A stretch of DNA of 64,000 nt from Isurus oxyrinchus (Eukaryota). Positions 1 through 64,000 of the stretch are shown piece after piece. The notes under the pieces are model-generated. The model searched no databases. It was given only the letters and a program-made list of their open reading frames with translations, and was not told where the DNA came from. Where the stretch lies: positions 24,366,001-24,430,000 of the forward strand of contig JANJGN010000026.1 of NCBI GenBank assembly GCA_026770705.1. The letters are read 5' to 3'. The first letter of the stretch is position 1, and each line of letters begins with the position of its first letter. The position numbers and the translations under genes were made by a program.

Positions 1-238
1 ACTTTTCTCAAAGGGTCGTGAATCTGTGGAATTCACTATCTCAGAGTTCAGTGGATGCCGGGGTGCTGATTAAATTTGAGGGGACAGACGTTTTTAATTA
101 GTAATGGGTTCAAACGTTATGGGGAGAGGGTGGGAAATTGCAGTTGAGGCCGAAATGAGATCAGCCATGATTGTATTGAATGGCGGGGCAGGTTCGAGGG
201 GCTGAATTGCCTACTCCTGCTCCTAGTTCTTATGTTTT
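1..238 (+). mobile_element. CR1-type LINE 3' end
   Basis: ORF2 C-terminal motif FSQRVVNLWNSL followed by the 3' tail gcctactcctgctcctagttcttatgtt. Confidence 0.85.
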
Positions 239-303
239 GTTAACATGGTTCAGTCCTGGATGTGATTAACATCAGCAGTAAGAGCAGAATACAACCTCTG
301 CTG

Positions 304-810
304 TCACTTGTGAACTCACTGGTTTCTCAGCAGGGTGGATGACCGAGTGAATCTCTTCACACATACGGAGCAGGTGAATGGTCTCTCCCCAGTGTGGGTG
401 CAATGGTGGACACTGAGTTCATATGATCACCTGAACCCAGTCCCGCAGTGAGAGAACCTGATCAGTCTCTTGTCAGTGTGAACATGTTGATGACATGTCA
501 GCTCCATAGATCTTTCATAACATATCCAGCAATCCAGACATTTAAAAGATCTGTCAGTGTGAACTCGCTGGTGGGTCAAGAGGTTGAATGAATTGGGAAT
601 CCCTCCCCACGCACGGAGCAGGTGAAAGACCTCTCCCCAGTGTGAACTCACCGGTGTTGCTGTGCTGAACCTCTGCCCACACTGAGAGCAGATGAATGGA
701 GTGGATCCGGAGTGAATGCACTGGTGCATCATCAGTGAATGTGGGTTTTTAAAGCTCTTGTCACAGTCTAAATATTTAAACCCTCTCTCTCCAGTGTGAA
801 CTCACTGGTG
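304..810 (-). pseudogene. C2H2 zinc-finger gene fragment, frameshifted and 5'-truncated
   Basis: HQRVHTD..FKC..C and HTGERPFTC repeats spread over several frames; ends HK* (tca 304-306). Confidence 0.85.
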
Positions 811-829
811 TGTGAGGCTGGATAGAGAA

Positions 830-985
830 AGATGGGAGTTCAGGGCTCAGACAAGCAGGAACTTTAGATACAGTTTGGCCCGGTGGGCTAGTGGAAAAGA
901 GGGGAGCAGCAGAGGTAGCTGATTGGATTGTCTCAATCTTAGTGACAAAGAAGCTCCATGAGCTTCTCACACTTGTTGTTGAGGA
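830..985 (-). mobile_element. L2/CR1-like LINE fragment
   Basis: FFVTKIETIQSA motif; homologous copy on + at ~21930-22020. Confidence 0.55.
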
Positions 986-1222
986 GTCAGGATGAAGGAG
1001 ACTAGGGAGAGGGAGAGCCCTTCAAAAGGAACTAACTTGCATTAGAAATATATTAAAGATTCACCACACTGAGTTAACACTAAACTGATATTTTTTTACA
1101 TTTATCAACTATATTAACACCTATAGCTGGCTGAAGTTTATTAACATCAGCAGAAACAGATCCCAATTCCAGTTCCAAATGTGATTAACAGAAAAATCCA
1201 ATCACTGTAGTGACTTGTGAAC

Positions 1223-2096
1223 TCACTGGTGTTTCAGCTGGCTGGATGAGATAGTGAATCCCTTCCCACACTCAGAGCAGGTGAATGGCCTCTCCTCAGT
1301 GTGAATTCGCTGGTATGTCAGGAGGTTGGATGATTGAGTGAAACCCTTCCCACAATGGGGACAGGTGAATGGTTTCACCTTCTTGTAAATTCGCTGGTGT
1401 ATAGTGAGTTGAGATGAGTTCCTGAACCCAGTCCCGCAGTGAGAGCACCTGAATGGTTTCTCATCAGTGTGAATACGTTGATAGGACATCAGGTCCACGG
1501 AACTTTTATAACACTTCCCACAGTCTGTACATTTAAAAGGTCTCTTGTCAGTGTGAACTCGTTGGTGTGTCTGCAGGGTGGATGAATAAGTGAATCCCTT
1601 CCCACACTGGGAGCAAGTGAATGGCCTCTCCCCAGTGTGAACTCGGTGTGATGCTAGTTTGGATGACTGATTGAATCCCTTCCCACACTTGGAGCAGGTG
1701 AATGGTCTCTCCACAGTGTGAACTCGCTGGTGTCTCACCAGGTGGGATGAGGTAGCGAATCCCTTCCCACACACGGAGCAGGTGAATGGCTTCTCCCGGG
1801 TGTGACTGCGCTGATGAGTTTCCAGCTTCGATGGATAATTGAATCCCTTCCCACAGTCCCCACATTTCAGTGGTTTCTGCCCATTGAGACTGCATTTATG
1901 TTCCGATGATTAGCTGAAGTCATGTCCACACTCACAACACATGTACAGTTTCTCCCCACTGTGAATGGTGCCTTTTCCTTCTATATTCAAAATCCAATGA
2001 TGATATTCAAATTACAATAAATTGGGTGACTTTGTCAGATTTTGATGTGATGTTTGGTTTGAGTTGCCCGACTGCAAATCCTCCCCTTCTAATACC
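1223..2096 (-). pseudogene. C2H2 zinc-finger gene coding exon, probably a pseudogene; inverted paralog of 20834-21719
   Basis: ORF 1223-1774 with tandem HTGERPFTC fingers; acceptor cag at 2099-2097; start ATG replaced by ATA (ATAGAAGG); stop in the first finger near 1910; CGA->TGA stop at 1223-1225 truncates the last finger. Confidence 0.85.
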
Positions 2097-2327
2097 CTGT
2101 GAAATTGATTGAAAACAGAAAAAAGGGGGTGAGAGAGAACCCACAAAAACAGAAAGGCAGGTTGTGAAATTGAGCTGAATGAATCTGGTAATTTGTGGGG
2201 CCGGCACCAGGAAAAAGTGACCGTGAAAACTGCTGGATTGTCATAAAAACCCAATTGGTTCACTAATGTTCTTCAGGGAAGGCAACCTGCCACCCAGTCT
2301 GGGCCTGCACATGATCCAGCATCGATG

Positions 2328-2510
2328 TGCCGAGACAGTGGGAGAGAGAGACAGACGGAGAGAGACAGACAGACAGGTAGAGATGGAGGGAGAAAGAAAG
2401 AGGGAGGGAGAGACAAAGGGAGAGAGATGGAGGGAGAAAGAGAGATGCAGAGAGAGATAGAGACAGAGAGAGCGAGAAACAGAGAAGGAGGGAAGAGGGT
2501 GAAGGAGAGG
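2328..2510. repeat. Degenerate (GA)n/(GACA)n polypurine tract
   Basis: Direct inspection. Confidence 0.9.
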
Positions 2511-2869
2511 GATTTTATATATCTACAATTCAACCAGAACTATAACAACTTCTCCGAAACATTTAACCTCCACTTCCCGCAAGAACCACGATAGCAAGCG
2601 TATGTGAAAACTATCAACTCCAGGTTCCCCTTGTTAATTCCAATAACTGTATGCTGAGGAAGAATGAGTCTGAAGCGAGCCTGTACCTTAAAACAGGTTT
2701 ATTTCCAAGACAGCAGAGTCAAGTAACAGAGTCTCCCAGACACCCAGAGTAAACTAGTTTATATACGGTTGCAAAGATTCCCAAATCCTTCCCCTGCTGG
2801 GGATAGCTGTGCTTAATTACCAACCTAAAACTTGTACTCCACTGCAGCACAATTTCAACATTAACGTTT

Positions 2870-3570
2870 TGGAGCAGATGGAATCTCTGCTGAAATTCTG
2901 AAATGCCGCTGAGTTACACACTGCACAACCTCATATCCCTCAAGTGGGAAGAGGGATGCATGACAGAGGATCTCTGGGATGCTGTGACTGTGTTCAAGAG
3001 GGGAGATAAGTCCCATTGCGATAATTTCAGAGGAGTCTCCCTGCTGTCTGCCACAGTGAAGATCATTGCAAAGATCCTCCTCAATTGCTTCCTCCCAATG
3101 GCTGAAGAGATCCTTCCAGAGTTGCAGTGCAGTTTTCCCCCATCAAAACGCAACACCTTCACTGCAGGGAAAACCCAAGAAATTGCAAGGAACTGCACCA
3201 ACTGCTGTACTTAGACTCTTTCAACCTCACAAAAGCCTTTTACACTGTCAAATCTGAAGTTTTAAGCAGTATCTGCCTCAAAGTTAGATGCGCTCAGAAA
3301 TTTGCCACCAACCTCCACCTACTCCACAATGTCATGAAAGCCGTGATCCTCATCAATGGAACCACCACAGACCCTATCACAGTGAAGACTGGGATCAGAC
3401 AAGGCTGTGTCATTGCACCAATCCTCCTCCAATTTCCTCTCTGCATCTCACTTTGAGAAAATTACCCACAGGTGTGGAGATAATCTACAGAGCAGACAGG
3501 AAACCGACACCACCTTCAAAATAAAAACAGAATCAGTCCAACCTCAGATACTGATCTCCAGTATGTAGGT
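2870..3570 (+). mobile_element. RTE-clade LINE reverse transcriptase fragment
   Basis: DAVTVFKRGDKSHCDNFRGVSLLS and VKTGIRQGCVIAP motifs, with frameshifts. Confidence 0.85.
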
Positions 3571-3859
3571 GCCCGATTTCTATGTTAAGTACATCAATCT
3601 CCCTTGATTTCATGACCCTTAATACTCTCTTGCCTCACAAACGTCCAGCAATCTCAGTTTTTAAATTTTCAATTGACCAAATCTCAACAGAATTCCAGAT
3701 TTCCACTATATTTTCTGTGAATTGATTTCTGACATTGTTCCTGAACAGCCGAGTCTCGGTTACACAAACAAATATCACTGATTTGTACATTTAAATTGTA
3801 ACAATTATTTTACTCTTAACTAGTTATGCAACAAAATTACAAAGAAACATAATAATTTT

Positions 3860-4024
3860 AGTAAAATACGGTGGATGCTGGAAATCTGAAATAAAAACAG
3901 AAAGTTCTGGAAATCCTCAGCAGGTTTGGCAGCTTCTGTGAAGAGAGAGAAACAGATTTAACATTTCCAATCCAATATGATTCTTCTTCAGAACTGAGTA
4001 TTTCCAGCATTCTGATTTCATTTT
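3860..4024. mobile_element. Penelope-derived mini-element (old copy, short inverted second arm)
   Basis: gatgctggaaatctgaaataaaaacagaaa...cttcttcagaact followed by the inverted piece gagtatttccagcattctg. Confidence 0.75.
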
Positions 4025-4207
4025 AAACACATAATTGATGTAAACTTTATTGTTCTTACAGGTATCTGGATGTAAATCTGATTTCAGACCTTCCTCCGAA
4101 CAGTTTTCAAACAGACTCCAGCTCATTGTCCTTCACTAAAGACCTGGATGGAAAACACTCAGCACAAGATGGCGGCGGCCGGTTGCCCGGGTAACCCAGG
4201 CATGACA

Positions 4208-5879
4208 CTTTATGGGGTATGTGGAACATTCCTTGTTCCAGTCCTATTCCGGCCCCTCCCACAACTCTTTCTCCGGTACGTCGATGATTCCTTCGGTGCT
4301 GCTTCAGGTTCTCGTCTGGACCTGGAAAATTTATTAATTTTGCTTCCAATTTCCATCCCTCCATCATTTTCACATGGTCCATCTCTGACACTTCCCTTCC
4401 CTTCCTTGACCTCTCTGTCTCAATTTCTGGTGATAGACTGTCCACCAATATCCATTACAAGCCTACCGACTCCCACAGCTACCTCGACTACAGCTCCTCA
4501 CACCCCGCTTCCTGTAAGGATTCCATCCCATTCTCTCAGTTCCTTCGTCTCTGTCGCATCTGTTCTGATGATGCTACCTTCAAAAACTGTTCCTCTGACA
4601 TGTCCTCCTTCTTCCTTAACCGAGGTTTTCCACCCACGGTAGTTGACAGGGCCCTCAACCGTGTCCGGCCCATCTCCCACGCATCTGCCCTTACACCTTC
4701 CTCTCCCTCCCAGAACCATGATAGGGTCCCCCTTGTCCTCACTTATCACCCCACCAGCCTCCGCATTCAAAGGATCATCCTCTGCCATTTCCGCCAACTC
4801 CAGCATGATGCCACCACCAAACACATCTTCCCTTCACCCCCCCACCACTCCCCACCCCCCCCCCCCCCCCCCCCCCCCCCCAACGCCCCCCCACCCCCAC
4901 CCCCCTGCCGGTGGCATTTCGCAGGGATCGTTTTCTCCGGAAAACCCTGGTCCACTCCTCCATCACCCCCTACACTTCAACCCCCTCCAACGGCAGCTTC
5001 CCATACAACCGCAGAAGGTGCAACATCTGCCCCTTTACTTCCCCTCTCCTCACCATCCAAGGGCCCAAACACTCCTTTCAAGTGAAACAGCATTTCACTT
5101 GCTCTTCCCTCAATTTAGTCTAATGCATTCATTGCTCCCAATGCGGTCTCCTCTATATTGGAGAGACCAAACGTAGACTGGGTGACCGCCTCGCAGAACC
5201 CCTTCGGTCTGTCCGCAAGCATGACCTAGACCTCCCTGTCGCTTGCCATTTCAACACCCCACCCTGCTCTCATGCCCACATGTCCGTCCTTGGCTTGCTG
5301 CATTGTTCCAGTGAAGCTCAGCGCAAACTGGAGGAACAGCACCTCATCTTCCGACCAGGCACTTCACAGCCTTCTGGACTGAATATTAAGTTCAACAATT
5401 TTAGATCATGAACTCTCCCCTCTATCCCCACCCCCTTTCCGATCCCTCTTTTTTCCAATAATTTATATAGATTTTTCTTTTCCCACCTATTTCCATTATT
5501 TTTAAATGTATTTCCATCCATTGTTTTATCTCTACCTTTTAGCCTATTTTGATCCCTTCCCCCCACCCCACCCCACCCCCACTAGGGCTATCTGTACCTT
5601 GCTCGTCCCGCTTTCTACCCTTAATGTCACCTATTAGCGCATTCCTTAGATAATATCATCACCTTCAATACCTCTTTGTCCTTTTGTCTGTGACATCTTT
5701 TGGCTATCTCCACCTATCACTGGCCCTCTATCCAGCTCTAACTGTCCCATCCCCCCTTAAACCAGCTTATATTTCACCTCTTTTCTATTTTTCTTCGTTC
5801 TGTTGAAGAGTCATACGGACACGAAACGTTAACTATGTTCCTCTCCGCAGATGCTGCCACGTATTTTTATTTTTGATTG
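4208..5879 (+). mobile_element. 5'-truncated Penelope-like element: RT C-terminus, GIY-YIG endonuclease and 3' pLTR
   Basis: LFLRYVDD; MSSFFLNRGFPPTVVDRAL; RVPLVLTYHP; CSQCGLLYIGETKR; LEEQHLIF..FNNFRS*; frameshifts and stops present. Confidence 0.92.
5797..5834 (+). ncRNA. Minimal hammerhead ribozyme motif in the Penelope pLTR (CUGUUGA core variant)
   Basis: gtt-CTGTTGA-a-GAGTC-atacg-GACAC-GAAAC-GTT-aac. Confidence 0.6.
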
Positions 5880-6635
5880 TGAGCACAGGGTAGGAATGGA
5901 ACTGTGGCTGGACTGGGAACTGGATCAACTTCTGGCGTAGGCCCCAGGCCCCAGGCACTGTGTTTACCCCGCGGTGACAGGCCCGGGGGTAGGGAGCGAT
6001 GGAGCCAGCGGCTGGACGGGGAGGATTTGGAAACACTTTGTGGATCCGCAAACCCTGAGGAATAATTGTCAGCTCCTGGTTTGCAGCTGCGGAGCTTCTC
6101 CCTCCCGGGAACAGGCCCAGGTTAACGGCCGCCATCCTGGGTCAGCGAGTGGAGGATGGTTCACATCAGAGGATGGGGGAGGGGAGGACAATAAATAAGA
6201 GGTTACACTTTGGCCTCAAATCAATGAGGAATCTGATCTGTGGGAAGGAAGGAAACCCTGGGAGGTGGGCGGGGAGGATTCAGAAACACCCACTGGAGGC
6301 CCCAAATCCCCAACAAGAACCTGCAGGTCCCGCGTTTGCAGCTCCAGGACTTTATGCTTTACGTGCGGCCATGTTGGTGAAACAACAGAGAGTGGGCAGG
6401 GCTTCAGGGTCCCAGTGAGCAGGAGAGAAAGTGATTGACTTTATTCATCTGCAGAGAGTGGCTGGAGAGTGGAATTTAGCCAGATTGCAGGGAAGGAAAA
6501 AACTGGGAGTTGAGAAAAGAAATGTTGGAGATGGTGTGATGGGTTCAGATTCTAGTCCATGGAGGTGGGAGTGTGTATGGGACGTGGATTTACAGTTTTG
6601 GGGAACAAGAGGAAAATATATTCCATCAAGGGGAA

Positions 6636-6995
6636 GCAATGATGTCGTGGTAATGTCACTGGATTAGTAATCCAAAGGCCCAGGGTAATGCTCTGGGGAC
6701 AAAGGTTCAAATCCCCTCACATCAGCTGGTGGAATTTAAATTCAATTAATAAATCTGGAATTATAAGCTCGTATCAGTAATGGTGACCATAAAACTGTCA
6801 CTGAGCATTGTATTAACCCATTTGGTTCACTAATGACCTTTCAGAAATCTGCCTGGTCTGATTTACATGTGATTGACTCTTAAATGCCCTCCAAAATAGC
6901 CTAGTAAGCTACTCAGTTCAAGGGTAATCAGGGATGGGTAGCAAATGCTGGCCTTCCCAGCGATGCCAACATCTCTAGAAAGGATATTTAAAAAA
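6636..6995 (+). mobile_element. tRNA-derived SINE with LINE-type 3' tail
   Basis: A-box gtggtaatgtcactgg, B-box ggttcaaatcc, tail gggatggg..aaatgctggcc; further copies at ~24805-25110(-), 25219-25535(+), 50590-50943(+), 59130-59340(-). Confidence 0.8.
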
Positions 6996-7071
6996 AACTG
7001 GAATTGTCTACTCTGAATTTCTACACCCTGCTTACACTTACAATGATTAATTTTGTAAACTCTTTTTGCAG

Positions 7072-7753
<682 letters not shown>

Positions 7754-7805
7754 CTGCAGGGGTTGGATTCTGTTGTTATTGCTGCTGTTAATCACATCCA
7801 AGATT

Positions 7806-8383
7806 GATAGTATTGTGGAATATTGTGTGCAGTTTTGGTATCCTTATCTAAGAAAGGATATACTTGCCATAGAGGGAGTGCAGCGAAGGTTCACCAGACT
7901 GATTCCTGGGATTGCAGGATTGTTGTATGAGGAGAGATTGAGCTGACTAGTCTTGTATTCATTGACATTTAAAAGAATGAGAGGGGATCTTTTTGAAACA
8001 TGTAAAATTCTGACAGGGTTGAACAGACTGGATGCAGGGATGATGTTTTCTCTGGCTGGGATGGGGAGAGGGGGGTGGTGTCTTGAACAAGGGGTCTGTC
8101 TCAGGATACTGGGTAAAACATTTAGGAATGAGATGAAGAGAAACTTCTTCATTCAAAGGGTGGTGAACCTGTGGAATTCTCTGCCACAGAAGACTGTGGA
8201 GGCCGAGTTAAAGAATATATTTAAGAAGGAAATAGATCGATTTCTGGACTCTAAAGGTATCAAGGGAAATGCCGAGAGATTGGGAGGATGGTGTGAGATA
8301 GAGGATCAGCCATAATCATACTGAATGGCAGAGCAGGTTCAAGGGCCGAATGACCTACTCCTGCTTCTATTTTCTATGTTTCT
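7806..8383 (+). mobile_element. CR1 LINE 3' end
   Basis: RMRGDLFETCKIL and FFIQRVVNLWNSLP motifs; tail ttctatgtttct. Confidence 0.9.
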
Positions 8384-8699
8384 GTATCAGGTTTGTTCCT
8401 GCTTATGGTAACAACCCCTATAATTGGCTGGAGTTTAATATTCTGGATATGTCACTGATTTTTGCGGCTGCAGTGTCCCTTTTTAAAAGCCCCATCTGTA
8501 ATCTTTCCCCTCTAAACTGGAACTCGTTTGCAATAAAATAATGAACTTTCACTTCAATCCTAAATTGGTCTTTGGTACAAAATCTACAATTCAGTGTCTG
8601 AAAGGTTTCACTGATTAACATCTCCAATTAGAAAATGCTGATTAATCCTTGCTGATAATTCTTACTGACTTCCACATTCTTCATAGTGACACCTCTGTT

Positions 8700-10440
8700 A
8701 TGAAATTAAGCTATCAAAGAAGAATGAAAACAGTAAAATATTTTACAAGGCACATCAATAAAAGCTTCATCAATTAACATTGACATTGATGAAGTTTGGA
8801 AATCGCTGAGTTCAATCATTTCTGACACAGCAGCAGCAACATTTGGTAAAGGTGGAACCCACAACAAAGACTGGTTTGAGACCCACTCAGCAGAGATGAC
8901 AACTGTTATTTAAGTAAATAAGCAAAGCCTACCTGATGCACAACATAGACCCAACAGCTAGAACCCTCTGTAACTTGAATGTCGCCCAGACAGTCATGTA
9001 AAAAAGACAGGGAAATACTGTTCAATGTCATGAAGCTATTAGTGTCTATAATATTTTGGAAAATATTTTTCTTTTAAAATAGAGGTTTAGTCTGTGGGTA
9101 TGTCTTAATTGGATAAAAGCTAGTCTGGGTGCTTTGAAATGTACTAGTTTTGTTATGCAAGCGAGAGAGAGCATGCATTTGCATTTTTTGAATAGATCAT
9201 TAAACAAGTGGGTGAAAATTGACACTTTTCTAGCAGCTACCAAGCAATATGTTCATATTACTCATAAAATTGGTATTATGAAAGGGGTGTCATTGTTAAA
9301 AGGTGAAGTTCAAAGAGGTTGTTGATACAATGAGAATTAACATTCAATGGGGCTGGTAGGTATAACTTCAGTAGTTTTCGGATGTGCAGGCAGAGGCAAT
9401 GTAAGGTCAAAAGGCAGCTTCAAGCCTCCAACTGGCTCCACAGTGAAAAGAACCTCAATTTGAATTCATAAGGTGAAAATGCTTTGCTTGGTGTTTGGTT
9501 AAGTCTATGGGTTGCTGTTGCCTTAATGGAGATTAGTTTGGGAATTTGTTAAAAGCTATAACAGTAGTAATTTGTAGTCATGTGTATATGCTTTAATCTG
9601 TGTAAATTAATAAATGTTTCAATTAGTTTAATGTAAAACCTCGAGAACTGATGGTCTGATTCCTGAATTTAAGGCCGCACTTCGAACATAACACTTAAAA
9701 TAATAGGTAATGACAGTTGTTTAAAGTTCCCCTCTGGGATTTTTAAATAACTCTGCTTTACCAACTGCATTGGTCATAACAGCAAATAAACACTGGATCG
9801 ACCTGTGTCAAGAAACTCAACCAGCCTGTGACATAGGAAATCTATGTGCTATGTAGTGATTGGATGAACAGAGCACTTGTCCGACCATCACCAAAGTTGC
9901 CTCCCACCGAAATCATATGGTGAAGTGCTCACCAACAGAAGAAATCACATGTCCTGCTGGATTGAATATTACTGTGATCTGTACACCAATGAGATGGACA
10001 TCTCCTAGTTTCTGTTTGACTCTCAAGTAACTTCCTGTCATGGTTAGTTGTACAAGGAACCCTCATCACTTGAGCTTGAAAAGGCCATTGATTGTTCAGC
10101 AAACAGAAAGTCACCTGGCCTAATGGAATTCCAGCTGAACTGCTCAAGCACGGAAAGTCCCATCTATTGTTAGCACCCACTTCTCTGTTGGGAGATAGGA
10201 ACCATTCCACATGCGTGACACAAAAATCATCACAATAACCAAAAACAAAAGATGACAGAAGGGATTGTGACTACAGGGCCATCTCACTCCTTAGCGTCAC
10301 TAGGAAGACCTTCACTAGGGTCATGTTTTAAAGACTTTATCTTTTGCAGACCGAGTCCATGGAGAAGCACAGTAATGTTTCTTGCTGGTAGTTCTACAGT
10401 GGACATGATCTTCTCCATACACCAGCTACAAGAGAAGTTG
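8700..10440 (+). mobile_element. Degenerate RTE-clade LINE ORF interrupted by a solo LTR
   Basis: DWFE.HSAEM, RYC(A)NKHW split across the LTR, GIPAELLKHG, STVDMIFSIHQLQEK. Confidence 0.75.
9026..9781 (+). mobile_element. Solo LTR (Gypsy-like), 756 bp
   Basis: TGTCATGA...TCATAACA termini; AATAAA at 9609; 4-bp TSD tcaa/gcaa whose removal rejoins the RTE reading frame. Confidence 0.75.
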
Positions 10441-13400
10441 GAAGAAGAAGGAAGGAAGAGCAATAGTGATAGGGGATTCATTAGTTAAGGGAACAGAGAG
10501 GTGTTTCTGCGGCCGTAGACATGACTCCAGGATGGTATGTTACCTTCCTGGTGCCTGGGTCAAGGATGTCACCGAGTGGGTGCAGGACATTCTTCTGGGG
10601 GGGGTGGGTAAACAGCCAGAGGTCATGGTCCACGTTGGTATCAATGACTTAAGTAGGAAGAGGGATGTTGTCCTGCAGACAGAATTTAGGGAGCTAGGTA
10701 GAAAATTAGCAAGCAGGACCTCAAATGTATTATTCTCCATATTACTTCCAGTGCCATGTGCAAGTGAGTATAGAAATAGGAGGTTAAGGCAGATGAATGT
10801 GTGGCTGGAAAGATGTTGCAGGAGGGAGGGCTTTAGATTCCTGGGACTGGTTCTGAGGGAAGATGGCACCTGTACAAGCTGGAAATGTTGCCAGCTGAAC
10901 AGAGCCGGGACTGAGCTCCTTGAGATGTGTTTGCTTGTCCTGTTTGGGGGGGGGGGGGGGGGGGGGGCGGGGGGAGCTTCAAAATAATTCAACAAGGGGT
11001 GTGGGAACCAGGACAGAATATAAGAGAGTAATACCAAGGTGCACAAAATACTGGGAGAGACAGACAATACTAGAATAGCAAAAAGGGAGTGAGGGAGAAA
11101 GCAACGCACTCAAAATCAGAGTTATACTATATGTATGTGAATGCATGGAGTATAGTAGATAAGATTGCTGAGTATAGGCGCAGATTGCCATGTTACGTTG
11201 TGGCGATGACAGAGAGCTGGCTCAGGGAAGGGCAGAACTGGATGTTAAATATTCCTGGGAACAATGTGTTCAGGAAAGATAGGGCAGGAAGAAAAGCAGG
11301 AAGGGTGCTGTATTGATTAAGGAAAGCATTGCAGTGCTGGAGAAAGAGGATGTCCCCAGAGTGTTCAAGGACAGAATCAATTTGTCTACAGCTAAGGAAC
11401 AAAAAGGGTGCAATTACATTGCTCAGTGTAGTCTAGCAACCACCAACTAGTGGGAAGGATGTAGAGGACCAAATCTGCAGGGAAACAGCAGAGAAGTGCC
11501 AACATTATAGAGTAGTTATAATGGCGGACTTTATTTTTCTGAATATAGACTGAGATAGTGGTAGTGTAAAGGGTAGACAAGGGCAAGAGTTCCTAGGGTG
11601 TGTTCAGGCAAATTTTCTACAGCATGTGTCCAGCCCAACAAGTAAGGAAGCACTGTCAGACCTGGTTCTTGGAAATGATGTGAGCCAAGTAAATCAGGTG
11701 TCAGTGGGGAAGTATTCAGGAGACAATGATCATTCTATCATAAGGTTTAAGATGATGGTAGAAAAGGACAATGTGCAATCCAGAGAAAGAATAATTAACT
11801 GGGGGAGGGCTGACTTCATTACAGCAATAACAGAACTGGGCCGAATAGACTGGGAACCAAATGTTGGTGGGAAGAGGTAGCTGAATCATAGGCTACCTTC
11901 AAAGAAGAAATGGTTCGAGGTATATTCCCTCAAAAAGGAAGGGTAGGGCAAATGAATCCAGAGCTCCCTGGATGAAAAATGAGATAGAAGTTTAGATAAA
12001 GGAGAAAAAGTGTGCCGATGACAGGTGTCAGATTGAAAATACAATTGTGAACCAATCAGACAACAGAAGGTTCAGAAGGGAAAATGCAAATAAGAGAAGG
12101 AAAGAGGGGTCATGCGAAATAAACTGGAGCCAACATAAAGGGGAATGCCAAAGTCTTCTATAGCTACATAAAAAGATAGTAAAAGGAGCAGTAGGGTCGA
12201 TTAGGGGCCAAAAGGGTGGATTACACATAGATGCAGGGTGAGGTGTTAAATGAATATTTCGCATCTGACTTTATCAGGGAAGCAAATGCTACACAGGCCA
12301 CGGTGACAGACGGGGAACCTCTGTCATTGGAAGGGTACAAAATTGATAAAGGGGAAGTGTTGGTTGAACTGTTGGTACTTAAAGTTGACAAGGCACAGGG
12401 ACTGGATGAGATGCATCCAAGGATAATGAAAGAAGTGAGAGTGGAAATTGCAAGGGCACTGGCCATAATCGTTCAATCTTCCTTTGACTCAGGGGAGGTG
12501 GCAGAGGACTGGAGAATTGCAAACATTATGCCCTTGCTCAAAAGGTAAGGATAAGCCCTACATTTACAGACCAGTCAGTTTGACTTCGTTGGTGGTTTAC
12601 CTTCCAGAGAAAATTATTTGGCATAGAATTAGTCGCCACATGGAAGAATGTGGGTTGATTAGGAAGAGCCAGAAAGTATTTCTAAAGGGGAAATTATGTT
12701 TAACAAGCTTGCTGGAGTTCTTTGAAGTGGTAACAGAGAAGGTTGGAGGGTAATGCTCTTGATGTGTTTATGGACTTTCAAAAGGCATTCAATACAGTGC
12801 TGCACAACAGACTTGTGAGAAAGGTTATAGTTCATGGAATAAAAAGGACAATAGAATTGGTTGAGTAATAGGAAACAGAGAGTTATGGTCAATGGATATT
12901 TTTCTGGCTGGAGGAAGGTTTCTAGTGGAGATCCCCAGAGGTCAGTATTGGGACCCTTGCTTTTTGCGACCAATATTAATGATCTGGATCTTGGTGTGCA
13001 GGGGACAATTTCAAAGTTTGCAGATGATACTAAGCTTGCAGGCACTGTAAATTGTGAGGCAGACAGCATAGAACTTCAAAAGGACATAGGCAAGTTGGTG
13101 GAGCAGGCAGATAGATAGCAGATGAAGTTCAATGTGGAGAAGTGTGAGATGATGTATTTTGGTAGAAAGAGCATGGAGAGGCAATATAAAATAAGGGATA
13201 CAATTCTAAAGAGGGTGTAGGAGCAGTTGGGCCTGGGTGTATACGTGCATAAATCATTGAAGGTGGCAGGACAGGTGAAGAGAGCCGTTAATAAAGTATA
13301 CAGTATTCTGGGCTTTTAATGGGGCTTGGAGTACAAGAGCATGGAGATTGTGCTGAATGTATATAAGGCACGAGCTAGACCTCACCTGGAGTATTGTGTA

Positions 13401-13942
13401 GCGTTCTGGGTGCCACAGGATAGGAAGGATGTGATGCATTGGAGAGAGTGAAGGTGAGGTTTACAAGAATGGTTCCAGGGACGAGAATCTTCAGTTATGA
13501 AGATAGATTGGAGAGGCTGGAACTATTCTCCTTGGAGAGGAGAAGGTTAGAGGAGATTTGATAGAGATGTTCAAAATCACGAGGGGGCTGGATAGAGTAG
13601 ATTGGGGGCTGGGAGTGAACTGTTCCTGCTCAGAAAAAGGATCGAGACCAAGAGGGCACTGATTTAAAATGGTTTACAAAAGAAGCAAACGTGATGTGAT
13701 AAAAAAAAATTATTGAGCGAGTGGTTCAAGTCTGGAATGTACTGCCTGGAAGTGTGGTGGAGGCAGGCTCAATCCAGGCATTCGAAGGCATTGGGTGATT
13801 ACCTGAATAGAAACAACGTGCAAGGCTACAGGGAAAAGGTGGAGAATGGCACTAAGTCATAATGATCATTTGGAGAGCCAGTACAGGCACGTTGGGCCAA
13901 ATGGCCTCCTTTTGTGCCATTACAATTCTGTGTTTCTGTGAT
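10441..13942 (+). mobile_element. Long degenerate CR1 LINE: ORF1 SGNH esterase C-terminus and ORF2 endonuclease-RT
   Basis: IGDSLVKGTER..VHVGIND (esterase); YVNAWSI, MTESWL (APE); EDWRIANI, YRPVSLTS, SKFADDTKL; 3' tail ttctgtgatt. Confidence 0.92.
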
Positions 13943-14034
13943 TATCAGAAGGAGTTGAGATCCCAGTTTGAGCTGGAAAATCATGGGTAAAATCATGAAA
14001 AGGTCATTCACCAGCTCAATGTGGAAATGACTCA

Positions 14035-14170
14035 TATAGAAGCCATATACTGCGAATGCTGGAAATCTGAAATAAAAACATAAAATGCTGGAAAAACTCA
14101 GCAGGTCTAGTAGCATCTGTGGAGAGAAAACAGAGTTAATGTTTTGAATCTGTATGACTCTTCTTCAGAA
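14035..14170 (-). mobile_element. Penelope-derived mini-element (decayed hammerhead plus tail)
   Basis: atactgcgaatgctggaaatctgaaataaaaac...gactcttcttcagaa. Confidence 0.8.
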
Positions 14171-14529
14171 GAAGTGATTCACTTGGTCACCCCATTTGCT
14201 GACACAGCAACACAGTTACACCTGAGAGACCATTCAGACACTGCATTTGTGCAAAGGGGTTGACGCACTTTGCCCACCTGTTTACACACCAGTCTTAAAC
14301 CTTCAGAGGCTTTGATCCAAAATTGCTACATTTCTACTGACAACACAGAGTTTGAATGTTCTGTGTATGGGAAGAAAAGTCATTTATTCAAACCGCCTCC
14401 TGAGAGTCCACTGAGCTCACAATTAACCATAGGTGTATGTTCTGCTGTTAATTATACCGGGACAGAGCTATGGTGGAGGGCCAGTGCACTTTGGTTTCCG
14501 TATCAATGGACTTAATAATTTTATATAAC

Positions 14530-14750
14530 ACAAACACAGAAAGTGCTGGAAAAACTCAGCAGGTCTGACATCATCTGTGGAGAGAGAAACCAAGTCCATG
14601 TGATTCTTCTTCAGAACTGAAGAAGAGTCATACAGACTCGAAACATCAAGTCTGTTTCTCTTTCTACAGTTGCTGTCAGAACTACTGAGTTTTTCCAGCA
14701 TTTTCTGTTTTTGTTTCAGATTTTTGGCATCTGTAGAATTTTGCTTTTAT
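14530..14750. mobile_element. Penelope-derived inverted mini-element
   Basis: Two opposed arms meet at ttcagaactgaag; hammerhead core CTGAAGA-a-GAGTC-ataca-GACTC-GAAA at 14617-14647. Confidence 0.8.
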
Positions 14751-14940
14751 GATAACTCTATATCTTGGTTCTGTGGCTCCAATCAGCATCGGGTCACAAA
14801 ACATAATTTTCTGCTGAACAAAATCACATTTCAATGGCAGCATATTTACCCAGCATTCGCCGCGGGACGGAATGGACCCTATTTGTTTTATTCATTCACG
14901 GGATGTGGGCGTCGCCGGCCCGGCCAAGATTAGTGAAGAT

Positions 14941-15110
14941 AAAGACAAAACAAAACTGCGGATGCTGGAAATCCAAAACAAAAACAGAATTACCTGGAAA
15001 AACTCAGCAGGTCTGTCGAAGGGTCATGAGGACTCGAAACGTCAACTCTTTTCTTCTCCGCCGATGCTGCCAGACCTGCTGAGTTTTTCCAGGTAATTCT
15101 GTTTTTGTTT
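14941..15110. mobile_element. Penelope-derived inverted mini-element with 15-bp TSD
   Basis: TSD aagattagtgaagat at 14926-14940 and 15111-15125; hammerhead core at 15013-15043. Confidence 0.9.
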
Positions 15111-15125
15111 AAGATTAGTGAAGAT

Positions 15126-15500
15126 CCTTGCGCAGGCGCGGTACCGGGCAGCGACAGGAACATGCGCAATGTGAGCTCAAACCGGAGCATGCGCAGTCCA
15201 GAGTCCGGAGTTGACCGAAGGATTGAGAAATATCGAGAACAGGCGAGTGAAGGCAGTCTCTGAGTGGGGAGGAATGGAAGCGGCGGAGATGGCGGGGATT
15301 TTCATAAACACCCAGTAGAGGTCTGAAACCGTGAATAAGAAGCTACCGGTCCTGCGGTTGCATCGAACGAGGTGGCGGCAGGTGGGGCCCGCTTTGCCTT
15401 CAGAGAGAGCCCCGAGTAAACGGTCGCCATTTGTATAGGGGACAATGTGCAGCAGGGCGCATGCGCCGCCGCCATCTTCCACTGGAAAACGTGCAGCTGG
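15126..15500 (+). promoter_or_regulatory. CpG-island promoter and probable first exon with NRF1 and YY1 motifs, likely of a ZNF gene
   Basis: CpG-rich; GCGCATGCGC 15457-15466 and related motifs at 15129, 15161, 15187; YY1 CCGCCATCTT 15469-15478, AGATGGCGG 15287-15295, CGCCATTT 15425-15432; strand inferred from the downstream ZNF exons. Confidence 0.7.
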
Positions 15501-15505
15501 AGTCG

Positions 15506-16627
15506 GAATCACACAGAGCAGAAGAGGCCCTTCGGCCCATCGAGTTTGCACCGACACGTGAGAAGCACCTGACCTACCCACCTACCTAATCCCATTTACC
15601 AGCACTCGGCCCGTAGCCTTGAATGTTATGACGTGCCAAGTGCTCACCCAGGTACTTTTTAAAGGATAAAAGCAAAATACTGCGGATGCTGGAAATCTAG
15701 AACAAAAACAAAAATACCTGGAAAAACTCAGCAGGTCTGACAGCATCTGCAGAGAGGGATACAGTTGACATTTCGAGTCCGTATGACCCTTCATCAGAAT
15801 TAAGACATATAGAAATGGGATGAAATCTAAGCTGGTAAAAGGGGGTGGGACAGGAGAGCTCGACAGGGGGCCAGTGATAGGTGGAGGCCCAAGAAGAGAT
15901 TTCTAGCTTTTAAAGGATGTGAGGCATGCCGTCTCCACCACCCTCCCAGGCAGCACATTCCAGACTGTCACCACCCTCTGGGTTAAAATGTTTTTCCTCA
16001 CATACCCCTAAACCTCCTGCCCCTCACCTTGAACTTGTGTCCCCTCGTTACTGATCTGTCAACTAATGGGAACAGCAGCTCCCTATCCACCCTGTCCATG
16101 CCCCTCATAATCTTGTACATCTTGATCAGGTCGCCCCTCAGTTTTCTCTGCTCCAATGAAAACAACCCAAGTTTATCCAACCTCTCTACATAACTTAAAT
16201 GTTTCATCCCAGGCAACATGCTGGTGAATCTCCTCTGCATCCCCTCCAGTGCAATCACATCCTTCCTATAATGTGGCGACCAGAACTGCATACAGTACTC
16301 CAGCTGTGGCCTCACTAAGGTTCTACACAACTCCAACAAAACCTCCCTACTTTTGTAATTTATGCCTCAGTTGAAAAAGGCAAATGCCCCATCTGCCTTT
16401 TTTACCACCCCACTGACATGCCCCTCCACCTTCAGAGATCTATGAACACGTGCCAAGGCCCCTTTGTTCCTTAGGACTTTCTAGTGTCATGCCGCTTATT
16501 GAATACTTCCTTGTCAAATTACTCCTTCCAAAGTGTATCACCTCACATTTCTCAGGGTTAAATTCCATCTGCCACTTTCTGCCCATTTGACCATCCCGTC
16601 TATATCTTCCTGTAGCCCAAGACACTC
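15506..16627 (-). mobile_element. CR1 LINE 3' part
   Basis: LVRPQLEYCMQFWSPHYRKD; KWQMEFNPEKCEVIHFG. Confidence 0.9.
15668..15907 (-). mobile_element. Penelope pLTR fragment inserted into CR1; canonical CUGAUGA hammerhead core at 15763-15800
   Basis: TSD ttttaaaggat at 15657-15667 and 15908-15918. Confidence 0.85.
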
Positions 16628-17372
16628 CCAAAACAATTAGGAGAGCAAACGGGGTATGAAAAAGCTCTAGCTGGAAAGGCAGGGAAGATATTCCATAAGT
16701 ATATCAATAGGAAGAGGATAACCAGGAAAAGGGTTGGGCCCATTATGGACCAAGGGGGAAATCTATGGGTGGAGCCAGAGTGACAGTCTGGAATGCACTG
16801 CCTGGGAGGGTGGTGGAGGCGAGTTGCCTCACATCCTTTAAAATGGATGAGCACTTGGCACATCATAACATTCAAGGCTATGGGACAAGTGCTGGTAAAT
16901 GGGATTAGGTAGGTCAGGTGTTTCTCACGTGTTGGCGCTGACTCGATGGGCCGAAGGCCCTCTTTTGCACTTTGTGATTCTGTGATTAAGCTCCACCCTG
17001 CACTTTCTCTATTCCACTAATGCCTCCACTGATTTGCTTCCCTTGTACCTGCTAAAAGCCTCTCTTTTCCTTCTCATCGTATCCTGAATATCTCTGGTCA
17101 TGCATTGTTCTCTGGGCTTGTTACTCCTTCCTATCACCCTAGAGGGAACATGTTGAGCCTGCACCTTTCCCATTTCCTTTTCAAACGCCCCCCACTGCTG
17201 TTCTGTAGATTTCCCCACAAGTAGCTGTTCCTTGTCTACATTGGCCAGATCCTGCCTTATTTTACTAAAATCTGCTCTCCCCCAGTTCAAAACATTTTTT
17301 TTGCAACTTGTCTATTTCTTTGTCCAAAACAAGCTTAAATTGTACCATGTTATGGTTGCTATCACTAAAATA
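16628..17372. mobile_element. Rearranged CR1 pieces: + strand ORF2 fragment and tail (16628-16987), - strand ORF2 fragment (16990-17372)
   Basis: Tail at 16780-16987 is the reverse complement of 15506-15660 plus 15908-15980; NWGRADFSKIRQDL on the - strand. Confidence 0.8.
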
Positions 17373-17429
17373 CCCCGCCCCCCCCACCCCCCACCCCCCC
17401 CCCCACCCCCCACCCCCCACATGTGCGTT

Positions 17430-17786
17430 CGTCCCTTTCCCTGTCAGCAGGAGGAGAGAATATTGTGAATGTCTATCCTGGACTGACAGGGATGGATTTT
17501 GAAAACTCTTTTTACAGGGGGTTAAAAGAGGAGGATTTACACACACCAAATGCAAACCAAGAGAAATGTATTTTTCCTCTCAATGTCTCTCCTGGACTGA
17601 CAGTCGTGGATTTTGGAAATTTCTTTTCCAGGGTATTAGAGGCAGAGGATTGACGGACGGGAATATCAAACCAAACATCACATCAAGATATGACAGTCAT
17701 TTGATTCGTCAGGACCTGAATATCATCAAACTTTTAACGTGGAAGGTAAATAACTTATCTGTTCTACCTGTGTGCAAAGATTTCAA
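17430..17786 (+). pseudogene. Truncated ZNF coding-exon start with a duplicated acceptor module
   Basis: ttttccag|ggtattaga..aaaccaaacatcacatcaagat, homologous to 20834 onward and 7072 onward; cut by CR1 at 17787. Confidence 0.6.
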
Positions 17787-20620
17787 GGAAGGGTAAGAAT
17801 AATTAACTGGGGGAAAGCCAATTTCAATGGGGTAAGAATGGATCTGACCCAGGTAAGTTGGAATTTCAAAGGGAATGGAGTTTAAAAATTGGGAGGTCTT
17901 GCTCAAACTATATAAGGCACTAGTTGGACCACACCTAGAATACTGTGAACAGTTCTGGTCCCCTTCTCTAAGCAAAGATATGCTGGCATTGGAGGCAGTC
18001 CAGAGAAGGACCTCAAGGTGGATCCCGGGTATGGAGGAATTTTCTTATGAGGAGAGGTTGAGTGGGCTGGGCCTGTGCTCATTGGAGTTTAGAAGTGTGA
18101 GAGGCGATCTTATTGAAACATATAAGCTTCTTAGGGGTCTTGACGGGTTAGATGCTGAATGGGAGAGTCTAGGAACAGGGGGCATAATCTCAGAGTAAAG
18201 GGTCGCCCATTTAAGACAATGAAGAATTTCTTCTCTCAGTGGGTAGTGAATCTGGAATTCTTTACCGCAGAGGGCTGTAGAGGTTGGGTCGTTAAGTATA
18301 TTCAAGGCTGAGATAGACAAATTTTTAACATTTAAGGGATCATGGGCTATGCAGGAAAGTGGAGTTGAAGATTATCAGATCAGCCATGACCTCGAGCAGA
18401 TTCGATGGGCTAAATGGACTACTTCTGCTCCTACCTCTTATGGTCTTATGAATCAAAAGTTGGCAGGTGAAACTGTAACTGAACAATGCACTGCCTTCAA
18501 AGAAGAGAGAGTTCTGACACAGTAAAGATGTATTCCCATGAAGGGGAAAGGTAGGGTAAACAAATCCACAGCCCCCTCGATGAGGAAAGAGATAGAGATT
18601 GAGATAAAGGAGAAAAAGTGTGCTTATGACACATGTCAGCTGGATAATAAAACCAAGAACCAGGCTGAATAGAGAAGGTTCAGACGGATTTGGAAAACCA
18701 AATAAGAAAAGCAAAGAGAGCATGAAAAGAGACTGAGAGCAAACATGGAAATAAATCAAGAAATTTTCCATGGGCACGTAAATAGTAAAAGAGTGGTAAA
18801 AGGAGGAGTGGAGGCAATTAGAGACCAAAGAGGTGATTTATGCATGGAGACAGGGGTCATGGTTGAGGTTTTAAATGAATATTTTGCATTTGCCTTTACC
18901 AAGGGAAAATATGCTGCACAGGTGATTGTGAAAGCGGAGATAGTTCACACCCTTGTGGGTTTTAAAACTGATAAGGAGGAGATATTGGATAGGCTGTCTG
19001 ATAAAGTTGACAAGACCCCGGGACTGGATGAGATGCATCCAGGGATACTGAGGGGAAATGAGAGTGGAAATTGTGGAAGTGCTGGCCATAATTTTCCAGC
19101 CTTCCTGAGATTCAGAGTTGCTGACACAGGGACTGGAAAATTGCAAACGTTATACCTTTGTTCAAAAAAAGGTGCAAAGATAAACCCAACAGCTACAGAC
19201 CAGTCAGTTTAATCTCGGTGCTGGGGAAGCTTCCAGAAATGGTAATTCAGGACAAACTTAATAGTCACTTGAGCAAATGTCGGTTAATTAAGGAAAGCCA
19301 GCATGGATTTGTTAAGGGAAAATTGTGTTTAACTAAGTTGCTTAAGCTTTTTGATGAGGTAACAGAGAGCGTTGTTCAGGGTAATGTATCCATAAATGAT
19401 TTGGAGGAAAATGTAACTGGCTAATTAGTAAGTTTGCAGATGGCACTAAGGTTGAGGAGTTGCAGATAGTGAAGAGGATTGTCAAAGGATACAATGGGAT
19501 ATAGATTGTTTGGAGACTTGGGCGGAGAAATGGCAGATGGAGTTTAATCCGGACAAATGCGAGGTAATGCATTTTGGAAGGTCTAATACAGGCAGGAATT
19601 ATACAGTAAATGGCAGAACCCTTAAGTGCATTGACGGGCAGAGGGATCTGGGTGTACAGGTCCACAGGTCACTGAAAGTGGCAACGCAGGTGGATAAAGT
19701 AGTCAGGAAGGCATATGGCATGCTTGCCTTCATTGGCAGGGTTATTGAGTATAAAAGCTGGGAAGTCATGCTGCAGCTGTATGGAACATTGGTTAGGCCA
19801 CACTTGGAATATTGTGTGCAATTCTGGTTGCCACATTACCAGAAGGATATGGAGGCGTTGGAGAGGGTGCAGAGGAGATTTACCAGGATGCTGCCTGGTA
19901 TGGAGGTTATTAGCTATGAGGAGAGGTTGGAGAAACTCGGATTGTTCTCACTAGAGAGGCAGAGGTTGATGGGCGACTTGATAGAAGTTAACAAATTATG
20001 AGTGGCATGGACAGAATAGATAGAAGCTTTTTCCCAGGGTGGAAGAGTCAATTAGTAGGGGACATATATTTAAGGTGAGAGGATAAAACTATAGACGAGT
20101 TGTGTGGGGCAAGTTTTTTTCGCAGAGGGTATGAGTGTCTGGAATTCGCCGCCAGAGGAGGTGGTGGAAGCAGGTACGATAGTGGTGTTTAAGAGGCAGC
20201 TTGACAAATACATGAATAGGATGGGAATAGAGGGATACGGACCCCGGAAGTGCAAAATGTTTTAGTTGATGAGCAATATGTTTGGCGCAGGCTTGGAGGG
20301 CCGAAGGGCCTGTTCCTGTGCTGTACTTTTCTTTGTTCTTTCTAATGCTGTTAAAGTGGTGTGCATGGACTTCCAAATGGCATTAGATAAAGTGCCATGC
20401 AACAGACTTATATCTCATAGAATAAAAGGGACAGAAGCGACATGGGTACAATATTGGCTGACTGGAAACAGAGAGTCATGGTTAATGGATGTTTTTCAGA
20501 CTGGAGGAAGGTTAAGAGTGGGGTTCCCCAGGAGTCAGTGTTCGGACCCATGCTGTTCCTGATACATATAAATGATCCAGACCTTAGTGTTCAGGCACAA
20601 TTTTGAAATTTGTGGACAGA
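17787..20620 (+). mobile_element. Nested CR1 LINEs: an outer ORF2 interrupted by two younger CR1 3' ends (17858-18449 and 19386-20340)
   Basis: The outer ORF resumes after each inner tail (cttatg, ctttgttctt); short duplications gaat and taatg at the junctions. Confidence 0.85.
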
Positions 20621-20942
20621 GTCCTGAGTGGGCATAGACCACGTAACAGATTCCCTTCCCTGAAGGACATTAATGAACCAGTTGGGTTTTTATGGCAATC
20701 CAGCAGTTTTCATGGTCACTTTTTCCTGGTGCCAGTCCATAAATGACCAGATTCATTCTGCTCAGTTTCACAACCTGCCTTTGTATTTTTGTAGGTTCTC
20801 TCTCACTCACTTTGTTTTAAATCAATTTCACAGGGTATTAGAAGGGGAGGATTTGCAGTTAGGCAACTCAAACTAAACATCACATCAGAATCTGACAGAG
20901 TCACCCAATTTATCGTAACCTCAATATCACTGAATTTTGAAC

Positions 20943-21719
20943 ATGGAAGGAAAAAACACCGCTCACAGTGAGGAGAAACTGTACTCGTGTTCTGTGTGTG
21001 GACAAGGCTTCAACCAATCTTCTGGCCTGTCAGAACATAAATGCCATCACAACGGGATAAAACCATGGCAATGTGGAAAGGGATTCAAATCCACGTCTCA
21101 CCTGGAACGTCATTGCCGCACTCACACTGGGGAGAAAACATTCATCTGCTCCGAGTGCGGGAAGGGATTCACGAGTTCATCCTATCTGCTGATACATCAT
21201 CGAGTTCACACTGGGGAGAGGCCATTCACCTGTTCTGAGTGTGGGAAGGGATTCCTTCAGTCATCCAACCTGCGGACACACCAGCGAGTTCACACTGACG
21301 AGAGACCTTTTAAATGTCCGGACTGCGGGAAGTACTATAGAGGTTCCACGGAACTGATGCGCCATCGACGTGTTCACACTGACGAGAGACCATTCAGGTG
21401 CTCTCTCTGCGGGACTGGATTCAGGTGGTTGTCTCAACTCACTGTACACAAGAACAGCCACACTGGGGACAGGCCATTCACCTGCTCTGTGTGTGGGAAA
21501 GGATTCACTCAGTCATCCAACCTGTTGAGACACCAGCGAGCTCATGCTGGGGAGAGACCATTTACATGCTCTGAATGTGGGAAAGGTTTTACCCGGACAT
21601 CCAACCTGCTGACACACCAGCGAGTTCACACTGGGGAGAGACCATTTACATGCTCTGAATGTGGGAAGGAATTTGCTGTTTTATCTACACTGCAGAGACA
21701 CCAGCAAGTTCACAAGTAA
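20943..21719 (+). CDS. KRAB-less C2H2 zinc-finger protein, 258 aa, 9 fingers with finger 2 degenerate
   Basis: Open [19 protein letters not shown]...HQQVHK*; TGERPF linkers; acceptor cacag at 20833; in-frame TGA at 20931 upstream of the ATG. Confidence 0.8.
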
Positions 21720-22279
21720 CAACAATGATTGGATTTTGTTAAACATATCCAGTATTGGGGTCTGTCTTCTGATGGTAATAAACTCCAGCCCAGTTATTTG
21801 GGCTGATATTGTAGATAAAGGTCAAATAGATCAGCTTTGTGTTAAATACAGTGTCTTGAGTCTTTTTAATATCTCAAACCTAAGTTAGTTCATTTTGAAG
21901 TGCTCTCCCTCCCCTATCTCCTCCACCCTCACCTCCAACAACAAGTGTATGGAGCTCATGGAGCTTCTTTGTCACTAAGTTTGAGACAATCCGATCAGCT
22001 GCCTCTGCTACTTCCCTCCCTCACCAGCAGTGGCTGTGATTATTTGAATTAGATTTTTACATAATCACTTGGTAAGTGATCAGGTGTCACTGAGCTTTGG
22101 CACAAAATTGTTCCATTATCATCCTCACAGTGACCATATCTTGCAGACCAAGTGATTCTATCCACACTAGCCTTTCTGGAGAAAATCACCAGAGAAGAGT
22201 GAAGACATTACAGTCCGCAACCCAGCTCATAGCGGTGCACACATCCAATTAAAATGCAGAGTATATCGGTCTGCTACAG

Positions 22280-22362
22280 GTTTATTGGTAGACAGTGATT
22301 ATCAATCATAATAAATAGGAACTAGAGTTCCTGGGCCCCCAGTTTGAAACCAGGCAGAAACA
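22280..22362 (+). pseudogene. Highly degenerate tRNA-Val remnant
   Basis: 3' half ggcccccagtttgaaaccaggcagaaaca followed by an array-type flank ttatcaaaac. Confidence 0.6.
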
Positions 22363-22675
22363 TTATCAAAACGAATTTAAGTCTGAGCAATGATTCACTA
22401 TTATTGTTAAATATTAACTGAATATAAGAACAGCCATGTGATATTAGCTCTTCCCCGCTACAGTCTGTACACACCGAAACTAGACAGAATCTTCCACTTG
22501 CTCCCATTTCCAGTTCTGATGGCTCAGAAAGCCTCCCTCAAACTTGCACATTCTGGCTGATTGATGTTGATTTGTGTAAGATTATTAAAGGCTCCTGCAG
22601 CATGAGCTCCATCACTAACAGTTGGTCAAAGCTACATTTCAGACGGGGCAACAAACGCATCAATGATTCTGTCTT

Positions 22676-22778
22676 AAAACAAAAACAGAATTACCTGGAA
22701 AAACTCAGTAGGTCTGGCAGCATCGGCGGAGGAGAAAAGAGTTGACGTTTCGAGTCCTCATGACCCTTCGACAGAACT
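22676..22778 (-). mobile_element. 103-bp Penelope-derived mini-element consisting of hammerhead plus short 3' segment, 10-bp TSD
   Basis: TSD attctgtctt at 22666-22675 and 22779-22788. Confidence 0.9.
22740..22778 (-). ncRNA. Minimal type I hammerhead ribozyme motif (CUGUCGA variant)
   Basis: AGTT-CTGTCGA-A-GGGTC-atgag-GACTC-GAAAC-GTC-AACT: helix I AGUU/AACU, helix II paired, palindromic ACGU in place of helix III. Confidence 0.72.
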
Positions 22779-23525
22779 ATTCTGTCTTCCCTGCTCCACA
22801 GTGAGTGAGACAGGGACAAGCAGCAGGATTTTGCCCTGCACACTCCAATCACCCGCTGCCAACCGAAAGCAGCGATAGCAGCTTCAATCAACAGGTTACT
22901 GCCCATCCCTGGGATGCAAGATACTGCAACCTGGTCCAAACCTCCAAATGCACTGAGCACAGACTCAGGAAAACACAAGGAGGTTATGTTCCAATCAATC
23001 AACCCACAAGCAGTGTTCACAGAAAACTTGAGTGAGTGAAACTTTCTTGAGCTTTAATTGAGAACCTCAGCTGATACAACTTGTGGAAACTTATTCTGCA
23101 CAAACGTTTTCACTTTTGTGAAAGAGGCTAAAATCCTTTTACATTTGGTAACAGCTGCAACAGACTATTCATGTCTTGAGAACCTTTTTAACCAAACGCT
23201 TAAAATACAGTCCACAAAATGAGAAGTGATGTAAGTGCATGGCACTAAGAGCATATAAAGTGATGAAAGTGTTGACTGTCACAAAGCAGATACATTAGCA
23301 TTTCTTACAGCCTGCAACAGAAATGTATGGGTTGTTGAAGCAGATTGACATTTTTACACAGCAACATTAAAATATCAATGTTGTATATGAAATCCTGAAA
23401 CAAGCCTTGAAAATGGATTGCAATGTTTGGAAAGAGGTGCAGCAATGTAGTGGAACATGAGAATGATATTATTGATGATTGAGAGGAATGCATTGCACCC
23501 TGGGGCTTTTGTAGGTCAATTACAA

Positions 23526-23900
23526 AGAACAAGAGCAAAGAACAAAGAAAAGTACAGCACAGGAAAAGGCCCTTCAGCCCTCCAAGCCTGTGCCGATCAT
23601 ATTGCCCGTCAGCTAAAACATTTTGCACTTCTGGGGTCCGTATCCCTCTATTCCCATTCCTATTCATGTGTTTGTCAAGCTGCTTCTTAAACACCACTAT
23701 CGTACCTGCTTCTGGCAGAGAATTTCAGACACTCACTACCCTTTGCGTAAAAAACTTGCCCCGCACATCTCTATAGTTTTCTCCTCTCACCTTAAATCTT
23801 TGTCCCCTAGTAATTGACTTTTCCACCCTGGGAAAAAGCTTCTGACTATTTACTCTGTCCATGCCACTCATAATTTTGTAAACTTCTATCAAGTCAATTA
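23526..23900 (-). mobile_element. CR1 LINE 3' end, same subfamily as 19386-20340
   Basis: Near-identical 3' UTR in reverse complement. Confidence 0.9.
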
Positions 23901-25696
23901 CATTCTACACTTTGAAATTCAGAACAAACTGAGACGCTGGTTGTAAACCAACATTTGTCTCCCTGTATTTTGCGATATGAAGCCTGATTCATACATGCCC
24001 GGCTGCTTCAGCCGGCGGGACATCAGCTTCTCAATCTCAGGATCCTGTGTTCAAGCTCCACTCGGATATTGTTAACTTTAAACATTGCTGTTGTTTTCAG
24101 GAGATAACCCCAGCTTTCCATTCCTCCAGTAGTGTCACTGCATTGGAACGGAGTCTGTCTTCATCAGGTAACATCACAGTTATTGGGCTTGGAGTGCAAA
24201 CTGCCCTTTGCTTCACTAGAAGTGTGGGGCAGAAGTTTGTATGTGTGGGTCTGATATGTGATGAATGACAATTGAGTATTTTTAAGGCAGAGGTAGATAG
24301 ATTCTTGTTAGGCAAGGCAATCAAAGGTTATCAGGGTTAGATGGGAATGTGGAAATTGAAACACAAGATGATCAGCCATGATCTTATTGAATGGTGGAGC
24401 AGGCTCAAGGGGCCAAATGGCCTAGTCCTGTCCCTATTTCTTATGCTCTTATGACAGTTTAAAAGTGGCAAGTTCGACTCAAGCCCCTGCACCAACAGAA
24501 CTGCTCAGAGTCACAGAATTAGAATAGTCACTTCCTGGAGGACTGATAGCATCGGGTCCACATCCGATGGGATCCAGATGAAAATGGTCTAATTCATAAG
24601 ATTACAGGAGGGAAATTAAGGAACTGCAACTGAAATTATTCAAGTCACAGTGAAGATTTCTTTTCTTGTGTGACTAGTGTGGGCTTGTTCAATGAAAAGT
24701 TTGTTCCAGGTAACAGAGGGGAAGGATTGAGAGTTTTCAGTGTGGGACAGAAGTGAGAGCAGAGAGAACTGATTGAGACAGAATGGCACCATCATCCCTT
24801 GTGTTTTTTTTAATTTATTCATGGGATGTAGGCGGTACTGGCTGGGCCAGCATTTTATTGGCTTTCCCTAATTGCTCCTGAGAACTGAGTGGCTTGCTGA
24901 GCCATTTCAGAGTCAATCACATTGCTGTGTGTCCAGACTCACATGTCAGACAGACCAGGTAAGGATAGCAGGTTTCTGAAAGGATATTTGTGAATCAGAT
25001 GGGTTTTTTAAGGACAATTGATGGTTTCATCATTTAAGTCAAATTTCACCGCCTGCCATGGTGGGATTCAAACACTAACCTGGGCCTTTGGAGTACTAGT
25101 CCAATGACAATACCAGTCCGCTGCCCCCTCCATCTCTCCTGCTCCTACCAACTTATCACAAACCTTCCCTTTTGTTTCTTCCTGCTCTCCTCTGTATCTT
25201 TCAAACCTGTTAGATCACTAACATTTACCAGTTTTGATGTAGCACAGTGGTATTTTCACTGGACTGGTGTTCCAGAGACCCAGGGTAATGCTCTGGTGGT
25301 CCCACCAGAGCAGATGGTGAAATTTGAATTCAATAAAAATATGGAATTATAAATCTGTAAAACCCCATCTGGTTCACTAATGTCCTTTCGAGAAGGGAAT
25401 CTGCTGTCCTTACCTGGACTAGCCTACATGTAGCTGATTCTTAACTGCCCTGTGAAAAAATGGACAATTTAAGGATGAACAATAAATGCTGGTTTAGCCA
25501 GAAGTGCCCACATCCCATGAACGACTAAGAAAAAAACATTAACTCTGTTTCTCTCTCCGCCTGCTATTTTCAGCATTTTCTGATTGAAAAGTCAGGAGTC
25601 ACTCCATGAAAAGAACAAAAGGGAAGGTCTGTGATAGAGAGCAAGGCAGGATAGATTAACTGATACAAGAATGATGGACAGGGCAGCACGGAGCTG

Positions 25697-25770
25697 GTGA
25701 TGGTGGACCCTGGGTGGTTCAGAGTCAATGCTTTCTCCATCACGGCCTGGGCTCAATGGCCGGTGACCAA
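25697..25770 (+). pseudogene. Degenerate tRNA-Glu(TTC)-like remnant
   Basis: gtggttcagagtcaatgctttctccatcacggcctgggctcaatggccggtga aligns colinearly with vertebrate tRNA-Glu, largely through transitions. Confidence 0.45.
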
Positions 25771-26619
25771 AGGTTAACCAAACAAACCATTTTGTGTGAG
25801 AAACCTGTCGGCAGTGCCAGTGAATGGAAGGGCAGTAACAGGTAAAGAGTGATCATCAGTGATTTTGAAGGCTCACTTGTCAGTTTTCCTGGTCAGTCCA
25901 TTGGAAACCTCCAAACATTCTGGTAGCTCAGCACTGCCCTGTTTGATACACAAATATTTATCCTCTGTAAGACCCCGGTCCAGGAACAAAATTATTCCAA
26001 ACCAAATGAAGGAAACGAACAATTGAAGCACGTGATCTTGGCAGGGCCCTGTTAAACTCCAGAACAAACATTTTCCTCAGTAATATCGCACCCTTGGTTG
26101 AAGGGGTCTGGAGCAAAAGTAATGAGATTGTATAAATCAACTCAGATATAATGATATGTTTGATCAGAAAAAAATAACATTTTCATGAATTTGATATGAG
26201 ATCAATTGCATAATTACACCAAGTTCATGTGATAAAGTACATTAGTCCAAATTGGCATGTGAACCTTGTGAATTAAGGGAAACTAGGCATGGATTCTGCA
26301 GAAACTGCTTTTTCAAAAGGGAATTCAGCAATTTAATGAAAGGGAGGAAAAAAGACTGGTTTATTAAGAGAGAGCAGCAAATTGTGATTAATTAGTTTCT
26401 CATTTAAAAAGGGGTCTGAGATCGGATGATGGAAGGGCCTCTTTTGCCATTGTTTGGATACATGGTGCAAGGCCTTTTTATCATTCCATTGTTATATCAG
26501 CCTTGCTGCAGTGTTCCCATAATAGCAGCTGAATTCCATTTCTCCAAAACAGAGACCCAGAGTGCTGCTGCGTAAGAGTACAGTTTAACATTTCACACAG
26601 GCTCACTGCAGCCACGGCG

Positions 26620-26677
26620 GTTTCTGTAATGTAACCTAACACGCAAAAAGTCCCCGGTCTGAAACCAGGCAAAAGCA
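26620..26677 (+). pseudogene. tRNA-Val(AAC) pseudogene, 15-nt D-arm deletion
   Basis: GTTTCTGTAATGTAA-CCTAACACGC...GAAACCAGGCAAAAGCA, 58 nt. Confidence 0.8.
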
Positions 26678-28051
26678 TTGTTAAAACTTCCTCATTAAAT
26701 AATGGGAGTAATTTGCATCGTTGAAATTTACCTGAATCTCCTATGTTGCACCAAGGTCATAACATCACATGAATGCAGCAAAATGACACACTTGAGTAGA
26801 AATAGATGTTTGTATTTCACTGCGCTCACATATTAGCAGTTCGTTCAGTCAACAACAGAAATTAATGTGTCTTTTGATGCAGATTAACAGTTACTCACCA
26901 TGTCAAAGATGTCTTATAGTAATGTGTGCTCACAGGGGGAACAAAAATAATTAACGCATCATTCTCAAACTTGTCCTCTGTAAAATTATTTGATTGTTTT
27001 GTTGAAATGCTGACTGTTGTGCTAAATCTCAAATCAGACCCATATCAAGTGCAGTACCTTTCTTTTGCTTGCCAGTCAAGTTTGCAATTCGATGTTATTG
27101 TACATTTCAGAGAATCTCAAGTCAACTGAGGACATCAATACCAAATAGAAATATATTAATACTGAATGTTGAAAAATGTAAAATCAATGCAGAGTAAAGT
27201 GTGTTGAGAAGGGTGTTAATAATGACTGAGCAGAAAGCATTGCTGCCTGAGACATTTGCTGGACTGAGCCTTCTGCATTATGAAACTCAAAACAAACTGA
27301 GGCACCAGGTGGAAACTAAGAGTTGCCTTCCTCTAACAAGTGACATGACCTCTCAGTCTAACCTCCAAACAGTCTGGTAGATCAACACTGCCCTGTTTCC
27401 TGAAGAAAAATGTATATTCTGTGAAACTATATTCCCAGAACAAAGTTATATTAAACCAACAGAACAAAACGACCTATTGCAGTATGTGGTCCTGGCAGGG
27501 CTCTGTTTAACTGTAACAATCATTTTCCTCTGTGATATAACACCCTCAATTAACGAATTGTGTAGCAAATGTAATTAGATTGTGTAAATAACTCAGAAAT
27601 AATGAGATGTTTGATCAGAAAAATAAGCACTTCCGTCAATTCAATACGAAATCAAGAGATAAGTAAATAATGTTCATTTGCATAGCTACATAAGGAACAA
27701 AGTGTAAATCTTCATGGCACTGGGTGATGGAAATGTTGTTAATGAATGCAAACTAGGCATGGAATCTGCAGAAACTCCATTTTCAAAAGGGAATCATGCA
27801 ATTCATTGATATATAGAAAAATAATAAGTTCACTAACAGAGAGAAGGAAACTGAGATTAATTCGTTTGCTCTTTTAAAAGAGACAGGATGATGGAAGGGC
27901 CATGCTATGGAAACATGGTGTTTTGCCATTTTATGATGACATTGTTATATGAGCCTGTCTGCAGCATTACAAATTAAAGCAGCTGAGTTCCATTTCTCCC
28001 ATCCAAAGAGCCAGAGAGCTGCTGTGTGACAGCACGTAATATTGGGACAAT

Positions 28052-28124
28052 GTTTCTGTAGTGTAGTGGTTATCACGTTCGCCTCACACGCGAAAGGTCC
28101 CTGGTTCGAAACCGGGCAGAAACA
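28052..28124 (+). tRNA. tRNA-Val(CAC), apparently intact
   Basis: 73 nt; acceptor GTTTCTG/CAGAAAC fully paired; anticodon arm TTCGC-CTCACAC-GCGAA; B-box GGTTCGAAACC; A73; TTTT at 28142-28145. Confidence 0.93.
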
Positions 28125-29189
28125 TTATCCAAACTCGCCGATTTTGAGAGAGGAAAATTTGCATATGTCATGTTTGTTTTTGAATGTTACCTCAATCGCG
28201 CATGCTTCAGGCATAGTGCTTTTGCTCTTACCTGGGCCTTGAAGTGAATGCAGCAAAATCAGAAACGCTGAAATTTCATGGCACATTTCAAGAGTAAAGT
28301 TTGTTCACTTTCATCTCCCAAAGATAAGACGGATGTTCCCAATGATTGACCATAAAGCATTGCACCCGGAAACATTTGCTTGACGGACACGTCTACATTT
28401 TGTAATTCAAAACAAGCTGAGGCACCAGGGTGAAAATAACAGTTGCCTTCCTGCAACAAGTGACATGGATCCTCAGTCCAACCATTGGAAACCTCCAAAA
28501 AGCTTGGTAGTTCAGCACTGCCCTGTTTGTTACGCAAATAGTTATCCTCTGTAAATTTCCGGTCCAGAAACAAAATTATTTCAAACCAAATGAAGTAAAC
28601 GAACAACTGAAGTACACTAACTTGGCAGGGCCCTGTTAAACTCCGGAACAAACATTTTCCTCTGTAATATCGCACCCTCGATTGAAGGGCTGTGGAGCAA
28701 AAGTAATAAGATTGTAAAAATAGTAAGGTTGAAAAAATAATACTTTCGCAAATTCGATATGAGATCAATTGTATAATTACATCACGTTCATATGATAAAG
28801 TATATTAGGAACCCAAGTCCAAATCGTCATGTGAACCTTGTGAATTAAGGCAAATTAGGCATGGATTCTGCAGAAACTACTTTTTCAAAAGGGTATTGAG
28901 CAATTTAATGAAAGGAGGGAAAAACAGATTTATTAAAAGAGAGAAGGAAATTGTGATTAATTAGTTTGTTTGTTCAAAAAGGGGACAGAGGTCGGATGGT
29001 GCAAGGGCCTCTTATGCCTTTGCATGGATGCACGGTGCGAGGCCCTTTTATGATTACATTGTTACATCAGTCTCACTGCAGCGTTCCTGAGAATAGCAAC
29101 TGCATTCCATTTCTCCGCAACAGAGACCCAGATTGCTGCTGCGTTACAGCGCAGTTTAGCATTCCAGACAGGCTCAGTCAACCATGGCT

Positions 29190-29262
29190 GTTTCTGTAGT
29201 GCAGCGGTTATCACGTTCACCTCATACGCGAACGGTCCCTGGTTTGAAACCGGGCAGAAACA
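29190..29262 (+). pseudogene. tRNA-Val-derived full-length copy with CAT anticodon
   Basis: Loop CTCATAC; A-C mismatch in the anticodon stem; B-box GGTTTGAAACC. Confidence 0.8.
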
Positions 29263-30706
29263 TTATTAAAACTTACTCATTAAATGGTGAGGATAATTTT
29301 CATCGTTGAAGCTTACCTGAATATCTGATGTTGCATTTGCTCTCACCTAGGTCATAAAATGAATGCTGAGATTTCAAGACACACTTGAATGGAAATATAT
29401 GCTCGTATTTCACTGCGCTCACAGTTCGTTCAGTCAACAGCAGAAAATAATGGGTCTTTGGATGCAGCTTAACACTGTTACTCACCATGTCAAAGATGTC
29501 TCATTGTAATGTGTGCTCATAAAGACAGACAAAAGAGGGATCAGATCTAATTAACGCATCATTCTTAAGCCTGTTCCCTGCTGATTTTGTTGAAATGCTG
29601 ACTGTTGTGCTACATCTCAAATAAGACCCATGTCAAATGCATTATCTGGTGTCTGGCATTCTTTTGTTTGCCAGTCAAGTTTGCAATTCGACGTTGTTGT
29701 ATCTTTCAGAGATTCTCAATCCAACCGAGGGCACCCATATCAAATATATTAATACTGAATATTGAATAGCGTTTAAAATTGCCAAGGAAAGTTTGCTGAA
29801 TTTCGTCTGCTGAGGAGGAGAAGTCTGTTCTTAATGACTGAGCAGAAAGCACTGCTGCCTGAGACATTTGCTGGAACGAGCCTTCTGCGTTTTGAAATTC
29901 AAATAACCTGAAGCACCAGGTGGAAACCAAGAGTTGTCTTCATGTAAGAAATGACATGACCTCTCAGTGTAACCACTGGAATCCTACAAACATTCTGGTA
30001 GATCAGCACGACCCTGTTTCCTGAAGAAATATATATTCTGTAAAACTATATTCCCAGAACAAAATTATATTAAACCAACTGAACAAAACGACCTATTTCA
30101 GCATATGATCCTGGCAGGGCTCTGTTTAACTGTAACAATCATTTTCCTCTGTGATATAACACCCTTGATTAATGAGTCATGGAGCAACTGTAATTAGATT
30201 GTGTAAATAACTCAGAAATAATGAGATGTTTGATTAGAAAAATAAGCATTTTCATCAATTCAATATGAAATCAAGGTATAAGTAAATAATGTTCACTTGT
30301 GTAGCTACGTATGGAACAAAGTCTAAATCTTCATGGGACTGGGTGAGGGAAACGTTGTTAATGAAGGCAAACTGGGCATGGAATCTGCAGAAACTCAATT
30401 TTCAAAAGGGAATTGTGCAATTAATTGATATGCAGAAAAATAATAAGTTCACTTATAGAGAGAAGGAAACTGAGATTAATTCATTTGCTCTTTTAAAAAG
30501 CTGACAGAGACAGGACGATGAAAGGGCCATGGTATGGATACACGGTGTTATGCCATTTTATGATGACATTGTTATATGAGTCTGTCTGCAGCATTCCAAA
30601 TTATAGCAGCTGAATTCTATTTCTCCCATCCAAAGAGCTGGAGAGCTGCTGTGTGACACCACAGTTTAACATTCTGGATAGGCTGACTGCAGTCATGATG
30701 GCTGAT

Positions 30707-30765
30707 GTTTCTGTAGTGTAGTGGTTATCACTCGTGCCTCACCCGTTCGAAACTGGGCAGAAACA
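30707..30765 (+). pseudogene. tRNA-Val(CAC) pseudogene, 14-nt deletion
   Basis: 59 nt; A- and B-boxes retained. Confidence 0.8.
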
Positions 30766-32176
30766 TTATCCAAGCTTACCAATTTTGAGAGAGGAAAATT
30801 TGCATGTCAGGGTTGTTGTTGAATGTTACCTGAATCTCGCATACTACAGGCATGGTGCTTTTGCTCTTACCTGGGCCTTAAAATGAATGCAGCAAAATCA
30901 GAAATGCTGAAATTTCATGTCACACTGAGGTGTTCATTTTATGACCCGGCACGCATTTTAGCAGTTCGTCTGGTGTGCAAATCCTTCAAATAATCGGGAT
31001 TCAGAATAGAGTATCAGGAAAAATGACCCAGGCAGTTGTGGAAACCAAGGCGCAGTGCAGATCTGCTGGCTTCCCTCCTGTCTTCTACATGGATGTGATT
31101 TAGGCCCCAGAAGGCTTATCACCTGGAACAAAGGAGGGTCAAATATATGGAACGCATCATTCTCAAAACTGCTCCCAGCAAAATTCTTGCATTTTGTTTA
31201 ACAGCTAATTGTGCTCAATTTCAAATGAGCACAATATGGTTTGCATTACCTGTTGACTGGCATCCTTTCTTCTATTGATCATGTTTGAAATTCGAGGTTG
31301 GTGTATGTTTCAGAGGGTCTCAATTCAAACGAAGACATCAATAACAGATAAAATATTAATATTAAATATAGAATAACGGAAAAATACTGAGTAGAGTTTG
31401 TTTAATTTCGTCTTCCAAAGATAAGGAGGATGTTCCTCATGATTGAGCAGAAAGCATTCCACCCAGAGACATTTGCTTGACGGAATCGTCTACATTTTGA
31501 AATTGAAAACAAGCTGAGGCACCAGGGTGAAACCAACAGTTGTCTTCCTGCAACAAGTGACATCGACCCTCAGTTCAACCATTGGAAACCTCCAAGCATT
31601 TTGGTAGCTCAGCACTGCCCTGTTTGTTACACAAATATTTATCCTCTGTAAGGTTCCGATCCAGGAACAAAATTATTTCAAACCAAATGAAGTAAACGAA
31701 CAATTGAAGCACATGACCTTGGCAGGGCTTTGTTGAACTACTTAAATATTTTCCTCTGTAATATCGCACCCTTGATTGAAGGACTGTGGAGCAAGAGTAA
31801 TACGATTGTAAAAATAGTAAAGTTGAAAAAAATAACACTTTAGTAAATTCGATATGAGATCAATTGCATAATTATACCACGTTCATATGGTAAAGTATAT
31901 TCAGAACCCAAGTCCAAATCGTCATGTGAACCTTGTGAATTAAGGCAAACTGGGCATGGATTCTGCAGAAACGACTTTTTTGAAAGGGTGCTGAACAATT
32001 TAATTACATGGAGGAAAAGACAGGTTTATTAAAAGAGAAGCGAATTGTGATTAATTAGTTTGCTCGTTTAAAAAGGGGACAGAGGTCGGATGGTGGAAGA
32101 GCCTCTTATGCCATTGTAAGGATACATGGCGGTAGGACATTTTATGGTTCCAGGTAGGCTCGTTGGAGTCATGGCA

Positions 32177-32244
32177 GGTTCTGTAGTAGTTATCATGTAT
32201 ATCGACCACACGAACAGTCCCCGGTTCAAAACTGGGCAGAAACA
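32177..32244 (+). pseudogene. tRNA-Val pseudogene
   Basis: ggttctgtagtagttatca...gtccccggttcaaaactgggcagaaaca. Confidence 0.75.
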
Positions 32245-32491
32245 TTATTAAAACTTCCTTATTCAATCGTGAGTGTGATTTGCATCCTTGAAGCACAGCT
32301 GAATCTCCTATGTTGCAGGCAAATTGCATTTACTCTCACTGAGGACGTGCTGAGATTTCATGACACACTTGAGTGGAAATAGAAGTTCGTATTTCACTGC
32401 GCTCACATATTAGCAGCTCGTTCAGTCAACAATAGGAATTAATCTGCCTTTCGACACAGATTAACACAGTTACTCACAAAGTCAAAGATAA

Positions 32492-32589
32492 CAAAAACAA
32501 AAATAGCTGGAAAAACTCAGCAGGTCTGACAGTACCTGCGGAGAGGAATGCAGTAAACATTTTGAGTCTGGATGACTATTCATCAGAAC
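32492..32589 (-). mobile_element. Penelope-derived mini-element inserted in one array unit
   Basis: TSD tcaaagataa at 32482-32491 and 32590-32599; absent from the other units; CTGATGA core with G12 lost. Confidence 0.85.
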
Positions 32590-33759
32590 TCAAAGATAAT
32601 GTGTGCTCATAACGGCAGACAAAGAGGGATCAGATATAATGAACACATCATTCTCAAATTTATTCCCTGTGAAACTCTTTGATTTTGTTGAAATGCTGAC
32701 TGTTGAGCTGAATCTCAAATCAGACCCATATCAAGTGCATCCTGGTGTTTGGCATTCTTTTGCTTGCCAGTCAAGTTTGCAATTTGATGTTGTTGTATAT
32801 TCTAGAGAGTCTCAAGTCAACTGAGGGCATCAATATCAAATTTAAAAATAATAATACTGAATGTTGAATAACTGAAAAAAATGCTGCTGAGTAAAGTTTG
32901 TTGAATTTTGCCTGCTGAGGAGGAGAAAGATGTTCCTTATGATTGAGCAGAAAGCATTGCTGCCTGAGACATTTACTGGACCTTCTGCATTATGAAATTT
33001 AAAACAAACTGAGGCACCAGGTGGAAACCAAGAGTTGTCTTCCTGTAACATGTGACATGACCTCTCAGTCTAACCATTGGAATCCTCCAAGCATTCTGGT
33101 AGATCAACACTGTCCTGTTCCCTAAACAAATATGTATTCTGTAAGATTTCATTCCCAGGACAAAATTATTTCAAATCAAACGAATGGAACGTGATCTTGG
33201 CAGGGCTCTGTCTAACTGTATCAATGATTTCCCTTGATTAACGAGTTGTGGAGCAAATGTAATTGTGTAAATAACTCAGAAATAATGAGATATTTGATCA
33301 GAAAAATGAGCACTTTCGTCAATTCGACATGAAATTAAGAGAAAAGGTAAATAATGTTCATATGCATCGCTATGTAAGGAACACGAGTCTAAAGCTTCAT
33401 GGCATTGGCTGAGGGAAACAATGTTATTTATGGCAAATTGGGCATGGAACCAGCAGAAACTCCTTCTACCAAAGGGAATTATGCAATTAATTAATATTCA
33501 GAAAATTAACAGGTTTGCTAAAAGAGAGAAGGAAACAGTTTAATTCGTTTGCATTTTTAAAAAGTTGACAGAGGCAGAACAATGGAAGGGCCATGGTATG
33601 GATACATGGTGTTATGCCATTTTTTGATGACATTGTTATATGAGTCTGCCTGCAGCATTCTTATTTAAAGCAGCTGAATTCCAATTCTCCCAAACAAAAA
33701 AGCAGAGCTGCGTGACAGCACAGTTCTGGACAGGTTCACTGCCATGCCAGTTGCCCAGT

Positions 33760-33832
33760 GTTTCTCTGGTGTAGTGGTTATCACGTTCACCTTTCACGTG
33801 AAAGACCTCCGGTTCGAAACTGCGTAGAAACC
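33760..33832 (+). pseudogene. tRNA-Val-derived pseudogene with TTC anticodon
   Basis: TTCAC-CTTTCAC-GTGAA arm; mismatches in acceptor and T stems. Confidence 0.75.
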
Positions 33833-35504
33833 TAATCCAAGCTTGCTAATTTTGAGAGAGGGAAATTTGCGTCATTAGGTTGAATGTTGACTGAATCTCG
33901 CATGCTGCAGGCATGTTACTTTTGCTCTTATCTGGGCCTTAACATGAATGCAGCAAAATCAGAAGCACTGAAAATTCATGACATACTGAGTAGAAATAAA
34001 TGTTCGTTTTTTGACTCGGCACACATTTTAGCAGTTCGTCCGGTCAGCAACAGAATTTAGTGGGCTTTCGATGCAGATTTACATTATTACTCACCACCTC
34101 AAACATGTCTCATACTAAAGTGCACTCATAAAGACAGGCGCAAGCGATGCTGTAATTGAACCAGAGGGAATGGCAGAGCTGGTACAGAATCACTCCTTTA
34201 AATAATTGGTATTCAGAATAGAGTTTCAGGAAAAATGACCAAGGGAGTCGCGGAAACCAAGGCGCAGTGCAGACCTGCTGGCTTCCCTCCTGTGTTCAAC
34301 ATGGACGCAATTGAGGCGCAAGAAGGCTTATGACCGAGAACAAAAAGGGATCAAATATAATGAACGTATTATTCTCAAAACTGTTCCCAGTAAAATTCTT
34401 GCATTTTGTTTACAAGCTAACTGCGCTGAATTTCATATGAGCACCATATGATTTGCATTGCCTGCTGACTGGCATTCTTTCAGCTATCAGTCATGTTTGC
34501 AATTCAAGGTTGCTGTATATTTCAGAATCTCAATTCAAATGAAGGCATCAATAACAGATAAAAAAATAAATATTAAATAGAGAATAACGGAACAAATACT
34601 GAGTAAAGTTTGTTTAATTTCGTCTTCCGAGGATAAGATGGATGTTCCTAATGATTGAGCAGAAAGCAATGCTCCCGGAGACCTTTGCTGGACAGACACG
34701 TCTACATTTGGAAATTGAAAAAAAGCTAAGGCACCAACTGTTGTCTTCCTGCAACAAGTGACATGGCCTCTCAGTCCAACCATTGTAGCTCTCCAAATAT
34801 ACTGGTAGCTCAGCAGTGCCCTGTTTCCCAAACAAATATTTATCCTCTGTAAGATCCCGGTCCAGGAACAAAATTATTTCAAACCAAATGAAGTAAATGA
34901 ACAATTGAAGCACGTGTCCTTGGCAGGGCTCTGTTGAACTACTTAACAAACATTTTCCTCTGTAATATCGCACCCTTGACTGAAGGGCTGTGGAGCAAAA
35001 GTAATAAGATTATACAAATATTAAGATTGAAGAAAATAATGCTTTTGAACATTGGGGATGAGATCAGTTGCATAATTACATCATGCTCATATGGTAAAGA
35101 ATATTAGGGACCCAAGTCCAAATTGTCATGTGAACCTTGTGAATTAAGGCACATTAGGCATGGATTCTGCAGAAAGTACTTTTTCGAAAAGGTATTGAGC
35201 AATTTAATGAAAGGGAGGAAAACACAGGTTTATTGACAGAGGGAAGCAAATTGTGATTAATTAGTTTACTCGTTTAAAAAGGGGGCAGAGGTCGGATGGT
35301 GGAAGGGCCTCTTATGCCATTGCATGCATACATGGTGCTGGAAACATGATGCTAGGCCATTTTATCATTACGTTGTTATATCAGTCTTGCTGCAGCGTTC
35401 CTGAGAATAGCAGCTGAATTCCATTTCTACGAAACAGACACCCAGGGTGCTGCTGCTTTACAGCGCAGTTTAGCATTCCAGACAGGCTCACTGCAGTCGC
35501 AGCA

Positions 35505-35578
35505 GTTTATGTAGTGTAGTGGTTATCACATTTGCCTAACATGTGAAAGGTTCCCCGATTTGAAACCAGGCAAAAGCA
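35505..35578 (+). pseudogene. tRNA-Val(AAC) pseudogene
   Basis: Loop CTAACAT; broken B-box GATTTGAAACC. Confidence 0.8.
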
Positions 35579-37015
35579 TTATTGAAAATTACTCATTCAA
35601 TCGTGAGAGTGGTTTGCATTGTTGAAAACTGAGCTTAGTTTCCAATGTTACAGGCATATTGTGTTTACTCTCACTGCGGATGTGCTGAGATTTTGTGATA
35701 CACTTGAGTGGAAAATGAAATTGATGTTTGTCTTTCACTGCACTCACGTATTAGCAGCTTGCTCAGTCAACAACAGAAATTAATCTGTCTTTTGACACAG
35801 ATTACCCACCATGTCAAAGATTAATGTGCACTTGTAATGGCAGGCAAAGAGGAATCAGATCTAATTAACGCATCATTCTCAAATCTGTTCCCTGTGAAGT
35901 TCATTAATTTTGTTGAAATGCTAACTGTTGTGCTAAATCTCAAATCAGACTCATATCAAGTGCATTACCTGGTGTCTGGCATTCTATTGTATGCTAGTCA
36001 CGTTTGTAATTCAATGTTGTTGTATATTTCTGAGAGTCTCAAGTCAACCGAGGGCTTGATGCCATGCTTGATGTCAAATAAAAAAATATGAATACTGAAT
36101 GCTGAATAACTGAAAAAAAAATGCTGCTGAGTAAAGTTTGTTGAATTTCGTCTTCTGAGGAGGAGAAGGGTGTTCCTAATTATTGAGCAGAATTCATTAC
36201 TGCCTGAGACATTTGTTGGACCGAGCCTTCTGCATTATGAAACTCAAAACAAACTGAGGCACCAGGTTGTCTTCCTGTAACAAGAGTCATGACCTCTCAG
36301 TCTAACCATTGGAATCGTCCAAGCATTCTGGTAGATCAACACTGCCCTTTTCCCTAAACAAATATGTATTCTGTAAGATTTCATTCCCAGGACAAAATTA
36401 TTTCAGACCAAACGAACGGAACGAAAAATTTCAGCATGTGATCTTGGCAGGGCTCTGTCTTACTGTATCAATGATTTCCCTCAATTAACGGGTTGTGGAG
36501 TAAATGTAATTGTGTAAATAACTCAGAAATAATGAGGTGTTTGATCAGAAAAATGAGCACTTTCGTCAATTCGACATGAAATCAAGAGAAAATGTAAATA
36601 ATGTTCATATGCATCGCGACGTAAGGAACACAAGTCGAAATCTTCATGGCATTGGGTGAGTGAGTGAAACAGTGTTACTTAAGGCAAACTAGGCATGGAA
36701 TCTGCAGAAACTCATTTTTCAAAAGGGAGTCGTGCAATTAATTGATATTCAGAAAAATAACAGGTTTGCTAAAAGAGAGAAGGATACTGCAACTAATTCG
36801 TTTGCATTTTTAAAAAGCTGAGAGACAGGATGATGGAAGGGCCATGGTATGGATACATGGTATTATGCCATTTTATGGTGACATTGTTTTATGAGTCTGT
36901 CTGCAGCATTCCAAATTTAGTAGCTGAATTCTATTTTTCCCAAAGAGCCAGAGTTGCTGCGTGACAGCACAGTTTAACATTCCGGAAAGGCTCACCAGTA
37001 TCATGACTGGCCAAT

Positions 37016-37088
37016 GTTTCTGTAGTGTAGTGGTTACCACGTTCGCCTCACACGTGAAAAGTCCCCTGTTTGAAACCTGGCAGAAACG
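37016..37088 (+). pseudogene. tRNA-Val(CAC) pseudogene
   Basis: 73 nt; disrupted T stem and B-box (CCCTGTTTGAAACCTGG); G73. Confidence 0.8.
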
Positions 37089-38730
37089 TTATCTAAGCTT
37101 ACTAATTTTGAGAGGAAAATTTGCGTGTGTCAGGTTTGTTGTTGAACGTTACCTGAATCTCGCATGGTGCTTTTTCTCTTACCTGAGCCTTAAAATGAAT
37201 GCAGTAAAATGAGAAACGGTAAAATTTCATGGCACATTGCTTACAAATAGGTGTTCATTTTTTTGACTCTGCACGCAGTTTAGCAGTTCGTCCGGTGACC
37301 AACAAGATTTAGTGGGCTTTAATGCAAGTTTACGCACCATCACTAAGATGTCTCATAGTCAAGACAGGCGCAAGCGATGCTGTAATTGAACCAGAGGAAA
37401 TGACAAAGCTGGTACAGAATCACTCCTTTAAATCACTCCTTTAAATAATCGGTCTTTAGAATAGAGTATCAGGAAAAACGATCCAGGGAGTCATGGAAAC
37501 CGAGGCGCAGTGCAGACCTGTGGTCTTCCCTCCTGTCTTCCACATTGACGCGGTTTAGGCGCCAGAAGGCTTCTCACCTGGAACAAAATATAAAGAACGC
37601 ATCATTCTCAAAACTACACCCAGTAAAATTCTTGCAAGTTTTTTTTTCAAGCTAACTGTGCTGAATTTCAAATGAGCACCATGTGGTTTGCATTACCAGT
37701 TGAATGGCATTCTTTCATGTTTGACATTCGAGGTTGGTGTATATTTCAGAGTCTCAATTCAAATGATGGCATCAATAACAGGTACAATATTAATATTAAA
37801 TATAGAATAACGGAACAAATACTGTGTAAAGTTTGTTTAATTTCGTCATCCAAGGATAAGAAGGGTGTTCCTAATGATTGAGCAGAAAGCATTCCACCCG
37901 GAGACATTTGCTGGACGGACACGTCGACATTTTGTAATTCTAAACAAGCTGAGGCACCAGGGTGAAATCAACAGTTGTATTCCTGCAACAAGTGACGTGG
38001 ACCCTCAGTCCAACCATTGGAAACCTCCAAACATCCTGGTAGTTCAGCACTGCCCTGTTTGTTACACAAATATTTATCCTCTGTAGGATTACAGTCCAGG
38101 AACAAAATTATTTCAAACCAAATGAAGTAAACGAACAATTGAAGCACGCGATCTTGGCAGGGCCCTGTTAAACTCCTTAGTAAACATTATCCTCTGTAAT
38201 ATCGCACCCTCGATTGAAGGGCTGTGGAGCAAAAGTAATACGATTCTAATAATAGTAAGGTTGAAAATATAACACTTCCATAAATTCGATATGAGATCAA
38301 TCGCATAATTACATCATGTTCATCTGGTATAGTATATTCGGGACCCAAGTCCAAATTGTCATGTGAACCTTGTAAATTAAGGCAAACTCGGTATGGATTC
38401 TGCTGAAACTACATTTTCAAAAAGGAATTGAGCAATTTAATGAAAGGGAGAAAAATAACAGGCTTATTAAGCGAGAGAAGCAAATTGTGATTAATTAGTT
38501 TTCTCGTTTAAAAAGGGATCTGAGATCGGATGATGGAAGGGCGTCTTTTGCCATTGCATGGATACATGGTGCACGGCCATTTTATAATTACATTGTTACA
38601 TCAGTCTCGCTACAGCGTTCCTGAGAATAGCAGCTGTATTTGTATTCCATTTCTCCGCAACAGAGATCCAGATTGCTGCTGCGTTACAGCGCAGTTTAGC
38701 ATTCCAAAAAGGCTTGGTAAAGGCATAGCA

Positions 38731-38802
38731 TTTTCTGTAGTGTAGTTTTTGTCACGTTCCCCTAAATGGGGAAGGTCCCCGGTTCAAAACCGCGCAGAAA
38801 CA
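38731..38802 (+). pseudogene. tRNA-Val-derived pseudogene
   Basis: Internal TTTTT at 38746-38750 (Pol III terminator); loop CTAAATG. Confidence 0.75.
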
Positions 38803-40449
38803 TTATGAAAACTTCTTCATTAGATAGTGAGGATAATTTGCATCATTGAAGCTGACCTGAATCTTCGATGTTGCATTTGCTCTCACCGAAGTCATAAAAT
38901 GAATGCAGCAAAATCAGCGCGTGCTGAGATTTCATGACACACTTGAGTGGAAATCGATGTTCGTATTTCACCGCGCTCACACATTTGCAGTTCGTTCAGT
39001 CAACAACAGAAATTAATGTATATTTCAATGCAGCTTAACAGTTACTCACCATGTCAAAGATGTCTCTTTGTAATATGTGGTCATAAAGAGGGAACAGAAT
39101 CTAATTAATGCATCATTCTCAAGCCTGTTCCTTGTAAAATTCTTTGATTTTGTTGAAATGCTGACTGTTGTGCTAAATCTCAAATCAGACCCATATCAAG
39201 TGCATTACCTGGTGTCTGGCATTCATTTGTTTGCCAGTCAAGTTTGCAATTCGATGTTGTTGCATATTTCAGAAAGTCTCAAGTCAACAGAGGGCATCAA
39301 TATCAAATATATTAATACTGAACGTTGAATAACGTTTAAAACTGCTGAGAAAGGTTTGTTGAATTACATCTGCTGAGGAGGAGAAGTGTGTTCCTAATGA
39401 CTGAGCAGAAAGCATTGCTGCCTGAGACATTTGCTGAACCGAGCCTTCTGCATTATGAAATTCAAAACAAACTGAGGCACCAAGTGGAAACCAAAAGTTG
39501 TCTTCCTGTAACAAGAGTCATGACCTCTTAGCCTAACCATTAGAATCCTCTAAACATTCTGGTAGATCAACACTGCCCCTTTTCCTAAATGAATACATAC
39601 TCTGTAAGATTTTATTCCAAGAACAAATGTATTTAAACCAAATGAACGAAACAAACTATGTCAGCATTTGGTCTTGGCAAGGGTCTGTTCAATTGTGATA
39701 ATCAATTCCCTCTGTGATATAACACCTTCGATTAGTGGGTTGTGGAGAAAATATAATTAGAATATATAAATCAACTCAGAAATAATGAGATGTTTGATCA
39801 GAAAAATAAGCACTTTTGTAAATTCGATATGAAATCAATAGAAAAGTAAATAATGTTCCTATGCAGAACTATGCAAGGAACACACGTCTAAATCTTCATG
39901 GTATTGGGTGAGGGAAACAATGTTAATTAAAGTAAACTAGGCATGGAATCTGCAGAAACTTCTTTTTCAAAAGCGAATTTTGCATTTAATTGATATTCAG
40001 AATAATAACAGGATTACTAAAAGAGGGAAGGAACCTAAGAATAATTCGTTTGCTCCTTTAAAAAGCAGACAGAGATAGGATTATGGAAGGGCCCCTCATG
40101 CCATTGAATGGACACATGGTGCTTTTCCATTTTATGTTATATGCCTGCAGCATTCCTGATACTACCAGCTGCATTCCATTTCACCGAAAAAAAGACCCAG
40201 AGTGCTGCTGCATGACAGCATGGCTTAACATTCCGGATAGGCCCTGGTCAATCGGACAGCTCACCCTTCATTCTCCCCTGATTCCGGTTCCCAAACAGTT
40301 TGTAAATATTCACAGAACTGGAAACTGGGTTTCTGTTTTGGTTCCTCCTCCATTTTTCCACCTGCGAACCAACGTTTTCCAAAATCTCGTCACAATGTTC
40401 CACTCTCGAGGATCACCAGAGGACTGGGGTTTATGATAATAAATAAAGA

Positions 40450-40715
40450 CTGGTTTGCATTTGTATAGCACATTCCCCAACCAGCGGACGTCTCAAATCG
40501 CTTTCCAGTCAATGAAGGACATTGTGAAGTATCGTCACTTGTAATGTAGCAAACACTGCAGCCAGTCATCGCTCAAGAAACTCCCACAAACAGCAACGTC
40601 ATAATGAGCGGAGAATGTGTCTTTGTGACGTTGATTGAGGGATAAACATTGACCAGGAAGCGGGGAGAACTCCCCTGCTCTTCTTTCGAATAGGCTCTTG
40701 GCATCTTTTACATTC
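40450..40715 (-). mobile_element. SINE fragment resembling the Deu-domain family (SacSINE1/AmnSINE1-like)
   Basis: ggggagaactcccctgctcttct..gaa..atcttttac motif, recognised from memory. Confidence 0.55.
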
Positions 40716-41820
40716 TGGCGCCTAAATCCCGTTCATGTCTCTTCTTTCCCTACTGAATAAGAAAGGAGGGGTTTCACCCGACCTGCACTGAGCCTCGGTT
40801 TCCTCGACACGCTGGTAGTTTTTACTTTTCCTCTGCTGAAGACCGATATAAAGTGATGATGTAGCGTGTCTGCCATTTCTTCAGTTTCAATTACAGTATC
40901 ACCTGCGTCTGTTTTTAGGAGCACGCATTACTATTATTCACCTTTGAGACGACGAGTAAGCATGTTAACCTGCATAAAACAGATTCATTTATTTTACTAA
41001 CTGAATGAACTGTTGATATGTCTGTCGAGTTATAGTTGAAAGCTATTAGCAAACTTTACTGCATCGGGTGTGATGAATTGTCGCCTTGATTTTATTTTGT
41101 GGGATGTTCTTTAGTATTTCGAGAAGAGCAATTGCCACGGGGCCGTGAGGATAAGCTATTTATACGCAAGTGCACTTAAACAAGGAGATTTCGGTAATGT
41201 TTGTATCGGCTTTCGAACCGGGAAACTATTTGCCTGTTAGGCCATTACACGAGAGAAACACTGCGCTGCGGAACCCTCAATGGGCTTGGCTGAAACGGTA
41301 ACCTGCGCGGCCATGCAGCAGCACTTTGGGTTTTTGTTGTGAAGAAATGAAATTCAGCTGCTATCATTAGGAATGCTGGAAAGTGACTGATTTGACAATG
41401 TCATCATTAGGAGGCGATTCGGCCCATCGTGTCTATGTCAGCTTTTTGCAAAGAGCTTTCCAATCAGCCCTAGTATCCTTCTCCTTTTCAATATTCCTCA
41501 TTTTTCTCATTTTCAAGTCATCGTCCAATTCCCTTTTGAAAAACCTGAATAAAGAAAACCAATATTGAAAGAGGTGCAGGAGTTTCTGCAGTGTCCATGC
41601 GCACTGTATGATCATGAACAAAGTTTCCATGACCCAATGACATGAAGAGTTGAACTTTAAATTCTGATATAGTTTTTGAACCAAAAATATATATTTATGG
41701 GCTGATTTCATACCGAACTTCGAAAAGAAGTTTAATCAGATCAGGCGTATCCTCATTTTTCTCAGTCGTTCTAGACACTCTAATTCACCTCGCTGTGCAA
41801 CCTGTTACAGAGGCTGTTAT
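40712..41820 (-). repeat. Inverted, more diverged array unit containing a tRNA-Val(AAC) pseudogene at 41198-41259
   Basis: Reverse complement GTTTCTCTCGTGTAATGGCCTAACAGGCAAATAGTTTCCCGGTTCGAAAGCCGATACAAACA; both flanks match the array unit in reverse. Confidence 0.75.
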
Positions 41821-42068
41821 AGAAAATAGGGAAGGGTTTGCTGCAGCTATACAAAGCTCTGGTTAGATCTGTGGATAGTTCTGGGAACGGCACTTTATAA
41901 AAGATTAAAATTTGTCTTGAAAGTTTCAGAGGAGCTGCATTGATTCTGTTGGTGGATTTGGAAATTGAAAGTTGTACATCCGCAGCTTGTGGCTCTATTT
42001 CCCCTCACTGTTCACTTCATGTTCATGCCCAACACACTGATTGCTCTTATTGGCTGAACAAGTCTTCG

Positions 42069-42139
42069 ATGTTTTAACTGAGCATGCTGCTATTCGGCGC
42101 TCCCTCTCCTACCGCCCGGGGTTGGCCTTCATTAGGGAA
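42069..42139 (+). pseudogene. Very degenerate tRNA-Glu remnant
   Basis: attcggcgct...cccggggtt...tagggaa; upstream 41920-42030 is homologous to the flank of 43093. Confidence 0.5.
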
Positions 42140-42189
42140 TGTTGTTTTCTTGTTGTGCGAACAGTCACAACGAACTGATCCTTGAGTCT

Positions 42190-42426
42190 GAAACAAAAAC
42201 AGAAAATGCTGGAAAAACTCAGCAGACCTGGCAACACCTGTGGAGAGAGAAACAGAGTTAACGTTTTGAGTCCGTATGACCCTTCTTCAGGCGGACTTTT
42301 CACTCGGACTCGAAATGTTATCTCTGTTTCTCTCTCCACAGGTGCTGCCAGATCTGCTGAGCTTTTCCAGCATTTACTGTTTTTGTTTCAGATTTGCAGC
42401 ATCCGCAGTATTTTGCTTTTATTTTT
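42190..42426. mobile_element. Penelope-derived inverted mini-element
   Basis: TSD atcct[t/g]gagtct at 42178-42189 and 42427-42438; opposed arms; CTGAAGA core on - at 42256-42290. Confidence 0.85.
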
Positions 42427-43092
42427 ATCCTGGAGTCTCTTTCCCCTGGGATCAACAAAACCCGTCATTTCTCTTCTTTCATTCTCAGTCTTCCATTTCC
42501 AGTTGGAGTCGGTTGCCCTTCTGGGGTCTTCAACAAATCCACTTGGGCGGACAAGTGGCATCTGAAATTTAATGTAAGGAATGTGAAGTGATTCATTTTA
42601 GTCGGAAATAAAGCTCCCAGATTTATGTTGCACAGCGAGTGGTTAGGATCCGGAATGTATCAATGCGGCTCAGTTCCACAAGCAGGTGAATGAATTTTTA
42701 CCATTCCAAACTACATTCACATTAGTTTTGTAGCTTCATATTAAAATAGTTCAGAGAGATAAGGGAGATTGGAAAGATTCCTTTTGTATCTTTTGGAACT
42801 GAAAATGTCTGAGATGGAGAATACGAGTTAAAAAATTGATGTGAAAGTGGAAGAATTTGATGTCTATCAGTTGCTTTTAGTGATGAAGCTGCTGTGCGCT
42901 GCCTTGTCAGTTTCACAGCAGCCGCGGTGATTAGGTTGGTGGGTTTTGGAAATTGAAATTTGCATTTCAACAGCTTTGGTACTATTTCACCACACTGTCG
43001 ATTTCATGTACCGGCTAATAGCAAATGGTCCAGAATGAAGAAAATGGCAAAAGCTGCGTGGATATCCCAAGATGCAAGCGCAGCAAGCAGCT

Positions 43093-43164
43093 TCCTTGAT
43101 AGTCCAGTGGTTAGGATTCGGCGCTTTTGCCGCTGCGGCCTGTGTTTGCATCCCTGTCAGAAGC
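43093..43164 (+). pseudogene. tRNA-Glu(TTC-family) pseudogene
   Basis: TCCTTGATAGTCCAGTGGTTAGGATTCGGCGCTTTTGCCGCTGCGGCC...; B-box and acceptor stem broken. Confidence 0.85.
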
Positions 43165-43870
43165 TAGCAGTTTAATCATCTTGTGAAAACGAATTTATTA
43201 AGTTACTGATTGAAAACAGAAAATGCGTTATAGCTCTGCCCGAATCAGTGGAGTTGGAACTGAAGCTCCGCATCAGAAATGAAAATGTCACATGTGCAAC
43301 AGGTCGAGAAAAATGTAGATGTCGGGCTGGAAGGTACTCAAAATGAAAGAGAAAGGCTGTGATCGGTTGCAAAGTGCTGGCTACAACGATGTTGGTACAA
43401 GGCACAATATGGATGGGAATGGGGCTGCTTTTACTGCAGCACTGTGTATAGTTCAGAGAATGACACCTACTAAAGGATCAGTATTGATCTCGGAAACAGG
43501 GCAGCGCTGATCCACCAGGATGTGAGTTCTGGAATGTGAGTGGACATTCTACCCTCTGTAAACTTTAAGTCATTCAAAACACTGCTGCCTGTTTCTCAAC
43601 TCGCAGCAAGTCCCATTCCCCTATCACCCCTGTGCTTTCTGACCTACATTGGCACCTGGTCAAGTGCTATCTTTAGCTTAAAAAGCTGCTTGTTTTCAAA
43701 TCCCTCCACGTCCTCTTTCACTTTAGTCTCCCAGAATCCCAAAGCCTTTTGAGATTTCCACGATCCTTGAGAGATGTGGAAGGGGAATGGAAATAGGCAA
43801 ATGCGGGAGAGCTCACTTTCTACAATTTACCAATAACTTATTCCTGTTGAAATTGGAAACGATGAGGAAA

Positions 43871-43952
43871 TGTAGTCAGCAGGATTTGAACCTACGTGGA
43901 AAAGTCCCAAAGGATTTCGAATCCATCGCCTTAACCACTCGGCCACAGCTAT
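43871..43952 (-). pseudogene. tRNA-Ser pseudogene, 82 nt, CGA anticodon in an AGA/TGA-type body
   Basis: ATAGCTGTGGCCGAGTGGTTAAGGCGATGGATTCGAAATCC...GGTTCAAATCCTGCTGACTACA; acceptor mismatches; A73. Confidence 0.85.
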
Positions 43953-44200
43953 GCTAGCGTCATTCATATAAAACAATAGGTGGCTACTGCAGAGCAGGAG
44001 GACATTCGCCCCCTCGTGTTCGTGCCAGCTCTCTGGAAAAGTGAATCAACTGGTTCCACACAGGCTCCCGTTCCCCCACAGCAATCATATTTGTATTGTC
44101 TCTTCTTGTTCTTCCCATCAAAATAAAATACAGCACACTCCACTTCAACTGAAGCTTCCCCGTCTAAAGACTTCATGACACGGCGCGATTACCAGCTCAT

Positions 44201-44281
44201 TGAAACAGTGGGAGTCGAGTCCATGCCCCCACAGAAAGAGCGGCTTTAACACAGCACTTTAGACCACTCAGCTACGATAAC
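44201..44281 (-). pseudogene. tRNA-Leu (AAG/TAG-family) pseudogene
   Basis: GTTATCGTAGCTGAGTGGTCTAAAGTGCTG...GGGGGCATGGACTCGACTCCCACTG. Confidence 0.7.
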
Positions 44282-45704
44282 ACAATGGACGCCTTTTACC
44301 TTACTTGGTATTTCCATTGAAATATAGACAGTACGGAAAAGGGCAGGAAGCGGCGTTCAGACACCTCGAACCTGCTCTGTCACTTGCTTAGATCATAGCA
44401 GATCCCCAGCCTCAACACCAATTTTCTACCCCATCCTGATATCCCTTTATTTCGCTAGAATCAAAAAATCTATCCATCTTAACCTTCAATGTACTCATTG
44501 ACTAAGGATCTGTTGATGTCTGGGCTACAGTACTCCAAAGATTCACAACCCTTTGAGTGAAGAAATGTCTCCTCATCTCTGTCCTAAATGGCTGACACAT
44601 TATCCGCAGAAAGTGAGCCCAGTTGTAGGCGCTCCAGCCAGAGGAAAAACAGCCTCTCACCATCAACACCCTCAAACTGTCTCAGAATTTCACACTTTGC
44701 AAAGAGGAAAACGAGACATTGACAGAGACAGAGAAACTGTGATGACGAACGCAGATATATGGAGACAAGGAGAGACCGATAGAGACACAGAGTTGGTTAG
44801 ACACCGAAAGGAACAGATATACTTCATTCCATATGATTGATAACTTAGATTGAAAGATGGAAAAGAAGAAGAGAATAAAATACTTACATTTAAACAGAGC
44901 CTTTCACGAACTCAGGGTAACAGAAAGTGCTGCAGAGCCGATGGAGTGCTTTTGAAGTGTAGTCAGTGTTGTAATTTAATGACACAGAGAGACAGTTCGA
45001 CAAAAATGCTGATCCACAAAATGACAAAATGTGATTTTAAGAACTACACCTCAATGTAAATATTTCATTCTATGTTTCTAAACTTTTCATTGTTTGATCA
45101 GATTCAGCAGGTAGAATCCTTGACAAAACAGGGACAAAGCATTCCATTTCTATAAGATCAGCGCTCACCCTTCCCCTTTCTAGAGTAAAGAGCTTCAGGC
45201 TGTTCAGCCTTTCCAGGTGATTATAACATTTGGGATTGAACTTTTATTTTCCTGTTCGTTCTGAGGTATGACCACAGTAGAAACAGTTCCTAAGGCCTGA
45301 GGGATTTCAGTTTGGACTATTTGTATTTACAAATTCATTCTCTCGGTGTGTCCATTGCCTTAACTCTTCGACCACAATAACTCGGTTTCTATCTGTTTTA
45401 ATGTTGCTCAATGCAAATGTCAGTCATCCCCCACTTTGTAACTTAGGGCACTTAGAGGCTGAGCAGTCTCCATTCAAAAACAAGTAGAGCCGGAATTCCA
45501 CTCTTGCATGTTTTAAAGCTGCTCTTTTTTGTTTGTACGATTGTAATATGAAGTACCCAACTAATATAAATAAAGTTTTGATTAGTAAAAGTGGGGAACT
45601 GAAGCGCATTGACACACACACAGGAACGCACACATACATATAAGACAGAGAGTGACAGAGACACAAGGACAGGCAAACATTCAGAAAACACAGATATCAC
45701 CAAA

Positions 45705-46947
45705 ACAAAAACAGAACCTGGAAAAACTCAGCAGGTCCGGCAGCATCAGCGGAGAAGAAAAGAGTTGACGTTTCGAGTCCTCATGACCCTTCGACGGAAC
45801 TTGAGTTCGAGTCCAAGGAAGAGTTGAAATATAAGCTGGTTTAAGGTGTGTGTGTGGGGGGCGGAGAGATAGAGAGAGAGAGGTTGGGGTTGGGGGATGT
45901 GGTTGTGTGGACAAACTAGCAGTGATAGAAGCAGATCATCAAAAGATGTCAACGACAATGGTACAATAGAACACATAGGTGTTAAAGTTAAAGTTGGTGA
46001 TATTATCTAAACGAATGTGCTAATTAAGAATGGATGGTAGGGCACTCAAGGTATAGCTCTAGTGGGGTTTTTTTATATAATGGAAATAGGTGGGAAAAGG
46101 AAAATCTTTATAATTTATTGGAAAAAAAAGGAAGGGGGTAACAGAAAGGGGGTGGGGATGGGGGAGGGAGCTCACGACCTAAAGTTGTTGAATTCAATAT
46201 TCAGTCTGGAAGGCTGTAAGGTGCCCAGTCGGAAGATGAGGTGTTGTTCCTCCAGTTTGCGTTGGGCTTCACTGGAACAATGCAGCAAGCCAAGGACAGA
46301 CATGTGGGCAAGAGAGCAGGGTGGAGTGTTAAAATGGCAAGCGACAGGGAGGTTTGGGTCATTCTTGCGGACAGACCGCAGACTAGGCACCTTACAGCCT
46401 TCCGGACTGAATATTGAATTCAACAACTTTAGGTCGTGAGCTCCCTCCCCCATCCCCACCCCCTTTCTGTTTCCCCCTTCCTTTTTTTTTTCCAATAAAT
46501 TATAAAGATTTTCCTTTTCCCACCTATTTCCATTATATAAAAAAAACCCACTAGAGCTATACTTTGAGTGCCCTACCATCCATTCTTAATTAGCACATTC
46601 GTTTAGATAATATCACCAACTTTAACACCTATGTGTTCTATTGTACCATTGTCGTTGACATCTTTTGATGATCTGCTTCTATCACTGCTTGTTTGTCCAC
46701 ACAACCACATCCCCCAACCCCAACCTCTCTCTCTCTCTCTATCTCTCCGGCCCCCACACACACACCTTAAACCAACTTATATTTCGACTCTTTCTTGGAC
46801 TCGAACTCAAGTTCTGTCGAAGGGTCATGAGGACGCGAAACGTCAACTCTTTTCTTCTCCGCTGATGCTGCCGGACCTGCTGAGTTTTTCCAGGTAATTC
46901 TGTTTTTGTTTTGGATTTCCAGCATCTGCAGTTTTTTTTGTTTTTAT
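45705..46947. mobile_element. Penelope insertion made of two inverted 3' ends (palindrome) with 16-bp TSD
   Basis: TSD cacagatatcaccaaa at 45689-45704 and 46948-46963; strand switch at 46380/46381; hammerhead motifs at 45763-45801(-) and 46810-46848(+). Confidence 0.92.
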
Positions 46948-47029
46948 CACAGATATCACCAAATTGGCTCAGTTTTGTTTTCACAAATCCGACAGCAAAT
47001 TCCGTGAATGCTTGTAGATGAACGGAAAT

Positions 47030-47438
47030 AGGAATCAAGGGCTACAGGGATCGGCCGGGAAATTCGCGTTGAGGCCCAGGATCCGCCATGATCTTATGGA
47101 GTAGCTGAGCTGGCTCGAGGAACCTTTTGGCAGGCTCCTGTTCGGATTTCTTATGTTCTCATTCACTGCCTAAACCAGTCAAGACGACGACGGGCTGCAA
47201 GCATCGTGGCGGTGTGGCTAGAACTTGTGCCCAGCGCCTTAGGCCACTTGACCACACTACCACATTGCTTGCAGCCCGTCATCTTCTTGACTGGTATCCG
47301 AAGTGAATGAGAACATAAGAAATCCGAACAGGAGCCTGCCAAAAGACTCCTCGAGCCTGCTCAGCTACTTCATAAGATCAAGGCGGATCCTGGCCTCAAC
47401 ATTAATTTCCCGGCCGATCCCTATAGCCCTTGATTCCT
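47030..47438. repeat. Inverted repeat with ~190-bp arms and ~30-bp centre: CR1 tail, linker and tRNA-Leu 5' end
   Basis: 47030-47218 is the reverse complement of 47250-47438 with scattered mismatches; tRNA-Leu 5' half on - at 47231-47261. Confidence 0.88.
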
Positions 47439-47979
47439 TTGCTGTACCCCATCTTTGTGGCATAAATGGTGAGTGCGTTCCGACATTATCAGAAAAGTTG
47501 GTCGTTTGACATCACCCAACAACGGCCAAAGTCTCTTCCTCACCCTCCTCCTTTTCTACTCCCATTGCTGACACAGTCCGGGTTGTGCACTTTGATCTGA
47601 TGGAAATGTTCCCCAAACGTTGTCAGCCCTGCTGTTATCCAGTACGTTCCCACACAAACAGTCATATAAGTATTAATTTCAAATAAAACGAGAATAAAAA
47701 TAATTCAACAGCGTAGTACATCAAATTCCTGAGACATATACGGTTCAAAGCAGCGAATAGAAATTCATTCTCTGAATGTATTAATAGAACTGGAGCACAC
47801 CATTGCACCGTGTGAAGCTCCATTGAATTTGTGGATATTATACAACTGGTATTAAGAAAAAGCAGTAATGAAGACGTTACATCATTTGAATGGCATTTTA
47901 CCCGAATTAAAGGGTTCAGCCTTCTGATATAAAAAGGTTTGCTAAAATATCCAAGTTGTCATAATCCCCGACTATATCA

Positions 47980-48070
47980 GTCCACACGTACACAAACACA
48001 TCCACACACACAAAACTCAAAAACAAACAAACACAGACTGGCCAACACACGCACAAACACACACACAGAA

Positions 48071-48102
<32 letters not shown>

Positions 48103-48370
48103 ATACACACACAGACTACCCACAAACACAAAGGCACAGGCACACAGACAATACGCACAAGCAACACACAAACAGGCACAGGCAGGCACACACACATACA
48201 CACACACACACATACACACAAACACAAAGGCACAGACACACAGACACATGCACAGACAGACATACACATAGGAACAGACAGGCGCACACACAGACACACA
48301 GACAGACACACTGATACACACACAGCCAGACACACTGGAACAGACGCACAGACAGGCAGATGCACACAAT
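47980..48370. repeat. Degenerate (CA)n tract
   Basis: Direct inspection. Confidence 0.95.
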
Positions 48371-48824
48371 CAATTGATTCAAAATACCGATTAACCATCC
48401 ATAACAATATAGTAATCGTCATTGGTTGTAACCAATTTTGATTGATGCCATCATTTGATGATTAGGGAGATGGCAAGGCTTCATTCTCATGAAATCAACA
48501 AGCAAACATAACCAATTGTGGACTAATTAAAGTGAAGTCCATCTATTTTATGCAACTGGACATGTATTGCATTTCTGAGTTGCGAATGTAAGAAAACTGA
48601 GTCAAATAATCTCGGAATCAATATAACACATACTGTACAAAAGAGCAACAGTTACAATAACAATGAAATCAACACAATAAAAACATATTAATCTGCCAAA
48701 ATGACAACCGAACAATATTCACCAATATTTTCATTTAGAGTCGATATTTCGCAAATAGAATTCCACCTGGCGTCTCTCAAGGATTCTATCGTTGACCAAG
48801 CTTACAGAGCAGACAGTTCAGCAG

Positions 48825-49520
48825 TGTCGTGAAACTGACAGATCTTTTCATTATATTATTGTGGTGTATTGTAAAGTAAGTTTATGGGTGTGCGTATAAA
48901 TGGTTCTGTCTATGTGATTTAATTGAATTAGAGTCAGATAGACAGCAAGCTTGAAATTATCAAAAGAAATTAGGGGGAAAAGGTATGTTAAATGCTACTG
49001 AGTAAACATGGATGAGGTCTTAGCATGTACAGTATGAAGAAAATTCGAATTTTTAGAAAAGTGAAGGAAGATAAGCAAGGCCAAGCAGTGTATTTATTTT
49101 CCCAAAGGTACTGGCCATATATGCAACATGAAACATTTTTGTATCATGAGAAAAGTAAATTTTGAAAGGCATAAAGAACGATGGAAGACAGAGGAACATA
49201 CATGAAGAGGAATGGAAGGCTATGTTGGTGGGCCATGTAAAACTTCAGAGGACTGTGTAAAACAACATTGGGAAAGCCTCCAGCCACTTTAGCAGACGCC
49301 TGCTGTACCCAGCAACCAAAGGTGGAGGATTGCCTTTGGAATTCCACTATCGAGTTGGTGCTGTGGGAAACTTGCTTGCTTGCTACTTAAATTTAAAATC
49401 TATTCTGGACTGCTGCCTTACAGAGGGTATGTTAAAGGAAAACTGGCACCGCATCAGAAGGAAAATGTTCGAAGATATTGGGACCTGAACAGAAATCTCT
49501 GCTGATAATCCCGTGACTGG
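48825..49520 (+). mobile_element. Probable truncated LTR
   Basis: Starts TGTCGTGAA and resembles 9026-9781 in composition; no 3' terminus found. Confidence 0.4.
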
Positions 49521-49532
49521 GAGGGTCTGAAG

Positions 49533-49725
49533 GTGATGTTCAGTGAGTTCAGGGGGATGGTATCAGACGGAATGGAGCAGGGAAAGATGATCTTTGGGGT
49601 GATGTTCAGTGAGTTCAGGAGGATGGTATCAGGCGTAATGGAGCAGGGAGAGAGAATCCCTGGGGTGATTTTCAGTGAATTCAGGAGGATGGTATCAAAG
49701 AAAGTGGAGCTGATCAGGGAGAAAG
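49533..49725. repeat. 66-bp minisatellite, ~3 copies
   Basis: gtgatgttcagtgagttcagg starts at 49533, 49599 and 49665. Confidence 0.9.
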
Positions 49726-51740
49726 TTCAGAATCGAAATATGAGACAGAGAAACAGGGCTGATGACTAGGTGGAAGCAGAGTTTACTGTTAATTACGGTC
49801 ACTGTTTAATAATAAGGGGTCCCCCCATTTACGGCAGAGATGAGGATTTATTTTCTCTGAGACGGTCATCGGTCTTTGGAACTCTCTTTGTCAAAACAGC
49901 GCAAGCAGAGTGTTTGAGTATTTTTAAGACAGCAGTAGATAGAATCTTGATAAGATAGGGGAACAAAGGTTATGGGGTTCATTGAGAATGTTCGTTGGGA
50001 GCTGAGGTTACAATCAGATCTGCCATGATCTTGTTAAATGGTGGAGCAAACCACAGGGGCCGAGAGGCCAGCGGCTGCTCCCAATTCGTATGTACAGATG
50101 TATGTTCAGACTGTCAGCGTGTGCAGAACAGGAATTGGAGTGTTGGGATCTCCAGAACAGGGATAGAAAGAGTCTGATTGTGCGCTTACATAAACTGTGA
50201 GGCTGGAGTCTCTGTGTCAGATGGATCCCATTCTCTGGGAACAATTCTCATGGATTATGCTTGCATGTTGCGTCAGGCAGGGCACAGTGCCTGGGAATTT
50301 CCACGATTTGTGCTCTCTGGTGTTCCTGATAAACTCCAAACTTTGGTAATCATTTGAAGGATTACTGCTCGGTGATGTGTCTGTCAGATCGGCCCCAGTC
50401 TCTAGGAATCATGATGGTCTGTGTCAAGTGTTCTGTCTGCGTTATATATGCGTTTTATTATTCATTCATGGGATGTGGGCGTCGCTGTCTGGACCAGCAT
50501 TTATTTCTCATCCCGAATTGCCCTCGAGAAGGTGGATTGTGACGTCTCTGTGTTATAAGTGTTTAATTGGGCAAGGTAGAGAGAGCCCAAGCTAATTCTT
50601 TGGGGATTTAGTTTCAACTCCCAACATTGCAACTGCTGGAATGTGAATTCAATTAATAACATCTGGAATTTAAAGCTGCACTCAGAAATGGTAACAATGC
50701 CAACTATCATCGATTGTCATTTAAGGCCCATCTACACCACTAATTTCCTTAGGGAAGAAAATCTGCCATCCTTACCCGGCTTGGCCTATATGTTACTCCG
50801 GACTCACAGTAATGTGGTTGATTCTTAACTGCCTTCTGAAATGACCAAGAAGGCCAAACAGTTCAAGGGCAATTAGGATGAGAAACAAACGCTGACCTTG
50901 CCAGTGACACCCCATCCCATGAAAGAATAACGAGAAAAAAAAAGCTTTACTCTGTATCGAACACCTGCTGCACCGAACCTGGGGGTGTTTGATGAGACTG
51001 TGTAACGGAAACTTTCCTCCTCCATACACTGTCCTGCATCGGCCTCCGGAGAAGCAAATTCCTTCTGTTTACAATTACCTGACATGTGACTGTGACGGGC
51101 CAGAGTTTGAGTGAAATCACAAGGCTCTCCTCTCTGCGTAATCATTCTGCCTCTGTAGTTTGCCATAAAAAAACTGAGGTAAAGATCTCTTTACACGGGT
51201 GGGCCGCTGGGTGGCGCAGTGACTCTTTCACCGAAGGGCCTTGGGCTCAAACACATCCCAGACAGGACTGGTGAAAAATTCTTGTCTGGGAGCATCTGTC
51301 GGTTTGGGAGAAAGGAGTTCAGCAAAGTCATAGCTCGTTTCACATTCAATGTTTATTGACAATTTCAGAGAACATTTTACAGACAAAGTTTATTTTAAAG
51401 TGAACTGAAGTGAATATAACGACTGTGAGCCACTTTGAGAACAGAACACATTCGCTCTGAGCTGCCATCTGTATGTACAACTGTAACAGGCAGCAGGAAG
51501 AGAAAACAGGAGCTCAACATAGAGGGAAGGGAATAATTGTGAATGAGGAATGACGGAAGTTACTTACTTACACGAGTAATTCAAACTACAGGGAAATTAT
51601 AAGCTACCGTTACAGTAGTCGTAATTACCTCGCACATTTCAAACAGTAAGTCAGAAACACCCTCATGATTGTCTTAGTCACAGATTCGGAATCAAAAACT
51701 GAAGGTATTTTACATATAGAGTCACCAAGCGGACAAATTT

Positions 51741-51746
51741 TTTATT
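51741..51746 (-). terminator. Candidate poly(A) signal of membrane IgM mRNA
   Basis: AATAAA on - about 60 nt after the TM2 stop. Confidence 0.55.
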
Positions 51747-51807
51747 CGTAATGCAGAGATCTCAATAAAGAGCTGAGGAAAATCTACGGTGTCCAAAATT
51801 CAACCGA

Positions 51808-51816
51808 TCACTCAAT
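51808..51816 (-). CDS. ighm: IgM TM2 exon coding part (I-E-stop)
   Basis: ctccttttacag|ATT GAG TGA, 138 nt below the TM1 donor; canonical sequence is V-K-stop. Confidence 0.7.
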   Translation of the reverse strand: ME

Positions 51817-51954
51817 CTGTAAAAGGAGATAAAATAATGAAGCAGATGTTTAGGATCTGGGACATTTACGTTAGGGTTTTAATCATTGAAACATTGAGAG
51901 ATTTTTCAAACCGCTTCTGTCAGTTTGAAGTGTGAGTGAATTGAATCTTCTCAC

Positions 51955-52073
51955 TTTCACCAGAGTGACGGCAGTGCTGTAACACATGCTCAGGAAGAAC
52001 AGGATGATGAATGTGGAAGCGGTTGTCGAGATGTTGCCGTTATTATCATCAGAGCCTTCAATCCAGATGCCAT
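51955..52073 (-). CDS. ighm: IgM TM1 exon
   Basis: cag|..DGIWIEGSDDNNGNISTTASTFIILFFLSMCYSTAVTLVK|gtgaga; CART-type TTASTF..LF.LS..YS motif. Confidence 0.92.
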
Positions 52074-52689
52074 CTGTGGAATCTACGTGGGTATAGTGCC
52101 CGAAATAAATTAGATTGTTTATTAATCCAGGATTTCTTACTGCCATTTTGTATTCACTTTTCTTTCTTAAGCTTTTAATATAATCTCTAATTTAATTTTT
52201 AATGTATGTCTACTGTTAAGTTCGTGATGTTCAGCAACCTATCTATGTAACTATTTCCACAGCTGTCCTTCCTTGACATTCCTCGTGTAGCCCATGTCGG
52301 AAGATATGGGAAATTTTCTTTAGTGTCAGTTCATTTTCGAACAATTTTGTACGATCTATTATTAGAGAATATTAATGTGGATTTCGAGAGAGGTTCATGA
52401 GCTACTTATTTGGAAACTGTGAATGTTGAGTTTAAAAGCTCGGATGTGAGTTCCCATCTTGTTTGTTTATTATGGAAATGTTTGGCACGTTTGTAACTTA
52501 AATTACTTTCTCAGTAAGAACATTGCTTTAGTGTGTTTGTCGGGTCATCATGTGATTGGGACAACCGTCGGTGGATATGACCTTTAAAAAGTGCGTTTGA
52601 ACAATGTTTTCATCAATAGATTGGCGTTTGCGTTGTGCCTTAACGTTTGTGTCAGTGTGGATGAATTATCTCGTGCGTTACATTACTCT

Positions 52690-52956
52690 TTGTTTGTATT
52701 TTTCCATATGTGTGTATGACTGTTAATGTGCGTGTTCATGCGCCAATCAGTGTTGATTTGTATAGTTGTGTGCCTGAGTTCGTGTGTTTCTATCAACTTA
52801 TATAATGTGTGTTATTGTGTGTGCTTATGTGTTGAAGTCTATATTTATTTATGAATATCTGTGTTAGTGCGTATTTACGTGTTCACGACTGCTAATATGT
52901 GTGTTCATATGTCTATTTATATTCCACGTATCTTAACTTTTGTGTCTCCATGAGTA

Positions 52957-52999
<43 letters not shown>

Positions 53000-53665
53000 A
53001 TGTGCATTTATGTGTTGGTTAATTTTTGTAATTGTGGATTGATGTACTTCTATGCCTCCATGTAATCCCGTGTGTATGAGTATGTTAATATTTGTGTCAT
53101 CATGTCTGTTCATCTATGTGCGTGTGTGCCAGTGTGTAGTCTGTTAATGTGCATGTATGTGTGTCGGTCTATGTGTGTTAATGTGTGTCTTTACATCTAA
53201 GTTTCTGTCATCGTGAATGTGTGCTTATGCATATGTTAATGGTTACAGTTGTGCTTTATGTACTCCTGTGAGTCTGATTGCCTGATTTTATATGTTTGCC
53301 TTTGTGCTGTTTATTTATGTGTGCGCTTGTGTACATTTGTCTGCATGCTTGCGTGTGCGTGCACTTGTGTGGATATGTGTACTTGTCTGTGTGTCTGTAT
53401 GTGTGTGTGCGTGTGTGTGTGTGTCTGTGTGTATGTGTGTATTTCTCTGTGTGTGTATTTGGATGTGTGTGTGCATTTTTGCCTATGTGTGTGTGTTTTT
53501 GTGTGTGTGCGTGTTGATATATTTGTGCATTTGTGTGTCTGTGTGTATATGCGTATGTGTGTGTGTATGTGTTTGTGTACGTGTGTGTTTGTGTATGTGT
53601 CTGTGTGTCTGTGTGTGCGAATTTGTGTGTTTGTGTACGTGTATGTGTGTGTATCTGAATATACT

Positions 53666-53702
<37 letters not shown>

Positions 53703-53985
53703 TTGAGTGTGTGTGCATGTCTCTACGGGTATGTGTGTGTACATTCATATGTCTGTGTGTATTTGTATGTCTGTGTATTTATTTGTGTGCGTGTGTGTTT
53801 GTGTGCCTGTGCATGTGTACGTGCATTTGTATGTATGTCTCTGTGTGTGTCTATATGTGTGTATGTGTGTATTTCTGTGTATATATCTGTATGTGCGTGT
53901 GTATGTATGAGAGAGAGTGTGTCTATGTATTTGTGTGTACACATATGTATCTGTGTATATGTGTGTCTGTGTAAGTGTCTGCGTC
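52690..53985. repeat. Long degenerate (TG)n tract, read as (CA)n on the IgM sense strand
   Basis: Direct inspection. Confidence 0.95.
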
Positions 53986-55072
53986 AGTTAAGTGCAGTTT
54001 TATCAGTTGTATGTATTTTTAGCATTGGTCCAAGCTCCAGTGTGTACAAATAACCCAGTCTGACATTGACGGTGAGAATTATGGTTAAAATTTTCGATCT
54101 TATTTCTATAGATGTGTTTTTTTTGAGATGCTAAGTGATATGAGATGAACAAATGCAAAAAATCAACTGTGTGCATCATAAAACTCAGTGAGAGAACATT
54201 GAAAACCCAGGGAGGATTCAATCACCAGTTTAGATTTGGATTATGTGAAATCAATGTTAGCATAAGGTCAACATGAACAATGGTGAGTTCAAAATCTGTG
54301 GCCAGAAAATTGACTTATACTGTTGGCAACTGTGTCCTTATAGCAGAGATCCGATCCCTTCCAGATTCAATGCTGGAGGAGTGGGAATATAGTGAGTTAA
54401 TGGTTTCCCCTCTCTCAGGTCAGCTAAGCAATTTACTTTCAGTTCTCTCTGCTAAAGAGGTGGAGGTAGACTGGGTTAACTAATAACTAATCACCTTTCC
54501 CCCTTTCTTCTTGCTGGAGCACTGGAGCGACAGTGGATAATTAAAGCTGTCCACCAACCGCACCCGCCACCCGTCCCCCCCCCCCGTTTTACTAATGCCC
54601 TTCCCCCTGTCTCTTTTGGGGAAGTGGGGGTACAGTGGGTTAACAATTTCCCTTCCACCTCTTTCTGATGGGAGATTGTTGATAGATGTTCCTGTGTGAC
54701 TCTCACTTCAATTCCCAGTGAGTGTGGTGCAGCAGCTTAAAGTTGATATCGTTTTAAAGGGATGGACAATAAGAGAATCAGGAACATCGAGATCTAAATG
54801 TGCTGTGTTTGTTTGTTGGGAATCAGAAATTGTCAGATTTCTCCTCTGTGGGAGGAGAGATAGTGACGTTATTTTTCGGAATCCTGTAATGAATGAGCTT
54901 TACTCTGTCTCTAACCCAGGGTATATCTGAGCTGGGAGCACTGGGTGTATGAGTCTTGGGTCTGAGACCTTTGAATGTCCAATTTTAAATGAACAGGGAT
55001 AACATTAGCAAAAGTGGAAAGCAACATTAGTAAAGTGATTGTGTAATTAAATCACGATTGTAGGAAAAGGCC

Positions 55073-55087
55073 TTTATTATTTTTATT
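55073..55087 (-). terminator. Secreted-IgM poly(A) signals (two AATAAA)
   Basis: tttatt at 55073-55078 and 55082-55087, about 30-40 nt after the stop. Confidence 0.8.
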
Positions 55088-55114
55088 AATGTTCGATATG
55101 CAACCAATAGACTC

Positions 55115-55504
55115 TCACTGACATGAATTAACGGTGTCCATCGGTGCAAGGGAAATGTTCACAAAACTCGGTTTACCGCTGGATTTATCAATCGTTCTGA
55201 TGATGATCTTCAAGGGGATCCCTTCATGTCCCACCACACAGGAGTAAGGAGCGCCGCTGGCCCACTCCTCCACTGCAATGGATAACAGGCTGTACATGAA
55301 GAAGGAGCGATTTCTGTTCACCACCACCTCGGTGATCTTGTAGTTCCCGGGATTCGCCGGCTTGTCATTGATGGTCCACTTGACGAAGATCTCTCGGGAG
55401 TAGAAATCTTTCACTAAGCAGCTGAGGGAGACGAATCTCTGAATGGAGACATCTTCTGATAAAGGGCAGGAGGATAGACACGGACGGTTCCTGCAGATTT
55501 TTCG
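55115..55504 (-). pseudogene. ighm: IgM CH4 exon plus secretory tailpiece, +1 frameshift near 55461-55466
   Basis: Acceptor cag 55507-55505; [13 protein letters not shown] in one frame and [20 protein letters not shown]...YSCVVGHE...[20 protein letters not shown] in another; internal TM donor G|GTAAAC at 55177. Confidence 0.9.
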
Positions 55505-56725
55505 CTGCAGAAAACTTGTAATAAATGTCAATACACTGAACAATTTCAGAACCAGAAAGAAAAACGCTGCTTAGATGTGAGAGAAATGGGGTTTGTGTTG
55601 AATCTTAAAGGTTTCCATTTTCCACTTTGCGATTTGTCTGGTTTACCAGCACGGAGAAGAGTTGGATGTCTAAGAAATTGGGGTAATCAAAAGCTGCTAT
55701 TTTCTTCATAATAACGAACCTTTATAAGATTTGCTAAATAGCATGGATTTTCTCTCTGGAAAGAGGATTTCTAAACACTTTGACCTCTAAACATTCTTAG
55801 TTCAGGCTGCCATGTTGACATTCCTGAGCTGGTAGGCTGGAGTCTTGTGCACCCCCTCATCTGTGAAAATGTTTAGAAAGGACCAGGATGTGAGCATCAG
55901 CATGATGTAAACTTAAAATCTGACCTCGAGCAGGGGATGCAGTAACCACCCTGACAGTTTGGGTACATGTCCTGACCATTGGCCAGAAAAGTTTGCATTG
56001 GCAATTGACACTGGGTTAGTTACCAGCCCCCAGATAAAGATTATATTACTAAGTGCTCAGGCACAGGGCCTAGGTCCTGGTGGGGTCATATGCTGGTGAG
56101 GTACCGTGGTGAGGCCGCAGTGCCAGTCGGCAGCTGCCTTCCTAAAAATGGCCAAGGAGGAGGAGGAAGATGAGGTCAATGCACTTTGTGCCAAACATTA
56201 GTCCGTCACCTGGGGCCAGTAAAACGCTCTCAACTCTCACCATCATATACTTATTAGGTCTAATGAGTTCCTGTATGAAACCTAAACTGTTGCATCTTAA
56301 TAAACTTTAAAACAATCTTAAAGTTCCTGAGTCTAGCCGACTGTCCTTTTAGGCAGCTCTGGCCCCCGAATCCAAACTCTTACAGATACTGTCCTTTTCT
56401 CTGTGAACCTCGGGGGTTGGACGGGAAAATTCCTTAGAGTTTACAGCACAGCAACAGACCATTCAGCCCACCTGGACCGTGCTGGTGTTTAAGCTCCACA
56501 CCAGGCTTCTCCCACCTTATTTCATCTAAACCCAATAACACGGTCTTCATTTCATTGTTCAGTCATCCACTCATCAATTTCCCCCGGAATGTCTACAGGC
56601 CCAGAGCGTTTAGTTAGTGGAATTACCAATCAGGGTAGACCATGAATACACTGAATAGTAAATATTAACCCTTACACTGGAAAGAGACACAATGACTCGC
56701 TTATTGCTTCATTTTCACCGCTCAC

Positions 56726-57034
56726 CTGCTTCCTTGTGGATGGAACTTTTTAAAGGAATCCGCAGATCCTGATGGCTCACCACGCAGTAGAACTCAGCTC
56801 CACTCAGCCAGGCTTGTGTCGAGATGTTTACGTTGCTGACGACGCTGTTGGGATCCTCTTCCAGTTGGATGGCAACCTCTGATTTCAAAGGCTTCGTTTC
56901 TTGGGTCCAGGACACGAGAGCTCCATAAGGAGCATTAGACACGATGCAGGTTAAGGTCACCATCGCCTCCAGTAAGACCTGTTCTACTGGCGGTGGCAGT
57001 AGAGTAATTGTGGGATCGCTGCATTGGGAATGAC
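56726..57034 (-). CDS. ighm: IgM CH3 exon (309 bp, open)
   Basis: cag|[37 protein letters not shown]|gtgag. Confidence 0.93.
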
Positions 57035-57389
57035 CTGTGAAACATAAATGGAAATCAGCCGAAGTTCTACCTTTAGAATTAAGACAGCAGTATTCAGCGT
57101 TCACTCTCTAAAGGAGAATAAATCATCTTTGGCATACCTACCTCTAACTATTATCTCTAATCTTCTTTACACAACGGAAAATCAGATTGATCTGTGTAAA
57201 TCGTTCTCATAGTATGAGTCGTTCAGCCCCGGAAACATTCTAATGAATCTGCATTGCCCCAGTCCCAAGACAAATATAGCATTCCCGAGCCCTGGAATGC
57301 AGTGCAGAACGCCATTTTCTAAATAGGACCTTCGCAATACATAATCCAGAGGCTGTTGCCAGTTACTGTAATCGGTTTGTATCTCTTAC

Positions 57390-57698
57390 CAGGTCTGTTG
57401 ATGTTTCGACTTTGGGTGATCCCTTGATGAGTGACCTGACAGGTATGGACCACGTCGGTGAACCATTCCCGAGCGGAGACTTTCAGCCGACTGGTCGCCG
57501 AGAAGTTCCCGTTCACTGCAAAGGCGGGAGAGGTGACAATTCCTGAATCCATGGGTTGTCTATTCTTCAGCCACTTCACGGTGATTGACTTTGGACGGAT
57601 ATCGATGATTGAACAGAAGGCGGTTGCAAATTTGTTGCTTGTGATTTCTTCCCGGGAACTCACGGTGAGGCGAACAGTTGGAGGGAAGTCAGGAGGAC
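57390..57698 (-). CDS. ighm: IgM CH2 exon (309 bp, open frame, acceptor AG replaced by AT)
   Basis: [42 protein letters not shown]; donor gtaaga intact; preceded by ctaacctgtgtttctttaat. Confidence 0.88.
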
Positions 57699-57906
57699 AT
57701 TAAAGAAACACAGGTTAGACATTTCTTGGAGAAGAAATTGTTAACAGATACAATGAGTTCCTATATCTTAACAGGCTTTTTTTCTGTTAATAGGCATTAA
57801 TCGGAATTTTCCAGGGATCAGAACTATGTAGAGTACTATAAATGCGTTATTACCAAGGCCCTATACAGGTTAATCACAGCCTTTCTGTTTCTCACAGGTT
57901 CCTTAC

Positions 57907-58203
57907 ATTGTATTCCAATGCTCCTGTCTGAGCCGCTGTGTCGAACCTCACACTTGATTTTGCTGCATTTCCCCTCTGACTCGGTGGTTAACTGGTTACT
58001 CAGGGTATAGGTTCCCTTCTGGTTTCTCACTGACGGGTAAGTCTTAAATCCAGTGGTGGTCGGCTGCCCATCTTTCTTCCAGGTCAGGCTGCTGATTTCT
58101 GGGGAATAGTCTGTCGCCAAACAACCGTAGGTGCTGGAGCCGTCGGTGTTATGTTGCTGACAGGAGGAGACCAGGCTGTAGAGAGTGGGCGAAGACGGTG
58201 TTG
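57907..58203 (-). CDS. ighm: IgM CH1 exon (297 bp, open)
   Basis: cccag|(A)[41 protein letters not shown]|gtaagg; typical shark mu CH1. Confidence 0.95.
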
Positions 58204-61200
58204 CTGGGAAAGAATGGCCGATTGAACAAGTTAGACTCTGATTTGTGATCATTAAGTAACCAAATAACTCAAAATTTGACTATAAGTATAAACTTTTCCT
58301 AATATATTCCAACTAAAACCTACATCCACGTTTGAGCTTCTATTAGTTCCATAATTTGGTAATCCTGATGTGTCAATTCCCTCTTTATAAATCCACACCT
58401 TTTCTCCGCCTCCATCGTTTTACAAAAAAAAGGAACATTTTGATGTAATCTGGATGATGTGCCTTTCATTGGATTAATATAGAAAAGCACAGGATTTTCC
58501 CCATTATTTCAGCCACCATTTATTTCTTAAAGACATTTCTCGTTTGGTGAACAATAAATTCGCTCGTCATTCATACCATTGCAGTTTTGGAAATTGGCCC
58601 TATTGAAATTGATTTCTGTCCCCTCCCCCCTCCAGTTCCCTAAAAATTATGACTCAGCTTCAAAAGTACCTTGGTAGTGAGTGCTTATAAAATTGCCATG
58701 ACACTGTCAATTGAATCCAAGATAAAATAATTCTAACATTTTATAATCAAGACCTTCGTGTCCTTTGAGCTAAAATGGGTTGTGAGGCCTGGCGTGACAC
58801 GCCTCCATGCAGTTTCAATGTTGTAGAAAATGAAAACCTAGAGCCTGAAAGGGGCGTTCTGACCAAGAAACTGCTTTATACCAAGTGAAATCCGGAATAT
58901 TGAACCATTAGCGTTCTTCAGATCTTGATTCCTGTTGAGGAATACTCTCCCCTCCCCAAATATTTTCGCGTTAGTTTCTTCCAATTTGTTTCCATTGAGG
59001 ACCTCTCTACATATGTTCACTATCAACCTTTGGGGAAATACATTTTAACATCTGCACAAGCCAGGCCACTCCACGATATCCGTTTAAGATGCTGCGTTAA
59101 AACTGACCTCCCTGACAAAGCCTTACTTTTTTTTTAGCTCATAGAATGTTGGCGTTGCTGGCCAGCATTTATTGCCCATCCTAATTGCCCTTGGATCAGA
59201 AGAAATCGGAAATGGTATAGTGGTCATCATCAGACTTTTAATTCCAGATTTTTTTCTTTCATTGAAAACAAATTTCGCCCCAGAGCATTACCGTCCACAG
59301 CATTATCCTGGGTCTCCTGTCCAGTGACAATTCCACCTTCTCTCCGTTATTTGACTCAGTTTCAGATCGTCTCTTATCACGGTCCAATGTATTGTCCTGG
59401 AAAGTATTACTGCATTGAAGTGGCTGTATAAATGAAGGCCATTGTTGTGTTCAGAGGATACAATTGTTTTAATTTCGATGGGTTTAGTTTCCCTAATAAC
59501 ATAACTCCTACTACTAGATATACAAGTTAAAACACGTTTAAAACAGATCCCAGCATATTCATGAACCATAACGCAGAATTATAAAATAATTGAATGTGAC
59601 AGCAGGGAAGAAAACTATAGGGTAGACCACACCACTGAAGGCCCTCGCCAGCAATCCCATTAACCTTTTAATCTGAATCTTCCTTTTGAAAGTTCCATTT
59701 CACCAAACCATTATGGATTCCACTTACAATAGTCTTTCTGGTAGGACTTATCAGATCCTAACAACCCGCAGTATAGAAAAATTGATTCATCCTCTTTACC
59801 TTCATTCTTTCCACGTTTATTGTAACACATTGTCCTCTACATGCCAACTCACTAATTTGGGGAAATAACTTGCTGAATTTCTGCTAAAAAACAAGCAAAA
59901 CCTTTCAATTGTACAAGTCACCTCTTGTAGATCTCATCCTAGTCTTCTTTGTTCGGATGACAGTAATGAACGTTCGCAATAACTGATTGATGGCCCTTTT
60001 CAAATATAAACGGAACCATTTAGCACACATATTACAGAGGTGCATTCTACACGACTTACTACCTGGAATCGAATATTTGGATTAATTGGCACTGAGTCTA
60101 GCCTACCTCTTTCCTTCTCAGTAATTGAGAAACAGTAATGCTCTCCGAAAAAAATATGATTTGTGCTCTATTCTGAGTGGTGTCTCTCAGGAGAGTAATT
60201 GTTATCTAAATGATATTAGCTTGAAGGGCGAAGAGAAGTATAGAGACCTGGGACGCATATTCACAACAATTTTGAAAGCAGCAGAATAAGTTGAAAAGAT
60301 GGTTAAGAAAGCGAATGGACAACGTGGCCTTGTAAATAGGAGCAGTGAATAGAAGGAAGCCATGTTAAAGTTTAACAAATCACTGACCAGCTGGAGTATC
60401 TTTTGCAAAATTCTGACCACCGCTTTAGGAAGAATGTCAAGTCCCCGGGGAGAGTACGGGGAAGATTTACCAAGGTGATGTCAGGAATGAGAGCGTTCAG
60501 TTATATAGAGAGATTATACTAGCTGAATTGTTCTCTTTAGAGCCGTGAGAGGTAAAGGGCTACCAGATGGATATATTAAAAATGATGAGATATTATTGAT
60601 ACAGCAGTTGAGGAGAAATGTTTTCTGCTGGATATCGAAAGGTCACAGATTTGAATCATTTGACACAATAATTTGGAAGTGCGGAGGTGTTGCAGAAGGA
60701 GCTTTTTGATCTGTAGAGGATGTAAATCCGGGAATCATATGATGGCTCAAAATGTTTAAACACAATTAATTCATTAAAAAAAATGTCGTTCATTTTTCAG
60801 AAGGATGGTTACAATCTATCAAATTGCAATACTTCGTCTGAGCAATGGAAGAATTTATTTTCCTATATCTGGCTCGACAGCATACGCCTAGTTAGTTAAA
60901 TACTAATTAAGTTTGCTTCAACTGAGCGGGCAGACTTTCAGGTCAGGCAAAGGTCAAATATGGAATAAAGGCCCCCTCCCGACTCCACTGCCCATAACGC
61001 CCCTATGCCATCCGCCACCAACTCCCGCCCCTCCACCCACCACCGGAGTGAGTCAATTCCAATATCCCAAAACATGTCCACCATTTACAAGGCATAATTC
61101 GGACAGCGACTGAATAATTTCCACTTACCTGTATGAGTGCAGATCCAACAACACTCAAGAATCTCGATGCTTTCTAGGACAACGCAGCCAGCAAAATTGG

Positions 61201-64000
61201 CACCCCATCCACACCCTTAAATATGTACTTCTTCCATCACCAACACACAGAGGCAGCAGTGTATACCATTTACAAGATGCACTGCAACAACTCGCCAAGA
61301 CTCCTTTGACAACACCTTCCCAATCCACGTCCTCTGGCAGCTAAAAGGAAAATGGTAGCTGGTGTATGAAAATATCACCGCCTGCAGTTCCACACCAGGA
61401 CACACACCACCTTGACTTGGAACTATATCACCGTTCCTTCACTGTCACCTGTGCAAAACCCTCGAACCCCCTTCCTAGTATTACTGACACTAAATGGTCA
61501 TCAGTGATTCAAGAATGCGCCTAAACAATACCTTCTGAAAGGCAAATAGGATTGGGCAACAAATGCTGACCTTGCCAGCGACCCTAACAGACATGATATA
61601 ATGTAAAAGAAAACACAGCCTATTTACTCCCTCTATATTACAGAATAGCTAGAGCGTGGATTAAATATAGAGTAAAATTCGTTCTAAAATGCCCAATCTA
61701 ACAATCCCAAGGCAGATATCGCATTACAAATTGACTAAAACTCCTTCCCCAGTCTGTGGTTTTTTCTGATTCTCACAGACTGTTTAGGGATCCCATTACT
61801 GAGGCGCCCAGTCAAACATGAAGTCAAACCTTCACATTTCTCACAGATACAAGTTTTTTGAAGAAATAAATCAAATTGCACTTCCTGAAATGCAGGAGAG
61901 AGAACCAGAAGGCTTACAAGTAGTCAGGAAGATTCCTCGTCCCAGCACAGTGACCACGCGCACAGAGACAGAACAGACACAAATGGTGCAACAAGCAGAT
62001 AGATCTGTTTAATCTGTCCATTTCATTCAAGCTGTTTGATTCTAATTCATCAATGGTCAATTTACTACAACGATAAGTCTATACCTTCTTTGAAATTAAA
62101 TTAATATTCACTTCAAAATTCCTTTGACTTCCACTAACTCTCCCAGTCTATCTGCAATCTTGAAAACAAAGATTTAGTTTGCCTGAAAATGAGCAAATAA
62201 ATATTACAGATTAAAGGCGATCTGATGTCTGTAAAAGTGACAGGGTAAGCAATACACAAACCAGGAAACATTCACATTGAAAATGATGACTCATGGATTT
62301 GATAAAATTCTACAATTCAAGGTAATGAACACAATCATCAAGGTGAAGCACCTTATCGAGCTGAGCACAACTGAGTAAAGAAATGTATTATTTTCTAAAA
62401 TCATTTTGGACACAATTAAAAATTCTTTCCGGCCATTGAGGTTTGTACTCACCATAACGACTCAATTGTAGGAGGTCATTATATTGAATGAATTATCAAT
62501 TCTATTATGTTGGAAGTTAATTATCTTATTAGCTGATTTACATTCTATAATATGAACAATAGTTTTTGATAACTCAAAACATGTTTCTGCTTGATGCTTT
62601 GTGAAATAATTGGGCTATAAAGAAATTAACATGATGCTTAGCCTATGTGAAACAATAAACATCAAGTTAATAGATGGAAAAATTTAGACATATATTACTT
62701 TTACTTAAATCTGATCACATTTTAATAATTTAAAATGGACAATATTTGCTGCTACCCTCTTTTTTTTACCAAGAAACTTACAAACATTGCATGTTCCTGA
62801 AGCTATTGATATATCATGAACTGTATCTCAGTAAGTATTTCACATGATGAATTTATGAGTAGAATATTTCAAGAATTTCCAAATTTGTTGGGTCACATCG
62901 CACTAACTGTCGATGGGCTGTAGCATCAGCTGGTTGCCAAAGCAGGACTCAGATTTATATATGGTCGTCAATCGTAGCTATACTTTTAATTACAGAAGTA
63001 AATATAAAATATTGTCTGCGTTATTAAATACAGGCAACACTTGTACTGATCATAAACTGCAAAGGTTTGTATATATCGGACATTTGTGATCAGTAACGGT
63101 GCTGTCTCGATTTAGTAACTCAGACGATCTTTTATATTTATTCCTGCTGTTTACACAATTTCCGCGGATTAATTACTAAATACATTATTAATTTATAGAA
63201 GGGCCAAAGTTATCACTGTAAAACTTGGGAACAATTCATTCAGGTCATTTGCGACAGTGAAACATAATGGGCAAATGCAGTCGAGATTTTGTTGTTCAAT
63301 TTAACAATTGATAAGAATTAACTAAAAAGCTCGGACATGATCCGTTCTTTACCTATAAATCTATCCCGTGCACTTCCCAATTATTGGAGACAGGATATTG
63401 TTATTAAATTCGAAGCTAATGTTAATCTTCTGTATTTAACTTAGTCTGTTTGAAATTTAAGTTCTTACTTGACTATCTCTAGCCATATACAATCTGCACA
63501 TTGCTACAATTTAACTAAAATCATTATGAACAATCCTTTCACTTCCAGGGACGTGCACCTCTCATAAAACTGTTTAAAATTAGATTAGATGTAATTATTT
63601 CGCTATCCAACTACAAATGACGTTGAAGGAATAATATGGTTGCGACTGCACACAAATAAGATAATAACCAGATGCATGTATTGCCAAAGTGCAATGTAAA
63701 TCTTAAATTTAATTGGATGCAAACTTTCATTCATCTGTTTTAATCAGGGGCATACCAATTAATTCAAAACCACTTGTGAAACTGAACACTAGGGTGGAAT
63801 AAAAACATTAGGTTCTCATTGAAATAGTTTCAGGCATTATCAAAAAACATTTCCAATGTATAAACTTTTCCGGTCATGTTAATTGCGCTCAGTGCACAAC
63901 AGAATTGTGAAAGGTTACTAATTGTTCGTAGCATTCATGTAAAAGCATCTTTGGTTAATATTAATGGGAGTGTGACAGGCAAGGGTGCATTTTAAGAGAG
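58204..64000 (-). other. JH-Cmu intron (partial, at least 5.8 kb) with old SINE and CR1 fragments (~59130-59340, 60210-60650, 61060-61600)
   Basis: Lies upstream of the CH1 acceptor; no WGxG J segment seen. Confidence 0.7.

Follow-up and report, generated by a model that had tools for sequence, protein, structure and literature searches.

The adenine at position 6 (A6) of the CUGANGA motif is a nearly invariant base of the hammerhead ribozyme core. According to PMC9901934, CUGA-turn mutants have low activity, except for the swap of C3 and G8, and a natural A6C hammerhead has been described as slow but active (PMC3088659, PMC7151607). In the Anolis Poseidon element, cleavage by the hammerhead requires the element's protein, and insertion in vitro does not require the hammerhead (PMC11167929); it has also been suggested that hammerheads are possibly mere parasites of endonuclease-bearing Penelopes (PMC8557442). 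The accessible text of the published hammerhead-variant literature, the Penelope-like element alignments of Lünse 2017 aside, contained no natural A6U substitution, and neither did it contain, the per-mutant data of PMC9901934 aside, a cleavage rate for A6U.

The window analysed here is the whole 64,000-nt stretch of Isurus oxyrinchus DNA at JANJGN010000026.1:24,366,001-24,430,000 (assembly GCA_026770705.1, forward strand). An initial annotation had named nine motifs in it, all of which were found at their positions (Table 1). The CUGUCGA hammerhead, with U at position 6, has 59,315 exact 34-nt matches genome-wide, compared to only 132 copies with canonical A6 in an otherwise identical context and 10,137 canonical-core matches with the same spacing. 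The reversed-pattern control for the 34-nt motif gave no matches genome-wide. The CUGUCGA core is not restricted to a few locally duplicated copies, and its abundance results neither from chance nor from local duplication. The most abundant young retrotransposon of the genome carries A6U in its hammerhead core. Local duplication and CpG decay as sources of U6 are excluded by the copy number, the subfamily ladder and the count of the CUGUUGA (U6/U7) subfamily, which has 1,970 exact copies. The 132 A6 copies in the young context appear to be back-mutations scattered over subfamilies, judging from the 10 of them that were inspected. In contigs of a second organism's DNA, no alternative base was listed at position 6, but entries for CpGs known to vary were likewise missing there, which makes this listing weak evidence. 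Descriptors demanding CUGANGA overlook the dominant young family of the genome, and an Rfam search returned no match to a hammerhead family at E values up to 5.

Table 1. Hammerhead motifs and associated elements within the window.
Feature	Coordinates	Strand	Details
Minimal type I hammerhead, CUGUCGA (U6, C7), youngest subfamily	15013..15047	+	Right arm of short fold-back insertion (~14941-15110); inversion junction has changed the 5' strand of helix I; exact TSD at 14926 and 15111
Hammerhead CUGUCGA, youngest subfamily	22740..22778	-	Core at 22774; end of solo pLTR (22676-22778), which begins at 5' edge of helix I; exact TSD at 22666 and 22779
Hammerhead CCGUCGA	45763..45801	-	Core 45797; left arm of inverted insertion 45702-46947; exact TSD at 45689 and 46948
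Hammerhead CUGUCGA	46810..46848	+	Core 46814; right arm of insertion 45702-46947; preceded by 3' UTR and end of GIY-YIG frame
Older element, 5'-truncated, frameshifted: RT end, GIY-YIG region, 3' UTR, pLTR	4208..5859	+	
Hammerhead CUGUUGA, oldest U6 subfamily (S3)	5796..5834	+	Core 5800
Canonical CUGAUGA, last A6 subfamily (S2)	15763..15801	-	Core 15797; exact 11-nt TSD
Canonical CUGAUGA (S2), decayed	32552..32590	-	Core 32586; exact 10-nt TSD
Fold-back pair, older CUGAAGA (S1)	14527..14750	.	Cores 14614 (-), 14617 (+)
Fold-back pair, S1	42187..42430	.	CUGAAGA core 42290 (-); plus arm truncated
S1 copy, CUGAAGA	14049..14172	-	Core 14168
S1 copy, CUGAAGA	3863..3999	-	Core 3991

The TSDs of the young copies are perfect, as had been claimed (exact over 15, 10 and 16 nt for the insertions at 15013, 22774 and 45702-46947, respectively), but they do not mark the young class, since both canonical copies also have exact TSDs. 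It is divergence that separates the classes: the canonical copies are indeed more decayed, with 7-15 mismatches per ~100 nt against 1-3 in the young copies. The four copies of the CUGUCGA type are present, but cores 45797 and 46814 are the arms of one insertion, and therefore only three insertions are independent. The CpGs of that insertion, held to be intact, include a downstream CpG>TpG change common to both arms. Helix II is kept paired in later masters but contains a mismatch in the 46814 arm, and core 45797 has a private U4C in addition to U6, its CCG being absent from the sister arm. The long element reads CTGTTGA at 5800 and aligns with L043, a full-length young element, at 93% and 86% identity. 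Its core was considered as a CpG-decayed CUGUCGA and rejected, because it belongs to the older U6/U7 subfamily. Both CTGAAGA motifs exist, with 14617 on the plus and 42290 on the minus strand. Three further CTGAAGA copies, at 3991, 14168 and 14614 (all minus), were missing from the initial annotation.

A subfamily ladder with consensuses and divergences was built from an unbiased 1.36-Mb sample, and non-CpG divergence falls along it from 15.6% in S0 to 1.8% in S5/6. The three oldest classes have A at position 6 (12 of 12 copies in S0, 11 of 13 in S1, 8 of 8 in S2) and the three youngest have U (10 of 11 in S3, 6 of 6 in S4, 42 of 45 in S5/6), so that the young consensus is not CUGANGA. Of the 62 copies in S3-S5/6 that cover the core, 58 have U6 and one has A. 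Position 6 is the sole difference inside the motif between S2 and S3. A6U was fixed in the master lineage and persisted through several subfamily replacements. No parallel young A6 lineage was seen: among the exact A6 motifs tested, the most frequent reached 837 copies, and open reading frames of S2 copies are more diverged (4.9-7.1%) than those of S6 (0.6-2.9%). All subfamilies have helix I, helix II, the extra base after A9 and the palindromic helix III bases, and helix II contains compensatory changes between S0 and S1. From the core consensus C3 U4 G5 A6 N7 G8 A9, G12 A13 A14, A15.1-U16.1 and H17, S3-S6 deviate only at A6.

The U6 hammerhead is present in both pseudo-LTRs of the full-length elements L041 and L043, which enclose open 926-codon frames encoding RT and GIY-YIG (two uninterrupted frames among four hand-picked loci). 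Together with the 58 U6 copies of the youngest classes, this shows that A6U was carried by an actively transposing master, as had been claimed. The Pfam RVT_1 score is above the cut-off in L041 (32.9 versus 29.6 bits) and just below it in L043, and a weak GIY-YIG match below the cut-off (E 9e-4) was obtained for L041 only, with an LYIG motif at 841. A CX2-5CxxC linker, CPRKRCNTC, is located between RT and endonuclease (residues 792-800). L041 contains 3.35-kb tandem units with 3338 of 3339 aligned bases identical. Direct pLTR repeats, inverted truncated arms and two 3' end classes, traits of EN+ Penelope-like elements, were also observed. The host is an autonomous EN+ Penelope-like element, probably of the Neptune type, an assignment based on the linker motif. 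A non-LTR retrozyme, composed of non-coding tandem units with a hammerhead, was rejected, because the motif sits in coding elements and their truncations.

The 5' junctions of 110 sampled copies contain no footprint of the cut site in any class. None is located at the cleavage site (+28..+34), where about three were expected (P=0.046), and 28 of the 110 lie at the 5' edge of the motif (-8..+1), in A6 and U6 classes alike. The junctions show that integration used uncut RNA both before and after A6U. Since cleavage-site junctions are equally absent from the A6 classes, they are uninformative on the effect of A6U.

Based on the conservation of the rest of the motif, we propose, with about even confidence, that it is a strongly slowed minimal hammerhead, its fold probably still under selection, on a Neptune-type Penelope inserting from uncut RNA; jumping probably does not depend on its cutting. 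The master lineage fixed A6U in its terminal-repeat hammerhead and kept multiplying. The 5' edge of helix I is probably the transcription start, which would make the motif the leading 39 nt of the transcript. Cutting, if it occurs, would require a dimer formed through the ACGU palindrome, probably plus the element's own protein, and uncut RNA is likely the template of new insertions. A cut would strip the capped end, and slower cutting would therefore be cheap and might help the element. We speculate further, while considering it unlikely, that position 6 is a selected attenuator: shark Penelopes would have lost A6, perhaps repeatedly, making the cutting slow or protein-dependent and sparing the capped mRNA. 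If so, the motif would be an A6U ribozyme that depends on protein in nature, and a ready means of testing whether such ribozymes serve or burden their elements.

In energy models of monomer and dimer, the hammerhead fold was not favoured for any of the A6 or U6 subfamilies. An alternative helix made by U6, which would sequester the core, was not supported: it could compete with helix I in S3 and S5 but is weak in S6 and negligible in folding ensembles. A permuted second hammerhead formed from the upstream GGACUCGAA copy in S6 was dismissed on inspection, because too few bases are available for helices I and III.

The changes that masters accumulated after A6U are concentrated where a hammerhead tolerates them, at 4 of 7 tolerant positions (N7, two loop bases and H17 U>C) against 1 of 31 constrained ones, a helix II A-U pair becoming G-U (Fisher p=0.002; 0.010-0.015 if the loop pair is counted as one event). 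Among young copies, variation is about fourfold higher at loop than at core positions. Freeing six core positions in the motif search added 2,209 copies (3.7%), with four variants, each a singleton, among the first 100 matches listed. When the extra A and five positions of the loop were left free, 9,348 copies (15.8%) were added, and one loop variant recurred in 8 of the first 100 matches listed, frequently occupying both arms of a pair; the loop excess represents one or two master mutations and not thousands of independent events. It is very improbable that the ribozyme is dead and drifting, with the remaining core bases merely unhit so far, given the excess of change at tolerant positions and the contrast between loop and core. 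The synonymous pace of divergence is compatible with such drift: 24 of 225 fourfold sites diverged between masters since A6U, and at this rate neither the absence of changes from 10 core positions (P=0.32) nor at most one change in the 31 constrained positions (P=0.14) is significant. It takes the rate of the 3' UTR, where 76 of 362 sites diverged, to bring the value for the stasis to P=0.006. The initial annotation had offered a tolerated variant, a deliberately slow ribozyme and a protein-binding structure without choosing among them; a slowed ribozyme or a retained fold fits the data better than free decay.

It is possible, but less probable than a slowed ribozyme, that A6U killed the chemistry and the sequence was kept only as internal promoter DNA, a protein-bound fold, or both. 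Short copies begin at the 5' edge of the motif, as they would at a start site, positions +28..+35 read GAAACGTC, resembling the downstream element RGACGTGY given for Drosophila Penelope in PMC2377424, and the tail 3' of the ribozyme is nearly constant across subfamilies. Naiad elements, moreover, are described as proliferating without canonical hammerheads (PMC8557442). Because the motif overlaps the probable start site and a DPE-like position, promoter constraint at the DNA level could explain part of the conservation. However, U4-A9 and the pairing kept in helix II are not readily accounted for by promoter motifs, which would cover +1..+5 and +28..+33. The changes sit at hammerhead-tolerant positions, and at H17 U was replaced by C, which forms a better cleavage triplet than U. 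At the other extreme, A6U might be nearly neutral in a dimeric minimal architecture, with the extra A after A9 and help from protein, and the ribozyme would work about as before. The lineage was not set back, and no compensatory change in the hammerhead accompanied the step from S2 to S3, but we regard neutrality as improbable, because position-6 changes are deleterious in the hammerheads reported in PMC9901934, PMC7151607 and PMC3088659, and a search of the supplementary alignment of 56 metazoan motifs in PMC4209133, whose descriptors are A6-biased, returned no core CUGU match.

The strongly slowed hammerhead that we favour resembles the minimal type I hammerheads in the pLTRs of metazoan Penelope-like elements, as these are presented by Cervera and de la Peña 2014 (PMC4209133), in its 4-bp helix I, the additional nucleotide that follows A9, the G10.1-C11.1 pair, palindromic 15.2-16.2 without a helix III loop, and presence in both pLTRs. 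It differs from them in the U at position 6: this change has no compensating partner and is fixed in no fewer than 59,315 exact copies, whereas the core variant described there is a compensated U3-A8. The A6C hammerhead of phage Bcep176 (PMC3088659, PMC7151607) is likewise a natural position-6 substitution with the remaining core intact. However, that is a single phage motif with C, for which slow, Mn2+-preferring cleavage was measured, and the shark motif has U, belongs to a high-copy animal retrotransposon and is known here from sequence alone. The shark element has two features in common with PAc, the Poseidon element of Anolis (Frangieh et al. 2024, PMC11167929): its pLTR hammerhead lies immediately 5' of the RT initiation 'tail', and it inserts from uncut RNA, PAc doing so without RNA ends seen at the cut site. 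PAc belongs to another clade, its hammerhead overlaps the ORF start, and the accessible text on it does not mention a position-6 change. The order of RT, CX2-5CxxC linker and GIY-YIG, the partial tandems, the inverted 5'-truncated copies and the optional tail correspond to the EN+ Neptune clade as described by Craig et al. 2021 (PMC8557442), whose cuganga descriptors a U6 hammerhead would escape. Because the A6 ancestor and the U6 descendant differ by one motif base and open-frame copies exist, the role of the hammerhead can be tested with natural sequences, and the A6/U6 subfamily pair bears directly on the role of hammerheads in endonuclease-bearing Penelopes.

The substitution of U for A at hammerhead core position 6 (A6U; CUGANGA to CUGUCGA or CUGUUGA) is a real, fixed and uncompensated variant, carried by an autonomous and recently active Penelope retrotransposon. 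In the 4.98-Gb genome, the exact 34-nt motif of the copy at 15013 has 59,315 matches and its reversed-pattern control has none, which disposes of the possibility, raised in the initial annotation, that CUGUCGA is confined to a few local duplicates. When position 6 is A and position 7 is left free, the same context occurs 132 times genome-wide; ten of these copies were inspected and are spread over subfamily backgrounds, as expected of back-mutations. A looser family pattern has 87,182 genome-wide matches, and canonical cores of that type of spacing, whatever their sequence context, have 10,137 and are heterogeneous in sequence. The 5′ part of the element is present in twenty sequencing runs of nine studies, mostly from two organisms, in whose contigs no other base is listed at position 6; this is weak evidence, since CpGs known to vary are likewise unlisted.

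The window contains twelve hammerhead cores of one Penelope lineage. Each motif named in the initial annotation was found at its position, and the CTGAAGA motif at 42290 lies on the minus strand. Measured against the consensus of their subfamily over approximately 100 positions, CUGUCGA-type copies carry 1–3 mismatches and canonical copies 7–15. The cores at 45797 and 46814 are the two arms of a single inverted insertion with a common 16-nt TSD. The TSDs of the young copies are exact as described, but two canonical copies have exact TSDs as well, so an exact TSD is not an age marker.

Other features of the window
Feature	Position	Strand	Remark
C2H2 zinc-finger arrays	250-1909, 7190-7810, 20934-21719		84-nt period, some with stops
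Long C-rich insertion	4850-4905		breaks the frame of the older element
Degenerate tandem array	25800-40300		period about 1.5/3.1 kb, with tRNA-like genes
Best tRNA-like gene of the array	28052-28124		64 bits; others decayed
tRNA match	43871-43952	-	long variable arm; 43.9 bits
Four frames	55115-58279	-	presumably resembling immunoglobulin heavy-chain constant exons, which would point to a cartilaginous fish as host

Four genomic loci were chosen for close motif spacing. L041, built of 3.35-kb units in tandem, and L043, a single frame between two pseudo-LTRs (pLTRs, the terminal repeats that carry the hammerhead), each contain an unbroken 926-codon frame flanked by two CUGUCGA hammerheads, which bears out the proposal that A6U was present in an actively transposing master. 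L042 is full-length and frameshifted, L044 consists of truncated arms, and no canonical hammerhead of the same type was matched in the four loci. In the protein, a CX4CxxC linker lies between the RT domain and the GIY-YIG region.

A profile search of 1.36 Mb, in 136 evenly spaced regions of 10 kb each, gave 141 pLTR hits, which were sorted with hand-picked seeds, and without positions 6 and 7, into six classes of the subfamilies S0 (oldest) to S6 (youngest). Among the 95 hits covering the core, A occupies position 6 in S0 (12/12), S1 (11/13) and S2 (8/8), whereas S3 (10/11), S4 (6/6) and S5/6 (42/45, with A in none) have U there. Non-CpG divergence from S0 to S5/6 is 15.6, 9.3, 5.5, 4.8, 4.8 and 1.8%, with 1.1% in the 20 copies of the youngest group, S6. 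The ORF divergence of the copies agrees with this ladder (S2 4.9–7.1%, S3 3.5–7.2%, S6 0.6–2.9%). The young consensus, which the initial annotation had proposed to establish, is not CUGANGA. Within the motif, S2 and S3 differ only at position 6; A6U therefore had a single origin, as CUGUUGA, and U7C followed. Exact matches number 837 for the last-A6 motif and 1,970 for the first-U6 motif.

Between S3 and S5/6, five positions of the 39-nt motif changed: N7, H17 (U to C), two bases of the loop, and one of helix II, where an A-U pair became G-U. The rest of the core is unchanged. In classes of the standard hammerhead consensus, applied post hoc to data already seen, 4/7 tolerant positions changed since A6U versus 1/31 constrained ones (p=0.002; p=0.010–0.015 with the loop pair as one event). 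Weighing against constraint, only 24/225 fourfold sites changed between masters over the same span; at that rate, P=0.32 for 0/10 core changes and P=0.14 for at most 1/31, and at the 3′ UTR rate (76/362), P=0.006 for at most 1/31. Freeing U4, G5, A9, A13, A14 and A15.1 gave 61,524 matches (+3.7%), with variants that are singletons among the matches listed; freeing the extra A and five loop bases gave 68,663 (+15.8%), and a single recurrent loop variant makes up most of the added copies among the matches listed. Thus sub-masters carry loop variants, with none visible at the six core sites, a contrast drawn from few independent events in young copies. The sequence comparisons provide moderate evidence that selection on hammerhead geometry continues, and they would fit chemistry, protein binding or promoter overlap alike.

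Insertion 5′ junctions were mapped for 110 of the 141 hits (29 hits of S0 and another 2 lying at region edges were set aside). Forty-nine lie beyond −40 and 28 within −8 to +1 of C3. None lies at +28 to +34, where approximately three are expected from flanking density (P=0.046); cut RNA would begin at +31. The respective counts at −8 to +1 and at +28 to +34 are 10/35 and 0/35 in A6 classes and 18/75 and 0/75 in U6 classes. We infer that the helix I 5′ edge is where transcription starts and that templates are uncut in all classes; the motif therefore overlaps a likely internal promoter. The 28 starts, of short pLTR copies that begin close to the helix I 5′ strand, as also seen at L043:4584 and at 22778 and 46810 in the window, suggest an initiator there, with a DPE-like motif at +28 to +35. 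A 10-codon upstream frame (L043:4639–4671) starts 56 nt past the inferred transcription start. Every subfamily retains its ATG, but the AG immediately preceding it disappeared at S4; a donor-like GT arose at S3. Just upstream of the ribozyme, S6 gained a second helix II 3′ strand and GAA (46795–46809 in the window; also at loci L002 and L008), together with a stretch resembling post-cleavage sequence. In read-through RNA, the gained sequence might act as a competitor in the pairing of helix I or helix II.

The expected effect of A6U can be gauged from published variants. CUGA-turn mutants of a type III hammerhead have low activity, except for the C3–G8 swap, in a pairwise scan in which no A6U value was found (PMC9901934). 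Natural A6C cleaves at <0.1 per minute (PMC3088659) and prefers Mn2+ (PMC7151607), and minimal hammerheads of Penelope elements (PLEs) are slow even with a canonical core (PMC4209133; PMC6765202). The suggested search of published hammerheads, with coverage short of Lünse 2017, which is the paper of greatest relevance, found no natural A6U, and the portions seen of PMC6155905 and bioRxiv 10.64898/2026.07.22.740005 contain nothing on position 6. Folding models gave no guidance, since they did not favour the hammerhead as monomer or dimer in any subfamily, A6 or U6.

The most likely reading, which we hold at about even confidence, is a predicted attenuated hammerhead whose fold remains under selection and which integration does not require; it would accommodate the slow A6C variant, the retained core and the uncut templates. 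A tentative alternative is that A6U chemistry is dead and that the constraint comes from the promoter or protein binding; the promoter overlap is consistent with it, and the location of the changes at positions where hammerheads tolerate them speaks against it. That A6U is simply tolerated would suit the lack of any other change in the motif between S2 and S3 and is unlikely given the CUGA-turn mutants. Drift is the least probable explanation: the fourfold rate is compatible with it, and the contrasts between tolerant and constrained positions and, in young copies, between loop and core argue for selection.

Insertion from uncut templates has a parallel in the Anolis element: its hammerhead mutants show normal insertion in vitro, and reads ending at the cut site are absent (PMC11167929), just as none of the junctions mapped here lies there. 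The sequence at +28 to +35 is similar to the downstream element reported for Penelope in Drosophila (PMC2377424). Two classes of 3′ ends, at approximately +97 and +135 from C3 and about 35–40 nt apart (loci L001–L030), match what is known of PLEs, in which the tail is optional and RT start sites are paired. The protein layout agrees with the RT, linker and GIY-YIG arrangement given for Neptune and Nematis (PMC8557442). The ribozyme has the architecture of the PLE minimal hammerhead and differs from it in carrying U6 in place of the characteristic A6.
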